Shown here one piece after another: positions 1-64,000 of a stretch of DNA of 64,000 bases. Source of the DNA: an uncultured Candidatus Babeliaceae bacterium. Lineage in GTDB: Bacteria; Babelota; Babeliae; Babelales; Babelaceae. Position 1 is the stretch's first letter. Each line of letters starts with the position of its first letter. The notes beneath the pieces are model-generated. The model was not told the origin of the DNA. It ran no database searches and was given only the letters and a program-made list of their open reading frames with translations. A program made the translations under genes and the position numbers. Location of the stretch: assembly GCA_963704655.1 (NCBI GenBank), contig OY969927.1, forward strand, positions 896,001 to 960,000, written 5' to 3'.

Positions 1-99
1 GCAGAAGATTGCTATCAAGCCCGCTGCCGCAGCTGTTTTAAAATAACCTATAATAATCATCACGAAAGCCAAAAAGGGTTACAATTTTATGGACTATAA
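1..99 (+). CDS. tdk: Thymidine kinase, 3' end (partial)
   Basis: Frame 1 reads AEDCYQARCRSCFK...QFYGL* with TAA at 97-99; YxARCRxC is the C-terminal Zn/lasso motif of type II thymidine kinases; overlaps the start of the next gene. Confidence 0.7.
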   Translation, partial: AEDCYQARCRSCFKITYNNHHESQKGLQFYGL

Positions 100-448
100 A
101 GATAAAAGTATTAAAGAACTCCAGGAAATGATTCTACAGTTTGTTGACGAGCGCAATTGGCGCCAGTTTCAAACGCCAAAAAATATGAGTATGTACCTCA
201 GTATCGAAGCCGCTGAACTTATGGAGCTCTTTTTGTGGTGCGAAAGCTCAACGTCAAAACAAACGCTTGAAGAAAAACGTACTGACGTTGAACATGAACT
301 TGCTGATATTTTATACTGGGTTTTAAATTTTGCGGCGCAAAACAATATTAATTTATCTCAAGTTCTTGAACGAAAAATGGAGCTCAATCGTAAAAAATAT
401 CCTGTAGATAAAGCAAAAAATAATTCACAAAAATATACAGAGTATTAA
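89..448 (+). CDS. MazG-like nucleotide pyrophosphohydrolase (dCTPase-like)
   Basis: ERNWRQFQTPKN, EAAELMELFLW, ELADI, KMELNRKKYP motifs. Confidence 0.88.
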   Translation: MDYKDKSIKELQEMILQFVDERNWRQFQTPKNMSMYLSIEAAELMELFLWCESSTSKQTLEEKRTDVEHELADILYWVLNFAAQNNINLSQVLERKMELNRKKYPVDKAKNNSQKYTEY

Positions 449-457
449 AGATAGGTA

Positions 458-1807
458 ATGGCAAAACCACAAAGTTTTTATCACTGTCAAAATTGCGATT
501 TTAAAACTATAAAATGGCTTGGGCAATGCCCGGAATGTAAGGAGTGGAACACGCTCGAACAAGGCGCAGTATCGGCCGTAACGCCGCAAGCGCAAAAGAG
601 CGTATCTTCACGCATCATCCCTATGAAAAAGCTTGCAGATGTGCAGACAACAAGCCACAAGCGCATGATTTGCGGTATTAATGAATGGGACCGTGTTACT
701 GGCGGTGGATTAATGCTTGGGTCATTTATTATCTTAACCGGTGACCCTGGAATTGGTAAATCAACATTAATGTTGCAAGTGGCTTTCCATTTAGCCCATA
801 AATATGATGTTTTATACTTTTCTTCAGAAGAATCACTTGAACAAGTTAAACAGCGCGCCGAGCGCTTGAGCTGCATTCACGAAAAACTTTTATTTTCTGA
901 CCAGGCAAACCTTGATGAAGTTATCGCAACAACATTATCGTATAAGCCGCACTTGGTTATTATCGATTCAATACAAAACTGTTACTCTTCAGATACGCAC
1001 GCATTACCCGGCTCTATTGGGCAACTTAAAGAATCTGCATTTAGGCTTATGCGCCTGGCAAAAGAGAATATGATCACCGTTATGCTCAGCGGCCATATCA
1101 CTAAAGACGGCTTCATGGCCGGCCCAAAAACGCTTGAACATATGGTTGACGCCGTCTTTTATTTACAAGGTGAGGACCGTTGGCAAACACGTGTTTTGCG
1201 TTCAGTTAAAAATAGATTCGGCACGGTTAATGAAATCGGTTTTTTTGAAATGGACGCTTCAGGGTTACAAGAAGTTTCTAATATTAACCAGCATCTTTTA
1301 GAAGAAATTTCACATTCACCCGGGTCTGTTTTAGTCAGCCACTTAGAGGGCACACGCCCGATTTTATTAGAACTTCAAGCACTTACTATTGCATCAAAAT
1401 ATGGCATGCCACAACGTGTGGTAAGCGGACTTGAATCTGCCCAAGTAGTTTTAATTGCTGCGATTTTAGAAAAATATCTTAAAGTTAAGTTAAGCGGCCA
1501 AGATATCTTTTTTAAAGTGAGTGGCGGATTCAAAATTAAAGGAAGCAGTTTAGACTTAGGGATAGCGCTGGCATTACTTTCAAGCTATTTTCAAAAACCG
1601 TTGCCAGAAAAGTGCATTGCACTTGGAGAATTAAGCTTAACCGGGCAAATTAAGCCAATTAACCATATTGGGCAACATATGAGTGAGATCGAAAAATTTG
1701 GCATCACCAAACTATTCACCGCCCGCAACCAAAAACTCCCTGCAACGTCAATTAAAGTTCACTTTTTAAGCAACGTCTTTCAGCTTCTGGAGCTTTTTAA
1801 CGATTAG
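458..1807 (+). CDS. radA: DNA repair protein RadA/Sms
   Basis: N-terminal C4 Zn finger, Walker A GDPGIGKS, KNRFG motif, Lon-like C-terminus. Confidence 0.97.
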   Translation: MAKPQSFYHCQNCDFKTIKWLGQCPECKEWNTLEQGAVSAVTPQAQKSVSSRIIPMKKLADVQTTSHKRMICGINEWDRVTGGGLMLGSFIILTGDPGIGKSTLMLQVAFHLAHKYDVLYFSSEESLEQVKQRAERLSCIHEKLLFSDQANLDEVIATTLSYKPHLVIIDSIQNCYSSDTHALPGSIGQLKESAFRLMRLAKENMITVMLSGHITKDGFMAGPKTLEHMVDAVFYLQGEDRWQTRVLRSVKNRFGTVNEIGFFEMDASGLQEVSNINQHLLEEISHSPGSVLVSHLEGTRPILLELQALTIASKYGMPQRVVSGLESAQVVLIAAILEKYLKVKLSGQDIFFKVSGGFKIKGSSLDLGIALALLSSYFQKPLPEKCIALGELSLTGQIKPINHIGQHMSEIEKFGITKLFTARNQKLPATSIKVHFLSNVFQLLELFND

Positions 1808-1813
1808 ATCGTG

Positions 1814-2668
1814 TTACATAATTGAACATGCCACACTTGGTAAATTAACATTTTTCAGAGAATCGAATGTTTCACGATATTCTTCAGGTATAATTCTATC
1901 GCTATAAAAATTCATTTCTTTACGCAAGAATGAAATACGTTGAGCTAAAAAATCTGGGTCTGAAACGGGTTTATCTAAAGCAAAAAGTTCATGAATCATA
2001 GGATCTACAAAGTTTTTTTCTTGTAACGTTGCATCATCAATTTGTCTCATTTTTGTATTGATTAAGCCAGCCTCTTGATGAAGTAATAACATTTTTTTTG
2101 CAGATTCAAAGTAAGCTCTCTTAAATTCACCAAGATCAAGTTCTTTGCCATCTTGAGCTATTTTTCGTAATGCAACATCAGAAGAAATTTTAGAAAAATC
2201 TAAATGTTTTTCTGGCTCGAATTGCTCGAGAACCTTTTTTAATACATTAACACCTTCGAAAACCTTTTGAGAAAAGAACTTTTTTCTCTCTTCAGCATCC
2301 ATTGAAGATACCTCTTTAAGTGTTTTTCCACCACAAACTTTTGCTATAATGCTTGCAAACATATAATCAACTTGCAGCCTTTCCAACGAAGAACCGTCAA
2401 GAATTGGTGCATTTCCCGTAGCAAAGCTAAACATATTATGCGCCTTTGCCGCAGCGGACATATTTACTGAGATAGGGTATGTCAATGGTATCGCCCCATC
2501 AAAATGTTCTGCAAAATTCTCAACGCCCTCATCTGCCAAAATTTTCAAAACTTTTCGCGTATCAGATTCAGGCAATGTTTTAAATTCAGCTAAGGTTGTA
2601 TTAGACTTATCAACTTCTGATGCGAATGCAGGCGAAATTAAAAACAACCCAATTAATAATTTTTTCAT
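1814..2668 (-). CDS. Hypothetical secreted protein
   Basis: 284-aa ORF, MKKLLIGLFLISPAFA signal peptide, AAGGA RBS. Confidence 0.75.
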   Translation of the reverse strand: MKKLLIGLFLISPAFASEVDKSNTTLAEFKTLPESDTRKVLKILADEGVENFAEHFDGAIPLTYPISVNMSAAAKAHNMFSFATGNAPILDGSSLERLQVDYMFASIIAKVCGGKTLKEVSSMDAEERKKFFSQKVFEGVNVLKKVLEQFEPEKHLDFSKISSDVALRKIAQDGKELDLGEFKRAYFESAKKMLLLHQEAGLINTKMRQIDDATLQEKNFVDPMIHELFALDKPVSDPDFLAQRISFLRKEMNFYSDRIIPEEYRETFDSLKNVNLPSVACSIM

Positions 2669-2735
2669 ATTTTCCTTTTAAGTAATAAGTGCTTGAAAAG
2701 TATCATCTGAACGCATTATAGCATAAATATGATAT

Positions 2736-3320
2736 TCAACAACCACCAACCTGCAAAAGCAGTTGTATAATTTTTTTATTACCCATAATCTTTGCAAGCT
2801 CTATTGGCGTTAGACCTAGCCTTTGTGAATATGGGTTATGGAGTTGATTTCTATCAGCGCCATAATCCAAAAGTAACTTTATTATTTTGATATCAACATT
2901 TCTGCAAATAGCGTAAGAAAGCGCGTTTGTATTTAACGTATTATATCTTGAATCATTAAAGATCAGAGGGCCCTCAAAAACAATATTTGGGTATGCACCC
3001 GCTTCAAGCAGAAGCTTTACCCCTTTATATGAATGTGCATAAATAGCACCGGCCAAAGGACAATACCCCATGCTGGGAAATTTATTTGCATAGACATAAT
3101 CTGGGCTATACCCATTTGCAAGCTCTTTTGCCATTAATACCGCCAAACCCCTATACGCATACATAATAATGGGCGGCACAATATCATAAAAATATTCATT
3201 ATAATCACATCGAGCAGGCGGAAAAGAGAAGCTTTTTTCTGCATCTAATCTAAGTACTTCAAAAGATTCTGCAGGCACTGGTATAAAAAAGCAAACTAAC
3301 ACGAAGAAACCTAAACGCAC
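2736..3320 (-). CDS. Secreted ankyrin-repeat protein
   Basis: VKLLLEAGA, IKLLLDYGAD, GLTPIELA ankyrin motifs; hydrophobic leader; paralog of 3792-4511. Confidence 0.85.
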   Translation of the reverse strand: MRLGFFVLVCFFIPVPAESFEVLRLDAEKSFSFPPARCDYNEYFYDIVPPIIMYAYRGLAVLMAKELANGYSPDYVYANKFPSMGYCPLAGAIYAHSYKGVKLLLEAGAYPNIVFEGPLIFNDSRYNTLNTNALSYAICRNVDIKIIKLLLDYGADRNQLHNPYSQRLGLTPIELAKIMGNKKIIQLLLQVGGC

Positions 3321-3398
3321 GTAACCTCTTTAAAAATTATAATAATTACCTTACAATTTGATGAAGTCTTAATTAAACCTCTCTATGTAGAAGATAAT

Positions 3399-3728
3399 AT
3401 GGCAACACAAAGATACTTACTTCTGCTTTTATTCTTACCAATTTTAACAGTAAAAAAGCTACAAGCATTAGAAATAGATAAAGCTGAAATGATTGCTATC
3501 GAATTACTTGCAAATATCAAAAAGAACCCTCCAATTACCACTCAGCCACCATGGAAATGCAGGGTATGCGGTAACGACTGCGCTCACAAGAGCCGTCTAA
3601 AAGCACATCTTTATATCCATTATCCCAAAAGTAAACCATTTGTATGCACAGCTAGATTTTGCAATTTAAGATTTGCAGATAAAACCCATCTAAATTCACA
3701 TCTACAAAGACATAATAGCCAAAAATAG
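3399..3728 (+). CDS. Secreted protein with two classical C2H2 zinc fingers
   Basis: CRVC-x12-HLYIH, linker YPKSKPFV, CTARFC-x12-HLQRH; signal peptide. Confidence 0.8.
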   Translation: MATQRYLLLLLFLPILTVKKLQALEIDKAEMIAIELLANIKKNPPITTQPPWKCRVCGNDCAHKSRLKAHLYIHYPKSKPFVCTARFCNLRFADKTHLNSHLQRHNSQK

Positions 3729-3791
3729 TAGTTTAAAACGCGTAGGTAAATTGCAAGCCAACAGAACTTGTTAAATCGCCTGCTTGCCATT

Positions 3792-4511
3792 TCAAGATTT
3801 ATGGTTTTTAAGTATAGAGCTAAAGCTTTCACCAAAAAAATCGCCATTTTCAGTATCTTTAATATGCGCATAATCTAATGCAGAAAGCCCATCGATCGAA
3901 TTAGTAATTAATGGATCCGCACCTGCTTTCAATAAAACCTCAAAAGCTTTTTTATTTCCTGAAGTAATACAAAGCATAAGTGGTGTAAGCCCTCGACTAC
4001 CAGGCCCAGCCCACCAATGTGAAACATTCACACCCGCACCATAATCTATAAGTAACTTAATAATACGAATATCTGCGTTTGTAAAAATCGCAAAGTGAAG
4101 AGGAAAAGTATTTCGAGCGTTAAAACCTTTTAAATACAGAGCATGTGTAAATAAAAGGGGTGCCTCAAATGGGATGCTTGTCCTTGCACCATTTTCCAAT
4201 AATAATTTTACACATTCATAGGAATTTGAATAAATTGCAGCACAAAGAGGGTTTACCCCAGCATGCGGCTGCTCTATCCCAACGACTAAATTAACATTAG
4301 ACCCAAGGAGTATATCTTGCTTAAGAGCATCGTAATCCCCTTTATATGCATCGACTATAATTGCCGGCATATCTTCCCAATCTTCAATAGCATGCGGCAA
4401 AAAAAAGTCATTTGATACTGGCACAGGTAAATCGAGATAATTACAATCAACCCAGCCAATCGCAAAAACAACAGTAGATAATGTCACAAATAAAATATTT
4501 TTTGTCTTCAT
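3792..4511 (-). CDS. Secreted ankyrin-repeat protein
   Basis: NPLCAAI..VKLLLENGA, PLHFAI..IKLLIDYGA, GLTPLM..LLKAGADP; signal peptide. Confidence 0.88.
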   Translation of the reverse strand: MKTKNILFVTLSTVVFAIGWVDCNYLDLPVPVSNDFFLPHAIEDWEDMPAIIVDAYKGDYDALKQDILLGSNVNLVVGIEQPHAGVNPLCAAIYSNSYECVKLLLENGARTSIPFEAPLLFTHALYLKGFNARNTFPLHFAIFTNADIRIIKLLIDYGAGVNVSHWWAGPGSRGLTPLMLCITSGNKKAFEVLLKAGADPLITNSIDGLSALDYAHIKDTENGDFFGESFSSILKNHKS

Positions 4512-4531
4512 GATACACCTAATTTTAATAA

Positions 4532-5773
4532 CTAGAAAGCATACGTAAGCTGCAAGCCGACAGAACTTGTTACAATCGCACGCTTGCCATTAAAGCCGTA
4601 TTTTCCAAACAGCATAAGGTTCGGGCGTGAGCCGGAAGTTTCATACTGGTTAAACTCATAATTAAGTTTAAATATAAACTGGTGCGTAGTGTATTCTTGT
4701 ACACTTTCAGCATCGTTTATAATCTGGAAATTACCATAATTTGTTACTGGATAATATGTATCGTCATTATGCTTAAAATATTGATACAATAAAGAAGCGC
4801 TTAGGCCCTGGTAAATGCTGCGTTTTTCAAGCATAAAAGTGTATTGCTGAGTAAAACCGGGGTCAACATATACGCGGTCCTTGGCGATTAATAAAAGATC
4901 TGTTTGTGCAATATCAGTTTTAATTCTGCGTGTTTTGGTATTACCAAATAGTTGCAAAAACTCTAAATCTATCATAAAGCGCCAGTCATAATTCATAAAC
5001 AAATTTAAGTTTCCACCAAAATATACCCCATAGCCTTGATCATACCCAAAAGGTAATGCAAGAAGTTTAGAAATATCCTCTTTTTTACCGGTAGGAAAAT
5101 TTAAACCACCACGTACACTTAAGCGAACATTACGCAAAACAGGCTTCATCTGCCAAAAATCTTGTTGCCATTTTACAAAAACAACGGTATCACCAAAACC
5201 AAGGCGCTTCCAGCCATTATACAAATCTATGCAACCAACTTGACCCACAGTAGAAAGCAGCTGAGGAAAATTATTATTTTCAAATTCAGTGTGCTTATTT
5301 TCTTCCGTCCAACAAATATCACTTAAGCTCGCATATAAAAATGGCACATACCCATGGAGCGAAACATTATGCGCCAATTTCGCCTGAAGACCCAACATAC
5401 CATTTAAGGGAATCGTTAGCGTTGCGTGTGGTATGAATATGCCATGGGTTAGATTATCGTCGTTTACATCAAAAATTTGTGCGTATTGCCCTGCTTGGGT
5501 TTCTGGAGCAAAACCCTTAAATGCGGCAATAGCATCTTGGGTGCAATTAAAAAGCTGCAACACATTCGAACTACCGCCGGTTTTTGGATTAAAAGCTTGC
5601 GCTGAACAAATACCTTCATAACCAAGCTGAAAACTAAAGCGTGTTTCGTTGCGCGGGTCCGGCTGCAAAAAAATATTGTACGGCTGTAAAACGTTTGTTC
5701 TAAAAACTGCATCTACATTAATAATGAGTATGCTAAAAAGTATATATATACCATAACGAATGTTCATATTCAC
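4532..5773 (-). CDS. Putative outer-membrane beta-barrel protein
   Basis: Signal peptide, alternating aromatic/hydrophobic strands, C-terminal VGLQLTYAF (terminal Phe, BamA-type signal). Confidence 0.6.
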   Translation of the reverse strand: MNMNIRYGIYILFSILIINVDAVFRTNVLQPYNIFLQPDPRNETRFSFQLGYEGICSAQAFNPKTGGSSNVLQLFNCTQDAIAAFKGFAPETQAGQYAQIFDVNDDNLTHGIFIPHATLTIPLNGMLGLQAKLAHNVSLHGYVPFLYASLSDICWTEENKHTEFENNNFPQLLSTVGQVGCIDLYNGWKRLGFGDTVVFVKWQQDFWQMKPVLRNVRLSVRGGLNFPTGKKEDISKLLALPFGYDQGYGVYFGGNLNLFMNYDWRFMIDLEFLQLFGNTKTRRIKTDIAQTDLLLIAKDRVYVDPGFTQQYTFMLEKRSIYQGLSASLLYQYFKHNDDTYYPVTNYGNFQIINDAESVQEYTTHQFIFKLNYEFNQYETSGSRPNLMLFGKYGFNGKRAIVTSSVGLQLTYAF

Positions 5774-5790
5774 TACCTATTTTGTCTCAT

Positions 5791-8541
5791 TTACTGATGC
5801 ACTACCAAACCAAAATCACCCGGAATTACCCACGAACCAAGGCCCGAAATGCGTTGTACCTGACCAACTGAATTTGCATCTACCTCTGAATAAAATCCAC
5901 CACTTTGTGGCACCCGAACCCTAAAGCCTTGCTTAAGCGCTTGAGGTAACGATTGCACAAAAAGTTGTTGTAAAAGATACCTGCTCCGAGAAACTGACCA
6001 GAGCATACCATCGGTATAGAAAAAGTTTCTATACGAACCGATGTTAACAAAAAATGTTGGTCTATTTGGTATAAAAAAATCATTGAAAAGTTGCACAGTA
6101 GCATCAGTAACACCTGCAGGATCATAGGTAATAACATAACGATACATGCGTGCTTGGTCCCGACTGACATTCCCAGAAAGAACATATAGATTTCCAGAAA
6201 CTCCCGGTGGAGTTAGATATAAATCCGTTGCGTTGCCTGTTTGCGTAACCGGCCATAAACGCGTTGCGCATCCGGTGCTTTCTGGCATTACTACTTGTTG
6301 CCAATTCATATCTGTTTGTGAAGTTGCCGTTGCTACTGATACCCCATTGCCTGAACGCAATAAGCCTGAACTTGATGCAAGAACCACGAGTGGCTCGCAA
6401 ACGATAACATCTGAAAAAAAATATGATTTATGAGGTAAACTTATAGATGGATCCTGAATCGAGTTCAGGATGACACCGCCACGTGTATTTGCCGTTGCTA
6501 AATTAACTGAACTAAATGGCACTGTTTGATTAATAATGTCTGATGTTAATCTCACGCGCTCAAAAAGTGTGTCAGTTAAAACATATAATGAGCCATTTTG
6601 TGCTATAAGTTTGCGCACGTTACTGTAGTTTCCCACTTTTTGCCAAACTAATTCAGAAGAGAGTCCAGCAAAATTTTGAGTAATTGAACCATCTGGAATT
6701 CCAGTTCCATCTTGCAATGCTAAAACAGCTAACCCGCCATTTCCGCCAACTACAATCCATGAATTGCCGCCACATGAAACAACTGCTGCAGCAATTATTG
6801 CTTGTAAATTACCTAATGCGCCCCCGGTCATGCTGATATATTCAGCTGGTGCCACAAAAGAATTAAGCGTTCCATCTGTAGAAGTATAGGTATCTGGATA
6901 TGCTGTTACCGGAGTTAATGTAACGCCTATGTCTGCAGCTGTTTCACCCAAAATAACGGTATTTAATCCCGTAAAAATAGTTGCACTGCTGCGTGAACCA
7001 TCAGCTTGTGAAAAAAATGGCGCTGTTGATGAAATATCGATAACGCCCTGAATCCCGCCCTGCTTTTGTGGCAGTGTGCTATTTAAAAGTTGTGCAAGCT
7101 GAGTTCCATTTTTTTCCCAAGATGTTGCCACCACCGATTGCACCGAAGATGTAAAAGCAGTCGAGTACCAAAATTGTGAATTTCCACGGTCGTATACGGC
7201 TGTTTCCGGAATACCCTGAGAATTTACTGCACGCTGCCAATTTGTCCAACCAGAGATTACTGCATTATTATTAAAAATTGCTTGCGAATAGAAAATGCCA
7301 GATGCTTGGTCCGTTGAGCCAGTTACGGTAATAATCACCGAATCTCCAGCTGTATATAACGAAGTTATTGTTCCCGGGGCACTTCCACCGCCGACAATAG
7401 CAGGAATGCTTGATGGGGTATAAAGATCACCTTGTTGTGTTGCAGGCACATTAAACTGGCGCTGACTTAAGAAATTTGTTTGTGGCACTGAATTTATAGA
7501 CGCTAATGCGCCAAATGAAGTTATGGGTAGCGCATATACATTTATCGGATCCTGATTTACAGATCCAACGCCACCTACTACCACTAAATATTGTGTTCCA
7601 ACTGATGGCAATAATGTTGAAAGAAAATGGATACTAATCTGAGTATTTGCGCCCGTGCCTGCAATAATTGAATCGTTTGTTACGGCACTTGCAGTAACAA
7701 CTGGCGCAAGCGCTAAAAACGGCGCACCAACTTCATTTAATGAGAAAAGCACCGCAACAGCACCATCGGTATCATTTGGGCCACCTAAAACATCAAAACC
7801 TGCAAATAGAGTACCTACATTTTTTTCATCTAATGCTGGTATTTGCTTATAGGTTGATACATAAAGGGTTGGATTTGTAAGCGACTGCAAAGGCGAACCG
7901 ATTGCAAGAGGTGCATTAATATTAATAGCTACGGGTAAAGAAAAATTAATAGTATCACCAGATGTTTGCGTTGGTAATAGGTCTGCAAAAGATACACCGC
8001 CCCCGACATCTCCAAAAGTACCACCTTGCGGGCTTACTGCAGCGTACATAGTCCCTTGAACCGAACCAACGATAGCGTCAATATTGCTTACAGGTGCACT
8101 GTTTGTATCCAGCAATTGTGATGATATTGTTAGTAACGGGTTATTATTTTGAGTATATGAGCTAATAACATAGACATGATTCGGGTCACCTTCTATAACT
8201 ACAGCTGGTAGCCCGTCAGTTTCAAATGATTTTCGCCCTGTGTTTGCAAGCAATTTTATTTGAGCGCCATATAATGGGTTAGGTTGGGAAGTGCCTTGAA
8301 TATAAATATTTTCTGGCGTTATTCCAGCAAAGGCTGCTGATCCTGGCCCTGCCACTGCAACAGAAAAAGCTGCTGCTTCACCCAAACTTGCCACAGATGA
8401 GCCAATAAAAAATACCTTATTCAACTGAGCAAACGCGGTCGTGCCTATGGGGTTAGGGAGATTATAAACAGTTCCTGCATTGAGCGATCTCATGCAAAAA
8501 AATATGAAAAAAAGTGATATGAAATTTCGTATCATACGCAT
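5791..8541 (-). CDS. Large secreted/surface protein rich in Gly/Ser/Thr/Ala/Val
   Basis: 916-aa ORF with signal peptide and beta-rich composition; contains an in-frame palindromic repeat at 6444-6477. Confidence 0.75.
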   Translation of the reverse strand: MRMIRNFISLFFIFFCMRSLNAGTVYNLPNPIGTTAFAQLNKVFFIGSSVASLGEAAAFSVAVAGPGSAAFAGITPENIYIQGTSQPNPLYGAQIKLLANTGRKSFETDGLPAVVIEGDPNHVYVISSYTQNNNPLLTISSQLLDTNSAPVSNIDAIVGSVQGTMYAAVSPQGGTFGDVGGGVSFADLLPTQTSGDTINFSLPVAININAPLAIGSPLQSLTNPTLYVSTYKQIPALDEKNVGTLFAGFDVLGGPNDTDGAVAVLFSLNEVGAPFLALAPVVTASAVTNDSIIAGTGANTQISIHFLSTLLPSVGTQYLVVVGGVGSVNQDPINVYALPITSFGALASINSVPQTNFLSQRQFNVPATQQGDLYTPSSIPAIVGGGSAPGTITSLYTAGDSVIITVTGSTDQASGIFYSQAIFNNNAVISGWTNWQRAVNSQGIPETAVYDRGNSQFWYSTAFTSSVQSVVATSWEKNGTQLAQLLNSTLPQKQGGIQGVIDISSTAPFFSQADGSRSSATIFTGLNTVILGETAADIGVTLTPVTAYPDTYTSTDGTLNSFVAPAEYISMTGGALGNLQAIIAAAVVSCGGNSWIVVGGNGGLAVLALQDGTGIPDGSITQNFAGLSSELVWQKVGNYSNVRKLIAQNGSLYVLTDTLFERVRLTSDIINQTVPFSSVNLATANTRGGVILNSIQDPSISLPHKSYFFSDVIVCEPLVVLASSSGLLRSGNGVSVATATSQTDMNWQQVVMPESTGCATRLWPVTQTGNATDLYLTPPGVSGNLYVLSGNVSRDQARMYRYVITYDPAGVTDATVQLFNDFFIPNRPTFFVNIGSYRNFFYTDGMLWSVSRSRYLLQQLFVQSLPQALKQGFRVRVPQSGGFYSEVDANSVGQVQRISGLGSWVIPGDFGLVVHQ
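6444..6477. repeat. Palindromic repeat family B, in-frame within CDS
   Basis: tagatggATCCTGAAtcgagTTCAGGATgacacc; homologous to 10371-10404 and 63048-63081. Confidence 0.85.
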
Positions 8542-8576
8542 AGTTAATATGTACTCTCTTTAAAACCGTTTTAATA

Positions 8577-8648
8577 CTTCGACAAGCTCAGTATGAGCGG
8601 TTTTCTTGGCATTCGTTCAACGTCGCTCATCCTGAGCCTGTCGAAGGG
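8577..8648. repeat. Inverted pair of family A repeats (REPIN-like)
   Basis: cttcgacaagctcagtatgagcg (8577-8599) ... cgctcatcctgagcctgtcgaaggg (8624-8648). Confidence 0.85.
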
Positions 8649-8796
8649 TTGGCGACGATAGATTTTTTTTAACTCTATAATTATTGCTATATACTAACGC
8701 GACTGGTTGATTTTGGCTATTTAAATTAGATGATTTTTAGGTTATATTTAATCTTTGAGTAAAATATAATTTTCAAAAAAATAAAAAGTTACAAAG

Positions 8797-10332
8797 ATGC
8801 ATACAAAACTCTATTCTGCAACAGTTATTGGCGTAAACGCGTATAAAATTGAGATTGAAGTGGACCTTTCATTCGGCATGCTTCAATTTTTTCTTGTAGG
8901 CTTACCAGATCTTGCAATTAAAGAAAGTAAACAACGCGTTATTACGGCGCTTAAAAATTGCGGCTATGCGCTGCCAGAAAGAAAAATTACGGTTAATCTT
9001 GCACCGGCCCATATCAAAAAAGAGGGGTCCCTGTTTGACGTTGCTATTGCACTCGGCATTATTTACGCGGCAAATTTATGCGATTATGATGCCACATTTT
9101 TGAATGAAACTTTTTTTATTGGTGAACTTTCACTTGATGGCCGCATAAAACCGATACTTGGGGTTTTGGCTATAGCTTTTGATGCTCACAAACTCGGCAT
9201 TAAACGCATTATTGTTCCAATTGAAAATGCAGTTGAAGCGGCATTGATTGATGGGCTTGAAGTTATTGCGGTGGATCACCTTACTGATATTGTTAAAATA
9301 CTTAGAAAAGAAGCCCCACTTGCAGTATATGCGCGCAAGAACCTAGAAACACTCAAACAAAAACAACTTCTTGATTTAGCTCAAGTTAAAGGGCAAATGC
9401 AGGCAAAACGTGTTTTACAAATCGCTGCAGCAGGCAGACACAATCTACTTTTTGTCGGTTCACCAGGTTCTGGTAAAACCATGCTCGCGCAACGATTAAT
9501 TACCATTATGCCGCCGATGTCATTTAACGAAATGCTTGAAACAAGTAAAATCTATTCAATTTGTGGCAAACTTCCAGCTGAGCAACTTATTTCAGAACGC
9601 CCCTGCCGAGCGCCGCACCATACCATTTCATCGCCTGGATTAGTCGGAGGAGGTTCGACCCCACAGCCAGGTGAAATAAGTTTGGCACATAACGGCATTC
9701 TCTTTTTAGATGAATTTACCGAGTTCAAACGCCCTACACTTGAAGTATTACGTCAACCTCTAGAAGAGCGTATGGTCACGATTTCTCGTGCACAACAAAC
9801 ACTTTCATTTCCGTCATCATTCTTGCTTGTTGCGGCTCTTAACCCATGCCCATGTGGATACTATGGTGATGCGAATAAAGAATGTTCTTGCAATCAAAAA
9901 CAAATTCAGAATTATATGCAAAAATTATCTGGGCCATTGCTTGACCGCATCGATTTACAGGTCTACTTGCCAAGCGTTAAATACGAAGAGACTCAAAATA
10001 CCCAGCCGGCAACATCATCTGCAGATTTATTTGCAAAAGTTTCTATAGCACGTGAACGGCAACTTAAACGCTTTGGCACCCAGACAATGTATAATGGTTA
10101 TATGACGCCTGAAATGATCGAAGAGCACTGTAAAGTTACTGCAGAAGCGCAGAATCTCATTAAAAAGGCTTTTGAAACGTTGCATTTAAGCATGCGCGGA
10201 TACCACAAGCTGCTCAAAATCTCGCGTACTATTGCAGATCTTGAAGACAGCGAAGATATTTTGCCAAAACATGTGCAAGAAGCACTTATGTACCGCTCTA
10301 TAGATAAATCACTTAATGCATTACAGCATTAA
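8797..10332 (+). CDS. comM: YifB/ComM family Mg-chelatase-like AAA+ ATPase
   Basis: VGLPD..KES, ITVNLAPA, GSPGSGKT, RAPHHT, PGEISLAHNGILFLDE, NPCPCG, SGPLLDRID. Confidence 0.95.
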   Translation: MHTKLYSATVIGVNAYKIEIEVDLSFGMLQFFLVGLPDLAIKESKQRVITALKNCGYALPERKITVNLAPAHIKKEGSLFDVAIALGIIYAANLCDYDATFLNETFFIGELSLDGRIKPILGVLAIAFDAHKLGIKRIIVPIENAVEAALIDGLEVIAVDHLTDIVKILRKEAPLAVYARKNLETLKQKQLLDLAQVKGQMQAKRVLQIAAAGRHNLLFVGSPGSGKTMLAQRLITIMPPMSFNEMLETSKIYSICGKLPAEQLISERPCRAPHHTISSPGLVGGGSTPQPGEISLAHNGILFLDEFTEFKRPTLEVLRQPLEERMVTISRAQQTLSFPSSFLLVAALNPCPCGYYGDANKECSCNQKQIQNYMQKLSGPLLDRIDLQVYLPSVKYEETQNTQPATSSADLFAKVSIARERQLKRFGTQTMYNGYMTPEMIEEHCKVTAEAQNLIKKAFETLHLSMRGYHKLLKISRTIADLEDSEDILPKHVQEALMYRSIDKSLNALQH

Positions 10333-10370
10333 AAAACCGTAGCAACTAAAGTAAGCATCGAATTCAAAAA

Positions 10371-10404
10371 GGTGTCATCCCCGGCTCGATCGGGAATCCA
10401 TCTA
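10371..10404. repeat. Palindromic repeat family B between convergent genes
   Basis: ggtgtcatccccggctcgatcgggaatccatcta. Confidence 0.8.
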
Positions 10405-10423
10405 ATTTGAAAAAAACTTTATT

Positions 10424-11011
10424 TTACGCCCTTTCGCTTTTAAGCGCCACACAACTATAAACAATAGTTGGCACGATATAAAATTGTGAGACTAAGATAC
10501 TTATAAAAACTAAAACTAAAATATCCATCTGATAAAAAACTAAAAGAGGTATTAATAAAAAAAGCGGGCAGAGCATTGTAATAATTTTTACAATTCGCAA
10601 ATACAATAATGTTTTATCATTTAAAAAATGCGCCTTCTTTAAAATAGCTATTGCCCATCCTGGCGCAAAAAGAGCGAATATCAGACTAACACCAAAGAAG
10701 ATCAAGCCCATCATCATGCAACCTTTTATGCATGAGCGCGGCAAAAAAAATTGCACACCCAAAATAAGATCCGGAACAATACCTGCAACAATCAACCCTG
10801 GAATGCGAGTGATTAACCCTATTATTAAAACAATGAAAAAAGCGCCTATAAGAGGCGCAATGAGCATTAAATCTGAAATTTCAGGATTGTAAGGCACCGT
10901 AGAATGAATCAACATAAAAGAAAGATAAATCTCCAACGCAACCATGATAGCTACAATAAAATTCAATGCCGCTCTTTGGTCAAGATTTAAAGATAGTTTC
11001 GACATACCCAT
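10424..11011 (-). CDS. Hypothetical multi-pass membrane protein
   Basis: 195 aa with about six hydrophobic segments. Confidence 0.65.
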   Translation of the reverse strand: MGMSKLSLNLDQRAALNFIVAIMVALEIYLSFMLIHSTVPYNPEISDLMLIAPLIGAFFIVLIIGLITRIPGLIVAGIVPDLILGVQFFLPRSCIKGCMMMGLIFFGVSLIFALFAPGWAIAILKKAHFLNDKTLLYLRIVKIITMLCPLFLLIPLLVFYQMDILVLVFISILVSQFYIVPTIVYSCVALKSERA

Positions 11012-11056
11012 TCCCCTTTTTGTGGTAAAATAATAGAAAAATTAAAACTATGGACC

Positions 11057-11088
11057 CGCCAACCCTTCGACAGGCTCAGGATGAACGG
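11057..11088. repeat. Family A repeat
   Basis: cgccaacccttcgacaggctcaggatgaacgg; nearly identical to 59847-59877. Confidence 0.85.
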
Positions 11089-11119
11089 GTTTTATTTCAT
11101 TGTAACAAACAAAGATAAA

Positions 11120-11497
11120 ATGATACTAGCTTTAGGTATAGATTCGGTAGATATAGACAGGTTTAAAAACTGGCAAAATTATAGCAAAAAACAACTCGGG
11201 CGGTTTTTTAGCCAGACAGAAATAGACTATTGCATATCGGGGCCAAAAAAGAGCGCTGAGCGCTTTGCTGTTCGTTTTGCGGCGAAAGAAGCACTATTTA
11301 AGTCAATCAGCCAGTTTTACCCAGAAAAGGGCTTCCGGCTGCTATTTGTTGCCAAAAATTGTGAGGTTATAAAAACTCTTGCTGCTCCAGAGCTATCTGT
11401 CGATTGGAACGCGCTTAACCTACCGAAACTTAAAGTACTCATAAGCCTTACACACACCAGACAAACAGCATCAGCTGTGGTTATCCTTCAAGAATAA
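11120..11497 (+). CDS. acpS: Holo-[acyl-carrier-protein] synthase
   Basis: MILALGIDSVDIDRF, RFAVRFAAKEA, ISLTH motifs; start moved to ATG 11120 because ATG 11081 lies inside the repeat. Confidence 0.93.
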   Translation: MILALGIDSVDIDRFKNWQNYSKKQLGRFFSQTEIDYCISGPKKSAERFAVRFAAKEALFKSISQFYPEKGFRLLFVAKNCEVIKTLAAPELSVDWNALNLPKLKVLISLTHTRQTASAVVILQE

Positions 11498-11529
11498 CAG
11501 AATAAGTTTGTTAATATGCTGTTTTTTAA

Positions 11530-11557
11530 TTGACAAAGGTTAATTTGAGCGTATTCT
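11530..11557 (+). promoter_or_regulatory. Sigma70-type promoter for tRNA-fMet
   Basis: TTGACA-N16-TATTCT about 18 nt upstream of the tRNA. Confidence 0.65.
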
Positions 11558-11575
11558 AGAGAATAGAAATTGTAT

Positions 11576-11652
<77 letters not shown>

Positions 11653-11702
11653 GTCTTCGCCCTTCCGCTCATCCTGAGCGCAGTCGAAGGACGTCTGGCA
11701 CG
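11653..11702. repeat. Composite repeat (family A within family C arms) abutting the tRNA 3' end
   Basis: gtcttcgccc [..ccgctcatcctgagcgcagtcgaagga] cgtctggcacg. Confidence 0.7.
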
Positions 11703-11863
11703 GCCAGATTTCACTTATCCCCTTCTCAAATCTACCAGACGTATTATCTAATAAATTTGTTTAATAATTTCAAACAAAAACCCATTATATTGCTTTTTAT
11801 CGACCCAAACTGATAAAATAAAGATAATTAGAGAATAAATAATTATTTTAAAGGGTTTATATA

Positions 11864-13048
11864 ATGAAGAATCGTCTATTTTTGCTCATCACTTGCGTAA
11901 ATTTTTGTACCATTAGTGCAATGCAAGAGGATTTCCCAGCTTCAACACCTCCACAAAGTCCTCGGGCACGATCGTATAGTTTTATCGAACAAGAAGAAGC
12001 TGTACAACAAAATTTAAATGATCTTGAACTTTGCAAAATGCAGCTTTCTAGCCAAGATAACCAGCAAAAAATTGAAGATGGCAAGTTATTGTTAAAACAA
12101 TTTTATTTTGAAAAACCCTTAAAACAGGCCATAACCAAAAAGCTGGGCCTGGCAGTTCCATTACAACGACTAACCCCAGAAGAGCTTGCTGAAAAACAAA
12201 GAATTAATAGCGTTCTCATGGCACCATTTACACAAAAGGCAGAAAATATCATCTGGGCACTCTATGATATAGCAGCAAAGATACATAACAAATATTTTAC
12301 CGAAGGCACATTTGTTATTGAAGATAAGGGTTTAAAGCTCTTAAACTATCTTGTTTCATTAGAAAACAGACCAGGCGGTTCGTATACACGTATCTCGACC
12401 CATTTTAAAGCCTATAAAACTCAACATTATGGCCTTGATTTAGAGAACCTTCCCTGCAATAAGCATACTATTTTATTTGGCCACTTGAACCAGGACAGAA
12501 TTTTTATTAAGCCAGAAAACCATGGTACCAAGAATATCACAGATACTATAGAACATGGAAAAGAAACAATTATCGCCCAAGCAAGAAAAATTGAGTGGCT
12601 CAGAGAACTTTTCAGTTTAGCATCTGATCAAAGCGAAGAATTTAAAAAGGAAAGAATTCCAAGTGATATGATCAAGAAGTTTAGCGACTTAATCAAAAAA
12701 CTTGAGCCTGATAAAGAAACTCAAAAACTTCATATCGAGTCAGTAAAAAATTTTGGGGTACAAAAAATAGTTGCGCTTCTTCAAGAATACATCAATAACT
12801 TCCCGAAGTTCCAACAAATAATTCATGAGCAACCAGCTACCCTTTCTGAAAGTTGGGAAGAAGTTACCAAGCAAGACGTTAATGTATTGCGTGACTTACT
12901 TAATGAAACAGTAGATTTCTTGGATGAACTAGCAACCCTAGACAATATCGCCCTGCGCTCAGGATATGAAGTTATCATTACTCAAACTGATATCAAACGT
13001 GCATTGGGTCTTACTACTCAAGCACCAGAACAAGAAGAGGTTGATTAA
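11864..13048 (+). CDS. Hypothetical secreted protein
   Basis: 394-aa ORF with signal peptide. Confidence 0.75.
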   Translation: MKNRLFLLITCVNFCTISAMQEDFPASTPPQSPRARSYSFIEQEEAVQQNLNDLELCKMQLSSQDNQQKIEDGKLLLKQFYFEKPLKQAITKKLGLAVPLQRLTPEELAEKQRINSVLMAPFTQKAENIIWALYDIAAKIHNKYFTEGTFVIEDKGLKLLNYLVSLENRPGGSYTRISTHFKAYKTQHYGLDLENLPCNKHTILFGHLNQDRIFIKPENHGTKNITDTIEHGKETIIAQARKIEWLRELFSLASDQSEEFKKERIPSDMIKKFSDLIKKLEPDKETQKLHIESVKNFGVQKIVALLQEYINNFPKFQQIIHEQPATLSESWEEVTKQDVNVLRDLLNETVDFLDELATLDNIALRSGYEVIITQTDIKRALGLTTQAPEQEEVD

Positions 13049-13049
13049 A

Positions 13050-13370
13050 ATGAAAAAAATAGTTTTTATACTCAGCGTCATGACAGTAAATTATTCATGT
13101 TTGTTTAGTGCAGAAACCCAAGCAAATGAAACAAACAAGCTTTGTTTTACTGAAAAGTGTCAAAAATTAAAAGAATCAATTTTACAAAGGTCCAGAACCC
13201 GAGCACGTGCAAAAAAACAAGTAATACGAAAACCCAAAAAAGTGCAAAACGTTGAAGATATCAGCGAATTATTTGCCCAAGGCATGGTTTTGGAAAAACC
13301 AGAGGCCTCTCGCTCTGACATCAAAGGCAAGGGCCGACTCATTTCAGAACCCGAAGAAGAATTTGCATAA
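13050..13370 (+). CDS. Small secreted basic protein
   Basis: MKKIVFILSVMTVNYSCLFSA leader starting right after the upstream stop; Arg/Lys-rich stretch. Confidence 0.6.
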   Translation: MKKIVFILSVMTVNYSCLFSAETQANETNKLCFTEKCQKLKESILQRSRTRARAKKQVIRKPKKVQNVEDISELFAQGMVLEKPEASRSDIKGKGRLISEPEEEFA

Positions 13371-13371
13371 A

Positions 13372-13398
13372 AAAAGGGGCGGAAAAACCGCCCCTTTT
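13372..13398. terminator. Bidirectional intrinsic terminator
   Basis: aaaaGGGGCGG-aaaaa-CCGCCCCtttt between convergent genes. Confidence 0.85.
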
Positions 13399-13415
13399 GC
13401 ACAAAATGCACTATT

Positions 13416-13886
13416 TTAATCTTTAGGTGCTTTGTTCTCTTTTACCCATTTATCTAAAACGCCATTAATGAACTTATGCGCATCGCTTTCGGCATAGCCT
13501 TTTGCAAGCTCAATAGCCTCATTAATAACAATAGAATAATCAAGCTTGGTGTGCACAAGCTCCCAAACTGCCATACGTAAAATAATCCGGGTCATACACC
13601 CAACACGCTCAAACTTCCAATTATCCAACAAAGGCTTAATCTGCTCATCAAGCTCAGTTTGCGCATCAATAATAGCTTGCGCTTGAATTACTAAGGCACT
13701 TGTCGGCTCGATAATGCAATCAAAACCACGTGAAAAATTATCTACAATAGCATCCAAGCTTACTTGGTAGTCAAAAGAGTCTGCTGCATACAAAAGATGC
13801 AATATCAAAGCACGCTGATCTCGCGCAGAAAGAGTATCGCAGGACTCCTGCTGATCTACAGGTGCCGTACTATGATGATTATCCAT
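13416..13886 (-). CDS. nusB: Transcription antitermination factor NusB
   Basis: NWKFERVG, ILRMAVWEL, INEAIELAKGY, KFINGVLD. Confidence 0.93.
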   Translation of the reverse strand: MDNHHSTAPVDQQESCDTLSARDQRALILHLLYAADSFDYQVSLDAIVDNFSRGFDCIIEPTSALVIQAQAIIDAQTELDEQIKPLLDNWKFERVGCMTRIILRMAVWELVHTKLDYSIVINEAIELAKGYAESDAHKFINGVLDKWVKENKAPKD

Positions 13887-13891
13887 AATTA

Positions 13892-14458
13892 TTACTTTTT
13901 AACGCGTTCGATGTATCGGGAATCACGGGTATCAACTTTAACAATATCACCTTCATGAACAAAAAGTGGCACTTGTAATACAAGGCCGGTGTCCATGGTT
14001 GCTGGTTTTGTGGCACCACCTTGGGCCGTATCACCTTTTACGCCAGGGATAGTTTCAACTACCTTAAGCTCCATAAATAATGGGGCAGCAACTGAAATAG
14101 GCTTTCCAGAAAAATACAGCACGCTATATACGGTCTGTTCTTTAAGGAAATCTAAAACTTCTTCCAATTGCTCTTTAGTTAAAGCCACTTGGTCATAGTT
14201 GTCTTGGTCCATAAATTGGTACAAGTTGCCATCTTTATACAAATAAAGCATATCGCGAAATTCAAGGTCTGGAGTTTGAAATTTCTCTTCAACTCTGAAA
14301 GTCTCTTCATGCACTAAATTCGTGATCAAATTACGCATTTTAGTACGCGCATATGCCCCACCTTTACCAGGCTTAACATGATGGTAGTCAACGATGGTAT
14401 AAGGCTCGCCTTTATATAAAATTTTACTACCTTTTCTAAAATCACCTGCTAAAATCAC
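13892..14458 (-). CDS. efp: Elongation factor P
   Basis: HVKPGKGGAY, PGVKGDTA, VPLFV, VDTR; GTG start at 14458 follows an AAGGA RBS. Confidence 0.96.
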   Translation of the reverse strand: MILAGDFRKGSKILYKGEPYTIVDYHHVKPGKGGAYARTKMRNLITNLVHEETFRVEEKFQTPDLEFRDMLYLYKDGNLYQFMDQDNYDQVALTKEQLEEVLDFLKEQTVYSVLYFSGKPISVAAPLFMELKVVETIPGVKGDTAQGGATKPATMDTGLVLQVPLFVHEGDIVKVDTRDSRYIERVKK

Positions 14459-14516
14459 GTGCAATCCTTACGAAATTATCTAGAAAAAAACCGATTTTTA
14501 CTCATACTTATTACTA

Positions 14517-15200
14517 TTATAGAAAATTTGAACTAATTTGGCGATAGCATCCAACAGGCAATTTTTCAAGCCCATAAGAACCAAAACGAACTCGTTTAAG
14601 TTCACGTACTTTATAGCCTAAATGTTCAAAAATGCGCCTAATAACACGATTTTTACCACTATGAATAGTGATTTTAAGATGTATTTTACTTTTCTGTAAG
14701 ACAACCTTGTCAAGTCTCACCATGCCATCAACAAGCCTAACGCCCTTAAGTATCTGATTATAATCAATATGATCAAGGGGCTTATTAAGGACAACTTGGT
14801 ACTCTTTTTTAATCTCAAAGCTCGGATGCGAAAGCTTTTGAGCCCAATCACCGTCATTGGTAACCAATAAAAGACCCGAACTATCTTTATCTAAGCGCCC
14901 TACGGTAAAAAGCTTAACTTTTTTAAACGCGGGTAAAAGATCAAAAATCGTTTTACGGTCCTGCTCATCTGAATTTGTACAAATATATCCAGCAGGCTTA
15001 TGAAGCATAATATAAATTTTAGGCTCTAGTTTTACCACTTTGCCTTTTACCTTAACAACGTCACCGTCATTAACCAACGTGTTAAGTTCTTCAACAGTAA
15101 CACCATTAATCGTTACTAACTGCTGTCTTATAAGAAGAACAGCATCACGACGAGAACAAACGCCCGCATGGGCCATATATTTAACAAGCTGCATTACCAT
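14517..15200 (-). CDS. RsuA/RluB-family rRNA pseudouridine synthase
   Basis: S4 domain (GVCSRR), HKPAG, GRLDKDSSGLLL, GKNRVIRR. Confidence 0.92.
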   Translation of the reverse strand: MVMQLVKYMAHAGVCSRRDAVLLIRQQLVTINGVTVEELNTLVNDGDVVKVKGKVVKLEPKIYIMLHKPAGYICTNSDEQDRKTIFDLLPAFKKVKLFTVGRLDKDSSGLLLVTNDGDWAQKLSHPSFEIKKEYQVVLNKPLDHIDYNQILKGVRLVDGMVRLDKVVLQKSKIHLKITIHSGKNRVIRRIFEHLGYKVRELKRVRFGSYGLEKLPVGCYRQISSNFL

Positions 15201-15203
15201 ATG

Positions 15204-15992
15204 CTATGCCCTTTCAAGTGATGCAAGGCCTAGATGACGAGAGCGTTCAAACATCAGGTTACAAGCGGTTAAAGTAACAATAAAATAGATTATGGCCAAT
15301 CCATAACCATACGCCAGATGTGGCATAGAGATACGTCCCTCTAAAACAAATATTCTTAAAGCTTCAAAGATATAATTCACCGGAAGAATTTTTGCTACTG
15401 ATTGGATCCACGCAGGCATAATGGATAGTGAGTAATACGCCCCAGAAAATGGCACAGATAACCACCCAAAAACCCAAACAAGCCGTTGTGCATGAACACC
15501 AAAATACATAAGTACGGTAATAGAAAGGCTGGAAATGGCCCAGCCAAAAATCATTAAAGGGATAATAAAGGCCAAGAGCATTAAACCCATATTCAAAAGA
15601 TATACGCCAAAGATAAGCCATGAAACAGTTGTTGCAAAAGCAAGCAATAAAGCTGTCTGTATGCAACCACTTACCATTGCGCCACAGAACCATTCATTAA
15701 ACGTTAATGGAGCCGCAAAAAGGTTAATAATGTTACGTGCCATCATTTCGTATAAAAAATTTGTTGCGTTATTAAAATATGAGTACAGGTATACACGCAT
15801 CATCACAACCGTTAAAACAGAAAGCTGTGCTTGTACCGGAGATTGGCTATTTTTGGCCATAACAATTCCAACACCGCCCCAAATCATAATATCCAGCAGT
15901 GGCCAGAAGATAAAATCTATGAGGTCTTCAAATTTTAAAAAGCGCGAAAAAAAGTACCGCTTTGCAATAAGCATAATACGCTCAATATTCAT
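15204..15992 (-). CDS. ABC-2 type transporter permease
   Basis: Six TM segments, FWPLLD, YYSLSIMPAW..LPV. Confidence 0.88.
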   Translation of the reverse strand: MNIERIMLIAKRYFFSRFLKFEDLIDFIFWPLLDIMIWGGVGIVMAKNSQSPVQAQLSVLTVVMMRVYLYSYFNNATNFLYEMMARNIINLFAAPLTFNEWFCGAMVSGCIQTALLLAFATTVSWLIFGVYLLNMGLMLLAFIIPLMIFGWAISSLSITVLMYFGVHAQRLVWVFGWLSVPFSGAYYSLSIMPAWIQSVAKILPVNYIFEALRIFVLEGRISMPHLAYGYGLAIIYFIVTLTACNLMFERSRHLGLASLERA

Positions 15993-15995
15993 AGA

Positions 15996-16784
15996 TTATG
16001 ACCCCTCAAGCCGAGCAAGGCCATTTTTGCGGCTCGCGTGAAAGGACCATACAAATATCGAAATCGCCAAAGAAATATACACAATAGTTAATAACACACC
16101 TGCACCTAAAACAGTCAAATCTATCGTGTTACTCTGTAAATATATGCGCAAAACTTTAAACATATAGGTCATGGGCACACAATAAGCAATTACTTGGGCC
16201 CAAAATGGCATAATCTCAATGGGATAATAGACCCCAATAAAGGGCACAAAGAACCACCCCATTACCCACACCAGTTTTTGGGCAGAATTTCCCCAGGTAA
16301 CTAATGTCGATGACGTTAATAAACCGATAGAGTACCCAGAAAAGAGCAATAAAAAAAATAAAAGTAAAAAGACAGGCCCAACGGCAAAAATTGATATATT
16401 ATACAAAAACCATACCACAAAAACGCCAAAAGATGCGCCAATAAGAGCATTAATGCCTCCAACTATCATATGCGCAGCAATCCATTCTTGAATAGTAACA
16501 GGCGTAACAAAAAGATTGATAAGATTACGTGACCATAACTCAGAAAGAAAATTATAGGAAACATCCAAGTTTGCGCGGTAAACAGCTTGCCATAAAACCA
16601 AGCTTGTTAAAATAATAACGGCATACTGCGGGTTATCGGTACTTTTTGCCATCCATGAACCGGCAAAGCCCCAGATGAGAATATCAAAAAGTGGCCAATA
16701 GAAAAAATCTGTTAACGGGTCCGGGCCACGAAAGGTGAGTAAAAAGGTTCGACGAACAAGCGCTGCAATGCGTGTACCATTCAT
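15996..16784 (-). CDS. ABC-2 type transporter permease
   Basis: FYWPLFD, ELWSRNL, YYPIEIMPFW; paralog of the adjacent permease. Confidence 0.88.
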   Translation of the reverse strand: MNGTRIAALVRRTFLLTFRGPDPLTDFFYWPLFDILIWGFAGSWMAKSTDNPQYAVIILTSLVLWQAVYRANLDVSYNFLSELWSRNLINLFVTPVTIQEWIAAHMIVGGINALIGASFGVFVVWFLYNISIFAVGPVFLLLFFLLLFSGYSIGLLTSSTLVTWGNSAQKLVWVMGWFFVPFIGVYYPIEIMPFWAQVIAYCVPMTYMFKVLRIYLQSNTIDLTVLGAGVLLTIVYISLAISIFVWSFHASRKNGLARLEGS

Positions 16785-16793
16785 AGCATATCC

Positions 16794-17705
16794 TTACTTA
16801 GAAATCTGTAAGAAATAATCTTCTAGCGTCGGCTTATCAATAGTAATCTGATTATACGTCAACCCTGCTTGCGCAAGTCGAATCAAATAATCAGCAATGG
16901 CATGCTCTTCAAATTTTGCGCAAACCACTGAACCTTCAGCATGCGCAGGTATTCCCTGTAAATTGCACCAGTCAATAACAGCCTGAGGATTTTCAACAAT
17001 AAGTTCTACACGAGCAAGGCCAGCAAGAGATGCTAGTCGCTCTGGTGTATCATGCGCTATAATAATGCCTTTTTTCAGAACCAGGACATTATCACAAATC
17101 TGAGCAACTTCATCCATTTTATGCGAAGTAAAAAGAATCGAAACGCCCTGCTGCTTTTGCTGCTCTTTAATAAATAGCAGAACTTCTTGGGCAACATCAG
17201 GATCAAGCGAAGCAGTTGGCTCATCAAGCAACATAACCTTTGGCTCGATACAAAAAGCCTTAATAAGCATAACACGGGTCATTTGCCCGGCAGACAAGGT
17301 GCCCGCACGGCGATCTTTTAAATGCCACATATCAAACTTTTTAAGTAAGCGCTCTAAGCGCTCTTTTAAAGTAGCTCTGGAAACGCCATAAAGCTGTCCA
17401 TAAAAGAAGAGATTTTCATAAACAGTAAGTTTACCCGGCAAACTTACATAGGTTGAAGCAAAGCCAACCTTGGATAAAATCTCTGACCGATGGGTTTCTA
17501 AATTTTTACCAAAATAGCTTATTTCACCTGAAGTTGGGGCCATGGTACTTAAAAGCATCTGAATCGTCGTGGTCTTTCCGGCACCATTTGGGCCAAGAAA
17601 GCCTAAAACCTGCCCTTGGGCAAGCTCAAACGAAATGCCGTCAACAGCTACAAAATCAGGATTTGAAAATTTTTTATAGAGATTCTTTACGCGTAAAATA
17701 GTCAT
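16794..17705 (-). CDS. ABC transporter ATP-binding protein (DrrA/NodI-like)
   Basis: GPNGAGKTT, LSAGQ, LLDEPT, TLEDYF. Confidence 0.93.
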   Translation of the reverse strand: MTILRVKNLYKKFSNPDFVAVDGISFELAQGQVLGFLGPNGAGKTTTIQMLLSTMAPTSGEISYFGKNLETHRSEILSKVGFASTYVSLPGKLTVYENLFFYGQLYGVSRATLKERLERLLKKFDMWHLKDRRAGTLSAGQMTRVMLIKAFCIEPKVMLLDEPTASLDPDVAQEVLLFIKEQQKQQGVSILFTSHKMDEVAQICDNVLVLKKGIIIAHDTPERLASLAGLARVELIVENPQAVIDWCNLQGIPAHAEGSVVCAKFEEHAIADYLIRLAQAGLTYNQITIDKPTLEDYFLQISK

Positions 17706-17972
17706 AGTACCTAATAGTATAATAAACGGTATTAATTTTGTATATTATAAGATTATTTTGCCCAAGGCGGCACTTTTACCTTGAAAATACCACTTTTAAC
17801 CCATCCAGACGACATTTAACCCCCACCTATTGCTAAAAAAAACAATATTTATGCCAAACTATTGCTATTTTATTAAGGGCTCAGCATAATAACTGGGCAA
17901 ATTTTTTTATGTAGATTCTCCCAAAATAATACGCTAGTCTATTCATACATGTTCACAAACTCAGGGAGAATT

Positions 17973-18473
17973 ATGGATATCTTTAAACAAAAAACATGGT
18001 CGCCTTTTGCCGTAGGCGCGTTAATCGGCACGCTCATGGTGGCATCATTCTATTTTACCGGAAAGTTTTTGGGGATCTCGTCAGCATTTGTTGAAATTGC
18101 TACAATTTTTTCTACGTTGATTTCGCACCAAGCTTTTTCAATGGTAAATTTTTGGCAGGAAAATATCGAACTAGTAACCATAGCCGGTGTTATTATCGGC
18201 GCATTTTTATCAAGCTACTTTTCAGATAACTTTACCAAAGATCTTGTACCAAGTCTTTGGAGTAAAAATTTTGGTAATTCTTTTTCTAAACGCGCTCTTT
18301 TTGCATTTATTGGCGGCGTGATAATAATTTTCGGCGCACGTTTAGCCGGCGGTTGCACATCGGGTAAATCGATCGCATCAGGGCTTCAGCTTATTGTACC
18401 AGCCTGGATATTTACCTGCTGCTTATTTGCAGCTGCAAGCGTTACCGCATTTTTATTGTATCGAAATAAATAG
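17973..18473 (+). CDS. YeeE/YedE family sulfur-compound transporter (half 1)
   Basis: GARLAGGCTSG motif; GGAG RBS before ATG 17973. Confidence 0.88.
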   Translation: MDIFKQKTWSPFAVGALIGTLMVASFYFTGKFLGISSAFVEIATIFSTLISHQAFSMVNFWQENIELVTIAGVIIGAFLSSYFSDNFTKDLVPSLWSKNFGNSFSKRALFAFIGGVIIIFGARLAGGCTSGKSIASGLQLIVPAWIFTCCLFAAASVTAFLLYRNK

Positions 18474-18484
18474 AGAGTAAAAAC

Positions 18485-19012
18485 ATGATGAACATTCTTT
18501 TAGCCTTATTATTTGGGATTATTTTTGGGTTTTTATTACAAAAAGGTAACGTAAGCAACTTTAATGTTATTGTTGGCCAACTACTTTTTAAAAATATTAT
18601 CGTTTTAAATATTATCATGACGGCTATTATTGTTGGCGGCACGTTGATGTACGCATTAGTCGATTTAAACTTTATGAGCGCACTGCCCTTAAAAGCATCA
18701 AGTATGTATGGCTCGGCAATTGGCGGCCTTATTTTTGGCGTGGGCATGGCGGTTTTAGGCTATTGCCCGGGAACAGCGCTTGCTGCAATTGGGCAAGGAT
18801 CGAAAGATGCATTATTTGGCATTCTTGGCATGGCCACCGGCGCATTGTTATTCATTAAATGTAGCGACTTTCTGAAATCTACCATCTTGATCGATACACC
18901 AAACAATACTACTCTGCCGAATCTTTTAGGCGTATCACCCTATCTGATTTTTTTAATACTTGCGCTTGTTACCTTCGGTATAAACATGATATTTAATAAA
19001 ACGCGCGCATAA
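18485..19012 (+). CDS. YeeE/YedE family sulfur-compound transporter (half 2)
   Basis: GIIFGFLLQKG, GGLIFGVGMAVLGYCPGT motifs. Confidence 0.88.
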   Translation: MMNILLALLFGIIFGFLLQKGNVSNFNVIVGQLLFKNIIVLNIIMTAIIVGGTLMYALVDLNFMSALPLKASSMYGSAIGGLIFGVGMAVLGYCPGTALAAIGQGSKDALFGILGMATGALLFIKCSDFLKSTILIDTPNNTTLPNLLGVSPYLIFLILALVTFGINMIFNKTRA

Positions 19013-19022
19013 AAAGATTAAC

Positions 19023-19113
19023 TTCTGGGCAATTGGTTGGAAAAATTGTAGACTTTTTCCAACCATAAAACTTTATCTTTAAGGGCCCGCCATGAATCCA
19101 GAAAAATTAAATA
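19023..19113 (+). repeat. Left copy of the glyA 5' duplication (upstream region plus first 7 codons)
   Basis: 19059-19113 is identical to 26062-26116 (55 bp); imperfect similarity extends to 19023/26026. Confidence 0.92.
19035..19064. terminator. Hairpin, probable terminator between convergent yeeE and AAA genes
   Basis: GGTTGGAAAAA-ttgtagac-TTTTTCCAACC, perfect 11-bp stem. Confidence 0.55.
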
Positions 19114-19137
19114 CTTATAAATAATACGCACGCTTTT

Positions 19138-20124
19138 TTAGAAATCACAAAGTGATCTAATATATGGAATACCCAAAATAAAAGTTGCAATGGTAGTCCC
19201 TGCGCTAGCCATAGTGAATAATGATGACACCAAATGCACTTTATCATATATATCTCTTTTAGGGGCATCAGAATCTTTAGCACCTTTATACCCACGAGGA
19301 TACGATTTTATTTTTTTAATAAGTTGTACATCATCCAATGGTGCTTTAAATATAGCAATTAATTTTACCTGGCTTACAAAATCTTCAAGTTCTCGAATAC
19401 TCATGCCATCACTATAATATGCTAAATCATTTATGATATTTTTATCTTGATTTACCTCATATTTTTCAAACAAATTCATTAGGACTTCTTTCCTCATTTC
19501 TTTATTTGGTTGATCAATCTTTAACCGTTGTTGTTCTGGGAACCTACTGACAAATGCAGGGCTCAGTTTTTCGTACCTATTTGTTGCACAAATTATAAAA
19601 TAACGCGGATCATACTTAAATTTATCCAAATAAAGCCACAATTCCTGCATAGCTTTATTGTCTTCAACCCTAGATTCGTCAGAACCAACAATAGCTATTG
19701 CATCGATTTCATCGATAAAAATAACAACAGGTCTTCCACTTCCTGCCATCATTTCAAAAGCCTGACCCATTTCTTTTTTAATATTTTCAGCACCACTGCC
19801 AGCATACTTAGTAACAATTGATGGCGCGTTTATATGAACAAACTCACAATTTGCTACATTTGCTATCTGTCGTGCGAGCGTCGTCTTACCATTTCCTGGA
19901 GGCCCATACAAAAGTAATCTATTAGGAATTATAAGCGGTTTGGTAAAAGCATCTGAATCTACGAAGGTGATATTTTCGATTAACGGAATGCTTAACATTT
20001 TTACAATGTAATAAACTATCTCATGTTGCAAATAGATTGAATTATTTATTTCCCTAATATCTGCGCAACAAAACGTCTGCATAAAAATCGATATTAATAA
20101 CATTATATAAGAAAAAATATGCAT
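19138..20124 (-). CDS. Single-domain classical AAA+ ATPase with signal-peptide-like leader
   Basis: GPPGNGKT, IVTKYAGSG pore loop, IFIDEID, ATNR; hydrophobic N- and C-termini. Confidence 0.9.
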   Translation of the reverse strand: MHIFSYIMLLISIFMQTFCCADIREINNSIYLQHEIVYYIVKMLSIPLIENITFVDSDAFTKPLIIPNRLLLYGPPGNGKTTLARQIANVANCEFVHINAPSIVTKYAGSGAENIKKEMGQAFEMMAGSGRPVVIFIDEIDAIAIVGSDESRVEDNKAMQELWLYLDKFKYDPRYFIICATNRYEKLSPAFVSRFPEQQRLKIDQPNKEMRKEVLMNLFEKYEVNQDKNIINDLAYYSDGMSIRELEDFVSQVKLIAIFKAPLDDVQLIKKIKSYPRGYKGAKDSDAPKRDIYDKVHLVSSLFTMASAGTTIATFILGIPYIRSLCDF

Positions 20125-20133
20125 AAAATCCTT

Positions 20134-21153
20134 TTATTTACATCTCCTACATTTACAATAATCTGCAGAGTCCCTAGTTATATAATCATAAGCACCAACA
20201 GCGATCATATTGCCTACTAATCCAGGTAATCCTCCAGAAAACGCTCCGGCAAGAATGAAGACTGTTCTACCTGAATTTTTATTATCGCGAGCTATTGATC
20301 GTTTTTTTTCAATAATTTTTTCTAAAATTTCTTTACGCGTAAGCTTAGAATCGAATATCTGGGTTTTATTGATTTCAGCTATGAGGTTTTCTAAATCACG
20401 AATACTCAATGTATTACTATGGTAGGCTAAACAACTAAACCACTGATCTGCAATATCGGCATCATAATCTTTAGAAAATTTTATCAACATTTTCTCGCGC
20501 ATTGCTTCGCCTGGGTTATCAATATGTATCTTATGATCTTCTTCAAAGCGACTTAGAAAAACACTGTTCAAATCATCGAATCGATTTGTGGTACAGACTA
20601 CAAAAATACGCGGGTCATTTTTAAATTTATCTAAATATTGCCATAATTCTTGCAAAGCTCTTTCATTATCAGATGCTGAATCGCCTTTTCCTGTTATAGC
20701 AATAGCATCAATTTCATCTATTAACATAACGATGGGTCGCCCACTTTCGACAACCTTATCTAAAGCTTTTTTAAATTCTTTTTTAATATTTTCAGAACCA
20801 CTCCCTTGAAATTTCGTAACGATTCCTGGAGCACTAATATGAACAAATTCACAATCAGCAGCATCTGCGATTTCTCTGGCTAATGTTGATTTTCCGTTTC
20901 CAGGGGGCCCATACAAAAGCAATCTATTTGACACAACTAATGGTTTTGTAAAAGATACTGGATCTACCTCTAATATTGATTTTGCTAATGGCCTACTTAA
21001 AGCTTTAATAATATAACTTATTTGTTTAAACTGTGAGCCAACTATCAATTCTGTCTTGACTTTGGAAGCCGTTACCTGTACTGTTTCAGATCGACTATAA
21101 GAAAAAAAATGTGTACACAATAACAAGAAAATCAAACACGCTGAATTTAACAT
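20134..21153 (-). CDS. Single-domain classical AAA+ ATPase with signal-peptide-like leader
   Basis: GPPGNGKS, MLIDEID, TTNR..LSRF; tandem paralog. Confidence 0.9.
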   Translation of the reverse strand: MLNSACLIFLLLCTHFFSYSRSETVQVTASKVKTELIVGSQFKQISYIIKALSRPLAKSILEVDPVSFTKPLVVSNRLLLYGPPGNGKSTLAREIADAADCEFVHISAPGIVTKFQGSGSENIKKEFKKALDKVVESGRPIVMLIDEIDAIAITGKGDSASDNERALQELWQYLDKFKNDPRIFVVCTTNRFDDLNSVFLSRFEEDHKIHIDNPGEAMREKMLIKFSKDYDADIADQWFSCLAYHSNTLSIRDLENLIAEINKTQIFDSKLTRKEILEKIIEKKRSIARDNKNSGRTVFILAGAFSGGLPGLVGNMIAVGAYDYITRDSADYCKCRRCK

Positions 21154-21250
21154 TATGGCCCATTCTAAATTTGATTCTTAAAAAAATAATAATTAAAAGA
21201 TACAAAAACATTGAAATAAAATCAATTAAGTAAAACAAAAAGATTAATTT

Positions 21251-23734
21251 ATGAAAAAAAATTATCAATTATTTCTATCTCTGATTTTTTTCACACTTTC
21301 TATCACTAATATCCTATCAAGATCTCAATTTAAAACTGCTACAAGTAGCTATGAAACTTACGCTCCTTCAACAGTGTTCACGGCTGGTGCGCTAATTTAT
21401 ACCGCCGCACAAGATTATTTTAAAGCACGTGGCTATTTATTCTCCACAAGCCAAGAAGTACAAGCTCAGATGCTCAAGATGTCGAATCAAGAATGGAAAT
21501 CTTTTGTTGAAACTAGTTTACTTAACGGCAAAAGCATAGAATCATTAACCTTTGCAGAACGACAAAAACTTTTTACAGCATATGAATTATATCAATATGA
21601 TGGCTACAGGCTATTAATGGCATCATTACCAGAATTCAAAAATTTTATATTGGGAAGCACCTACCAGCCAAGTAATGAGCAAAAGAAGTATTATAAAACT
21701 CCCATGCTCTACTCCAAGCAAAACCTTAAACTTATTTCTAGATACTATGATGGGAGGGTTACCCTAACTGGACAAGAAATTAATGACTTGCCTGATACCT
21801 TAAATGGTGAATCAATAGCCACTATTATCGGCAGGCAGGCCCCTAGGACATTTGGTGAATTTATGAATGAAGAAGCGGGTTATAGGACAAATTTACCTGC
21901 CCATTTTGACCCACGTCAACACCCTTTAGGATTATCAGCTGAAAAACAGCAAGAACTTGTTCGTGAGATAAAAAACAACTTTGCTGGCATACAAAATAAT
22001 AATTCTTTATTCGCCCCTCAAGTAGCAACGCAAGCGGATATTAAAGTTTTGCCTGTATTATCGCAAGATACATTACACATGTGCGAAGAAAAAAATATAG
22101 ATATTAACTTATTTTCCGCCACCTATGGAACAGTGGAGCAAAGTATTTTACATCAACAGTTTATTGATATCATTAACAAATCTGCAACAATCTATGTGCG
22201 TTATGAAAATTATAGTGAAGTTAAAAAATTAGCTCTTGGCGCAACACAATATAGTTTGGCAGGTATTTCACTTACCAAATCAAACAATATTCCCTTAGCA
22301 CAAGCTGCTCATAAAGCAGCAAGTTCTATTATTGCGCTCTTAGATGGCGTGCGTGAAGCTTGCGGCGATAAATTAAGCCAAGTTTGTAGTGCAGTAAGAA
22401 ACCCGGTGCAATTTGGGCGAGATATTGCAGATTTAGCACTCAATGCAAGCTCAGAAATTGCTATTTTTACTACGCAAGCACTTAATAACCCTGAAGTTCA
22501 AAAAACTATACTCACGATAATTGCCGATCCGCACCCTAGCTTTGCTATTAACTCAATTATTGCTACTAAAGTATGCAAAGAACTTGATACATACATGAAA
22601 ACACATACTATTGAACAGGCAGCTCATGCACTAGGAAAAGAAGCTACAGATCTCGTTCTTGATGCAATGATTTTTAATGCCGCCGGCAGAGCCGTTAAAA
22701 CTTTAAAAATCACCCAAAAATTAGGGTATGCAGGAAGACAAGCAGCAAAATTAGTCGGCTACTCGGTCATTAATAAAGCTGAAACTATAGAAAAAGCCAC
22801 ATTACTTTTAGCAGAAGCATCTCCAGAAGCTCTATCGGTCAACCCTATCGTACGCGCAGCCGTCGCTTCAGAAATTAAGTGTACACAGGCCATAAAAGAA
22901 ATAGGTTTTAAAACATTACCCAAAACAGTAACCCCTTTAGTTGAAGAATTAATCGCAGGCAATGGCCTTCCCAAATCATTTATTCCAAATACCAATACCT
23001 TAACTCTTGCACTTCAAGAAAATGGTGTTTACGAATTAAGCAAAACTGCAGACATTTTTGGAAATAAGTGGCAAAAAATCACAGCTGCCGGCGAAGAATT
23101 TTGGCAAATAACTCCGGCAAATAGCAAAGGAAGAGAATTCTTATTGCAGACCGAAAAAGAACTTATACAATCACCTGAAGCAATCTTTTCTGTTGAACCA
23201 ATTGTACCAACTCAAAGTCCTGTCTTTATCCCTGCTGTAATAACAGACGCAAACATGGGAATACCTCAAAAGACAGTCCGGATCGCAGAGTGTACTGAGA
23301 TAAAAGATGCACAATATATAACACTTCAAACAGGTGAAAGATGCCGCATCCCCTATCCAGAAAATGGCGTTACGAGGGAAATTGTATGGGGTCCTAAAAA
23401 ATATCAAGAAATTCGAGCTTTAAAAGATGACGTCGAAGTAATTGCACAAAATGTAAATATGCCCGTACATAAAATTCAACGAATTAAAAGTCATCTTTTT
23501 TATGACGACCATATTTTAAGAGATGGTAGCATTCGACCTTTTGACCCAAACTCTGAAATTGCAGCTGCCTGGGACCGTTTATACCGAGGCGACTTTGTTA
23601 AAAATGATATCCAACTATTAGAGCATGAATACTTTGAATCTAGATTTGAACGTTTATTTAAAACAGATTATGATACCGCCCACAAGGCAGCGCAAGATTT
23701 AAAAAGAGGCAGGCCTTGGGAATCTAACAAATAG
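21251..23734 (+). CDS. Putative secreted polymorphic toxin
   Basis: Signal peptide, Ala-rich helical middle, discrete C-terminal domain (YQEIR..DVEVIA..IKSHLF..FDP..AWDRL..LLEHEYFE..YDTAH), followed by small genes. Confidence 0.6.
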   Translation: MKKNYQLFLSLIFFTLSITNILSRSQFKTATSSYETYAPSTVFTAGALIYTAAQDYFKARGYLFSTSQEVQAQMLKMSNQEWKSFVETSLLNGKSIESLTFAERQKLFTAYELYQYDGYRLLMASLPEFKNFILGSTYQPSNEQKKYYKTPMLYSKQNLKLISRYYDGRVTLTGQEINDLPDTLNGESIATIIGRQAPRTFGEFMNEEAGYRTNLPAHFDPRQHPLGLSAEKQQELVREIKNNFAGIQNNNSLFAPQVATQADIKVLPVLSQDTLHMCEEKNIDINLFSATYGTVEQSILHQQFIDIINKSATIYVRYENYSEVKKLALGATQYSLAGISLTKSNNIPLAQAAHKAASSIIALLDGVREACGDKLSQVCSAVRNPVQFGRDIADLALNASSEIAIFTTQALNNPEVQKTILTIIADPHPSFAINSIIATKVCKELDTYMKTHTIEQAAHALGKEATDLVLDAMIFNAAGRAVKTLKITQKLGYAGRQAAKLVGYSVINKAETIEKATLLLAEASPEALSVNPIVRAAVASEIKCTQAIKEIGFKTLPKTVTPLVEELIAGNGLPKSFIPNTNTLTLALQENGVYELSKTADIFGNKWQKITAAGEEFWQITPANSKGREFLLQTEKELIQSPEAIFSVEPIVPTQSPVFIPAVITDANMGIPQKTVRIAECTEIKDAQYITLQTGERCRIPYPENGVTREIVWGPKKYQEIRALKDDVEVIAQNVNMPVHKIQRIKSHLFYDDHILRDGSIRPFDPNSEIAAAWDRLYRGDFVKNDIQLLEHEYFESRFERLFKTDYDTAHKAAQDLKRGRPWESNK

Positions 23735-23742
23735 GGAAAAGC

Positions 23743-24048
23743 ATGTACATTATTATGCATAAATTAAATGAAGATATATTGTATGTTACATACAAAATTG
23801 AAACGGATATTACCGCAGGACAATATATCAATGAACAAGGGAAAGAAAGAACTTCCTTTAAAACAATATTTGCTTATTGTAAGTTGAATAAACAGACTGA
23901 AGAGTTTTTTCTAGATATCAATAAAACTAATCCCTATTTTTTAGAACCGAATTCTCGAGAAATACGGCATGCGATGGCACAATTAATAAAAAGGGTCAGA
24001 GAGAAACAGCCATTTGAACAATCAATACACATTGCAACCGGGGGCTGA
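23743..24048 (+). CDS. Putative cognate immunity protein
   Basis: 101-aa ORF 8 nt after the toxin stop, with RBS. Confidence 0.5.
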   Translation: MYIIMHKLNEDILYVTYKIETDITAGQYINEQGKERTSFKTIFAYCKLNKQTEEFFLDINKTNPYFLEPNSREIRHAMAQLIKRVREKQPFEQSIHIATGG

Positions 24049-24063
24049 CAATATCAGTGCAGA

Positions 24064-24437
24064 ATGAATAAAACAGCTATTCCTTTTGAAGAGTTTGAAA
24101 AAGCGGTTATTCGAAAGATTCTTGAGAAGAAGAGTGATGTGAATGAAATATTATGGGAACAATATATGGCATCTCAAGTAATTAAAAGAAATTTTACTGG
24201 AGTTGGGTTTTTTACCGATTTTAAAATACCAAAGGATGTGCCCCATGCTACTGAATTAATCGATCGTAGCTATGAAGATGTGGTAGCAAGTATAAATGGG
24301 TAGCACTTTCGATTTTGGGTTTGTTTTTATTCTTAGAAGATGGCATCATCTCGTGTTTAGAGGGTTATACGTGGGCTGACGCATGGCCAGAAACTATAAA
24401 AAACTATGATCTGAAACATTCCGATAATATTCTTTAG
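24064..24437 (+). pseudogene. Frameshifted immunity-like gene
   Basis: RNFTGVGFFTDF ORF stops at 24303; the -1 frame continues LFLFLEDGIISCLEGYTWADAWPE..NIL* to 24437. Confidence 0.6.
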
Positions 24438-24511
24438 ACGCTATAAGTTATAGAATAAACAATGCATTTTCTACCCGCAACAAGCATGCTACTTAAAAAA
24501 ATGAAGGAATT

Positions 24512-25124
24512 ATGGAACATATTAAATCTATTTTACGTAATATTGAAAATAACCCAACTGAAGAAAATTCTATCGTATATTTTCCCGTATTGCGTGATTC
24601 AATTAACAATTCTTTAAAAGAGATACAACAATGCGATATATCAGAGCAAGCCGGTAATCAATTTAACCTATTAGAGGATATTGATTTTATTTTAACAAAA
24701 TTAACTTTTAAAGAAGTATCACTTCCAGAAGACTTAAAAAAAATTATTATTGACTTTGATCGCATAAACAGTCAAAAAATGGCGAGAATATTTATTTGAT
24801 AGAATTAAAAGTGAAAATTACTCTTTAAACAGCAAACCCCTACTATTAGATATAATTAATAATTTATTAGCAAAAATTGAATTTTGTGAAAATATTGAAA
24901 CTGCAAATATGTATTTTGATTTACTTCAAGATGCCCAATCGCGTGTATGCATTTTAGCTTTTGTAAAAAAAATAGAGGTATCCACTCAATTTTGGAAGTT
25001 TATTAAAGATTTCGATCGAATAGATGATAATGAATGGCGAGAATACCTATTTAATAAAATTAAAAAACACGAATATTCATTAGATGCGATACCAGCTTTA
25101 GATGAGCGGTTCTATAGCAAATAA
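24512..25124 (+). pseudogene. Frameshifted two-repeat immunity-like gene
   Basis: Removing one A from the A6 run (24774-24779) fuses ORFs 24512-24799 and 24909-25124 into one 203-aa frame with a duplicated DFDRI...WREYLF motif. Confidence 0.7.
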
Positions 25125-25165
25125 TAAGTATAGAAATTTTTATGTGGCTCTAAAGATAATAAAAC

Positions 25166-25531
25166 ATGGTAATCGTCAAAAAAATAACCCGATGTGGCGA
25201 TGGGTCTTGCCAAGAGGCCGACATTATCATTTCTGATGGGCAATTTGAAATATTGTGTTTTTGCCATCCCTGCTCATTGCAAGAAGGCCAAGAAATAACA
25301 TGGTCTCTTTACCCATTTAATGCAGATAATATTATGCGACCTTTTGAAAAAACTTATAAAGTGGAAAAAATTTTAAATGATTATTTTGCTTATAATTTCA
25401 TTGGTAAATTAATTGATAAAAAAAAGGGTATTGTTATTGTCGGCAAAATTAAATTTATGCTTGGTGGAATTCCACAAGATATTGAAGAATATGAGTTTAT
25501 ATCATTTAGCTGTTGCAGGGTTGATGTATAA
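25166..25531 (+). CDS. Hypothetical, immunity-like protein
   Basis: 121 aa, EADIIISDG..CFCHP, in the array downstream of the toxin. Confidence 0.6.
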   Translation: MVIVKKITRCGDGSCQEADIIISDGQFEILCFCHPCSLQEGQEITWSLYPFNADNIMRPFEKTYKVEKILNDYFAYNFIGKLIDKKKGIVIVGKIKFMLGGIPQDIEEYEFISFSCCRVDV

Positions 25532-25554
25532 ACTTTAAAAATCCCGCGGTAAAT

Positions 25555-25899
25555 ATGTCAAATTTTATTTTAAAAAACGATGTACCAATTTTACATTGCT
25601 CAAATTGGGCTTTGGAACTATTTCATGATTCTCTGAAAGCGGTAATCTATGAGCAAGGTTTGGAGAATAACAAAAAACTTATTAATTTTCTAGAAAAAAT
25701 CGATCAAGGTACCTATGGAAGAGGCTGTATTTATATTGAATTGAACGATTATTTTAATGATGATTTAGATAAATTACCCGTGCAGCTTCTTTATGATCTA
25801 ACAACTAAAACAATAGAAAAGATTGAACAACAATATTTTGGCGAATATCGAGAAAATTATTTAGCACTTTTAAATGGATTTAAAGACAAAATCTTATAA
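25555..25899 (+). CDS. Hypothetical, immunity-like protein
   Basis: 114-aa acidic ORF, last in the array. Confidence 0.55.
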   Translation: MSNFILKNDVPILHCSNWALELFHDSLKAVIYEQGLENNKKLINFLEKIDQGTYGRGCIYIELNDYFNDDLDKLPVQLLYDLTTKTIEKIEQQYFGEYRENYLALLNGFKDKIL

Positions 25900-25945
25900 C
25901 ATCAAAGTGAACTTTTTTAACTTAAATATTGCTTTAAATTCCCAA

Positions 25946-25971
25946 CACTTCGACTTCGCTCAGTGTGAGCG
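25946..25971. repeat. Family A repeat
   Basis: cacttcgacttcgctcagtgtgagcg. Confidence 0.75.
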
Positions 25972-26025
25972 ACGGCTGATGCCCCGTCCAGAAATTAAGA
26001 CATTTTTTCCCTTATAACCATTCTT

Positions 26026-26116
26026 TTCTGGGCAATTAAAATATAAAATTGTACACTTTACCCAACCATAAAACTTTATCTTTAAGGGCCCGCCATGAAT
26101 CCAGAAAAATTAAATA
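26026..26116 (+). repeat. Right copy of the glyA 5' duplication (functional glyA start)
   Basis: Matches 19023-19113. Confidence 0.92.
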
Positions 26117-27333
26117 TCGTTGATCCGGAAATTTTTTCGATCATTCAAAAAGAAGAAAATCGCCAACAGCATGAAATTGATCTTATAGCCTCAGAAAATT
26201 ATGCATCACAGGCTGTGCGCGAAGCAACCGGATCAGTTTTAACTAATAAATATGCAGAAGGTTATCCAGGAAAAAGATATTACGGCGGATGCGAATTTGT
26301 CGATATGGCAGAAAATCTTGCCATAGAGCGTTGTAAAAAAATATTCGGTGCCGATCATGTCAATGTGCAACCGCACGCAGGTTCACAGGCAAACATGAGC
26401 GCATACGCAGCACTTTTGCAACCGGGCGATACTATTTTAGGCATGGCACTTGCAGCTGGCGGCCACTTAACGCATGGACACGGCGTAAATTTTTCTGGTG
26501 GATTATATAAAGCGATACAATATGGCGTTAACGCAGAAACTGGGTTATTAGATTACGCTGAAATTGAAAAACTTGCCCACGAACATAAACCTAAATTGAT
26601 TATTGCAGGCGCTTCGGCGTATTCAAGAACTATCGATTTTGAACGCTTTGCTGATATTGCACAATCTGTCGGCGCATATTTTATGGCAGACATTGCCCAT
26701 ATTGCGGGCCTTGTAGCGGCCGGTTTACACCCAAGCCCAATTCCGTATGCTGATATTGTCACCAGCACAACGCATAAAACATTACGTGGCCCACGCGGTG
26801 GACTTATTATGTGCAAAGCACAACACGCATCTGCTGTTGACCGCTCTATTATGCCGGGCTTACAAGGCGGCCCTTTTATGAATAGCATTGCAGCAAAAGC
26901 GGTTGCATTTCATGAAGCACTACAGCCAGATTTTATTCATTATCAAAAACAAATTATAAAAAATGCGCACGCTATGGTAAAAGCAGCTTTAGAAAATGGC
27001 TTTGATATTGTTACCGGCGGCACAGATAACCATATGTTTATTATCGATTTACGTTCAAAAAAAGTTAACGGCCGTGTCGCAGAAGCTGCACTTGCTGCTG
27101 CGGGAATTTCTGTCAGCAGAAGTTGCATTCCAAATGATCCAGAAAAACCATGGATCACCAGCGGCATCCGCATCGGCACACCGGCAATTACCACACGCGG
27201 CATGCTTGAACTGCAGGCACATGAAATCATGAACCTTACGCACGAAGCTATAATTAATGCGCTTGTTCCTGAAAAATTAGCAGAAATAAAAAAACTGGTA
27301 CAAGAACTTTGTATACAATTTCCATTACAGTAG
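26095..27333 (+). CDS. glyA: Serine hydroxymethyltransferase
   Basis: [49 protein letters not shown]. Confidence 0.98.
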
Positions 27334-27351
27334 AAAATTTGGCCGCATGGA

Positions 27352-27375
27352 TTCGACTTCGCTCACCACGAGCGG
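27352..27375. repeat. Family A repeat
   Basis: ttcgacttcgctcaccacgagcgg; its reverse complement occurs at 35983-36003. Confidence 0.75.
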
Positions 27376-27408
27376 CCGCTTCAAAAACTTAATTATTTAG
27401 GTAATGTT

Positions 27409-28380
27409 ATGAATAAACTTACTACGAGTGTTATTATCTGCACGCGTAATAGATTACAGGATGTGCTCACTTTTTTGCCGACATTAATTACGCAAACAGA
27501 ACCTGCAACTGAACTCATTTTTGTTGATAGCAGCACCGAGCCACTAGAAAATATTGCTGAATTTAAAGCGTTATTTAATACCCAAAATTTTCCGCACACA
27601 CATTTAGTCTACTTGCATACGCAACCGGGACTCACGTTTCAACGCAATTGTGGCATCGAAAAAGCAAAAGGGGATATTATCTTCTTTTTTGATGACGATG
27701 TAACACTCGATAATAATTATCTTGAAACCATGCGTAAAACGTATGAAAATAATCCAGATTATGCTGGCGGCATGGGGACAGTAACAAATCTTAAAGCTTA
27801 TAGTTTTAATCTCTATCGTATATTTAGGCTTCTCTTTTTACTTGATCGCAATGATTCATCAGGAAACTTCACCATTTCTGGTATGCCCACACATACGTAT
27901 GGCAATAGTAATTTTTCTCATGTTCAAGTTCTTGGCGGCTGTTGTATGAGCTTCAGATCTTGGGCATTACAACAACAAAAATTTGATGAAAAGCTGAGAT
28001 TTTATGGCTACATGGAAGACTGTGATATCTCAAAACGACTTTCGGATACTTACCCATTATTTTTTCAGCCTGCGGCTAAACTTGCGCATCATGAAAGCTC
28101 GCTTAATAGAGATAAATTAAAAAATAACCGTGCTATGTTTATCGCAAATTATAGTTATCTTTTTTTTAAAAATTTCTATCCTCAAGCTCGCTGGAAGATT
28201 CTTTTTTATTATTGGACGGTGCTTGGTCTTCTTCTTGAAGGAATACTGCGGATTGATAGAGAGGTATTTTTTGGTTATCTGTGGGGACTAAAGCATGTGT
28301 TACGCACGCGCGCAAAACAGCCTTATTGCCCAAATATATCAGTACAAAATAGACCGCATACGCCACAGCATAGCTCGTAA
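27409..28380 (+). CDS. GT2 glycosyltransferase (no signal peptide)
   Basis: SVIICTRNR, FFDDD, FDE..YMED. Confidence 0.9.
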   Translation: MNKLTTSVIICTRNRLQDVLTFLPTLITQTEPATELIFVDSSTEPLENIAEFKALFNTQNFPHTHLVYLHTQPGLTFQRNCGIEKAKGDIIFFFDDDVTLDNNYLETMRKTYENNPDYAGGMGTVTNLKAYSFNLYRIFRLLFLLDRNDSSGNFTISGMPTHTYGNSNFSHVQVLGGCCMSFRSWALQQQKFDEKLRFYGYMEDCDISKRLSDTYPLFFQPAAKLAHHESSLNRDKLKNNRAMFIANYSYLFFKNFYPQARWKILFYYWTVLGLLLEGILRIDREVFFGYLWGLKHVLRTRAKQPYCPNISVQNRPHTPQHSS

Positions 28381-29569
28381 AACAGCCGTAAATTCCATAA
28401 ATCGGAACAAGCGCAGAAGAAAGAGCTATATTTGTAAGTGCTGCTGCAACCATAGTAACTAAGAGATAATAGCTTTTTTTCTTAAATAAAATTATCGATG
28501 ACGTAAAATAAGTCCCCATCAAAAAAATATTTGCGATAAATACAACAAATGCACCGGGAATAGCGGCATAATAAATTTGTGGTAAAAAATAGAAAGCCAG
28601 TGGCCTTAACACTATATATCCAATAGAACCTGCAACAAAAAGTGCCGCCATACTCAGCCACATCAACCGTTTATTTCCAGACTCTGTGGTTTCTACGGTA
28701 TCTGTATTTTGATTAAATGCTGTCATGATTCTGGGCAAATAGGCACCGCTTAATGGATATAAAATAAGTAGATTAAAAAGTGGCGAAACATACTCTGCAA
28801 AAGAATATACGGCAATATCAGCAAGATCCGCATGCCATGCTAACACCCATCTATTACCTGATGCCAAGAGTAACCCCGCAATAACTGTGGGCATTAACGG
28901 CGCACCTTTTGACAATAAGCTGCCACTGTTTTTTACTCCACGCTGCAGATTAAAATATTCAAACAATTTCTTTGAATAATAAAGTTTTCCCGCATAACAA
29001 ACTATAACAAAATAGCTTATTAATTGGGCCAACATAACGAGTTCTATGCCAGCATTAAAAACATAAACCGCTATAACAGACACCACAAAAATAAAGATGG
29101 CAGAAACTGATTTTATTAAAGTTACATGCACGCTGCGTAATGTATACATAAGTGCCTGAAAAAAAAGCTCGGTAAAAAAGGTTAAAAAAGTAAGAACCAT
29201 AACACAGCAATAGATAAGCGGTGTGGCGCGCCCGGCAAAAAGATAGCTATTCAATAGCTTGAAACCAAACAGCGCGAATATAAAAAAAAACGCACTGAAT
29301 ACTAAATAGACAACAATGCTATCATTTACAAATTCTTTTCTCTCTCTTGAACAGAGATTAAAAAATTCGATCATAAAAAGTTGTCGCAACCCAAACGAGA
29401 TAACCGTTGATAATAAGAGTATTGTTGAAAATGATAAGCTTAAAAGCCCAACTTCCTGTGCAGGCATATGGTACATCAAAAACAGCATGAGGCCGATATT
29501 ACTCAGCTGTGCCAGCACTGAACCAAGACTATAGACCAAAAAATCTTTAATAAACTCGCGTGATATCAT
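28166..29569 (-). CDS. Wzx-like polysaccharide flippase (MOP family)
   Basis: About 12 TM segments, DFLVYSLGS start, NIALS..LVPIYGIYG. Confidence 0.8.
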   Translation of the reverse strand: MISREFIKDFLVYSLGSVLAQLSNIGLMLFLMYHMPAQEVGLLSLSFSTILLLSTVISFGLRQLFMIEFFNLCSRERKEFVNDSIVVYLVFSAFFFIFALFGFKLLNSYLFAGRATPLIYCCVMVLTFLTFFTELFFQALMYTLRSVHVTLIKSVSAIFIFVVSVIAVYVFNAGIELVMLAQLISYFVIVCYAGKLYYSKKLFEYFNLQRGVKNSGSLLSKGAPLMPTVIAGLLLASGNRWVLAWHADLADIAVYSFAEYVSPLFNLLILYPLSGAYLPRIMTAFNQNTDTVETTESGNKRLMWLSMAALFVAGSIGYIVLRPLAFYFLPQIYYAAIPGAFVVFIANIFLMGTYFTSSIILFKKKSYYLLVTMVAAALTNIALSSALVPIYGIYGCFTSYAVAYAVYFVLIYLGNKAVLRACVTHALVPTDNQKIPLYQSAVFLQEEDQAPSNNKKESSSELEDRNF

Positions 29570-29582
29570 CCGGGCATAACTT

Positions 29583-30914
29583 TTATCTTCTTAAAAATAG
29601 TTTTTTAAATACCATGAGACTCATATACAAAAGCTGTAACCCACTTTTAAAAAATGCTATTCCAGGTGCGCCATACGTTCTGCTTTTATAATGTACCGGC
29701 ATATCCAATATCTTTAAGTTATTGTACGCGGCCCCGCATAAAATATCAAAATCGCCAAATGGATCGACATCTCCAAAAAATGCTTTGCTTGAAGATATAA
29801 TCTTCAAATCTTTTTTAAAGAAAACTTTTGTTCCACACAATGTGTCTTTTACACGCTGGCCAATTAGGTATGAAATCATAAACCCGAACGTCCAGTTCAC
29901 GAGCCAATTAATCATCTTCATGGCCTGTGAATCCATTGAATACACAAGCCGTGAGCCATTAATACACTCACCTTTACCTGAGGCTAACGCCTCATAAAAC
30001 TTTGGCAACTCTTCTGGAATAACGGTGATATCACCATCTAAAATCATAATAATATCACCCTGTGCACGGGCAAACCCCTCTTCAACGGCATTCTTTTTAC
30101 CTTTTGCAGACTGCACAAACCAGGTAATCTTTTTATCAGGATATTTATCGACCATTTCTTGCATAACTTGAGTAGTTGCATCTTTGGAATGGCCATCGAT
30201 TAATAATAGTTCTGTAAAGGTTCCCATATTCGGTGTACGCGCTATAGCGCCTTCAATATTCCCCGCTTCATTTTTGCACGGAATAATAACGGAGACAGAA
30301 TACTCAGCACGCTTATTTTCTGCCGCAATACGCACTATAAACAAGCGCATTAAACAAAGTGTAGAAATTAGTGGCAACCGCGCTACAAGATAATTTAAAA
30401 AATCGGCAAGCAACGGCACGCCCGTAGAAAGTAACATCTCTCTTTTTTCTATAACGATATCGAGCCCTGTAAGATTACAAAAAAGCTTAAGGTCTTGTGG
30501 CATTATCGGCACAAGCGAATATGAATATTCAATAACTATGCGAGTGTCCGCGGTGCAAAAACGCTGTATCATTCTAAATAAATCTTGAATATCATCAGCA
30601 TTCTTAATAAAATTTGCACCGATAATTATATAATCAAACGTTTGATTTTCTGGAACCGCTTGTAAAGAATCACAGAACGAGCCGTTTGGCGAACTAAAAA
30701 TTGAACTAAAAGAGCCTTCATCAACACCAATGGCATAAGCAGGCTTGCAGGCACGTAAAATAAACCCATCGGCACAACCAATATGCAACACTCTGAGGTT
30801 TTCCGGAACGGTGTAAGCATACAGTCGTTCAATAAATGCATAATAATAAACGTATCTTGAATACGATTTTAAAAACTTTTCTGCTTTACTTAAAAGCGCC
30901 GCCACATGCTCCAT
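29583..30914 (-). CDS. Fusion of a degenerate methyltransferase-like domain and a GT2 (DPM1-like) domain
   Basis: LRVLHIGCADG; SVIIPCKNEAGNI, ILDGD, DTLCGTK, DPFGDFD. Confidence 0.85.
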   Translation of the reverse strand: MEHVAALLSKAEKFLKSYSRYVYYYAFIERLYAYTVPENLRVLHIGCADGFILRACKPAYAIGVDEGSFSSIFSSPNGSFCDSLQAVPENQTFDYIIIGANFIKNADDIQDLFRMIQRFCTADTRIVIEYSYSLVPIMPQDLKLFCNLTGLDIVIEKREMLLSTGVPLLADFLNYLVARLPLISTLCLMRLFIVRIAAENKRAEYSVSVIIPCKNEAGNIEGAIARTPNMGTFTELLLIDGHSKDATTQVMQEMVDKYPDKKITWFVQSAKGKKNAVEEGFARAQGDIIMILDGDITVIPEELPKFYEALASGKGECINGSRLVYSMDSQAMKMINWLVNWTFGFMISYLIGQRVKDTLCGTKVFFKKDLKIISSSKAFFGDVDPFGDFDILCGAAYNNLKILDMPVHYKSRTYGAPGIAFFKSGLQLLYMSLMVFKKLFLRR

Positions 30915-30923
30915 AATGCTCCT

Positions 30924-30976
30924 TACATTGTATTTGACGACTTAGCGTAAATCAGAAAGAGACAAGTGACAAGCCC
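30924..30976 (-). promoter_or_regulatory. Promoter copy 1 (duplicated)
   Basis: Minus strand TTGTCA-N17-TACGCT followed by an AGGAG RBS; repeated at 32102-32153. Confidence 0.65.
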
Positions 30977-31031
30977 TAAGAATAAATTGCATATTTTTTA
31001 ATCATTACGCCCTACAAATGGACATATTCAT

Positions 31032-31916
31032 TTATTCTAACAAGCGTCTATATAAACCTTTTGTTTCTAATATTTCTTCGGAATACCTATCTTTTAGGTA
31101 TTTATTCCACAAATATGGATATGTTGCGTTTATCCATTCATCAATTTTCTTACGTTCTGCTGCAGAAAGTTTGTAAGAATGGAAAAGAATATCATTACCT
31201 TGTGATTGGCTGCCGCCATTATAATCGTAAACTTTTAAAGCCGTTTTCTTATGATATTCATATTGAAGCATAAAATCTTCTAAACCACTTAACGGATCTT
31301 TTAAAAATAAAAGAGCTTTGGTCATAACCTGCGCAGGGTCACTTATCATATCTTCATAATAGAGTAAAATCTTTTTATCTTCGGCCCATTCGTCATATAC
31401 CTTAAGGTCATCAAAATATATCTCAAAATTCTTGAATATATGTCCCGTTGATAAATTATCGACGTCTGGCTTTCCCACATGACGAATGATAGCCTCTTTT
31501 GGATTACGTATAACAAAAATTAAAAGATCTTGCTTTGGATTATATTTGAATTTTGAAAAATTCAGTTCTTTGCGATTATGCACTTTCCAAATGGGAGCTT
31601 TGGAAAAATTTAAAGAATGACCAACCATAAGGCCAATAGGCAAATTTGAAGGATTTGCAGTACTCCAAAAGTGGGCAGTTGGCCTTCCAGTAAGAACTTC
31701 TAGCCAATAACGTGACCAGGTATTACCCGACCTTGGGTATGATAAAAGATAGATTCTAGGGTTACTCGCTGCTATCATTTGCTGAATAACAGGTTTACTT
31801 TTAGTGCAAAATCCATACCCAACTGCAGCATCAAAAAAATCAATATCGCAAGATGATAAAATACTATTAAAAAAAAATAAATGCAGCAAAAGCATATTAC
31901 GAGTAAGTAATTTCAT
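31032..31916 (-). CDS. Sulfotransferase with signal-peptide-like leader
   Basis: SYPRSGNTW (5'-PSB), IRNPKE (3'-PB), YYEDMISDP. Confidence 0.85.
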   Translation of the reverse strand: MKLLTRNMLLLHLFFFNSILSSCDIDFFDAAVGYGFCTKSKPVIQQMIAASNPRIYLLSYPRSGNTWSRYWLEVLTGRPTAHFWSTANPSNLPIGLMVGHSLNFSKAPIWKVHNRKELNFSKFKYNPKQDLLIFVIRNPKEAIIRHVGKPDVDNLSTGHIFKNFEIYFDDLKVYDEWAEDKKILLYYEDMISDPAQVMTKALLFLKDPLSGLEDFMLQYEYHKKTALKVYDYNGGSQSQGNDILFHSYKLSAAERKKIDEWINATYPYLWNKYLKDRYSEEILETKGLYRRLLE

Positions 31917-32101
31917 ATACATCTCCCTAAAATATCCCACCCTAGAAATGCAGAAAATGCCTAATAATAGCCTATCGCCAATTTATTACAAAAAGCAATA
32001 TTTAATTCTTGAGCTTAAAAAATTCCATATCATAGCGCAGCTATAAAAGTCTTGATTATTTTGAAACAAAAAATATAAGTTAGCTCAGTATGAATATTCA
32101 A

Positions 32102-32153
32102 TACATTGTATTTGACGTTTTAGCGTAAAACAGAAACGGCATGTGACAAGCCC
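32102..32153 (-). promoter_or_regulatory. Promoter copy 2 (duplicated)
   Basis: Minus strand TTGTCA-N16-TACGCT; near-identical to 30924-30976. Confidence 0.6.
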
Positions 32154-32160
32154 AGGTGTA

Positions 32161-32198
32161 GCAGCCCTAAAATTAAATTCCTTAGGGCTGCCTTTTTT
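32161..32198. terminator. Intrinsic terminator-like hairpin
   Basis: GCAGCCCTAA...TTAGGGCTGC followed by a T-run. Confidence 0.65.
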
Positions 32199-32202
32199 AT
32201 TA

Positions 32203-33042
32203 TTAAGCTTTTTTAAGAACAACAAAGCTTACACAGCTGTTATAAACTTCTGGGCTATATAAAATGTTGGCATCTCTATTTTTTCTTTGATATAAAACTG
32301 CGCCTGTTTCTTCTGAATAGATAATTTTATTTTCATTATCAATAATTACGTTATCAACAGGTACAAAATATTCTTTTACAAGATTAAGAAAATCTACCAA
32401 ACAGAACGACAAAGGAGATTTTTGAATTAAACCGAGCTTAACAACAGATTGCTCTAAATCATTCCAGTTATTATGCGGTGTAACTGGTACGTTTTTGTCC
32501 CACTGTTCATCTAGCGTCAACACCAAAACGCCATCATCCTTAAGAACTCGACACGCCTCTTGAATTGATTTAATAAAGATTGGGTACGGTATATGCTCAA
32601 AGGTGCTGATGCAATAAGCTACATCAAACTCTTTGTCTGCAAATTCGAGTTTTGACATATCCATATGCATGACATCATAATTTTTGCCATGTATGACTTC
32701 TTTTTTTATTCTTCCATCTGCATCAATTGCAACATAATATGCTGGGTGCAATTTATCAACAACATGTTTATACCAGTTGTATTGTGATGGCAAACCTGCA
32801 CCTAAATCGATAACTTTTTTATCTTTAACCGTTACTACTTTACTCACCCAATAATATTCAAACGGCCTACTGCCCCAATTTCCCCATAAAATCCCCTGTA
32901 AAATTGGGTCTGATTTTTTTATTACGCCCAAATGCTTTTCTTCACGTTTATCTTTTAAATGTGCATTTGCTACTATTTCATTAAAACATGCTATCACTGC
33001 TAATAATTGAATCGCTACAAATAAATTTAATTTTTTAATCAT
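32203..33042 (-). CDS. Class I SAM methyltransferase with signal peptide
   Basis: VIDLGAG, FDVAYCISTFEH, RVLKDDG. Confidence 0.82.
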   Translation of the reverse strand: MIKKLNLFVAIQLLAVIACFNEIVANAHLKDKREEKHLGVIKKSDPILQGILWGNWGSRPFEYYWVSKVVTVKDKKVIDLGAGLPSQYNWYKHVVDKLHPAYYVAIDADGRIKKEVIHGKNYDVMHMDMSKLEFADKEFDVAYCISTFEHIPYPIFIKSIQEACRVLKDDGVLVLTLDEQWDKNVPVTPHNNWNDLEQSVVKLGLIQKSPLSFCLVDFLNLVKEYFVPVDNVIIDNENKIIYSEETGAVLYQRKNRDANILYSPEVYNSCVSFVVLKKA

Positions 33043-33255
33043 ATTATTCTTCCTTTTTATTTTTTAACAAAAAAATTGTACCTAACCACTACAGCGTCGT
33101 GCAAATCCTTCCTTCTAAAATGTTAATTCTCAGAGCATTATAGTTTAAAGTATTTTTTTTTCCAAATAAGCCGCATGTAATTAAAATTGCATCTTGCATA
33201 ATAAGAAAATAAGTTCTAAAATCTGTTCGATTTATTAAAACTTCTAAAGGAACGC

Positions 33256-34128
33256 ATGAAAACAATAAAAAATATTTTTGTTCTATTTTTTTTAACGTTA
33301 TTGCAACTACTTGAAGGCGCATCTTTAAATTTGGTTGTTTTTTCTCGCAACAGACCATTACAACTGTACACTTTCTTAGAATCATTTCTTGTTAATACCA
33401 CAGGCTGCCAGAGAATAAATATCATTTATCGAGCAGATACACCAGAATTTAAATTAGGCTACCAAATTGTTCAGCAAGACTTCCCGCAGGTGAATTTTAT
33501 TAAACAAAGAGGCACAGCAGACTTTAAAGAGCTCACATTAAAAGCTATCGACTTTGATGAAGAGGATTTTATTATCTTTGCTGTTGACGACATTATCGTA
33601 ACGCGTAAAATCGATTTCGATGAAATTACAAAGCACTTAGAAACATTTGATTGTAATGGCTTTTATCTTCGCCTCGGGCAGCATATTACTGAATGCTATA
33701 GTGAACACAGAGTCACCGGTACCCCGCCACTCAAAGAGATTGTTCCGGGGGTATTGTGCTGGAACTTTAAAAATGGCACAGGTGATTGGGGCTACCCAAA
33801 TACTGTTGATATGACCGTTTATAGAAAAAAGGACCTTAAGAAAATCTTTGTCATGTTACCATTTACCAACCCAAATACGCTTGAAGGCAACTGGGCCGGA
33901 TTGGCATCAAAAAATCCATTAGGGCTTTGTTACAAAGAAGCAGCTGTTGTTAACTGCCCCCTTAATATTGTACAGAGCACTTTTAATAATCGGCACAGCA
34001 ATGAATGCACCCCTGAAGAACTTTTAGAACTCTTTTTAGACGGTTATAAAATGGATATTGGCCCATTACAAAATATCAAAAACAAAGCGCCGCATATGGA
34101 TTATAAACCGACATTTATAAAAAGATGA
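33256..34128 (+). CDS. Putative GT-A fold glycosyltransferase with signal peptide
   Basis: VFSRNRPLQL, FAVDD, NPNTLEG. Confidence 0.6.
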   Translation: MKTIKNIFVLFFLTLLQLLEGASLNLVVFSRNRPLQLYTFLESFLVNTTGCQRINIIYRADTPEFKLGYQIVQQDFPQVNFIKQRGTADFKELTLKAIDFDEEDFIIFAVDDIIVTRKIDFDEITKHLETFDCNGFYLRLGQHITECYSEHRVTGTPPLKEIVPGVLCWNFKNGTGDWGYPNTVDMTVYRKKDLKKIFVMLPFTNPNTLEGNWAGLASKNPLGLCYKEAAVVNCPLNIVQSTFNNRHSNECTPEELLELFLDGYKMDIGPLQNIKNKAPHMDYKPTFIKR

Positions 34129-34137
34129 GCAATAGCA

Positions 34138-34210
34138 CGCTAACCCTTCGACGAGCTCAGGATGAGCGAGCGTTTACTGCTGAGCGCTAGTCGAGGCATC
34201 AGGATGAGCG
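34138..34210. repeat. Composite family A repeats
   Basis: cgctaacccttcgacgagctcaggatgagcg + tttactgctgagcgctagtcgaggca + tcaggatgagcg. Confidence 0.8.
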
Positions 34211-34252
34211 CCGGTTGGATAGCACAAAGTTTAAGTTGAAAAAGAGAGAGTA

Positions 34253-35077
34253 ATGAAACAAAATTATATTTTAAGTTTTTTAGCACTTACTATCTTGAGC
34301 ATTCAAGCCGTTATTGAGTGGGAGATCGTTATACCAACATATAATAACCAAGAATGGTGCATTAAAAATATAGAGTCGGTCGTTAAACAAACCTACCCAT
34401 ACTGGCACGCAACTATTATTGTAGACTGTGCAACAGATAAAACAGAAGAATTACTACGTGAATTTGTAGCAATGTATCATCTTGAACATAAAATAACTAT
34501 CATCGTTAATAAAGAAAACCAAGGTGCCCTAGCAAATATTTACTACGCAGTAACAGCATGCGCACCACATAAAGTTGTCGGCCTTCTTGATGGTGACGAT
34601 TGGCTCGCAGACAATGAGGTTTTAGAGTATCTTTCTGAGATATATGAAAAGAAAAATATCTGGATGACATTTGGTCAATTTGAACTTTGGCCAGAAAACC
34701 GCATTGGTCACTGTCGCCCATATCAAAAAGACATTATAAAAGAAAATAAATTCAGACTGCTCAACGGCCTATTGCCTTCACACTTTAGAACATTTTATGC
34801 GTGGCTCTTCCAATTAATTAAAAAAGAAGATTTGCTCTACAAAGGTAAATTCTTTCCGGTAACTTGGGACCTTGCCATGATGTTCCCTATGATCGAAATG
34901 GCCGGCAAGCACCATAAATGCATATCTAAAGTACTTTATATCTACAACATACAAAACCCGTTAAATGATTTTAAAATTCATACCAAACTTCAAACAAAAC
35001 TTAATTACTTAATTCGTTCAAAAAAAAGATATCAACCACTTAAAGAAAAACCAATTTTCTCAAGGGAAAAGTCATGA
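34253..35077 (+). CDS. GT2 glycosyltransferase with signal peptide
   Basis: IVIPTYNN, LDGDD, SHFRTF, DLAMMFPMIE. Confidence 0.87.
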   Translation: MKQNYILSFLALTILSIQAVIEWEIVIPTYNNQEWCIKNIESVVKQTYPYWHATIIVDCATDKTEELLREFVAMYHLEHKITIIVNKENQGALANIYYAVTACAPHKVVGLLDGDDWLADNEVLEYLSEIYEKKNIWMTFGQFELWPENRIGHCRPYQKDIIKENKFRLLNGLLPSHFRTFYAWLFQLIKKEDLLYKGKFFPVTWDLAMMFPMIEMAGKHHKCISKVLYIYNIQNPLNDFKIHTKLQTKLNYLIRSKKRYQPLKEKPIFSREKS

Positions 35078-35916
35078 AGAAAATACTAAAGACTCTATTG
35101 CTCTTTCTCATTGCTTGTCCATTGGCATTAAGCAGTTTTACTGAATTTGAAATGGTTATTCCAACTTATAATAATGAACAATGGTGCATTAAAAACCTTG
35201 AGGCGTTAGTGCAGCAAACCTACCCCCATTGGCATGCAACTATTATTGTAGATTGCGCAACAGACCGTACCGCAGAACTTCTAACTGAGTATATTATCAA
35301 TAATAATTTACAAGACCAAGTTACCCTTATTATTAACACAGAAAGATGTGGTGCGCTTGCAAACATTTATTATGCAGCAAAGGCCTGTCCACCACATAAA
35401 GTAATTTGCCTATATGATGGCGATGATTTTCTGGCAGATGATGAAGTTTTAGCTTATTACGCAGATCTTTATGACACGCATGATATCTGGGTAACCTATG
35501 GGCAATTCCAATTATGGCCCAGTGGTGTTCATGGCTGGTGCTCCCCATATTCACAGTATGTCATTAAAAATAATCTCTTTAGACAAGTACAGGATATACC
35601 ATCACACTTTAGAACCTTTTATGCATGGCTCTTTCATAAAATAGACAAAGGAGACCTTCTTTATCATGGTGATTTTTATAAAATGACCTGGGATATGGCT
35701 ATTATGTTTCCGCTTATGGAAATGGCTGCAGAACGTCACTATTTTGTTTCTAGAATCACGTATCTCTATAATGAGTCAAATCCTTTAAACGATCACAAAG
35801 TCGATAAAAAGTTACAACAAAAGCTTGGCAAGATTATTAGATCTAAGCCTTACTATCAACGCCTTGATTATAAATATGTTCCAAACAAGGGCAAACAAAA
35901 AATGAAGCGAGGGTAA
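35074..35916 (+). CDS. GT2 glycosyltransferase with signal peptide
   Basis: Tandem paralog of 34253-35077; YDGDD, SHFRTF. Confidence 0.87.
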   Translation: MKKILKTLLLFLIACPLALSSFTEFEMVIPTYNNEQWCIKNLEALVQQTYPHWHATIIVDCATDRTAELLTEYIINNNLQDQVTLIINTERCGALANIYYAAKACPPHKVICLYDGDDFLADDEVLAYYADLYDTHDIWVTYGQFQLWPSGVHGWCSPYSQYVIKNNLFRQVQDIPSHFRTFYAWLFHKIDKGDLLYHGDFYKMTWDMAIMFPLMEMAAERHYFVSRITYLYNESNPLNDHKVDKKLQQKLGKIIRSKPYYQRLDYKYVPNKGKQKMKRG

Positions 35917-35922
35917 CCCATT

Positions 35923-36819
35923 ATGATCTACAAAACTGAATCACCTTTAATCACCACAACCGTGCACCCTGAGTGTCCGTCGCCGCTCGTGGTGAGCGAA
36001 GTCAAGACAGTGCGTTTCGCACCATCCATAGCGAAGACGGATGTATCGAAGGGCTGGTATGCGAATTTTTATCTCATACTATTTTTTATACTTGGCATTC
36101 AAAGCACCACTTTATCGGCTGCGCGTGTGGCATTATGCGCAGTAGCAACAGGGAGATACGATGTCTTTGCCGAACAACTTATAGAATCTGCACGACAATA
36201 TTTTTGTACCGAGCATGATGTGCATTATTTCATCTTTACCGATGGAACCATAACCCCAGCGCCAGATGTTACCACTGTTTTCCAAAAACGTCTTGGCTGG
36301 CCGCGTGACACGTTAATGCGTTTTTCAATTTACTTGCAGCACAAAGACCTTTTTGACTCATTTGATTACATTTACGCAACGGATGCAGACATGCTCTTTG
36401 TAGCGCCTGTTGATAGCGAAATTTTATCAGATTTGGTTGGAACTAAACACCCTGGTTATATAAAAAGGCGTGGCACCTATGAAGAAGGCAACAAACTATC
36501 AACAGCCTATGTTGCACGCCATGAAGGAAAATACTACTTTGCCGGCGGTTTTTATGGCGGTTCAAGAGAAAATTTCTTTAAGATGCTCCAGACACTGGTA
36601 GATAATATAGAAACAGATCTTCAAAAGAACTTTATAGCCGTCTGGCATGACGAAAGTCATATTAACCGCTATTTTATCGATAATCCACCAACAAAAATCT
36701 TATCTCCAGCCTACTGTTGTCCAGAAAACGTTAATCCAAACTACTATGACCCTGCAATTCTTCGCCTGAAAAAAAAGCTTATCGCACTGGACAAAAACCA
36801 TAGTGAATTAAGGAAATAA
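35923..36819 (+). CDS. GT6 (ABO/alpha-1,3-galactosyltransferase-like) glycosyltransferase
   Basis: ATGRY, YFIFTD, WPRDTLMRF, DADM (DxD), HPGY, YYFAGGFYGG, WHDESHINRY. Confidence 0.9.
   Translation: MIYKTESPLITTTVHPECPSPLVVSEVKTVRFAPSIAKTDVSKGWYANFYLILFFILGIQSTTLSAARVALCAVATGRYDVFAEQLIESARQYFCTEHDVHYFIFTDGTITPAPDVTTVFQKRLGWPRDTLMRFSIYLQHKDLFDSFDYIYATDADMLFVAPVDSEILSDLVGTKHPGYIKRRGTYEEGNKLSTAYVARHEGKYYFAGGFYGGSRENFFKMLQTLVDNIETDLQKNFIAVWHDESHINRYFIDNPPTKILSPAYCCPENVNPNYYDPAILRLKKKLIALDKNHSELRK
35960..36053. repeat. Nested composite repeat in the GT6 N-terminal coding region
   Basis: ccgtgcaccctgagtgt-ccgtcg-ccgctcgtggtgagcgaagtc...gcgaagacgga-tgtatcgaaggg. Confidence 0.8.
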
Positions 36820-36820
36820 T

Positions 36821-37642
36821 ATGAAAAATATAACATTACCATCACTCTTATTTTTTACGCTTATTTTTTGTGCTGTTGCACCACTACAAGCCTACAAAAA
36901 ATTTGTCATACTCATTGCATCATATAATAATGAAAAATGGGCAGAAAAAAACATTGTTTCAGCTTTCCAAAACTACCCAGAAAACAATTACAGAATTATT
37001 TTTATTGATGATTGCTCAACAGATAGAACATTAAATGTAGTAGCCAAAACAGTAAAAAAACATAAAAAAGAACATTTAGTTACTATGATTCATAATGTCA
37101 AACGCCAAGGAGCTATGTATAACCACTGGTACGTTATTAATAACTATATTGCCGACGATGAAATTGTCATAATCCTAGATGGTGATGACCTCCTGGCAGG
37201 TGACGGCGTTTTAAAGTTCCTTGATGATATTTATACAAAAAATGATGTCTGGCTCACCTATGGCCAATTTAAACACATTTATAATAAAGATACGGGCTTT
37301 AATCGGGAAATGCCGGAACGTATTGTAAAAAATAACAGCTTCAGAGCATGGATACATGTTCCATCACATCTCAGAACTTTCTACGCAAAGCTTTATAAAA
37401 ATATAAAAATGGAAGACCTTATGCTTGACGGTCAATTTTTTGAAATGTGTGCTGATATGGCGACTATGATCCCCATGATAGAACAAGCCAGGGATCACTT
37501 TAAATTTATTTCAAAAATTTTGTATTTCTATAACGACAACAACCCAATAAGTGACCATAAAAAAAGCGTCGCGTTACAACAAAAGATCGACAAATATGTC
37601 AGAACATTACCCATATACCAACCATTAGAAAAGCTCTTTTAA
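36821..37642 (+). CDS. GT2 glycosyltransferase with signal peptide
   Basis: LIASYNN, IDDCSTD, LDGDD, SHLRTF. Confidence 0.87.
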   Translation: MKNITLPSLLFFTLIFCAVAPLQAYKKFVILIASYNNEKWAEKNIVSAFQNYPENNYRIIFIDDCSTDRTLNVVAKTVKKHKKEHLVTMIHNVKRQGAMYNHWYVINNYIADDEIVIILDGDDLLAGDGVLKFLDDIYTKNDVWLTYGQFKHIYNKDTGFNREMPERIVKNNSFRAWIHVPSHLRTFYAKLYKNIKMEDLMLDGQFFEMCADMATMIPMIEQARDHFKFISKILYFYNDNNPISDHKKSVALQQKIDKYVRTLPIYQPLEKLF

Positions 37643-37657
37643 TTTAAGGAAAATTAA

Positions 37658-38371
37658 ATGATAAAAAATTATTATATTCCATTATTACTATTCGGTTTTA
37701 ATACCCTCAACAGCACAACAATATACGATTTACTTAAAAAAAATACGCTCGTTTTTGATATAGGTGCCCATGTTGGAGATAAAACTAAAAAATATCAGGA
37801 AATGGGCTGTAAAGTTGTATGCTTTGAACCAAATCCAAAAAATACAAAAATATTGAAACGGCTATTTAATAAGAATCCTCAGATCTCGATTGAAGAAACT
37901 GCTTTGGGCAATACAACAGGAACAATCCAATTAAATATATGCTCTGATGCAGATACTATATCAACATGTAATGAAAAATGGATGACCGGAAGATTTAATA
38001 AATATAAATGGGATAAAATTATTAGCGTACCTTTAACAACATTGGATGTCATGATTAAAAAACATGGGATACCAGATTTTTGTAAAATCGACGTCGAAGG
38101 TTTTGAAATTTCAGTCCTAGAAGGTCTTTCACAACCTATAAAATGCCTATCCTTTGAATTCACAAAAGAATTTATGGATGATGCAGTAAAATGTCTTAAT
38201 TACCTAAGAAAAATTGGGTTTGGATCATTTAATATAGCTTGCGGGGAATGTCCTGATTTTATTTTTTCAACTAATACTGATGATTATACGATTATGAATT
38301 ATATAAAGAAATCAAAAGATAAACTCTTATGGGGCGATATTTATGCATTTTCTAATAATATCTTATCTTAA
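37658..38371 (+). CDS. FkbM family methyltransferase
   Basis: VFDIGAHVG, FEPNP, KIDVEGFE; hydrophobic leader. Confidence 0.88.
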   Translation: MIKNYYIPLLLFGFNTLNSTTIYDLLKKNTLVFDIGAHVGDKTKKYQEMGCKVVCFEPNPKNTKILKRLFNKNPQISIEETALGNTTGTIQLNICSDADTISTCNEKWMTGRFNKYKWDKIISVPLTTLDVMIKKHGIPDFCKIDVEGFEISVLEGLSQPIKCLSFEFTKEFMDDAVKCLNYLRKIGFGSFNIACGECPDFIFSTNTDDYTIMNYIKKSKDKLLWGDIYAFSNNILS

Positions 38372-38398
38372 CTCTCAATAAATTAATCAAGGAAAATA

Positions 38399-39118
38399 AT
38401 GATTTTTTTATATTTATTTCTCTCTATTAACTTTTTATTTATCAATACTTCAGAATGCAAAATAATAAGTTTTAAAGAGCCCAGAAATGCTCTTAAAATT
38501 GTAAAAAGGTATCTTCCTGAAAATCCTATAATTTTGGAAGCAGGTTCTTTCGATGGAGAAGATACCCTCTACGTTGCAAAATTCTGGCCACAATCAACCA
38601 TTTATTCATTTGAACCAGTACCACAGATTTATAAAAAATTCTGCAGAAATACAAAAAATTGTTCACAAATTAAAGGATTTAATATAGCTCTTGGTGATTC
38701 ATGTGGTAAAAAATCTTTCTACGTTTCTTCAGATAAAAATTCACCACACATTCCGTCACAATCATCTTCATTATTACCACCAAAAGAACATTTAGATTAT
38801 GCGCCACATATTCAATTTAATAAAATCATTGAAGTTAATTGCTTCACGATTGATGCTTGGGCAGCAGAAAACAATATTAAAAACATCGATCTTATGTGGC
38901 TTGATATGCAAGGCAATGAACTCGAAACGCTGCAAGCTTCGCCAGAAATTTTAAAAACAGTTAAAGCTATAATTACCGAAGTAGAATTTGTTGAAGCATA
39001 TGAAGGTCAATCGCTCTATAGGGATGTTAAAGATTGGCTCGAAGCTCAAGGTTTTACCATGATCGCATTGAGCACAACAGCCGAATGGTTTGGCGATGCA
39101 ATATTTATCAGACTATAG
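38399..39118 (+). CDS. FkbM family O-methyltransferase
   Basis: LEAGSFDG, FEPVP, WLDMQGNEL, YEGQ, GDAIF; hydrophobic leader. Confidence 0.87.
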   Translation: MIFLYLFLSINFLFINTSECKIISFKEPRNALKIVKRYLPENPIILEAGSFDGEDTLYVAKFWPQSTIYSFEPVPQIYKKFCRNTKNCSQIKGFNIALGDSCGKKSFYVSSDKNSPHIPSQSSSLLPPKEHLDYAPHIQFNKIIEVNCFTIDAWAAENNIKNIDLMWLDMQGNELETLQASPEILKTVKAIITEVEFVEAYEGQSLYRDVKDWLEAQGFTMIALSTTAEWFGDAIFIRL

Positions 39119-39128
39119 GATTTTTAAC

Positions 39129-40163
39129 ATGGTTAATAGATGTATAAATTCTAAATCATTTATCATTCTTCTAACTCTTACTAATTTTTTAACAGTAACT
39201 TTAGAAAGTATAAACCTAAATGCAGTAAGAAAATTTAAGAAAAAGTACAATGGAATTTCTATTTTTTATAAAAGTCCACACCAAGGCCTAACATCATCTG
39301 TAATTAGAGGACTTTCTAAATTGGAAATACCCTATAACATCAATCCAAATGATAAAAAGGACATTAAAGAGGTTTTCTTATGTCTTCAAGATGCAAGCCT
39401 CTTAAGAATGGGTATAAAACTTAAAGAAAAGAATCTTATAAAAAAATTAATAGTTGGTCCAAATATGTTTGCAAGAGCATATGAAGAAAATCACCTTCTT
39501 GCCAATAAAAATATAGACAAATATTTAGTCCCATCAGAGTGGACACGAATTGCCTGTACGCAAGATGAGCCCGCCGTGAAAGATACAATTAAAGTTTGGC
39601 CTGCAGGAGTTGATTCAGAATATTGGAAACCAGAACCAAAAAAAGAAACATTTCAAGTTCTTATATATTGGAAAACTGAGTCTCAAGAATTTTGCGATCA
39701 AGTAAAAAATATTCTTTTAAACTATGGTTGGCAGCCTATAGTTATAAAATATGACCACTATAACCATGAACACTATAAAAAGCTATTAAATAAAGTTAAA
39801 TTTGCAGTTTTTTTAAGTAAATCAGAATCACAAGGTCTTGCTCTTGCAGAATGTTGGTCCATGAATATTCCGACCCTAGTTTGGGATCCAAAAGAGCTTT
39901 TTTATTTGGGAAAACATTATGATCCGGTAACATCATGCCCTTTTTTAACAGAACAAACAGGAAAAAGCTGGAAAAAACTGAGCGAATTAGAAGAACTTTT
40001 AACAACAATGAAATCGTATTGGCCAGAATTTAATCCGCGAGAATGGGTTCTTGATAATATGACAGATGAGGTATCAGCAAGCTTATTGCTAGAAATTATA
40101 TATTCAAAAAAAAATAAAACAATTCATGAGGATATAGAAAATAACGAAACAATATCAAGTTAA
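39129..40163 (+). CDS. Putative GT-B glycosyltransferase
   Basis: LVPSEW, WPAGVD, SKSESQGLALAECWSMNIP (E-x7-E-like motif). Confidence 0.7.
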   Translation: MVNRCINSKSFIILLTLTNFLTVTLESINLNAVRKFKKKYNGISIFYKSPHQGLTSSVIRGLSKLEIPYNINPNDKKDIKEVFLCLQDASLLRMGIKLKEKNLIKKLIVGPNMFARAYEENHLLANKNIDKYLVPSEWTRIACTQDEPAVKDTIKVWPAGVDSEYWKPEPKKETFQVLIYWKTESQEFCDQVKNILLNYGWQPIVIKYDHYNHEHYKKLLNKVKFAVFLSKSESQGLALAECWSMNIPTLVWDPKELFYLGKHYDPVTSCPFLTEQTGKSWKKLSELEELLTTMKSYWPEFNPREWVLDNMTDEVSASLLLEIIYSKKNKTIHEDIENNETISS

Positions 40164-40200
40164 AAAAACTTAGTGAAGCAATTTAAAAAAAGGAAATTCA

Positions 40201-41328
40201 ATGAACAAAAATCTTTTCTTACCCCTTTTAGTACTATTTTCAACGGCACTATGCAGTAATTATATACTTGAAAATAATGACCAGCCTATAGTATATATTT
40301 ATGCAAACAATAGCAAATACTCGGAGAGTGCTCTTGATTCATTAAATAAATTTAATATTAAATTTAAAGTGGTTGATACAATAAATAATACAAATGATCA
40401 AAATCTTTATATAATTTTTGATGTTTTTAATATAAATAAAAGCGACTTGCCAAAATACTATATATCTTATCAATCATTAGATTTAACCAATAATCAATTA
40501 ACCAACGAATATTTAGATAAACTCGCAAACTCGGTTGCCGTTTGGGACTATAGTAAAAAAAATATTCATAAATATAACTCTAGAATTTATAATTATTACT
40601 ATTTTCCCAAAAATTATAAAAATGCAGACCCTGTTATTTTACCTTGCTTCATGCCTGTTTCCACACTTTCCGACTATAAAAAACTTTTAATATACAGCAA
40701 TCAGAAAGACACAGATATTTCAAGTCACCTTCCAGCACTATTTTGTCATACCGTATTACAAAATCCAAAAATCATAGTTGAAGCTGGCGTTAGAGGCGGT
40801 GAATCAACTATACCTTTTAGAGAATCCCTAAAATTTTGCGATGCAAAACTTATCGGAATTGATATAGAAAAAACTGCAGCTAAACCCTACAGCGAAATAG
40901 AACAAGCAATTTTTTTACTAATGGATGATTTAGATTTTAATACTTATCTGAAAAACAGCCCATTTAATAACAAAAAAATGGATATAATTTTTATCGACAC
41001 AACACACGAATATGAACAAACAATAAAAGAGATAGCCTTATTTGAGCCTCTTTTAGCCGACAATGGCTTTTTATCATTCCACGATTCAAATGTTACACCA
41101 CTTGCCGATGCTGGCTACATTCGGCTCAATGGAACCTCAGATAAGGCCCATGGAAACCCACGCGGCGTTCCTCAAGCAATTAAGGAATATTTTTCTCTAG
41201 AATTCGATGAATATAATTATTTTAATTCAAATTTTATTAGAGATGGCGTTGTTTGGAATATAACTCATTATCCATTTTGCAATGGCTTAACAATTATTAA
41301 AAAAATAATACAAAATCCAAATGTCTGA
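40201..41328 (+). CDS. Class I SAM methyltransferase (Methyltransf_24-like) with extra N-terminal domain
   Basis: IVEAGVRGGEST, IFIDTTHEYEQT, FHD, NGL; signal peptide. Confidence 0.8.
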   Translation: MNKNLFLPLLVLFSTALCSNYILENNDQPIVYIYANNSKYSESALDSLNKFNIKFKVVDTINNTNDQNLYIIFDVFNINKSDLPKYYISYQSLDLTNNQLTNEYLDKLANSVAVWDYSKKNIHKYNSRIYNYYYFPKNYKNADPVILPCFMPVSTLSDYKKLLIYSNQKDTDISSHLPALFCHTVLQNPKIIVEAGVRGGESTIPFRESLKFCDAKLIGIDIEKTAAKPYSEIEQAIFLLMDDLDFNTYLKNSPFNNKKMDIIFIDTTHEYEQTIKEIALFEPLLADNGFLSFHDSNVTPLADAGYIRLNGTSDKAHGNPRGVPQAIKEYFSLEFDEYNYFNSNFIRDGVVWNITHYPFCNGLTIIKKIIQNPNV

Positions 41329-41376
41329 TTGTTGTAGCAAGCAATAAATCACATTTTAAAATTAGGTAAATTAACA

Positions 41377-42270
41377 ATGAATCAAAGACATATATATTTA
41401 TTTTTTTCAACTTTTTTTTCTTTTTTTAATGTTTATACGAATGACAAAATACTCATTATGACCTATGTTCATAGCCGACCGGATTTTATAGAACTTCATG
41501 TCAAAACATTTGATGTTTTTTTAGAAGAAGAATATGAATATGTGGTATTTAACGATGCACCAAACGATGTTATGTGCAAAAAAGTTGAGCGCACCTGCAA
41601 AAAACTTGGAGTGAAATGCTTCCGTATCGACCCAAGGCTACATAATCGTCCCAATAACTCAGCTGGGCACAGACACATGGACGCAATCCAGTATTCATTA
41701 GACACCATTGGATATGATTATAATGGCGTAGTATTAATGGTCGATGCTGATATGTTTTTGATAAAACCCTTTAGCGTAAAAAGCTACATGGGTAAATATA
41801 ATTTTATTGGTGGTTATCAAGAACGAGCCGATTCGAATAAAAAAGTAATGTATTCTTTTCCAGGTCTTGTTTTTATGAATATGAAAAATTTACCAAATAA
41901 AAAAACTATTAGCTTTGAAGGTGGTGAAGTCGAGGGGATACCCTGTGATGTCGGTGGCCACACCCATTATTATTTTAAAAACAACCCACATATAAAACTC
42001 AACTTATACACAATACAATCAACAGATCTTTTGCCACGAGATGAAAAAAAATTATTAAATATGGGTTTTGATGAAAATTCAATTAACTATATCTTTTCAC
42101 TCTCATATCCCTATGGAATGGAGTTCCATGCAGATGGAAACTTTCTTCATTACTACGCAGGTGGTTCTAATTGGCCAGAGTATAGTGCCGATTTCCTTCA
42201 AAAGAAAACAACCCTACTTAACGATTTTATAAACAAATCAATAAAAAATTATAAACAAGAAGGAAATTAG
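41377..42270 (+). CDS. Putative GT-A-like secreted protein (paralog 1 of 3)
   Basis: RPDFIE, YVVFNDA, DADMF, DVGG, FLHY..GSNW. Confidence 0.6.
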   Translation: MNQRHIYLFFSTFFSFFNVYTNDKILIMTYVHSRPDFIELHVKTFDVFLEEEYEYVVFNDAPNDVMCKKVERTCKKLGVKCFRIDPRLHNRPNNSAGHRHMDAIQYSLDTIGYDYNGVVLMVDADMFLIKPFSVKSYMGKYNFIGGYQERADSNKKVMYSFPGLVFMNMKNLPNKKTISFEGGEVEGIPCDVGGHTHYYFKNNPHIKLNLYTIQSTDLLPRDEKKLLNMGFDENSINYIFSLSYPYGMEFHADGNFLHYYAGGSNWPEYSADFLQKKTTLLNDFINKSIKNYKQEGN

Positions 42271-42274
42271 TATA

Positions 42275-43183
42275 ATGAAACAACTTTTAAAATTTATACT
42301 TTTCATACCCTTGTACACGCATAGTTACGTGCTTATCATAACTCATAATTATAATCGTCCTGATTTTATAGAATTACAAGACAAAGCATTTAAAAAGTTC
42401 TTAAAGGATGATTATAGATATGTTGTTTTTAATGATGCAACAAGCGAGGAGATGCGTAAAAAAATTGAAGAGACATGTAAAAAACTTAATATCGAATGCA
42501 TTCAAATTCCTCAAGAAATCCACAGCCGCCCATACTTGCCCAGAGAACCAAACGAAAGAATTAATGCCAGCATTAGACACGCAAATGTTGTAATGTACTC
42601 ATTGGATTTTATGGGGTTTGATCATGATGGAATAGTCTTTATTGTTGATTCAGACATACTTCTCATTCGACCATTTTCAATTGAAAAATATATGAAAGAT
42701 AAGGATATTGCTGCACGCATAAACAGACCACACAATAAAGCATATTACTGCAGCCCTCTATTTTGTATTTTAAATATGAGTAAATTACCCGATAAAAAAA
42801 CACTTAATTTTAATTGTGGAACCATTAATGGAACAGGAGGAGATACAGGTGCGTGGAGTTACTATTATTTGAAAAATCATCCAGAGTTAAATGTAGTACC
42901 AGTTAGCATGACCTTTAGTCATCAACTATTTTTAGCAGACTATCATATTGATAAAGAGGCAGACTTTACTATTTCGGATGATGTAAAAGCTTCATTTTAT
43001 GCCCATTATGGCTTTAATAACACTGAGATAAAATTTTTATTAAATAAGCCGGACACTTTTGAATTTTATTTAGATAATAATTTCTTACATTATAGAGGTG
43101 GATCAAACCATACCAACAATTCACAAAAATATCACGACCACAAGTTTAAAATTTTTAATGATTTTTTTAACGATATTTTATAA
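42275..43183 (+). CDS. Putative GT-A-like secreted protein (paralog 2 of 3)
   Basis: NRPDFIE, YVVFNDA, DSDIL, DTG, FLHYRGGSN. Confidence 0.6.
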   Translation: MKQLLKFILFIPLYTHSYVLIITHNYNRPDFIELQDKAFKKFLKDDYRYVVFNDATSEEMRKKIEETCKKLNIECIQIPQEIHSRPYLPREPNERINASIRHANVVMYSLDFMGFDHDGIVFIVDSDILLIRPFSIEKYMKDKDIAARINRPHNKAYYCSPLFCILNMSKLPDKKTLNFNCGTINGTGGDTGAWSYYYLKNHPELNVVPVSMTFSHQLFLADYHIDKEADFTISDDVKASFYAHYGFNNTEIKFLLNKPDTFEFYLDNNFLHYRGGSNHTNNSQKYHDHKFKIFNDFFNDIL

Positions 43184-43221
43184 TCACTGCTGGTAATGAA
43201 GCAAAAAAAGGAGATCTGTAG

Positions 43222-44169
43222 ATGAAGTATATAGTATATATAGTGTGCGTACTTACATTAGTACCAGTTTTTTCAAAAAACATTCAAACCTTTCTTGTTT
43301 TTGGTGGAAAAACTGGTTGGGTAGGACAACAAATAATAACTATTCTCAAAGAAAGAGGCTACACAGCTGTATGCGCTGAATCGCGCTTAGAAAACAGAGA
43401 ATCTGTTGAATCTGAAATAAAAAACATTAAACCTGATTATATTATTAATTCAGCAGGGGTAACAGGAGTTCCAAACGTTGACTGGTGCGAAGACCACAAA
43501 CAGGAAACAATCAGATCAAATATTATTGGCGCACTTACAATCGCTGACATCGCCTTTAAACATGGCATACCAGTAATAAATATTGGAACGGGTTGTATTT
43601 ATGAATATGATTCTAACCACCCCATAAACAGTGGAATCGGCTTTAAAGAATTTGAAGAACCTAACTTTGATGGCTCTTTTTACTCTTATACCAAAATTAT
43701 GCTCGATAAATTACTTTTCCACTACCCAAACGTGCTTAATTTGCGTTTAAGAATGCCTATTTCAACTGACTTGCACCAAAGAAATTTTATTACCAAAATT
43801 TCAAAATATAATAAAGTGGTCAATGTTCCTAATTCTATGAGTGTCCTGGCTGATCTGTTGCCGCTAATTCCAGAGATGGCTGAGCGAAATTTAAGAGGCA
43901 ATTATAATTTCGTAAACCCAGGGGTGATATCGCATAATGAAATTCTTGATCTCTATAAAGAACACATAGACCCAAAGTTTGAATATAAAAATTTTAGCAT
44001 CGAAGAACAAAACCAAATCTTAAAAGCTAAAAGATCTAATAATCAACTCGACACAACAAAACTTCAACAAGAATTTCCCGAGTTACCTCATATAAAAGAA
44101 TCTATAATTAAAGTTTTTAAAACTATGAAAAATAATCTTAAGACACATAGTAATAATCTCAAATCATAA
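43222..44169 (+). CDS. NDP-4-keto-6-deoxyglucose 3,5-epimerase/4-reductase (NRS/ER, UER-type) with signal peptide
   Basis: GKTGWVG, AGVTGVPNVDWCEDHK, TGCIYEYD, GSFYSYTK, LRLRMPI, RNFITKI, RSNNQLD. Confidence 0.88.
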   Translation: MKYIVYIVCVLTLVPVFSKNIQTFLVFGGKTGWVGQQIITILKERGYTAVCAESRLENRESVESEIKNIKPDYIINSAGVTGVPNVDWCEDHKQETIRSNIIGALTIADIAFKHGIPVINIGTGCIYEYDSNHPINSGIGFKEFEEPNFDGSFYSYTKIMLDKLLFHYPNVLNLRLRMPISTDLHQRNFITKISKYNKVVNVPNSMSVLADLLPLIPEMAERNLRGNYNFVNPGVISHNEILDLYKEHIDPKFEYKNFSIEEQNQILKAKRSNNQLDTTKLQQEFPELPHIKESIIKVFKTMKNNLKTHSNNLKS

Positions 44170-44183
44170 AAAAAGGAGCTATT

Positions 44184-45305
44184 ATGATTTTCTTATCTCA
44201 TATTAAAACTGTGTTTAAACAAATATTTATTGTCATATTCTTACTAGCCGTTGGTAATTTTTACGCAAATTATGAAAAAAATGTCTTTATAACTGGTGGC
44301 GCAGGATTCATCGGGAGCAATTTTATCAATTATATGTTTGATAAATACCCTACCTATCACTTTACGGTTTTGGACTGCTTAACCTATGCAGGTAACTTAA
44401 AAAATATCAATGCACATATCCGAAATTCAAACCGATTTTCCTTTGTCCATGGTTCAATAACAAATATAGCCCTGGTAGATGAATTAATGAGCAAAGCAGA
44501 TTTAGTTGTCCATTTCGCAGCTGAATCACATGTTGCCCGAAGCATTCTTGATGATTTTGTCTTCTTTGATACTGATGTAATGGGCACACGCGCTATGATG
44601 GCGGCGCTCGTAAAACACAATAAAACAGTTCAACGGTTTATCCATATATCAACATCTGAGGTACTTGGAACGGCCGAAGAACTGCAAATGTCAGAAGAAC
44701 ACCCAATTAACCCAAGAACACCCTACGCTGCAGCAAAAGCTGGTGCCGACAGGCTTGTTTATGCTTATTGGTGCACCTATGACATACCGGCAGTTATCGT
44801 TCGCCCTTTCAATAATTATGGCCCACAACAACACCTTGAAAAACTTATCCCCCGCCTAATTTCTCAAGCAATTCAAGGACTCCCATTAACTATACATGGT
44901 GATGGCGAACAAAAACGTGATTGGGTACATACGCACGATATCGCACGCGCTTTAGATATTATTTTACATATTAAAGACTTTAATAAAATTAAAAATGAGA
45001 CTATTCACCTAGGTAGCGGTATGGCAACCTCAGTTAACCAAATTGCAGATACTATTCTTAACTATTTCGACCAACCCCTATCGAAAAAACGTTATACTAA
45101 AGATCGTCCAGGTCAGGTCGCATTACACATATCTTCAACTCAAAAGGCTTGGGAATTATTGGGATGGGAACCCGAAATAAGCCTATCTGAAGGCATTATA
45201 GATACTATTTCGTGGTATGAAAATAATATAGAGCGCTGGTCAGAATATCTCAATAAATGCACGATTCCGCTTATTAACTCGGATAATAAAATAGAGATGT
45301 ACTAA
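44184..45305 (+). CDS. dTDP/UDP-glucose 4,6-dehydratase (RmlB-like) with hydrophobic leader
   Basis: ITGGAGFIGSNF, DCLTYAGN, HFAAESHV, YAAAK, NNYGP, DRPG. Confidence 0.88.
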   Translation: MIFLSHIKTVFKQIFIVIFLLAVGNFYANYEKNVFITGGAGFIGSNFINYMFDKYPTYHFTVLDCLTYAGNLKNINAHIRNSNRFSFVHGSITNIALVDELMSKADLVVHFAAESHVARSILDDFVFFDTDVMGTRAMMAALVKHNKTVQRFIHISTSEVLGTAEELQMSEEHPINPRTPYAAAKAGADRLVYAYWCTYDIPAVIVRPFNNYGPQQHLEKLIPRLISQAIQGLPLTIHGDGEQKRDWVHTHDIARALDIILHIKDFNKIKNETIHLGSGMATSVNQIADTILNYFDQPLSKKRYTKDRPGQVALHISSTQKAWELLGWEPEISLSEGIIDTISWYENNIERWSEYLNKCTIPLINSDNKIEMY

Positions 45306-45329
45306 TATTGATATTTTTTGAGACAAACT

Positions 45330-46289
45330 ATGACCTATTTTAAAAAAACCCACCTATTTACTTTAGCAGTATTAACTTTTTTTAAGTTATACCCAAATGC
45401 TGGGCCATTTCCAATACAGTTTTCGATAGCTGAAGAAAAAATAGTTAAGGAAATTCCAGAAAAAGATCGTGATTTTGCCTTTATTATTCCTGGAGACTTA
45501 AGTACCTATATTTATAAAAAAGAATCGGAATACTATAAGGATTATCAACGTTCTTACTTTGCAATTACGCGTGCAAAGGCTGGCTGGGATGCAATGCGAC
45601 ATTATGAAATTTTAGCAAATGGGTGTATTCCATATTTTCTAAATCTCGATAAGTGCAACCCACAGGTTTTGTATTTTTTACCTAAAGATTTAATATATGA
45701 AGCTATGAGTTTAGAAGGCGTTTCTTATCTTAAAATTGATCATACTAAGTTCAATAAGGCTAAATATTATGAACTACTCAATAAACTATTAGAACACACA
45801 AGAAAGCACTTAACAACCAAAAGCATAGCGCAATACCTCCTTCAAAAAATTGATTATAAAGGAGATGGGAAGATCTTATTTTTGACTAATAAAGTCGAGC
45901 CTGATTATATGCCAGATTGCATTTTGGCAGGCCTAAAAGAATTATTTCAAGAAAGAGTGATTGATTTTCCTAAAATTGATTTTATATACAAAAGTTATGA
46001 AGGAGACATATTGCAATTATATGGCAGGGGTATGTCCTATACTAAAATTATTGATGATTTACCTGTAAATAGAGACAACATCGAAGAACGAATAAAAAAT
46101 AAAGAGTTTGATCTTATCATTTACGGTTCAGTGCACCGTGGAATTTTATTTCATGACGTAGTTAAACAAGTTTATGAAAAAGAAAAAATAGTTTATATTT
46201 GTGGAGAAGATTGTCACAGATGTGAATATAAGCATCTACCAAATTTATTTTTAAGAGAAGTTGATGCCCACTCCATTTATTCAAATTAA
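45330..46289 (+). CDS. Putative glycosyltransferase (GT-B-like)
   Basis: YFAIT..KAGWDAMRHYEILANGCIP; hydrophobic leader. Confidence 0.55.
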   Translation: MTYFKKTHLFTLAVLTFFKLYPNAGPFPIQFSIAEEKIVKEIPEKDRDFAFIIPGDLSTYIYKKESEYYKDYQRSYFAITRAKAGWDAMRHYEILANGCIPYFLNLDKCNPQVLYFLPKDLIYEAMSLEGVSYLKIDHTKFNKAKYYELLNKLLEHTRKHLTTKSIAQYLLQKIDYKGDGKILFLTNKVEPDYMPDCILAGLKELFQERVIDFPKIDFIYKSYEGDILQLYGRGMSYTKIIDDLPVNRDNIEERIKNKEFDLIIYGSVHRGILFHDVVKQVYEKEKIVYICGEDCHRCEYKHLPNLFLREVDAHSIYSN

Positions 46290-46306
46290 TAACTGCAGGA
46301 AATAAA

Positions 46307-46969
46307 ATGCTTAAAAAAACAATCCTATTTTATTTCACTATAACGACACTGCAAATTAGTTCATCAGTTGTTATTTTATCCACTGCTGCTCTTATTCCAC
46401 AAAAATATGAAGATCGGAAAATTGAATATATTAACGTTTTAGAAATTTTACAAAACCAACCATTGCCCGTCTATATGGTTGAATCATGCCTACAAGAAGG
46501 GCCTACTTATTTAGATTATTATTGTAAAAATGTTTTTTATGCCAATTGCAATGATTCACAACTTAAAAATAAAGGTGTGAATGAAGCCAAAGCTATGTTG
46601 GCAGCTTTACAATATTTTGCCTTTGATGATGAAACGATTATCATCAAAGTGACCGGGCGTTATCCTTTTAGAGATTTCAGCTTTATCAATACCATATTAA
46701 ATAATCAACTAAATGATGCTTTTGTAAAATATGATAGAAATGGCCAAGTGTACACGGGATGCTTTGCTATGAGGTGTAAGCATATGAAAAATATGCTTGC
46801 GCGCCTTGATTTAGTAAAGATGGAAAAACAAATGATCAATATCGAAGCCGAAGTTGCACGGTACATAAAAAATAAAATTCCCTATAATGAAGTATTTCGC
46901 GTGTCAAATCTTGGTATTACAGCAAGATTTTTTGGAACAGGTGACCACATTGGTATACACGAACTTTAA
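46307..46969 (+). CDS. Hypothetical glycan-cluster protein with signal peptide
   Basis: NKGVNE, IIKVTGRY motifs. Confidence 0.55.
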   Translation: MLKKTILFYFTITTLQISSSVVILSTAALIPQKYEDRKIEYINVLEILQNQPLPVYMVESCLQEGPTYLDYYCKNVFYANCNDSQLKNKGVNEAKAMLAALQYFAFDDETIIIKVTGRYPFRDFSFINTILNNQLNDAFVKYDRNGQVYTGCFAMRCKHMKNMLARLDLVKMEKQMINIEAEVARYIKNKIPYNEVFRVSNLGITARFFGTGDHIGIHEL

Positions 46970-47030
46970 TCTTAAAAAAATATGATGCAAGAAATTTGAA
47001 AGCTCTTGCATCATATTTTTTTAAATTTTT

Positions 47031-47903
47031 CTATTCTTTAAGAGCAAACTTAAGTCTATCTATAAATGTTTTTTCATCAAACTTTGTTAACTCAATCCAA
47101 GCACGAGTGTTCCATCCACAAAGTGCGTCCATGACACTTCCAAAATCAAATAAAAAAACATTATCTAATTTATTCCATAGCCTTTTTTGTAATGCGCGGC
47201 CTGAACAACCCATAGCAGTAATTATTATCTTATACTCATTGTTATTGCCGATTTTATTCAAACATTCTGCCTCAATTCTATCTATAGCACTATATGACTG
47301 TTGAAATGGAGTAGGAATAAAAATACAATCCGGCCCAAAAAGCATATCGCGGATTTCCTGCGGGATATTTTCATTTCCAATAAACATAAAACAATTTGAA
47401 TTTCTCAAAAATTTTAAAAATTTTATACACATTTCTGGATATTGAGAAGCTGCAAAGTGCAAGGCAGCATGCGAGTAAACATCCGAAATTTGCCCGTTCC
47501 ATAAAGGCTTTGCTTTTTTAAGTATATCTAAACACCAGTCATAAGGAGCCGCGTGATTACCAGGGAACATCCCGGCCTCATAGCCATTAAATTCTTTACA
47601 ATAAAGAGGCAATGTCTTTAGAACAGTAGGTCCATTTATTGCGAAGGCTTCACGCATTTCTAGCATTAAAGAATGTCTTGCTGGCTGAAGAGCATCATTC
47701 TCTCCCAAAGCAAGGTTAACATCCCCATCACCAAATCGTAGGTAGGCACCCTTCTCCTTATTTGAAATAATTTTTTCTATTTCAAGTAATGTTTCTTCTG
47801 TGCCATAAAACCTTAAGGCAGTAAAGGGCTTTCCATTCAGATATAATGTTTGAACAAAAATATACAATATTATGAGTTGTGCTTTTACAGTTTTTTTTAA
47901 CAT
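47031..47903 (-). CDS. GT-D fold (DUF1792-like) glycosyltransferase
   Basis: YLRFGDGD, FDFGSVMD; hydrophobic leader. Confidence 0.7.
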   Translation of the reverse strand: MLKKTVKAQLIILYIFVQTLYLNGKPFTALRFYGTEETLLEIEKIISNKEKGAYLRFGDGDVNLALGENDALQPARHSLMLEMREAFAINGPTVLKTLPLYCKEFNGYEAGMFPGNHAAPYDWCLDILKKAKPLWNGQISDVYSHAALHFAASQYPEMCIKFLKFLRNSNCFMFIGNENIPQEIRDMLFGPDCIFIPTPFQQSYSAIDRIEAECLNKIGNNNEYKIIITAMGCSGRALQKRLWNKLDNVFLFDFGSVMDALCGWNTRAWIELTKFDEKTFIDRLKFALKE

Positions 47904-47998
47904 GACAATTATACCCTTTCAAAATAACTTGACAATAAACAGTGCTATTCTATAGTAAAAAAAATTTGTTTTTTAATTTTAAAAACCTGAGTAGTTCA

Positions 47999-49219
47999 AT
48001 GACTTTTATATATCCTCCTAAACCACGTTTCATACTATTTAAATTTCATCCTTTACGCAATATAATTGTAGCCATACTTTTTTTCCCATTCTTCAATATC
48101 GAGTCAACTACACCGCATAAAAAAAAAATTAATATAAATGAATGGGGCACGCTGTTTCAAAAAGCAGATATTCTTGAACGCGAAAAGATGTTAATTGATT
48201 TTTTTGAATATGCTTTTGAGCCACAATCACCAAATAGAAATTCTACGCTTAAACGATTAAAACAACTCCAAAATATTGTAAAAAATGTTACCTGGAGCAA
48301 AGAAGATAGAGAAATAAAAAAAGCTCTTGAAAAAATCGTCAATGATGAGGTGATTCTTATTGATGCAGCAATCGGGATGAATTTACCAGAATGGGTCGGT
48401 ACCGTCCCCTCAGACTATTTAACAGGGGATAATATAGCTTTTCTCTGTAAGCATAGAACTTTTAAGATTAATGGCTACTCTTCATATTTTGTACCATTTG
48501 ATCCAAAACAAGTAAAACCTGGCGACTCTGTTTTTGTTGTAACAAATTATTTAGACTTATATTTTGATGTTTATCACAAAGAGATATCAGTGCCATACGT
48601 TCTTGTAACCAATAACTCTGACTTCCCTGTTCCTGGAAAGTTTGCACCCTTTTTAAATGATCCAAAAATCATTGCATGGTTTGGCATTAACCTTGATGAT
48701 ACTAAACATGACAAATTACACCCTTTACCTTTAGGTATCCGTAATCATGGGTATAATCGTGAACCTATTAACTACATGGACCAAATAATAATAAGCAATA
48801 AATCATTAACAAAAAAAAATCTTCTGTATATTAATTTTACACTCAATCATCAAGAACGGCACGATGCTATTAATACATTCAAATACAAGCCTTGGTGCAC
48901 AATAGTAATGACAAAAAAGAGTCAGACAGACTACTATAAAGATGTAGCTCAATCAAAATTCGTCTTAAGCCCTCGCGGAGATGGACTTGATTGTTGGCGA
49001 ACATGGGAAACATTATTAATTGGGAGTATCCCTGTAGTTAAACATTCAAGTTTAGACACTATATATGCTGAGTTTCCAATAGTCATTGTTAATGATTGGG
49101 CGGAAGTCACAGAAGAATATTTAGAAAAGAAATATCTTGAATTTGCAGAAAAAACTTATGATTACAACAAATTATTTGCATCTTACTGGGCAGATAAAAT
49201 TAACTCATTTACTAAATAA
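47999..49219 (+). CDS. Exostosin/GT47-like glycosyltransferase
   Basis: LVTNNSDFP, PLPLGI, SKFVLSPRGDGLDCWRTWETL..SIPVV; start position uncertain. Confidence 0.65.
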   Translation: MTFIYPPKPRFILFKFHPLRNIIVAILFFPFFNIESTTPHKKKININEWGTLFQKADILEREKMLIDFFEYAFEPQSPNRNSTLKRLKQLQNIVKNVTWSKEDREIKKALEKIVNDEVILIDAAIGMNLPEWVGTVPSDYLTGDNIAFLCKHRTFKINGYSSYFVPFDPKQVKPGDSVFVVTNYLDLYFDVYHKEISVPYVLVTNNSDFPVPGKFAPFLNDPKIIAWFGINLDDTKHDKLHPLPLGIRNHGYNREPINYMDQIIISNKSLTKKNLLYINFTLNHQERHDAINTFKYKPWCTIVMTKKSQTDYYKDVAQSKFVLSPRGDGLDCWRTWETLLIGSIPVVKHSSLDTIYAEFPIVIVNDWAEVTEEYLEKKYLEFAEKTYDYNKLFASYWADKINSFTK

Positions 49220-49227
49220 TTTAAAAA

Positions 49228-50334
49228 ATGGATACAAAAAAAATGTCGAATAATACCTTTAAATCAAAGAACATACTATTTATTTGTAATCTTTTTGTCA
49301 TTTTTGGCAGTTTTAATATATGCTTTGCAAAAAAAACAAAGATTGCTTTTTTTATCAATTTTCTTACTGTACGCGGTGTCGAAGTTGCTGTATATGATTA
49401 TGCAGATTGCAATGAGACTATTCTTGGCAACGAGTCCATTATCATAAATAATGCAGAGATTTTTAATGATCCAAAAAGTGGCTTTCATAATGATTACACA
49501 AATTCCGCAAGAGAAAAATTTGTCAAAAGGTTTGGAAATCGATTTTTTGATTGCGCCAATATGAAAGAAGCTGATGAAATTATGAAGAGAGAAAATGTAG
49601 ATATTTTTTATACTCAAAAATATGGCGTAATTGATGATAAGGTATCAAAGGTGTGTAAAAATGCAATACACGCAGTATTTACGGTTCAAGCACATGGCGA
49701 TGCTTATGCGTGCATTTCTGAATGGTTAAGTAAGGCCTATTCATCACATCATGCGCCCTATGTGCCCTATATGGTCCGTGTTGATGATACACATGAAACA
49801 CTCCATGACGAGCTAAAAATACCACGCGGAACCGTTATTTTTGGAAGACATGGTGGAAGTGGCACATTCAGTATCCCCTATGCGCGCGAGGCTGTTCAAG
49901 AAATTGCAAAAAAACATAAAGACTGGTATTTCCTCTTTCTTAATACTAATAAATTTTGCGATTTACCAAATGTTATTTTTTTACCAGCAACGGCGGATAT
50001 GGTATATAAGGCAAAATTTATTAATACTTGTGATGCGATGATACATGCAAGAGAAGAAGGCGAAACATTTGGCCTTGCTTGTGGAGAATTTTCAATGAAA
50101 AATAAGCCCGTTATAACATGTTCCAATATGGGTGATCGATGCCATATTGAAATTTTAGGTAACAAAGGGTTCTATTATAACAATAAGCAGGAGCTATTAA
50201 ACATTTTTGAATCGATAGCCAATAATATAGATAAAATTCGTAACCAAGACTGGGATTGTTACTCAAAAAAATATAATCCCGAAATTGTCATGAAAAAATT
50301 CGATGAAATTTTTATACAACCATTAATCAAATAA
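49228..50334 (+). CDS. GT-B (GT4-like) glycosyltransferase
   Basis: RGVEVAVYDYA, FGRHGG, CDAMIHAREEGETFGLACGEF. Confidence 0.75.
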   Translation: MDTKKMSNNTFKSKNILFICNLFVIFGSFNICFAKKTKIAFFINFLTVRGVEVAVYDYADCNETILGNESIIINNAEIFNDPKSGFHNDYTNSAREKFVKRFGNRFFDCANMKEADEIMKRENVDIFYTQKYGVIDDKVSKVCKNAIHAVFTVQAHGDAYACISEWLSKAYSSHHAPYVPYMVRVDDTHETLHDELKIPRGTVIFGRHGGSGTFSIPYAREAVQEIAKKHKDWYFLFLNTNKFCDLPNVIFLPATADMVYKAKFINTCDAMIHAREEGETFGLACGEFSMKNKPVITCSNMGDRCHIEILGNKGFYYNNKQELLNIFESIANNIDKIRNQDWDCYSKKYNPEIVMKKFDEIFIQPLIK

Positions 50335-50430
50335 TAATTTAGCCGCAAAAAATTTTAAATCTCAAGGTTTATTGACATCTTAACTTATTTTTATATAGCT
50401 TAATTTCTATATAATTTAAGAAGGTAAAAT

Positions 50431-51315
50431 GTGCAAAAAAAGAGATATTTTTTATTGCTGCTATTTCATATAATTGCTTTTGGAAATAATGTAAAAATTA
50501 TTCCCAAGCCTATAAATGGCAGAAATATAATGAGGACGCTAGTTAAACACAAGCCACCAAGAATTTATCTTCTATCTTTTCCAAAATCAGGAAATACATG
50601 GATGCGCTATTGCATTGAGCTCCTTACAGAAAGACCTACAGCAAGCTTTTCATTGAAACCCGATGCCCAAGAGTTACCAATAAGCTATACTTTTGGGCAT
50701 AAGATAGACCTGTCAAAAAAGCCTATCTGGAAAGCGCATAGAGAGTCTGAATTTAATTTCGCAGGTTATAAGTATAGCCCCCGACGAGATTTATTAATTA
50801 TTGCAGTACGTAATCCTAAGGAAGCTATTGCTCGATGGATGACAACATCAAATGGGGCTGATTTATTATCATTCACAGGGCTTATGCATTTTCAATCTTA
50901 TTTTAATGTCCTTAGACTTTTTGATAGCTGGGCCCCAGACAAAAGAATTTTAATTTATTATGAGGATCTCATAAGCGATCCAAGAGAAACTCTTGAAAAA
51001 TTAGTTAATTTTTTAAATGATCCAAAAAATAAATTCGATGCCTTTTTTGATGAATATGAAAAACACAAAGAACGAGGGCTTAAGTTTTACGAATACAATG
51101 GGGGCAGCCAAAGCCAAGGGAACGACCTTCTTTATCATTCACGTAAAATGTCTGCCGTTGACCGTAAAAATATAGACCAATTTATTAAAGAAAAATATAA
51201 ATATTTATGGGAAAAATACCTTGAAAATAGATATTCAGAAGAAACCTTAGAAGAAAATAATTTTTATCGAGCACAAATTCTACATAACGTATACAGAAGT
51301 TTTATCCTTGATTGA
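50431..51315 (+). CDS. Sulfotransferase with signal peptide
   Basis: SFPKSGNTW, VRNPKE, YYEDLISDP; close paralog of 31032-31916. Confidence 0.85.
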   Translation: MQKKRYFLLLLFHIIAFGNNVKIIPKPINGRNIMRTLVKHKPPRIYLLSFPKSGNTWMRYCIELLTERPTASFSLKPDAQELPISYTFGHKIDLSKKPIWKAHRESEFNFAGYKYSPRRDLLIIAVRNPKEAIARWMTTSNGADLLSFTGLMHFQSYFNVLRLFDSWAPDKRILIYYEDLISDPRETLEKLVNFLNDPKNKFDAFFDEYEKHKERGLKFYEYNGGSQSQGNDLLYHSRKMSAVDRKNIDQFIKEKYKYLWEKYLENRYSEETLEENNFYRAQILHNVYRSFILD

Positions 51316-51332
51316 GTTACTCTCAATTTACC

Positions 51333-52355
51333 CTAAATTGAAATTCTACTTAGGCATTGAACTTCCTCTAAATATTCTCTATATCCAAGTATCAACTCTT
51401 TTAATTGGTTCCAAACCCTAGGATTAAAACTATTGATAAACTCAGGTATTGAAGATCCTTCTAAATAATCAAGAATCGTATTCTTTCTTTCATCCTTTAA
51501 TTCTTGAATATCGGCACCATTATCAAGAAGAATTCGAGCCTTTTCTAAAAGACCCAGATTGTTATACTCTAAGCTACCATACTTAACAATATCGTGCAGA
51601 GCTGTCCCATTAGAAGCCGTTTCATTGACATCATAATGAAGATCTTTAATAAAATAATGTAATAAAGCAGGCTCCTTGTTTACATCCAGAACAATATCAT
51701 GCAAATAAAGTCTTTGAGGGTTTAATTGAGCACCATGATCAACTAATAATTTTGCAAACTTTACCGTTTTAGCTGTATCCAAAACTAAATCACAAGATTC
51801 TCCAGAAAGAAAATATTTATTCGTATCTGCTTTACGACGTAAAAGAGCCTTTGCATAATCATAATGCTTTTGGTTAGTATTAGTTGAATCTTTTGCAGCA
51901 AATGCAAGGGGAAAAATATTTTGTATATTCATCACATTAACAAGATTAGGGTCTGCGCCAGCTTCAACAAGAGCCACAACCCAATATGGGTCTGCGGAAT
52001 CAAATGAAAAATTAGACCCCTTCTGTAGAAAGAGCCTTAATACATCATTTTTAATTTCTTGGTCTTTATCTCTGAGAGCCAACGGTATAACATGCATTAA
52101 TATGTTTTTTTCAAAAGTATCTATTCCTTCATTAGGAAGTAATTCTGCTGGGAAATCATCGATAATTTTTTGAGGATTATTATTTAAAGCTAAGTTAGAT
52201 GCAACGGACAGATTTTGTCTAAAAACATAATTTATTTGACCTAATTCACGCGAGAAGAGTATTTGCATGGAATTATTATTATTATCTCTAACGGAATTCA
52301 AGTCGAATATAAAGAAGAAAAACAAAAATAAGGCTGTAAGTTGGATTTTTATCAT
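51333..52355 (-). CDS. Secreted ankyrin-repeat protein
   Basis: LVEAGADPN, LLVDHGA, GTALHD, ILLDNGADI; signal peptide. Confidence 0.75.
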   Translation of the reverse strand: MIKIQLTALFLFFFFIFDLNSVRDNNNNSMQILFSRELGQINYVFRQNLSVASNLALNNNPQKIIDDFPAELLPNEGIDTFEKNILMHVIPLALRDKDQEIKNDVLRLFLQKGSNFSFDSADPYWVVALVEAGADPNLVNVMNIQNIFPLAFAAKDSTNTNQKHYDYAKALLRRKADTNKYFLSGESCDLVLDTAKTVKFAKLLVDHGAQLNPQRLYLHDIVLDVNKEPALLHYFIKDLHYDVNETASNGTALHDIVKYGSLEYNNLGLLEKARILLDNGADIQELKDERKNTILDYLEGSSIPEFINSFNPRVWNQLKELILGYREYLEEVQCLSRISI

Positions 52356-52407
52356 AAAAAGATATCTGTATAATATGTTTATTGATATATTATACAGATA
52401 TCTTTTT
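52356..52407. other. Perfect 21-bp inverted repeat with 10-nt loop
   Basis: aaaaagatatctgtataatat / atattatacagatatcttttt. Confidence 0.85.
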
Positions 52408-52467
52408 AAATTTATATTTTTTTATAAGCAATACGATTCATCTAAATAGCTTAAAATTAAAATTTTC

Positions 52468-53214
52468 TTAAATTTTCAAAATAAAACATAAACTACCATA
52501 AAAATGTATAGATTTTATGTGCTTTTGATAATAATTAAGGTTATTTTTAATATGAGCTGAACATAGCTTTCTATCAGCATAACCAGTAGTTGCACCAATA
52601 AAATTTACATCATCAACCAATGATTGCAGGAATCGTATTGTTGATTTTTCACTCGCCACTGGGTTGCCAACTGAGCCTAAACCACCAAATGATTCCCAAT
52701 ATGATGTATGTAAATCTTCTATAATATAAATACCGCCACTTTTAACATAAGGAAAAAGCACCTTAAAGCTTGTAATTTGCTGGTTCATAGTATGCCCACC
52801 ATCATCAAGGATAACATCAAAACGCCCTCCTACATCTTGAATAAATTTTAGCAAATCAGCTTCTTCGGACTGATCACAGATATAAAAATTACATCGCGAT
52901 GAAAGACCTTGTGAATATTTTTTAAAAAAATCTTCTTCTTTATCTATAAAAAATAAAGTTGCATTCGGAAAATATTGATCCCACATTCTTGCCGACGCAC
53001 CAACAAAAAAACCGATTTCTAAAAATTTCAACGGCTTGTCTCTTAACTGAACAAAATAGGACTCATAAATAGATAAATAATCATGTGATGAAAATTTATC
53101 AGTTTGGCAGTCTTTACCAATTTCAGACAAGCTTTTAAGTGCAAATAGACCATCTTTAACCATGAAAATCTGAAAAAGTAAAATTGCCGTAAGTAATTTA
53201 TTTTTTACATACAT
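52468..53214 (-). CDS. Class I sugar O-methyltransferase (MycE-like) with signal peptide
   Basis: TDK, LEIG, DQS, LDDGGH, GGIYIIEDLHTSYW. Confidence 0.8.
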   Translation of the reverse strand: MYVKNKLLTAILLFQIFMVKDGLFALKSLSEIGKDCQTDKFSSHDYLSIYESYFVQLRDKPLKFLEIGFFVGASARMWDQYFPNATLFFIDKEEDFFKKYSQGLSSRCNFYICDQSEEADLLKFIQDVGGRFDVILDDGGHTMNQQITSFKVLFPYVKSGGIYIIEDLHTSYWESFGGLGSVGNPVASEKSTIRFLQSLVDDVNFIGATTGYADRKLCSAHIKNNLNYYQKHIKSIHFYGSLCFILKI

Positions 53215-53681
53215 TTCTAAAATCCTTTTATAAATAAACTTAATCTTTTTAAAAACCTTATAATTCTAAATAATATTACTCAACTCGGCTAATTATTTTT
53301 TAAAATTCAAAATACCTAGACCAGACTGGCAAATTTTATTCATTTACATGTGCCTTAAAAACTAGATATTTTACTGATTAAAAGATAATAACCAATAAAT
53401 ACCAATTCTTTATCATTTCTTTTTTTCCTAAAATTAATTGCTTCAATACAACACAGCCTTATATATAAAAAACTTTTCATTACTTTGTCAAATTAACCAA
53501 TATAAACTATCAAAAAAAATACCAACCCAATAAATTGGAAATAGCACAATTCCTGGAGCAACAGGAATCACAATTCATTAATTCTTTGACTATTCTTTTA
53601 AACTTTTTTATAACTCTATTAAATCACATTATCTACACATCCAATTTTAATCAAATATTAATAATATTTTTAAGGAGCCCC

Positions 53682-54581
53682 ATGAAAAATATCTATTCCA
53701 TACTACTAAGCATTATCATACTTAATGAAATTAGTGCAAAAGTATTATTAATAACTCACAGCTATAATCGCCCGGACTTTATAGAACTCAATGCCCACTT
53801 ATTTAAAACCTTCCTGCAAGATGATTATGAATACGTTGTCTTTAACGATGCACATCAACAAAATATGAAAGAACAGATAGAACAAACCTGTAAAAAACTT
53901 GGTATTCGCTGTTTTAGGGTGCATCAAAATTTACACAATAGGCCAAATAATTCACCCGGCCATAGGCACATAGACTGCATTCAATACTCGCTTGAAAAAC
54001 TCGGTTATGATTTTGACGGAATTGTCGCCTTTGTTGATTCTGATATGTTTTTAATTAAACCATTTAGTATAGAAAAATATCTACAAGGATATGATCTTGC
54101 CGGCGACCTTGAAGGCCGCTCCAATGAACGAATAAGAATACGATACTTATCGCCTAATTTAACATTTATGGACATGCGTACATTGCCCAATAAAAGAACT
54201 ATTTCATTTGAAGGCGGCATGGTAGAGGGTCTAGCCTGTGACGTTGGCGGACATACGTACTATTATCTCAAAAGCAATCCCGGAATCAAAAGCAAATTCT
54301 TTGGACATATACATATGGGGGCAATGAAAGTTGCCGATGGCTGTAAAAAATGCACTAACTTAGATTGCCCATCATGCTTAAAAAAATTACAACAAATTGG
54401 GCTTGATGAAGAAATCATTAAATTTGTTCATGATATACCAGAAGATAAAGATGTTGAATTCTTTCTTGATCATCACTTTCTACACTATAGAAGTGGCTCT
54501 AATTGGAACGGAAAACCGGCAGAATACCACCAAAGAAAAACACGTACATTAAGTACATTAATTAGTGATATAAGTAAATAA
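53682..54581 (+). CDS. Putative GT-A-like secreted protein (paralog 3 of 3)
   Basis: AAGGAG RBS before ATG 53682; NRPDFIE, DSDMF, DVGG, FLHYRSGSNW. Confidence 0.65.
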   Translation: MKNIYSILLSIIILNEISAKVLLITHSYNRPDFIELNAHLFKTFLQDDYEYVVFNDAHQQNMKEQIEQTCKKLGIRCFRVHQNLHNRPNNSPGHRHIDCIQYSLEKLGYDFDGIVAFVDSDMFLIKPFSIEKYLQGYDLAGDLEGRSNERIRIRYLSPNLTFMDMRTLPNKRTISFEGGMVEGLACDVGGHTYYYLKSNPGIKSKFFGHIHMGAMKVADGCKKCTNLDCPSCLKKLQQIGLDEEIIKFVHDIPEDKDVEFFLDHHFLHYRSGSNWNGKPAEYHQRKTRTLSTLISDISK

Positions 54582-54614
54582 TTAGTTGAAGAAAGAAAAA
54601 ATAAATGAAACTAA

Positions 54615-54650
54615 GGAGCATGCTTTAAAAATCTATAAAAAGCATGCTCC
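54615..54650. terminator. Hairpin between convergent genes
   Basis: GGAGCATGCTTT...AAAGCATGCTCC. Confidence 0.6.
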
Positions 54651-54684
54651 CAACGCTCAAGATCGTCTGTTCAGGACTATGTTA

Positions 54685-55387
54685 TTATATAGCCTGACGC
54701 AACTTCACCCCTTCATTAAGAAATGATCCGCTTTCTATAGCCCCTGTAAGACAAATGAGAGCTATAAGCCCGGTTCCAAAAGTAACAGGTAATCGACTAA
54801 TAGTTTTATAACCTATAATAGAACATAAAGGCAAACCTACAGCGCCCAGAGCAATTTTTCCATCAGCATAGTCACGTTCAATAAGACGGCCCTCTTCCTG
54901 CTCTTTTAGGAATTGTTTATAGGGCTTACATGATTCAGAATTATCAGGTATAGCATTTAACGAATCTTTTATTTGTTTACCTTTTATAAAATATTCGTAT
55001 TGGTTAGGACCAGAATAAAAATAATGCCTAATTTCATTAAGATAATACCTATTTCCAATACCATCAGTATTAATTTTAACTAATTGACGCATTAAATCAG
55101 GAGACGCACAATTACAATTTTTTGCTATAGCTATTGGGTCCCTAAATTTTTCCATTAAAATCGACTGCATTCCAAAAATCATTAAGTAAGGGATTATTGC
55201 CCGAGCTCTCTTTTAAATCTTTAACCCTACTTAACGTATTAATCCATTCTCCTCTTTCTTCTTCTGTACTAGGATATTCATAAGAAGAACCAGTAGGACT
55301 GGGGGACATGGAGAAAATAGCATAAAAAAATAATCTTGCAGCAGTCTTGATAAAATTAAATGTATAGCTTGTTTCACTTAGACTCAT
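54685..55387 (-). pseudogene. Hypothetical protein, probably split by a single-base frameshift
   Basis: ORFs 55142-55408 and 54685-55182 overlap; deleting one base of the T5 run at 55147-55151 joins them as ..FNGK-FRDPIA.. Confidence 0.45.
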
Positions 55388-55391
55388 ACAT

Positions 55392-55479
55392 TCGCCCCTT
55401 CGATACACCCGTCTTCGCCTCGGGTTTACTCCTGAGCTTGTCGAAGGGCTACGTCGGGCACTCAGGGTGCACGGGTGTG
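55392..55479. repeat. Three-layer nested repeat
   Basis: Reverse complement: cgtgcaccctgagtg[cccgacgtagc(ccttcgacaagctcaggagtaaacccg)aggcgaagacggg]tgtatcgaaggggcga. Confidence 0.85.
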
Positions 55480-55531
55480 GGTAATAAATTAAATTAAGCT
55501 ATATTAATTGAAAATATAATTAAATAAAAAA

Positions 55532-55561
55532 GTGCTGCATACCATTTAAGCAGTGCAGCAC
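55532..55561 (-). terminator. Hairpin downstream of the second gmd
   Basis: GTGCTGCA...TGCAGCAC; A-run on + gives a U-tract on -. Confidence 0.55.
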
Positions 55562-55580
55562 CCAACAAAATCAAAATTAA

Positions 55581-56702
55581 TTATGAAAAATTTTCTTGCC
55601 TCGTGCCGCTCAGCAATTTTAAATCCTCACTCACCATAATTTTTACTAATTCCTGAAATGTCGTCGAAGATTTCCACCCCAAAGCCTTTCTGGCTTTAGT
55701 TGAATCGCCTAAAACATAGTCTACTTCTGATGGACGAAAATATTGAGGGTCAATTTTAACTAAAGTTGCCCCAGTTGCTTGATCAAAGCCAACTTCATCT
55801 GTACCCGTGCCCTGCCAGCATATTGTAATACCAACTTCTTTAAAAGCTAACTCAACAAATTCTCTAACAGTGTGCGCTTGCCCGGTGGCAATAACATAAT
55901 CGTCGGCTGTATCTTACTGAAGTATGGACCACATAGCTTCAACATAGTCTCTTGCATAGCCCCAATCGCGCTTTGCATCAAGATTACCTAGATAAAGGGT
56001 CTCGCCGATTCCTAGCTTATATCTTGCAACAGCCAAAGAAATTTTTCGTGTTACAAAAGTTTCTCCGCGCAAAGGTGATTCGTGGTTAAATAAAATACCA
56101 CTACAAGCAAAGTGGCCGTAAGCTTCTCTATAATTTACCGTAATACAATGGGCATATAACTTGGCGACACCATAAGGTGAGCGTGGATAAAAGGGGGTGT
56201 TTTCCGTTTGGGGTGTTTCTCGAACCTTGCCAAACATTTCACTAGAAGAGGCCTGGTAAAATCTAATTTTTTTCTTTGCATCAGTGACATGTATCGCTTC
56301 CAATATCCGCAAGGTACCTAAAGCATTAATATCTGCAGTCTGTTCAGGGGTATCAAAAGATACTCTCACATGGCTTTGCGCAGCTAAATTATAGATCTCA
56401 TCAGGATCAATTTGCTGGATAAGACCAATAATACTGCCCAAGTCGGCCAAGTCACCGTCATGCAAAAAGAAATTATTAAAATTAACAGATTTTTTTAATA
56501 AAAAATTAAGTCTTTTAGTGGTTGATGCTGAAGAAGCACGCTTAACGCCATGAACTTCGTACCCTTTTTCAAGTAAAAAATCTGCAAGATATGCACCATC
56601 TTGCCCTGTAACACCAAAAATAAGAGCCTTTTTCTGGTAAGCAGAATTATAAACAGGTAATAATAAAAATACAAACCCTATAACTAATAGTCTTTTCATC
56701 AA
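55581..56702 (-). pseudogene. gmd: Second GDP-mannose 4,6-dehydratase with signal peptide and an internal TAA
   Basis: [23 protein letters not shown] at 55914-55916, after which the same frame continues DTADDYVIATG...YFRPSEV...ENFS* to 55581. Confidence 0.88.
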
Positions 56703-56757
56703 TTATACTCTTCCATTTTTACTCTATAGTTTCTGTTATTTAAAATAATTTTTTACT

Positions 56758-57753
56758 TTAAACAATGTCACTCAAAAGGTTTAATAAAACTTCGACTCTA
56801 TTTAAATAAGTATGTTTATTTTTAACAAAATCCATTAGATTCAGGAGCTCTTGCAACTCCAGCTCATTCACTTTTTTAAGGCCGTCATAAAAAAGCTGTT
56901 TAGTGTCTGGATTGTACACAATTTTTTGCTCAAACAAATTATAAACTGTTTCGGAATTGGTTATACCAAACTGCCCATAACTAATATTTTTAAAAATTCT
57001 ACACGGTATATAGCCTTCATCAAATTGCCATTTACCCACAATAGTTGGCGCAAGAACTGAATTGAAAATTAATTTCTGGTTTTCTTCTGGCGAGATATGC
57101 ATAAGATGCGAAAACTTCATACCATTTTTTTGACATGCGCGTTTAAATGGCTCAATTTGTTCAACATTGCCATGAAATCCGCCACCTAATGTTCCTATCC
57201 AATAAACGGTATTATCTTTAGATTTACCCCAATTTTTGATAACTTTTTCTTCCATTGCATCAATTTGATAGGGCAGTAAATCTGTTGCCCATGGCATATA
57301 GACAATTTTTCCTGATTTTGATGTATATATACATTCATCAATTTTTTGGATATCGTCATGCTGACCCTTGCATCTATTGGTATACACCTGAAAGACGATA
57401 GCATGGCCGGCGTCTAAAAGAGATTTATATTTTGCCATGGGGCAGTTATGCAATAAATAATAGCTTGAGGCAACAATCGGCATTTTTTTATCTGCCTGAC
57501 CTTCTGTTAAGAACAAACAGTTTTCAAAGTCAAAACCACGAACATCGTCATTATTGTCAAACCAATAGGTTTCGTAACCCATACTTTTAAAGGCTTTATA
57601 AAAAGCGTCATGTATATATGAATGAGTATGACTGTGGAGCTTGTGACCCCATATAACTACTTTTTTGAAATTAAGCGCCGCATGCGCATCGAGTTGGAAT
57701 AATGATAAAAATAGCATCAAAGAAAAAAAATAAAATTTAAAAAATTGCTTCAT
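56758..57753 (-). CDS. Putative GT-B (CgeB-like) glycosyltransferase with signal peptide
   Basis: HSHTHSYIH, PWATDLLP, GYIPCRIFKNISYG, HTYLNR. Confidence 0.6.
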   Translation of the reverse strand: MKQFFKFYFFSLMLFLSLFQLDAHAALNFKKVVIWGHKLHSHTHSYIHDAFYKAFKSMGYETYWFDNNDDVRGFDFENCLFLTEGQADKKMPIVASSYYLLHNCPMAKYKSLLDAGHAIVFQVYTNRCKGQHDDIQKIDECIYTSKSGKIVYMPWATDLLPYQIDAMEEKVIKNWGKSKDNTVYWIGTLGGGFHGNVEQIEPFKRACQKNGMKFSHLMHISPEENQKLIFNSVLAPTIVGKWQFDEGYIPCRIFKNISYGQFGITNSETVYNLFEQKIVYNPDTKQLFYDGLKKVNELELQELLNLMDFVKNKHTYLNRVEVLLNLLSDIV

Positions 57754-57790
57754 AACTACTTTCCTTTTATATTAAAGATAATTTCACTTT

Positions 57791-57921
57791 ACAAACGCTT
57801 CCGTCGTCGCTCTTCGAGCTATGCCGAGACACGATCATTTAATTAACAACGTAACTAAGCTCACAGAAAGTCCTTAACAAACGCGTCCCTCTTCGCCCAA
57901 GGGCTTCGTCGGACATGATCA
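57791..57921. repeat. Two tandem stand-alone family C repeats
   Basis: acaaacgc-ttccgtcgtcgctcttcgagctatgccgagacac-gatca (57791-57837) and acaaacgc-gtccctcttcgcccaagggcttcgtcggacat-gatca (57877-57921). Confidence 0.75.
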
Positions 57922-57943
57922 AGAATAAACAAAGTAACTAAAC

Positions 57944-58831
57944 TCATCGCAACTCCTTAATAAACGCGTCGTCGGAAAGCCAACTACCAGCCCAAAGATG
58001 ATTCGCATACGCCTCTGGGCGCATCCACACACTCTTGTCTTTAACCTTTTCATGATAACCCATAGGGTATAAATATGATGCTGGTAACGCTATAACTTTA
58101 TCATGGCACAGAGGCGCCAAATGATAAAATAAAATAGTAAAAAAGAATGGCCCAGTACGTAAAACAACAGCCTCTGCAATTTTTTGTTTTTCACTTATTC
58201 TTTGAATAGCCTCTAATAATAAAGGGTGGCCCGGCCGAGCCCCAAAAAGCCCTAACCCTATCTGCACATGACCCGTATCTAAAGGCTGAATGCCCATATA
58301 AAAATCATAAGATTTATGCAAATCATCAAGTGGTCTATAACATTCGTAATCTGGCACATCTATATAAACACCACCACAGCGATAAATTATCTCATACTTT
58401 GCAATATCTGAACGCTCGCCATAATTAATTGCATAATCATACATAGCTCTATTGGTAAGACCAAATTCATCGATCTCTTTTTCTGTCCAAAGTTTATATT
58501 CCCAATCTGGATGATTTTTCAGCCATGTATCACGCAAGGCAACGTACTTTTCTGGAAACGGAGACCCCAGCCAAATTTGATGAATAATTTTAGGAATTTT
58601 ATAAGGTGCACCAGCTGGAACTTTTGATACATAATTTTTGTTATATAATTTTTTTAACATATCATAAATATCTTTATGCGCAGTGTCCTGATCGAAAATA
58701 TCTGGGTATTCATTCAAGCGCATGGAAACATCAAAATCAACTTTTTTATTACTACGACTCAAAACATATGTAGTAGCTAAACAGGCAAAAAATGCACCGC
58801 CTATAAGTAAATAAACATTATTTATCTTCAC
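57944..58831 (-). CDS. GT32 (OCH1-like) glycosyltransferase
   Basis: IPKIIHQIWLG, RSDIAKYEIIY..GGVYID, TGP, HLWAGSW; N-terminal hydrophobic anchor. Confidence 0.85.
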   Translation of the reverse strand: MKINNVYLLIGGAFFACLATTYVLSRSNKKVDFDVSMRLNEYPDIFDQDTAHKDIYDMLKKLYNKNYVSKVPAGAPYKIPKIIHQIWLGSPFPEKYVALRDTWLKNHPDWEYKLWTEKEIDEFGLTNRAMYDYAINYGERSDIAKYEIIYRCGGVYIDVPDYECYRPLDDLHKSYDFYMGIQPLDTGHVQIGLGLFGARPGHPLLLEAIQRISEKQKIAEAVVLRTGPFFFTILFYHLAPLCHDKVIALPASYLYPMGYHEKVKDKSVWMRPEAYANHLWAGSWLSDDAFIKELR

Positions 58832-58833
58832 GC

Positions 58834-59817
58834 TTAAAACCCTTTTTTATATTGTTTGTACCATTCAATTGTTTTATCTAAACCCCATACTTCGCTTATC
58901 CGGGCGTCCCCGCTCGGCAAGCTCCGTAGGGCAGGCATCTTCTCTGAGGGAGAACACCAGCCTAAATTTTTTAATTTTGTTACATCAAGCCTCTTGCGCG
59001 GGGTGCCATCTGGATAACTACTATCCCAGACTATCTGGCCCTGAAAACCTGTAAGTTGTGCAAGAGTATATACTAATTCTTCTATTTTTATATCATGACC
59101 AGTTCCAACATTAATTATCTCTGATCCATCAAAATTATTCATTAAAAAAATAAGTGCGTCTGCACAGTCGTCAACAAATAAAAATTCACGGTACACTTGC
59201 CCCGTTCCCCAAACAACCACTTCAGGTTTATTATGCGTAACTGCATCACAAAGTTTTGCGATTAATGCGGGAATAACATGTGCCTGCATGATATCAAAAT
59301 TATCTCCAGGGCCGTATAAGTTTGTCGGCATAGCAGAAATAAAATTCGTGCCATACTGCTTATTATATGCTTGGCAAAGCGCGATGCCAGAAATTTTAGC
59401 AATCGCATAAGGCGCATTAGTCGGCTCCAAGGGCCCGGTTAATAATGCACTTTCTTGTATCGGCTGCTGTGCATCGCGTGGATAAATACAAGAAGAGCCT
59501 AGGAAAAGTAATTTTTTTACCTGATAGGTATACGCAGCATGAATGGCATTAAGCTCAATTGCTAAATTATCATAAATAAATTCCGCTGGCCGTGTATTAT
59601 TTGCATGTATGCCGCCTACGCGGGCCGCTGCCAAAAAGACATAGTCTGGGCGCTCTGATTCAAAAAAATCATTAACCGCTTGTTGTTTGCGTAAATCACA
59701 TTCGGCAAATGTTCTTGTTACGATATTCGTATAACCTAGACTGGTCAGCTTGCGCATGAGCGCTGAACCGACTAAGCCTTGATGACCCGCAACATATATT
59801 TTTGAATCAAGATTCAT
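58834..59817 (-). CDS. fcl: GDP-L-fucose synthase
   Basis: [43 protein letters not shown]; repeat-derived insert near the C-terminus. Confidence 0.95.
58885..58936. repeat. Family C-like repeat in-frame within fcl
   Basis: Minus strand gcctgccctacggagc...gcgaagtatgg encodes [17 protein letters not shown]. Confidence 0.7.
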
Positions 59818-61046
59818 AATTTTTCTCTTACCTGCTCCTTTAGTTGCGCCAACCCTTCGACAGGCTCAGGATGAGCGCAGGTGAGAGCAACATTATACAC
59901 GTGCATCAAAGTATCAGGATGAGCGAGAGGGGAGATTTTATTATTCCGTGCATCCTGAGTGGCTGACTCTGAAAGAGGCAGTTGTATCGAAGGACACGGT
60001 TGTAAATCTTTTATATCTGCGTCCATCATGATTTTAACAAGCTCATGAAACGTAACCGTTGGTTCCCAACCAAGAATATTTTTCGCTTTAGTAGCATCGC
60101 CACACAAAAGCTCAACTTCAGTTGGCCTAAAATAACGCGGGTCGATACGCACAAGAACATCACCAGTTGCAGCATTTTTGCCCACTTCATGCACGCCAGA
60201 ACCTGACCATTCAATGGAAATGTTAACATGCGCAAAAGAAGCTTCAACAAATTCACGAACAGTGTGCCCTTTTCCTGTAGCGATAACAAAATCATCAGGA
60301 GTATCCTGTTGCATCATCAACCACATCGCATATACATAATCAGGCGCATATCCCCAATCCCGTACCGCATCGAGATTACCAAGAGTTATACCATTTTGAA
60401 GACCGCAAGAAATACGTGCAACTGCACGAGTAATTTTTCGCGTTACAAATGTTTCACCACGCAGAGGTGATTCATGGTTAAATAAAATACCGTTACATGC
60501 AAAGATGTTATACGCTTGACGATAATTTACTATAATCCAATACGCATAAAGTTTAGCAACCGCGTACGGTGAACGAGGATAAAAGGGAGTTGTCTCTTTT
60601 TGAGGAATTTCTGTAACGGCGCCGAAAAGCTCGCTGGTTGACGCCTGATATAATTTTGTTGTCTTTTCTAAACCTAAAATTCTAATAGCTTCAAGCAGCC
60701 TTAAAACACCCACAGCATCTGCTTGTGCAGTGTATTCTGGCGTTTCAAAAGAAACGGCAACATGGCTTTGTGCCGCTAGATTATAAATCTCGTCCGGTCT
60801 GATTTCTGAAATCAAACGAATGATGTTGGTTGAATCGGTCATGTCACCGTAATGCAACATAAGTGACGGGTTTTGCTGATCTTGGTTATCAAAAATATCA
60901 TCTATTCGCGCGGTATTAAATGAAGACGAACGGCGCTTAATACCGTGAACTTCATAACCCTTATCTAATAATAATCGCGTAAGATACGCGCCATCTTGAC
61001 CAGTTATACCGGTAATTAATGCTTTTTTCTTAGAGATAATGCTCAT
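59814..61046 (-). CDS. gmd: GDP-mannose 4,6-dehydratase with a repeat-derived C-terminal extension
   Basis: [34 protein letters not shown]. Confidence 0.96.
59847..59994. repeat. Three family A-type repeats within the gmd 3' coding region
   Basis: 59847-59877, 59914-59925 (partial) and 59947-59994. Confidence 0.85.
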
Positions 61047-62055
61047 AGCCTTTTTTATGTAAATATTCTACAACACGGTCCATACTATTACTATATTCTG
61101 TATTCATAACAACAATAGTGTCGTCTGTTTCAACCACACAAATATTTTCAACACCAAACAAAACAACAAGTTTATCCTGGGCATAAGCACGAACATTATG
61201 TGAATCGAGTGAAACTACTTTGCCATGGGGTTCATTTGAGCAAGCAGCGCTTTTTTGGGCCTGATCGATGAATTGCTCAAGTGTGCCGACATCTGTCCAC
61301 GAAAACTTACCATGGACAACTACGGCATCATGAACTTTTTCAACCACGCCTTTGTCAAAAGAGATAGGCGCGATATCGCTATAACGACCCTCTTTAACCT
61401 GGGCATATAATTCTGGCATATGGCGCATAAACAGCTCTATAAATGTTTGAGCGCGTGCACAAAAGATACCACAGTTCCATAACATGGTACTCATTGAAAG
61501 ATAGGTATGCGCTACTTCTCGAGAAGGTTTTTCATGAAATGACACAATATTATATAAATCTGTCGCACGCAAAAATTCATCATGCCCACGCTCAATATAG
61601 CCGTAGGCTGTTGAAGCATGCGTTGGCGTAACACCAATAAGGGCTAATTGATCATTATTTGATACATAAGCAAGCGCTGCGCATATTGACGCTGAAAATG
61701 CTTGCTGATTAACCACAACATGATCGGCTGGAGCGAATATAACCGTTGCTTGCGGATCATCTTTTGAGATCTCTAAGCAACTTAAAAGAATCGCAGCTGC
61801 AGTATTTTTTGCCATAGGCTCGGTAATTATCAACAAATCTTTATCTAATTTTTCTTTAATCTGCGGAACATACTCTTGCGTTGTAACTACTGCGGTATGT
61901 GTTATGAAAGGAATTTCTTGTAACCGGGCCAATGCTTGCGCTAAAAGCGAAGTGTGCCCAAAGGGAATTAATTGTTTTGGAAAGCCATGACGGCTTAAAG
62001 GCCAGAGACGTTTTCCACTACCGCCTGCAAGCACAACACCATAAACTTTTTCCAT
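61030..62055 (-). CDS. manC: Mannose-1-phosphate guanylyltransferase
   Basis: [51 protein letters not shown] before ATG 62055. Confidence 0.93.
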
Positions 62056-62296
62056 GCTTCTCCTTTTTTTACCTTTACGTACGCCAGGCAACATTCAACA
62101 ACCATATATACAACGCGCACCTGTATACTTGAACATCAAATGATGCCATTGGCTGTACAGTGCATAACATAGCATATAGTTACGTGTTAGCAAACTTGTA
62201 AAATCGATAAAAAAACAAAAAAAGCTAGATAATTAACGAAAATCTTCAATCATCCAACTTTAATAAATTAATTATAGCTAAGTTTAGTCCAATCAC

Positions 62297-62413
62297 TACA
62301 CCCCGTGCACCCTGAGTGTCTCGGCATAGCCCTTCGACTTGCCTTTAGTACTGAGCGTTAGTCGAAGTATCAGGAGTAAACCCGGGGCGAAGACGGACGT
62401 ATCGAAGGGGCGA
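62297..62413. repeat. Four-layer nested repeat
   Basis: Same architecture as 55392-55479 (inverted) plus an extra family A unit at 62344-62369. Confidence 0.85.
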
Positions 62414-62452
62414 GGACGCAGATATAAGTGTATTTTCTTATACTTAATAGTT

Positions 62453-62860
62453 TTATTTTTTTGATTCTTCTTTCAATATCTCTGCGATTTTATCGTACTT
62501 ATCAGCTTGATATTGATATAAAAGTAACCCTGGCCATAGAACGAGCTGCGCAAAAGGTCTTCCCCTCTGGCATTCATCATCAATTATATCATAGGACCGG
62601 CGATATCCTTTGCCTTTTTTTATAGCCTCTTCTAAACCAACTGGAAAAAAATGCTCTCTAAGGGCTAACCCAGCACCTACGACACATACGCTAGTAATAA
62701 TGACTATAGGCAAAACCGATTTAAAATTATTCAATACCGGTTCACTTACCAATTTTTCTTGCTGCAAAGCATAAAGTTCTATAATACTTACCGAAATTAA
62801 AATCGCAAAAACTGAAAACAAAACAATTCTTACATTTTTTTTAATATTCTTAAACATCAT
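62453..62860 (-). CDS. Hypothetical membrane protein
   Basis: 135 aa, 2-3 hydrophobic segments. Confidence 0.55.
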   Translation of the reverse strand: MMFKNIKKNVRIVLFSVFAILISVSIIELYALQQEKLVSEPVLNNFKSVLPIVIITSVCVVGAGLALREHFFPVGLEEAIKKGKGYRRSYDIIDDECQRGRPFAQLVLWPGLLLYQYQADKYDKIAEILKEESKK

Positions 62861-63047
62861 TTCTTGTCTTTGCCCTGTAGATTTAAAAAAATTAATATGC
62901 TGATTTTAATAAAAAATATAGTGGAAGTCTACACTATATTTTTCGCGGAGCTGCGCAAAAATTACGTAGAAGACAAAAGTCAAGCAGGTTGCTGGACTTT
63001 TTAAAAAAGACCATTATATAAAATACTTTAAATTGATTTTAATTTAG

Positions 63048-63081
63048 TAGATGGATCCCGGATCGAGTCCGGGATGACACC
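63048..63081. repeat. Palindromic repeat family B
   Basis: tagatggATCCCGGAtcgagTCCGGGATgacacc. Confidence 0.85.
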
Positions 63082-63165
63082 CGTGGGGACAAACTGCCAC
63101 CTATTGTGATCGTACGCGCCCCGGAGTATACTCTCAGCATTAAAGTTTTATTTTATGGGTAGTAT

Positions 63166-64000
63166 ATGAAGTATAATTTTTTTCAAGAACAAACAGCGCT
63201 TAAGCAAGCGACACAATACACATTTTTGATTTTTTTTATTGCTGCATTTTTAGTGCGCGCAGGTACTTTTTATTTCTATATACAACACGAAGAACGCTAT
63301 TGCCAACCAGATACACAGAGCTACACTATGCCCGCTATGGCACTGTATCATGATATGGGAATGGTTAACCCAAATGGCACGCCAGTCTTTTGGCGAACCC
63401 CTGGATACTCTGCATTTTTAGCGCCATTTTATGCATTTTCCCATTCAAACAGCTGGGAGTTTTCTATGCATGAAGGAGCTCACAAAGCTGCGTTATGGGT
63501 ACAGATTCTTTGGTGCTCGCTCTTGCCGATTTTGCTCTATTTACTTGCATGGTTTTTAACGCACTCACTTATTATTGCTTATTTACTCGCAATAATTGGC
63601 ATTGTGCATCCGGGATTTGTTCTTGCAAGCACGTTTTTACTTACTGATGGTCCTGCGCAAATATTTTTTGTAATTTTTCTTATATGTTTATTCAGAAATT
63701 TCAGGTTCCCACTAACCCTTCGACAAGCTCAGGATGAGCGGGTTTGGGGACAGTATCTTTATCTTGCAGGAGCGGCGCTTGCATTAAGTGCATATACGTG
63801 GATGCGGCCAATGGGGCAATTTGTGGGCATCGCAACATTAATAGTTTTATGTTTTTCGCACTATTCAATAAAAGAAAAAATTAAACAGGGTTTATTTTTT
63901 ATAGCATTATTCGCGCTTTCACTGAGCCCATGGTTTATAAGAAATTATCAACTTACGGGTAAGATATTTTTCTGCCCACTTTTTGGGCTGTATTTTAATG
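63166..64000 (+). CDS. GT-C fold (ArnT/PMT-like) membrane glycosyltransferase, partial; not in the ORF track
   Basis: Open from ATG 63166 to the window end: MKYNFF..QPDTQSY..WRTPGY..LLTD..WMRP..PWFIRNY; multiple TM segments. Confidence 0.8.
   Translation, partial: MKYNFFQEQTALKQATQYTFLIFFIAAFLVRAGTFYFYIQHEERYCQPDTQSYTMPAMALYHDMGMVNPNGTPVFWRTPGYSAFLAPFYAFSHSNSWEFSMHEGAHKAALWVQILWCSLLPILLYLLAWFLTHSLIIAYLLAIIGIVHPGFVLASTFLLTDGPAQIFFVIFLICLFRNFRFPLTLRQAQDERVWGQYLYLAGAALALSAYTWMRPMGQFVGIATLIVLCFSHYSIKEKIKQGLFFIALFALSLSPWFIRNYQLTGKIFFCPLFGLYFN
63712..63742. repeat. Family A repeat in-frame within the GT-C gene
   Basis: ctaacccttcgacaagctcaggatgagcggg encodes [10 protein letters not shown]. Confidence 0.85.

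Follow-up and report, generated by a model that had tools for sequence, protein, structure and literature searches.

Why would a bacterium place export leaders in front of enzymes that need NAD(P)H, SAM, PAPS or nucleotide sugars? The question is raised by a gene cluster in a 64,000-nucleotide stretch of DNA (the window), part of a 1.3 Mb genome (G000, 96% complete) of Babelota (Dependentiae/TM6). This is a phylum of intracellular protist parasites (PMC6561590), in keeping with the protist host assumed in an earlier, sequence-only reading. That reading had proposed a duplicated, export-tagged pathway acting in a host compartment, a view that our analysis bears out for the leaders, their conservation and the outside origin of the donors, but not for the duplication, the need for a host compartment or an ER/Golgi site. 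The interpretation we favour, with a probability of roughly one half, is a predicted Sec-exported glycosylation pathway in a host-fed compartment, probably making the parasite's own surface glycan. That compartment may be the periplasm or, if type II secretion takes the enzymes further, the vacuole or the cytosol of the host; export, the site of action and the acceptor are all predicted. The features are listed with the support for each in brackets.

27409..28380 (+), GT2 of the conventional module, no leader (PF00535 6.6e-18; N-terminus is the first strand)
28166..29569 (-), Wzx-like flippase (PF01943 1.2e-10; 7 predicted TM segments)
29583..30914 (-), polyprenyl-phosphate-sugar synthase-like GT2 (AglJ/DPMS-like), no leader (PF00535; best NCBIfam AglJ 4.9e-24, under cut-off)
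31032..31940 (-), sulfotransferase, leader, likely start at codon 7 (PF00685 8e-6)
32203..33042 (-), SAM methyltransferase, leader (PF08241 9.4e-11)
33256..34128 (+), leader protein, from its sequence a probable glycosyltransferase (acidic pair D89 D90 invariant in 13 sequences; leader in 11/13 homologues; no Pfam, NCBIfam or PDB match)
34253..35077 (+), GT2, leader (PF00535 7.1e-19; family in 64/121 phylum genomes, leader in 29/33 scored copies)
35074..35916 (+), GT2, leader (PF00535 1.6e-14)
35923..36819 (+), GT6, displaced leader (PF03414 1.1e-40)
36821..37642 (+), GT2, leader (PF00535 5.7e-15)
37658..38371 (+), FkbM-type methyltransferase, weak leader, h10 1.7 (PF05050 1.5e-18)
38399..39118 (+), FkbM-type methyltransferase, leader (PF05050 1.1e-21)
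39090..40163 (+), leader protein, start at codon 14 (leader in 8/9 homologues; no Pfam or NCBIfam match)
40201..41328 (+), Methyltransf_24/CmcI-like O-methyltransferase, leader (PF13578 1.2e-11, PF04989)
41377..42270 (+), unclassified GT-A family copy 1, leader (alignment with paralogues; fold from a paralogue's model)
42275..43183 (+), unclassified GT-A family copy 2, leader, invariant DxD (model pLDDT 92.9)
43222..44169 (+), NRS/ER, leader (PDB 4QQR 2.7e-109, 7JID 7.1e-65)
44184..45305 (+), NDP-glucose 4,6-dehydratase (RmlB/UGD-like), leader (TIGR01181 306 bits, cut-off 365; PDB matches; leader in 10/11 homologues)
45318..46289 (+), leader protein (leader only; no Pfam or NCBIfam match)
46307..46969 (+), small GT-A/nucleotidyltransferase-fold protein, leader (model pLDDT 90.2; leader in 14/14 homologues)
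47031..47903 (-), GT-D-like protein, leader (Atlas 0.95)
47942..49219 (+), RXYLT1/GT47-like protein, atypical leader with an unusually long n-region (PF24785 3.1e-9; PF03016 weak)
49228..50334 (+), leader protein (leader only; no Pfam or NCBIfam match)
50431..51315 (+), sulfotransferase, leader (PF00685 1.4e-9)
51333..52355 (-), ankyrin-repeat protein, leader, probably outside the pathway (PF00023)
52468..53214 (-), Methyltransf_24, leader (PF13578 5.4e-7; leader in 6/6 homologues)
53535..54581 (+), unclassified GT-A family copy 3 (likely start 53682, with leader)
55581..56702 (-), Gmd, leader, interrupted (in-frame TAA at 55916-55914 in the assembly, then 110 further Gmd codons)
56758..57753 (-), probable GT-B glycosyltransferase, leader (Atlas 0.98; PF13524 on 12% of one cluster)
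57944..58831 (-), GT32, leader or N-terminal anchor (PF04488 3.3e-10)
58834..59817 (-), Fcl-like GDP-fucose synthase, no leader (PF01370; Fcl label from motif and gene context)
59814..61046 (-), Gmd, no leader (PF16363 2e-155)
61030..62094 (-), ManC, no leader (PF00483, PF22640)
63166..64000 (+), GT-C (PMT-like) membrane glycosyltransferase, 496 aa, extending beyond the window (PF02366 28.5 bits, cut-off 22.7)

The cluster holds about 15 glycosyltransferases (assigned or probable), five methyltransferases, two sulfotransferases, and a dehydratase with NRS/ER, the 3,5-epimerase/4-reductase of eukaryote-type NDP-rhamnose synthesis; nearly all are tagged. Pfam bore out the five SAM methyltransferases, two sulfotransferases, three GT2 proteins, GT6 and GT32, and the flanking manC, gmd, fcl and GT2 genes (27409, 29583) indeed lack leaders. 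The GT-D assignment of the sequence-only reading was backed by the Atlas, through clusters with GT-D families on 11-16% of their members, but not by Pfam (no match at E 0.01); a PDB sequence match was not found either. Foldseek gave nothing but GT-A transferases as top matches of the 42275 model (lowest E 2.1e-6, TM about 0.45), while the 46307 model matched GlmU-type and GT2-type chains equally well (best Z 13.5, rmsd 3.2 over 178 residues). The GT-C gene at 63166 had been overlooked; among the 39 genomes that possess a GT-C, 27 carry it within 26 kb of a gmd.

Leaders were called with our own hydrophobicity and charge heuristic, plus inspection, on the cluster ORFs of at least 150 aa starting between 31032 and 57944 (n = 28). 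The leaders quoted earlier were found where they had been placed, and the statement that nearly every enzyme is tagged held: 25 ORFs (24 glycan-type or unassigned proteins and the ankyrin protein) open with a basic n-region and a stretch of uncharged residues, 17 long at the median, and 22 of them have a small-residue cleavage-type site. Two more have a displaced or atypical leader (35923, 47942), and the third, ORF 54685-55182, has none. This density is not peculiar to the cluster, but a trait of about half of the soluble proteome: genome-wide, 458 of 858 soluble ORFs pass the heuristic at their first start, and a looser setting gave 24 of 29 in the cluster (the 29 include fcl) versus 535 of 831 elsewhere in the genome. 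In charge, length and hydrophobicity, cluster leaders are like those on 14 textbook proteins of this genome that are exported or host-acting. They look cleavable rather than anchor-like, with a hydrophobicity of 1.63 against 2.55 for membrane helices.

Most leader ATGs are preceded by a purine-rich, ribosome-binding-like stretch. Past the h-region, the next in-frame ATG, GTG or TTG falls at residue 160 in NRS/ER, 80 in Gmd, 51 in the dehydratase, and 74 and 89 in two GT2 proteins, in each case inside the catalytic domain. A start soon after the leader is possible at 33256, 35074, 41377, 42275, 52468 and 57944.

Tagged versions of nucleotide-sugar enzymes and of glycosyl-, methyl- and sulfotransferases are found repeatedly in Babelota; of 151 chlamydial genomes, 5 have them as well. 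A leader is present in 104 of the 118 top NRS/ER homologues, in 105 of the 118 Met-starting top matches of the 42275 GT-A family (602 homologues), and in 32 of 34 GT6 homologues (family in 29 of 121 genomes). In all three families the leader type is conserved and its sequence diverged. Most homologues from outside lack a leader, and in a tree the tagged NRS/ER rows form one clade (support 95) amid untagged homologues, supporting the view that leaders are additions. Relatives also tag the enzymes that make donors: PAPS synthase in 5 of 5 and MetK in 6 of 8 relatives that have them and, beside gmd, ManC in 6 of 21 and Fcl in 6 of 19, with both ManC and a Gmd-Fcl fusion tagged in G011. These patterns are part of the case for export of the pathway.

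The donors seem to come largely from beyond the bacterium's own synthesis: neither MetK (SAM) nor APS kinase (PAPS) was detectable in this 96% complete genome. Its GalU-like and ManC enzymes are untagged, so some donors could be self-made. The premise that cofactors could not be available in the periplasm is weak, since the genome encodes two TLC nucleotide transporters, whose host nucleotides would have to cross it; a host compartment is thus not required. Nothing here supports an ER/Golgi lumen. Nor is the pathway duplicated: Gmd alone has an untagged counterpart, and its tagged copy is interrupted; NRS/ER and the transferases lack a cytoplasmic twin in the locus. The genome encodes SecD, SecF, YidC, LepB, two secretins and two T2SS-family ATPases; TatC, DsbB and LpxC were not found in it. 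Other tagged enzymes that require ATP or NADPH include adenylate kinase, thioredoxin reductase and FMN reductases. The presence of tagged ubiquitin hydrolase and ankyrin proteins implies a way for tagged proteins into the host cytosol.

Three other explanations have to be weighed. The tags might be a side effect of AT-rich DNA, or of a drift throughout the lineage towards appended leaders, in a partly decaying cluster. An open 25-codon AT-rich extension scores as a leader 12% of the time, about half of the proteome is tagged, the tagged Gmd is interrupted, and in GT6 a repeat in frame with the gene (about 20 further matches in the genome) moves the hydrophobic stretch back to around residue 48. 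However, a leaderless gene acquired a spurious upstream leader in only 0.5% of 5000 simulations with the genome's own AT-rich intergenic DNA, the heuristic was positive at just 57 of 2936 internal methionines, 88-94% of homologues in the three families keep the leader at 40-80% identity, and catalytic motifs are conserved; to judge from this conservation, drift is largely refuted and very improbable. It is also unlikely, if less so, that the leaders are inner-membrane tethers with cytoplasmic catalytic domains, or are inefficient or bypassed by a second start, in which case SAM and PAPS would be imported to supply a surface-glycan pathway of the usual cytoplasmic kind. Mosaic operons (tagged ManC adjoining untagged Gmd and Fcl in G023 and G091) would fit, as would tagged GlmU, found in 5 of 21 scored genomes including this one; GlmU is needed in the cytoplasm, and most genomes have a single copy. 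Behind the leaders of GlmU, Fcl and MetK the ancestral start methionine is often retained, so the cell may make an untagged form too. Two EamA-family transporters are putative SAM importers, and residues behind some leaders are slightly basic (median +1 vs 0 for controls). Against this, a basic n-region favours an N-in, C-out topology, the h-regions are short and weak for anchors, and NRS/ER, the dehydratase, Gmd, two GT2 proteins and, by inspection, five tagged PAPS synthases have no inner start. Moreover, among 261 tagged representatives scanned, the inspected tRNA-, ribosome- and gyrase-related cases were artefacts of start choice or a hydrophobic first strand.

Alternatively, export is real and the targets are the host's: released by type II secretion or in vesicles, the enzymes would alter glycans and glycoproteins of the host, the membrane of the vacuole or the pools of nucleotide sugars. 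[quoted passage not shown] Chlamydia secretes enzymes of glycogen metabolism that draw on UDP-glucose of the host (PMC4829429). Among the proteins of this genome are a ubiquitin hydrolase with a tag and a member of the histone-deacetylase family. NRS/ER is eukaryotic in type, and the tagged GT2 family does not track GT-C (co-present in 22 of 64 genomes, base rate 39 of 121). Yet a variable 25-gene cluster inside an envelope-glycan locus better suits a self-made polymer, known glycosyltransferase effectors are single enzymes, and Pfam detected no host-targeting domains on the cluster enzymes, leaving host targets possible but doubtful. Surface-glycan loci typically vary in content and copy number; both differ strongly among these genomes, and cluster genes are often flanked by flippase/DPMS-like GT2 and manC-gmd-fcl-GT-C, which favours the parasite's own surface.

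Within the preferred reading, export with activity outside the cytoplasm is predicted with good confidence; granted that, the own surface is the somewhat favoured target. The leaders would be real Sec signal peptides, and the enzymes would be exported unfolded, with Sec and LepB as the machinery and type II secretion perhaps following as a second step. Beyond the inner membrane they would fold, bind cofactors and run a soluble nucleotide-sugar glycosylation, using UDP-sugars, NAD(P)H, SAM and PAPS that may come from the protist host, either across the outer membrane into the periplasm or on the vacuole or cytosol side. The product, the weakest step, may be a rhamnose-containing, methylated and sulfated glycan on the parasite surface or on secreted proteins, and would substitute for LPS. 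Counting against this reading are the mosaic operons (in this genome, a tagged Gmd but an Fcl in untagged form only), tagged GlmU, retained methionines, interrupted Gmd, the independence of tagged GT2 from GT-C, three chlamydial loci with the dehydratase-NRS/ER pair but no matching transferase alongside, and possibly self-made donors.

In Wzx-dependent/GT-C envelope loci, nucleotide-sugar enzymes and GT-A/GT-B transferases are cytoplasmic, and outer steps use lipid-linked donors. The present locus shares their flippase, polyprenyl-phosphate-sugar synthase-like GT2, manC-gmd-fcl and GT-C, but its soluble enzymes are export-tagged and occur independently of GT-C. In Chlamydia trachomatis, normally cytosolic carbohydrate enzymes are exported and use a host nucleotide sugar outside the cytoplasm to make luminal glycogen (PMC4829429), as we infer here for the cluster. 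As described there, that system relies on type III secretion and yields a storage glucan, whereas the Babelota cluster has Sec-type leaders on about 25 enzymes and adds NAD(P)H-dependent sugar interconversion, methylation and sulfation, with tagged SAM and PAPS synthesis in relatives. A similar parts list occurs in amoeba parasites: Megavirinae clusters encode a pair of enzymes for UDP-rhamnose (R141, L780), numerous glycosyltransferases, methyl- and sulfotransferases, and a SAT/APS kinase, and the role proposed for them is glycosylation of the fibrils on the virus particle itself (PMC10117803). The 7JID chain aligns with NRS/ER from residue 6, and "signal peptide" occurs 0 times in the main text of that paper. 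The viral products arise within the host cell, whereas export of its enzymes seems to give the bacterium access to the same donors.

A signal-peptide-rich proteome is common to this genome and published Babelota (PMC6561590, PMC4378268, PMC4776705), with signal peptides predicted on 44% of Chromulinavorax proteins (PMC6561590) and two gspD copies in all TM6 genomes. Ankyrins, proteases and nucleases are what these papers treat, and "glycosyl" occurs 0, 1 (a DNA glycosylase) and 0 times, respectively. No description of an exported glycan pathway of this kind was found in the literature searched. Leaders as such are already published for the phylum; what surprises is the types of enzyme that carry them. 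Normally cytoplasmic enzymes tagged for export suggest that a protist-dwelling bacterium builds glycans outside its own cytoplasm with host metabolites.

Twenty-five of the 28 open reading frames (ORFs) of at least 150 aa between 31.0 and 58.8 kb start with a Sec-type N-terminal leader; in two more the leader is displaced or atypical, and the last ORF lacks one. The sequence-only reading had given leaders to nearly all enzymes of this cluster, which holds for the 25 tagged ORFs. Of the enzyme classes that it named, Pfam recovered two sulfotransferases, five methyltransferases, a GT6, a GT32, and one RXYLT1/GT47-like protein, along with three GT2 and three NAD(P)-dependent sugar enzymes. The feature is real and conserved, and we put the probability that these enzymes are exported and work outside the cytoplasm at about 0.8.

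Leaders were called with a home-made hydrophobicity and charge heuristic, run with controls. It was falsely positive at 57 of 2936 internal methionines, and simulated AT-rich upstream DNA gave a false leader in 0.5% of genes, yet 12% of open 25-codon extensions passed. The 25 cluster leaders had the same median n-region charge (+2) as 14 exported controls from the same genome and an uncharged run of 17 (versus 16 in the controls), and 22 carried a cleavage-type site of small residues. With a basic n-region, a short h-region, and small residues at the cleavage site, they look like Sec/signal peptidase I leaders. Those of the 3,5-epimerase/4-reductase (NRS/ER; 43222, ORFs being named by start coordinate) were well below membrane helices in hydrophobicity (1.63 versus 2.55). 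A true start downstream of the leader, which had been named as a possible refutation, was found nowhere before the catalytic fold of NRS/ER, the tagged Gmd (55581), the RmlB/UGD-like dehydratase (44184), or two GT2 enzymes, as their next possible start falls within the catalytic domain; about six other ORFs lie outside this result. The twin-arginine motif was absent from all 25 leaders and TatC was not found in this genome (G000, 96% complete), and by these two features the cluster enzymes do not appear to be Tat substrates.

A run of tagged genes is in itself unremarkable in G000, a single contig of 1,298,077 bases with 38% GC, because 458 of its 858 soluble ORFs carry a tag at the first start, a share that agrees with the 44% given for Chromulinavorax in the accessible part of the literature. 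Leader enrichment in the cluster was dropped as the main argument because of this high background, and it is the identity of the enzymes that needs explaining. Apparent leaders judged to be upstream extensions or hydrophobic first strands were discarded; the proteins concerned are MnmA, GluRS, G6PD, a gyrase fragment, an amine oxidase, a MiaA-type IPPT, and a member of the saccharopine dehydrogenase family. Several other features were observed in passing:

19138-21153 (-): two tandem tagged AAA-ATPase-like ORFs (P-loop motif recognized by eye)
21251-24048 (+): a tagged protein of 827 aa with a 101-aa ORF behind it, which we take to resemble the arrangement of a polymorphic toxin with its immunity protein
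54685-55408 (-): within the cluster, a pair of short leaderless ORFs that overlap and may be a single broken gene
35960-36050, 58885-58940, 59840-59880, 63708-63745: copies of a dispersed palindromic repeat family (10-45 further genome matches per query) that lie in frame within coding genes, in the leader region of GT6, at the 3' ends of fcl and gmd, and in a GT-C loop
L017 (a separate locus), 3119-8760: a 1342-aa ORF that, with its neighbors, presumably resembles a Cas12a locus (N-terminal sequence)

Alignment, structure model, and structural comparison gave a three-copy family (41377, 42275, and 53535) a GT-A fold and an invariant DxD motif. The family was assigned to none in CAZy or Pfam; by modeled fold and motif, its members are GT-A glycosyltransferases. 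A GT-A/nucleotidyltransferase fold was also modeled for 46307, and the locus supplies at least two unclassified GT-A-fold families. Leads from the Atlas suggest that 47031 is GT-D-like and 56758 probably GT-B; the Atlas look-alikes of these two proteins lie mostly in viral clusters, which according to the Atlas does not indicate gene transfer. No function could be assigned to 33256, 39090, 45318, and 49228 by the searches run. PDB sequence searches with the 42275 alignment, the 33256 alignment, and 47031 returned nothing useful, and NCBIfam gave an assignment to 0 of 13 previously unassigned or weakly assigned cluster proteins.

NRS/ER matched the solved NRS/ER 4QQR over its full length (2.7e-109, versus 4.6e-6 for RmlD), as in eukaryote-type rhamnose synthesis. 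Its nearest solved structures were 4QQR and 7JID, which we take to be the Arabidopsis and Mimivirus enzymes, respectively. The substrate is presumably UDP-4-keto-6-deoxyglucose, the UDP specificity being suggested by the PF00483 proteins of G000, which comprise only ManC and a GalU-like protein and none of RmlA type. The tagged Gmd contains an in-frame TAA at 55916-55914, which was not bridged by near-identical contig sequence from sequencing runs and may be either a real stop or an assembly error. Among the sequencing runs listed, none covered half the stretch and none was an RNA run.

Among 121 genomes of the phylum, NRS/ER occurs in 20, GT6 in 29, the tagged-type GT2 in 64, and Gmd in 56. 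Conservation across related genomes, proposed earlier as a check, bore out the leaders: they are kept in 19 of 21 NRS/ER loci (of the remaining two, one is cut by a contig end and the other lacks its start), 32 of 34 for GT6, 29 of 33 for GT2, and 105 of 118 for the 42275 family, as well as in 104 of 118 Met-starting top database homologs of NRS/ER. For Gmd, 57 of 69 matches were scorable, of which 24 were tagged by rule, 6 more by eye, and 27 untagged. A quick, poorly resolved Gmd tree needed at least 5 label changes (versus 19.2 when shuffled), 2 of which strong branches make unavoidable; the tag has therefore been gained or lost repeatedly. Big tagged clusters with shifting gene content were found at L001-L003, L005, L011, and L012 and around genomes G011, G035, G050, G059, G085, and G093; these include tagged UDP-glucose dehydrogenase-like and PseB-like enzymes (by N-terminal motif only).

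Outside the Babelota and chlamydial lineages, leaders were mostly absent, which speaks against the objection that they might be equally common in outside homologs. Of 149 distant NRS/ER representatives, 115 aligned over the domain. By rule, 5 carried a tag, with one more borderline; 66 were bare, 15 otherwise extended, and 29 fused. None of the 6 scorable Patescibacteria-type or other-titled loci had a leader. The closest named relatives of the G000 enzyme were Vermiphilus pyriformis and Candidatus Dependentiae records, which places G000 in Babelota. In the Chlamydiae phylum, that of record L007, 5 of 151 genomes have NRS/ER, each tagged (one weakly) with a tagged dehydratase adjoining, and G216 carries a large, full tagged cluster at L265; the loci with both tagged genes are L262-L264, L007, and L265. 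A FastTree phylogeny of 22 loci and 60 of the 115 distant representatives, from which the rule-positive row P0335 was left out, placed 21 tagged rows inside one 23-row clade (support 95). Babelota and chlamydial rows are interleaved within it, which suggests that the two exchanged tagged NRS/ER.

The strongest argument for a cofactor-holding compartment outside the cytoplasm is that donor-making enzymes are tagged as well. MetK was detected in 7 of 121 genomes and tagged in 6, an eighth in G124 being untagged; APS kinase was found in 5 of 121, always within a tagged protein, some 560 aa long, whose N-terminus is sulfurylase-like. Beside gmd, ManC is tagged in 6 of 21 cases and Fcl in 6 of 19, and in G011 the entire ManC-Gmd-Fcl path is tagged; there, a tagged Gmd-Fcl fusion adjoins the tagged ManC (L266, 3369-5597). 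As enzymes for PAPS, SAM, and GDP-sugar donors are tagged too, the tags reach upstream to ATP- and GTP-using steps, and a compartment outside the cytoplasm would hold these cofactors. G000 itself has no detectable MetK or APS kinase, despite the 5 methyltransferases and 2 sulfotransferases of its cluster, and MetK was in none of the 20 genomes with NRS/ER. A Pfam scan of the tagged proteins of G000 (261 of 427 representatives) revealed further cytosol-type enzymes with convincing leaders, including two FMN reductases, a ubiquitin hydrolase, a deacetylase, and the following:

Tagged cytosol-type enzymes of G000 (locus, coordinates)
L147, 8237-8950: adenylate kinase (a second copy exists)
L052, 11964-12950: thioredoxin reductase (three copies)
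L043, 12609-13490: spermidine synthase
L044, 13688-14227: SAM decarboxylase
L049, 13807-14280: RidA
L146, 8796-10640: ribonucleotide reductase domain protein

A tagged mitochondrial-carrier-family protein (L056, 10840-11679) is a candidate for carrying nucleotides or cofactors through a bacterial or host membrane.

Three observations speak against export. In genomes G023 and G091, ManC is tagged but Gmd and Fcl are not; 5 of 21 scored genomes have a tagged GlmU, even though the gene is usually single-copy; and these recently tagged enzymes often retain an inner methionine. Because of these, export must assume either that translation can begin at two starts or that nucleotide sugars are transported across the inner membrane. 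In the tagged GlmU proteins (L124, 4100-5614; L227, L229, L230, and L244), the old methionine usually lies behind the leader, and dual starts are possible.

Components of an export route are present. A scan of 46 membrane proteins found SecD, SecF, YidC, Lgt, a prepilin peptidase, two TLC nucleotide transporters, and two EamA proteins, and G000 also encodes LepB, two secretins, two PF00437 T2SS-family ATPases, and DsbD; DsbB and LpxC were not found in it. As the Sec route is present and TatC was not found, the enzymes would be exported unfolded, with cofactors loaded outside. The secretins, ATPases, and prepilin peptidase amount to T2SS machinery, which may partly serve type IV pili; we know of no sequence signal for type II secretion across the outer membrane. 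With DsbB not found and DsbD present, the periplasm may not be oxidizing. The premise that cofactors are not supplied in the periplasm is weak here: from the two TLC transporters we infer that TLC-dependent cells pass host nucleotides through their own periplasm, which would make it a viable site.

What the exported enzymes build is less certain. The cluster is flanked by a flippase and a lipid-sugar-synthase-like GT2 on one side and by manC-gmd-fcl, then a GT-C (63166), on the other; G050, G059, and G093 show the cluster in this position as well, and in 27 of the 39 genomes carrying the GT-C, it is no more than 26 kb from a gmd. Based on this locus, its variability, and the missing LPS genes, as reported for TM6 genomes in the accessible text of PMC4776705, we favor a glycan of the parasite's own surface, at roughly even odds. 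The GT-C itself was rejected as anchor of the exported pathway, since the tagged GT2 family is no commoner with GT-C than without (22 of 64, against a base rate of 39 of 121), and this lowers the own-envelope reading. The locus therefore comprises two modules, the first conventional and lipid-linked, the second tagged and frequently, though not invariably, lodged within the first. Targets in the host are likely enough for the tagged enzymes. Babelota (Dependentiae/TM6) are protist-infecting intracellular parasites (accessible portions of PMC6561590 and PMC12172432); from the sources as available, Chromulinavorax replicates in the host cytoplasm and Babela in a vacuole. Two further proteins were observed outside the locus. 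L144, 10330-12531, encodes a membrane protein of 734 aa whose C-terminal TPR repeats give it a layout that we assume to resemble TMTC-type GT-C enzymes, but its N-terminal 400 aa had no Pfam match at E 0.01; L134, 14320-15360, holds another PF00953 protein, which resembles WecA most (below cut-off) and is possibly an initiating transferase.

Among known systems, a Wzx/GT-C envelope glycan locus shares the flippase, lipid-sugar synthase, and GT-C, but its nucleotide-sugar enzymes and soluble transferases are untagged and cytoplasmic, whereas here 25 of 28 ORFs are tagged. The cluster is alike in logic to the chlamydial luminal glycogen pathway without being a member: its leaders are of Sec type rather than type III secretion signals, and no glycogen families are among its Pfam matches. 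It is alike in parts to giant-virus glycosylation clusters, again without being a member. No account of tagged glycan enzymes in Babelota was found in the accessible portions of PMC4776705, PMC12172432, PMC11495043, PMC10117803, PMC4829429, or bioRxiv 10.64898/2026.04.11.717937, nor in those of PMC4378268 and PMC6561590, whose supplements with signal-peptide tables could list some; subscription papers fell outside the search. The tagged cluster is thus apparently undescribed so far; the sequence-only reading had called it the best candidate here for an undescribed system.

More tentatively, and with somewhat less than even confidence, we propose that Babelota and some environmental chlamydiae have used Sec leaders to relocate a whole layer of their cytosolic metabolism beyond the inner membrane, running a soluble, Golgi-like glycosylation line outside. 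This layer would comprise the synthesis of nucleotide sugars, SAM, and PAPS, together with adenylate kinase, thioredoxin reductase, and polyamine enzymes, and the line would run in a non-oxidizing periplasm or a peri-bacterial space containing ATP, NAD(P)H, and sugar nucleotides from the host. Such a line would overturn the rule that lipid-linked donors are required for bacterial glycosylation outside the cytoplasm. As the cultured species Vermiphilus pyriformis carries a tagged cluster (L003), export is directly testable. To our knowledge, textbooks have no soluble nucleotide-sugar, SAM, and PAPS chemistry outside the bacterial cytoplasm; if export is confirmed, Babelota would have it phylum-wide. 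Part of their unexplained signal-peptide-rich proteome would gain a testable function, with a possible answer to what covers their LPS-poor cells, and a parallel would emerge to the giant viruses of the same hosts, which glycosylate their particles.
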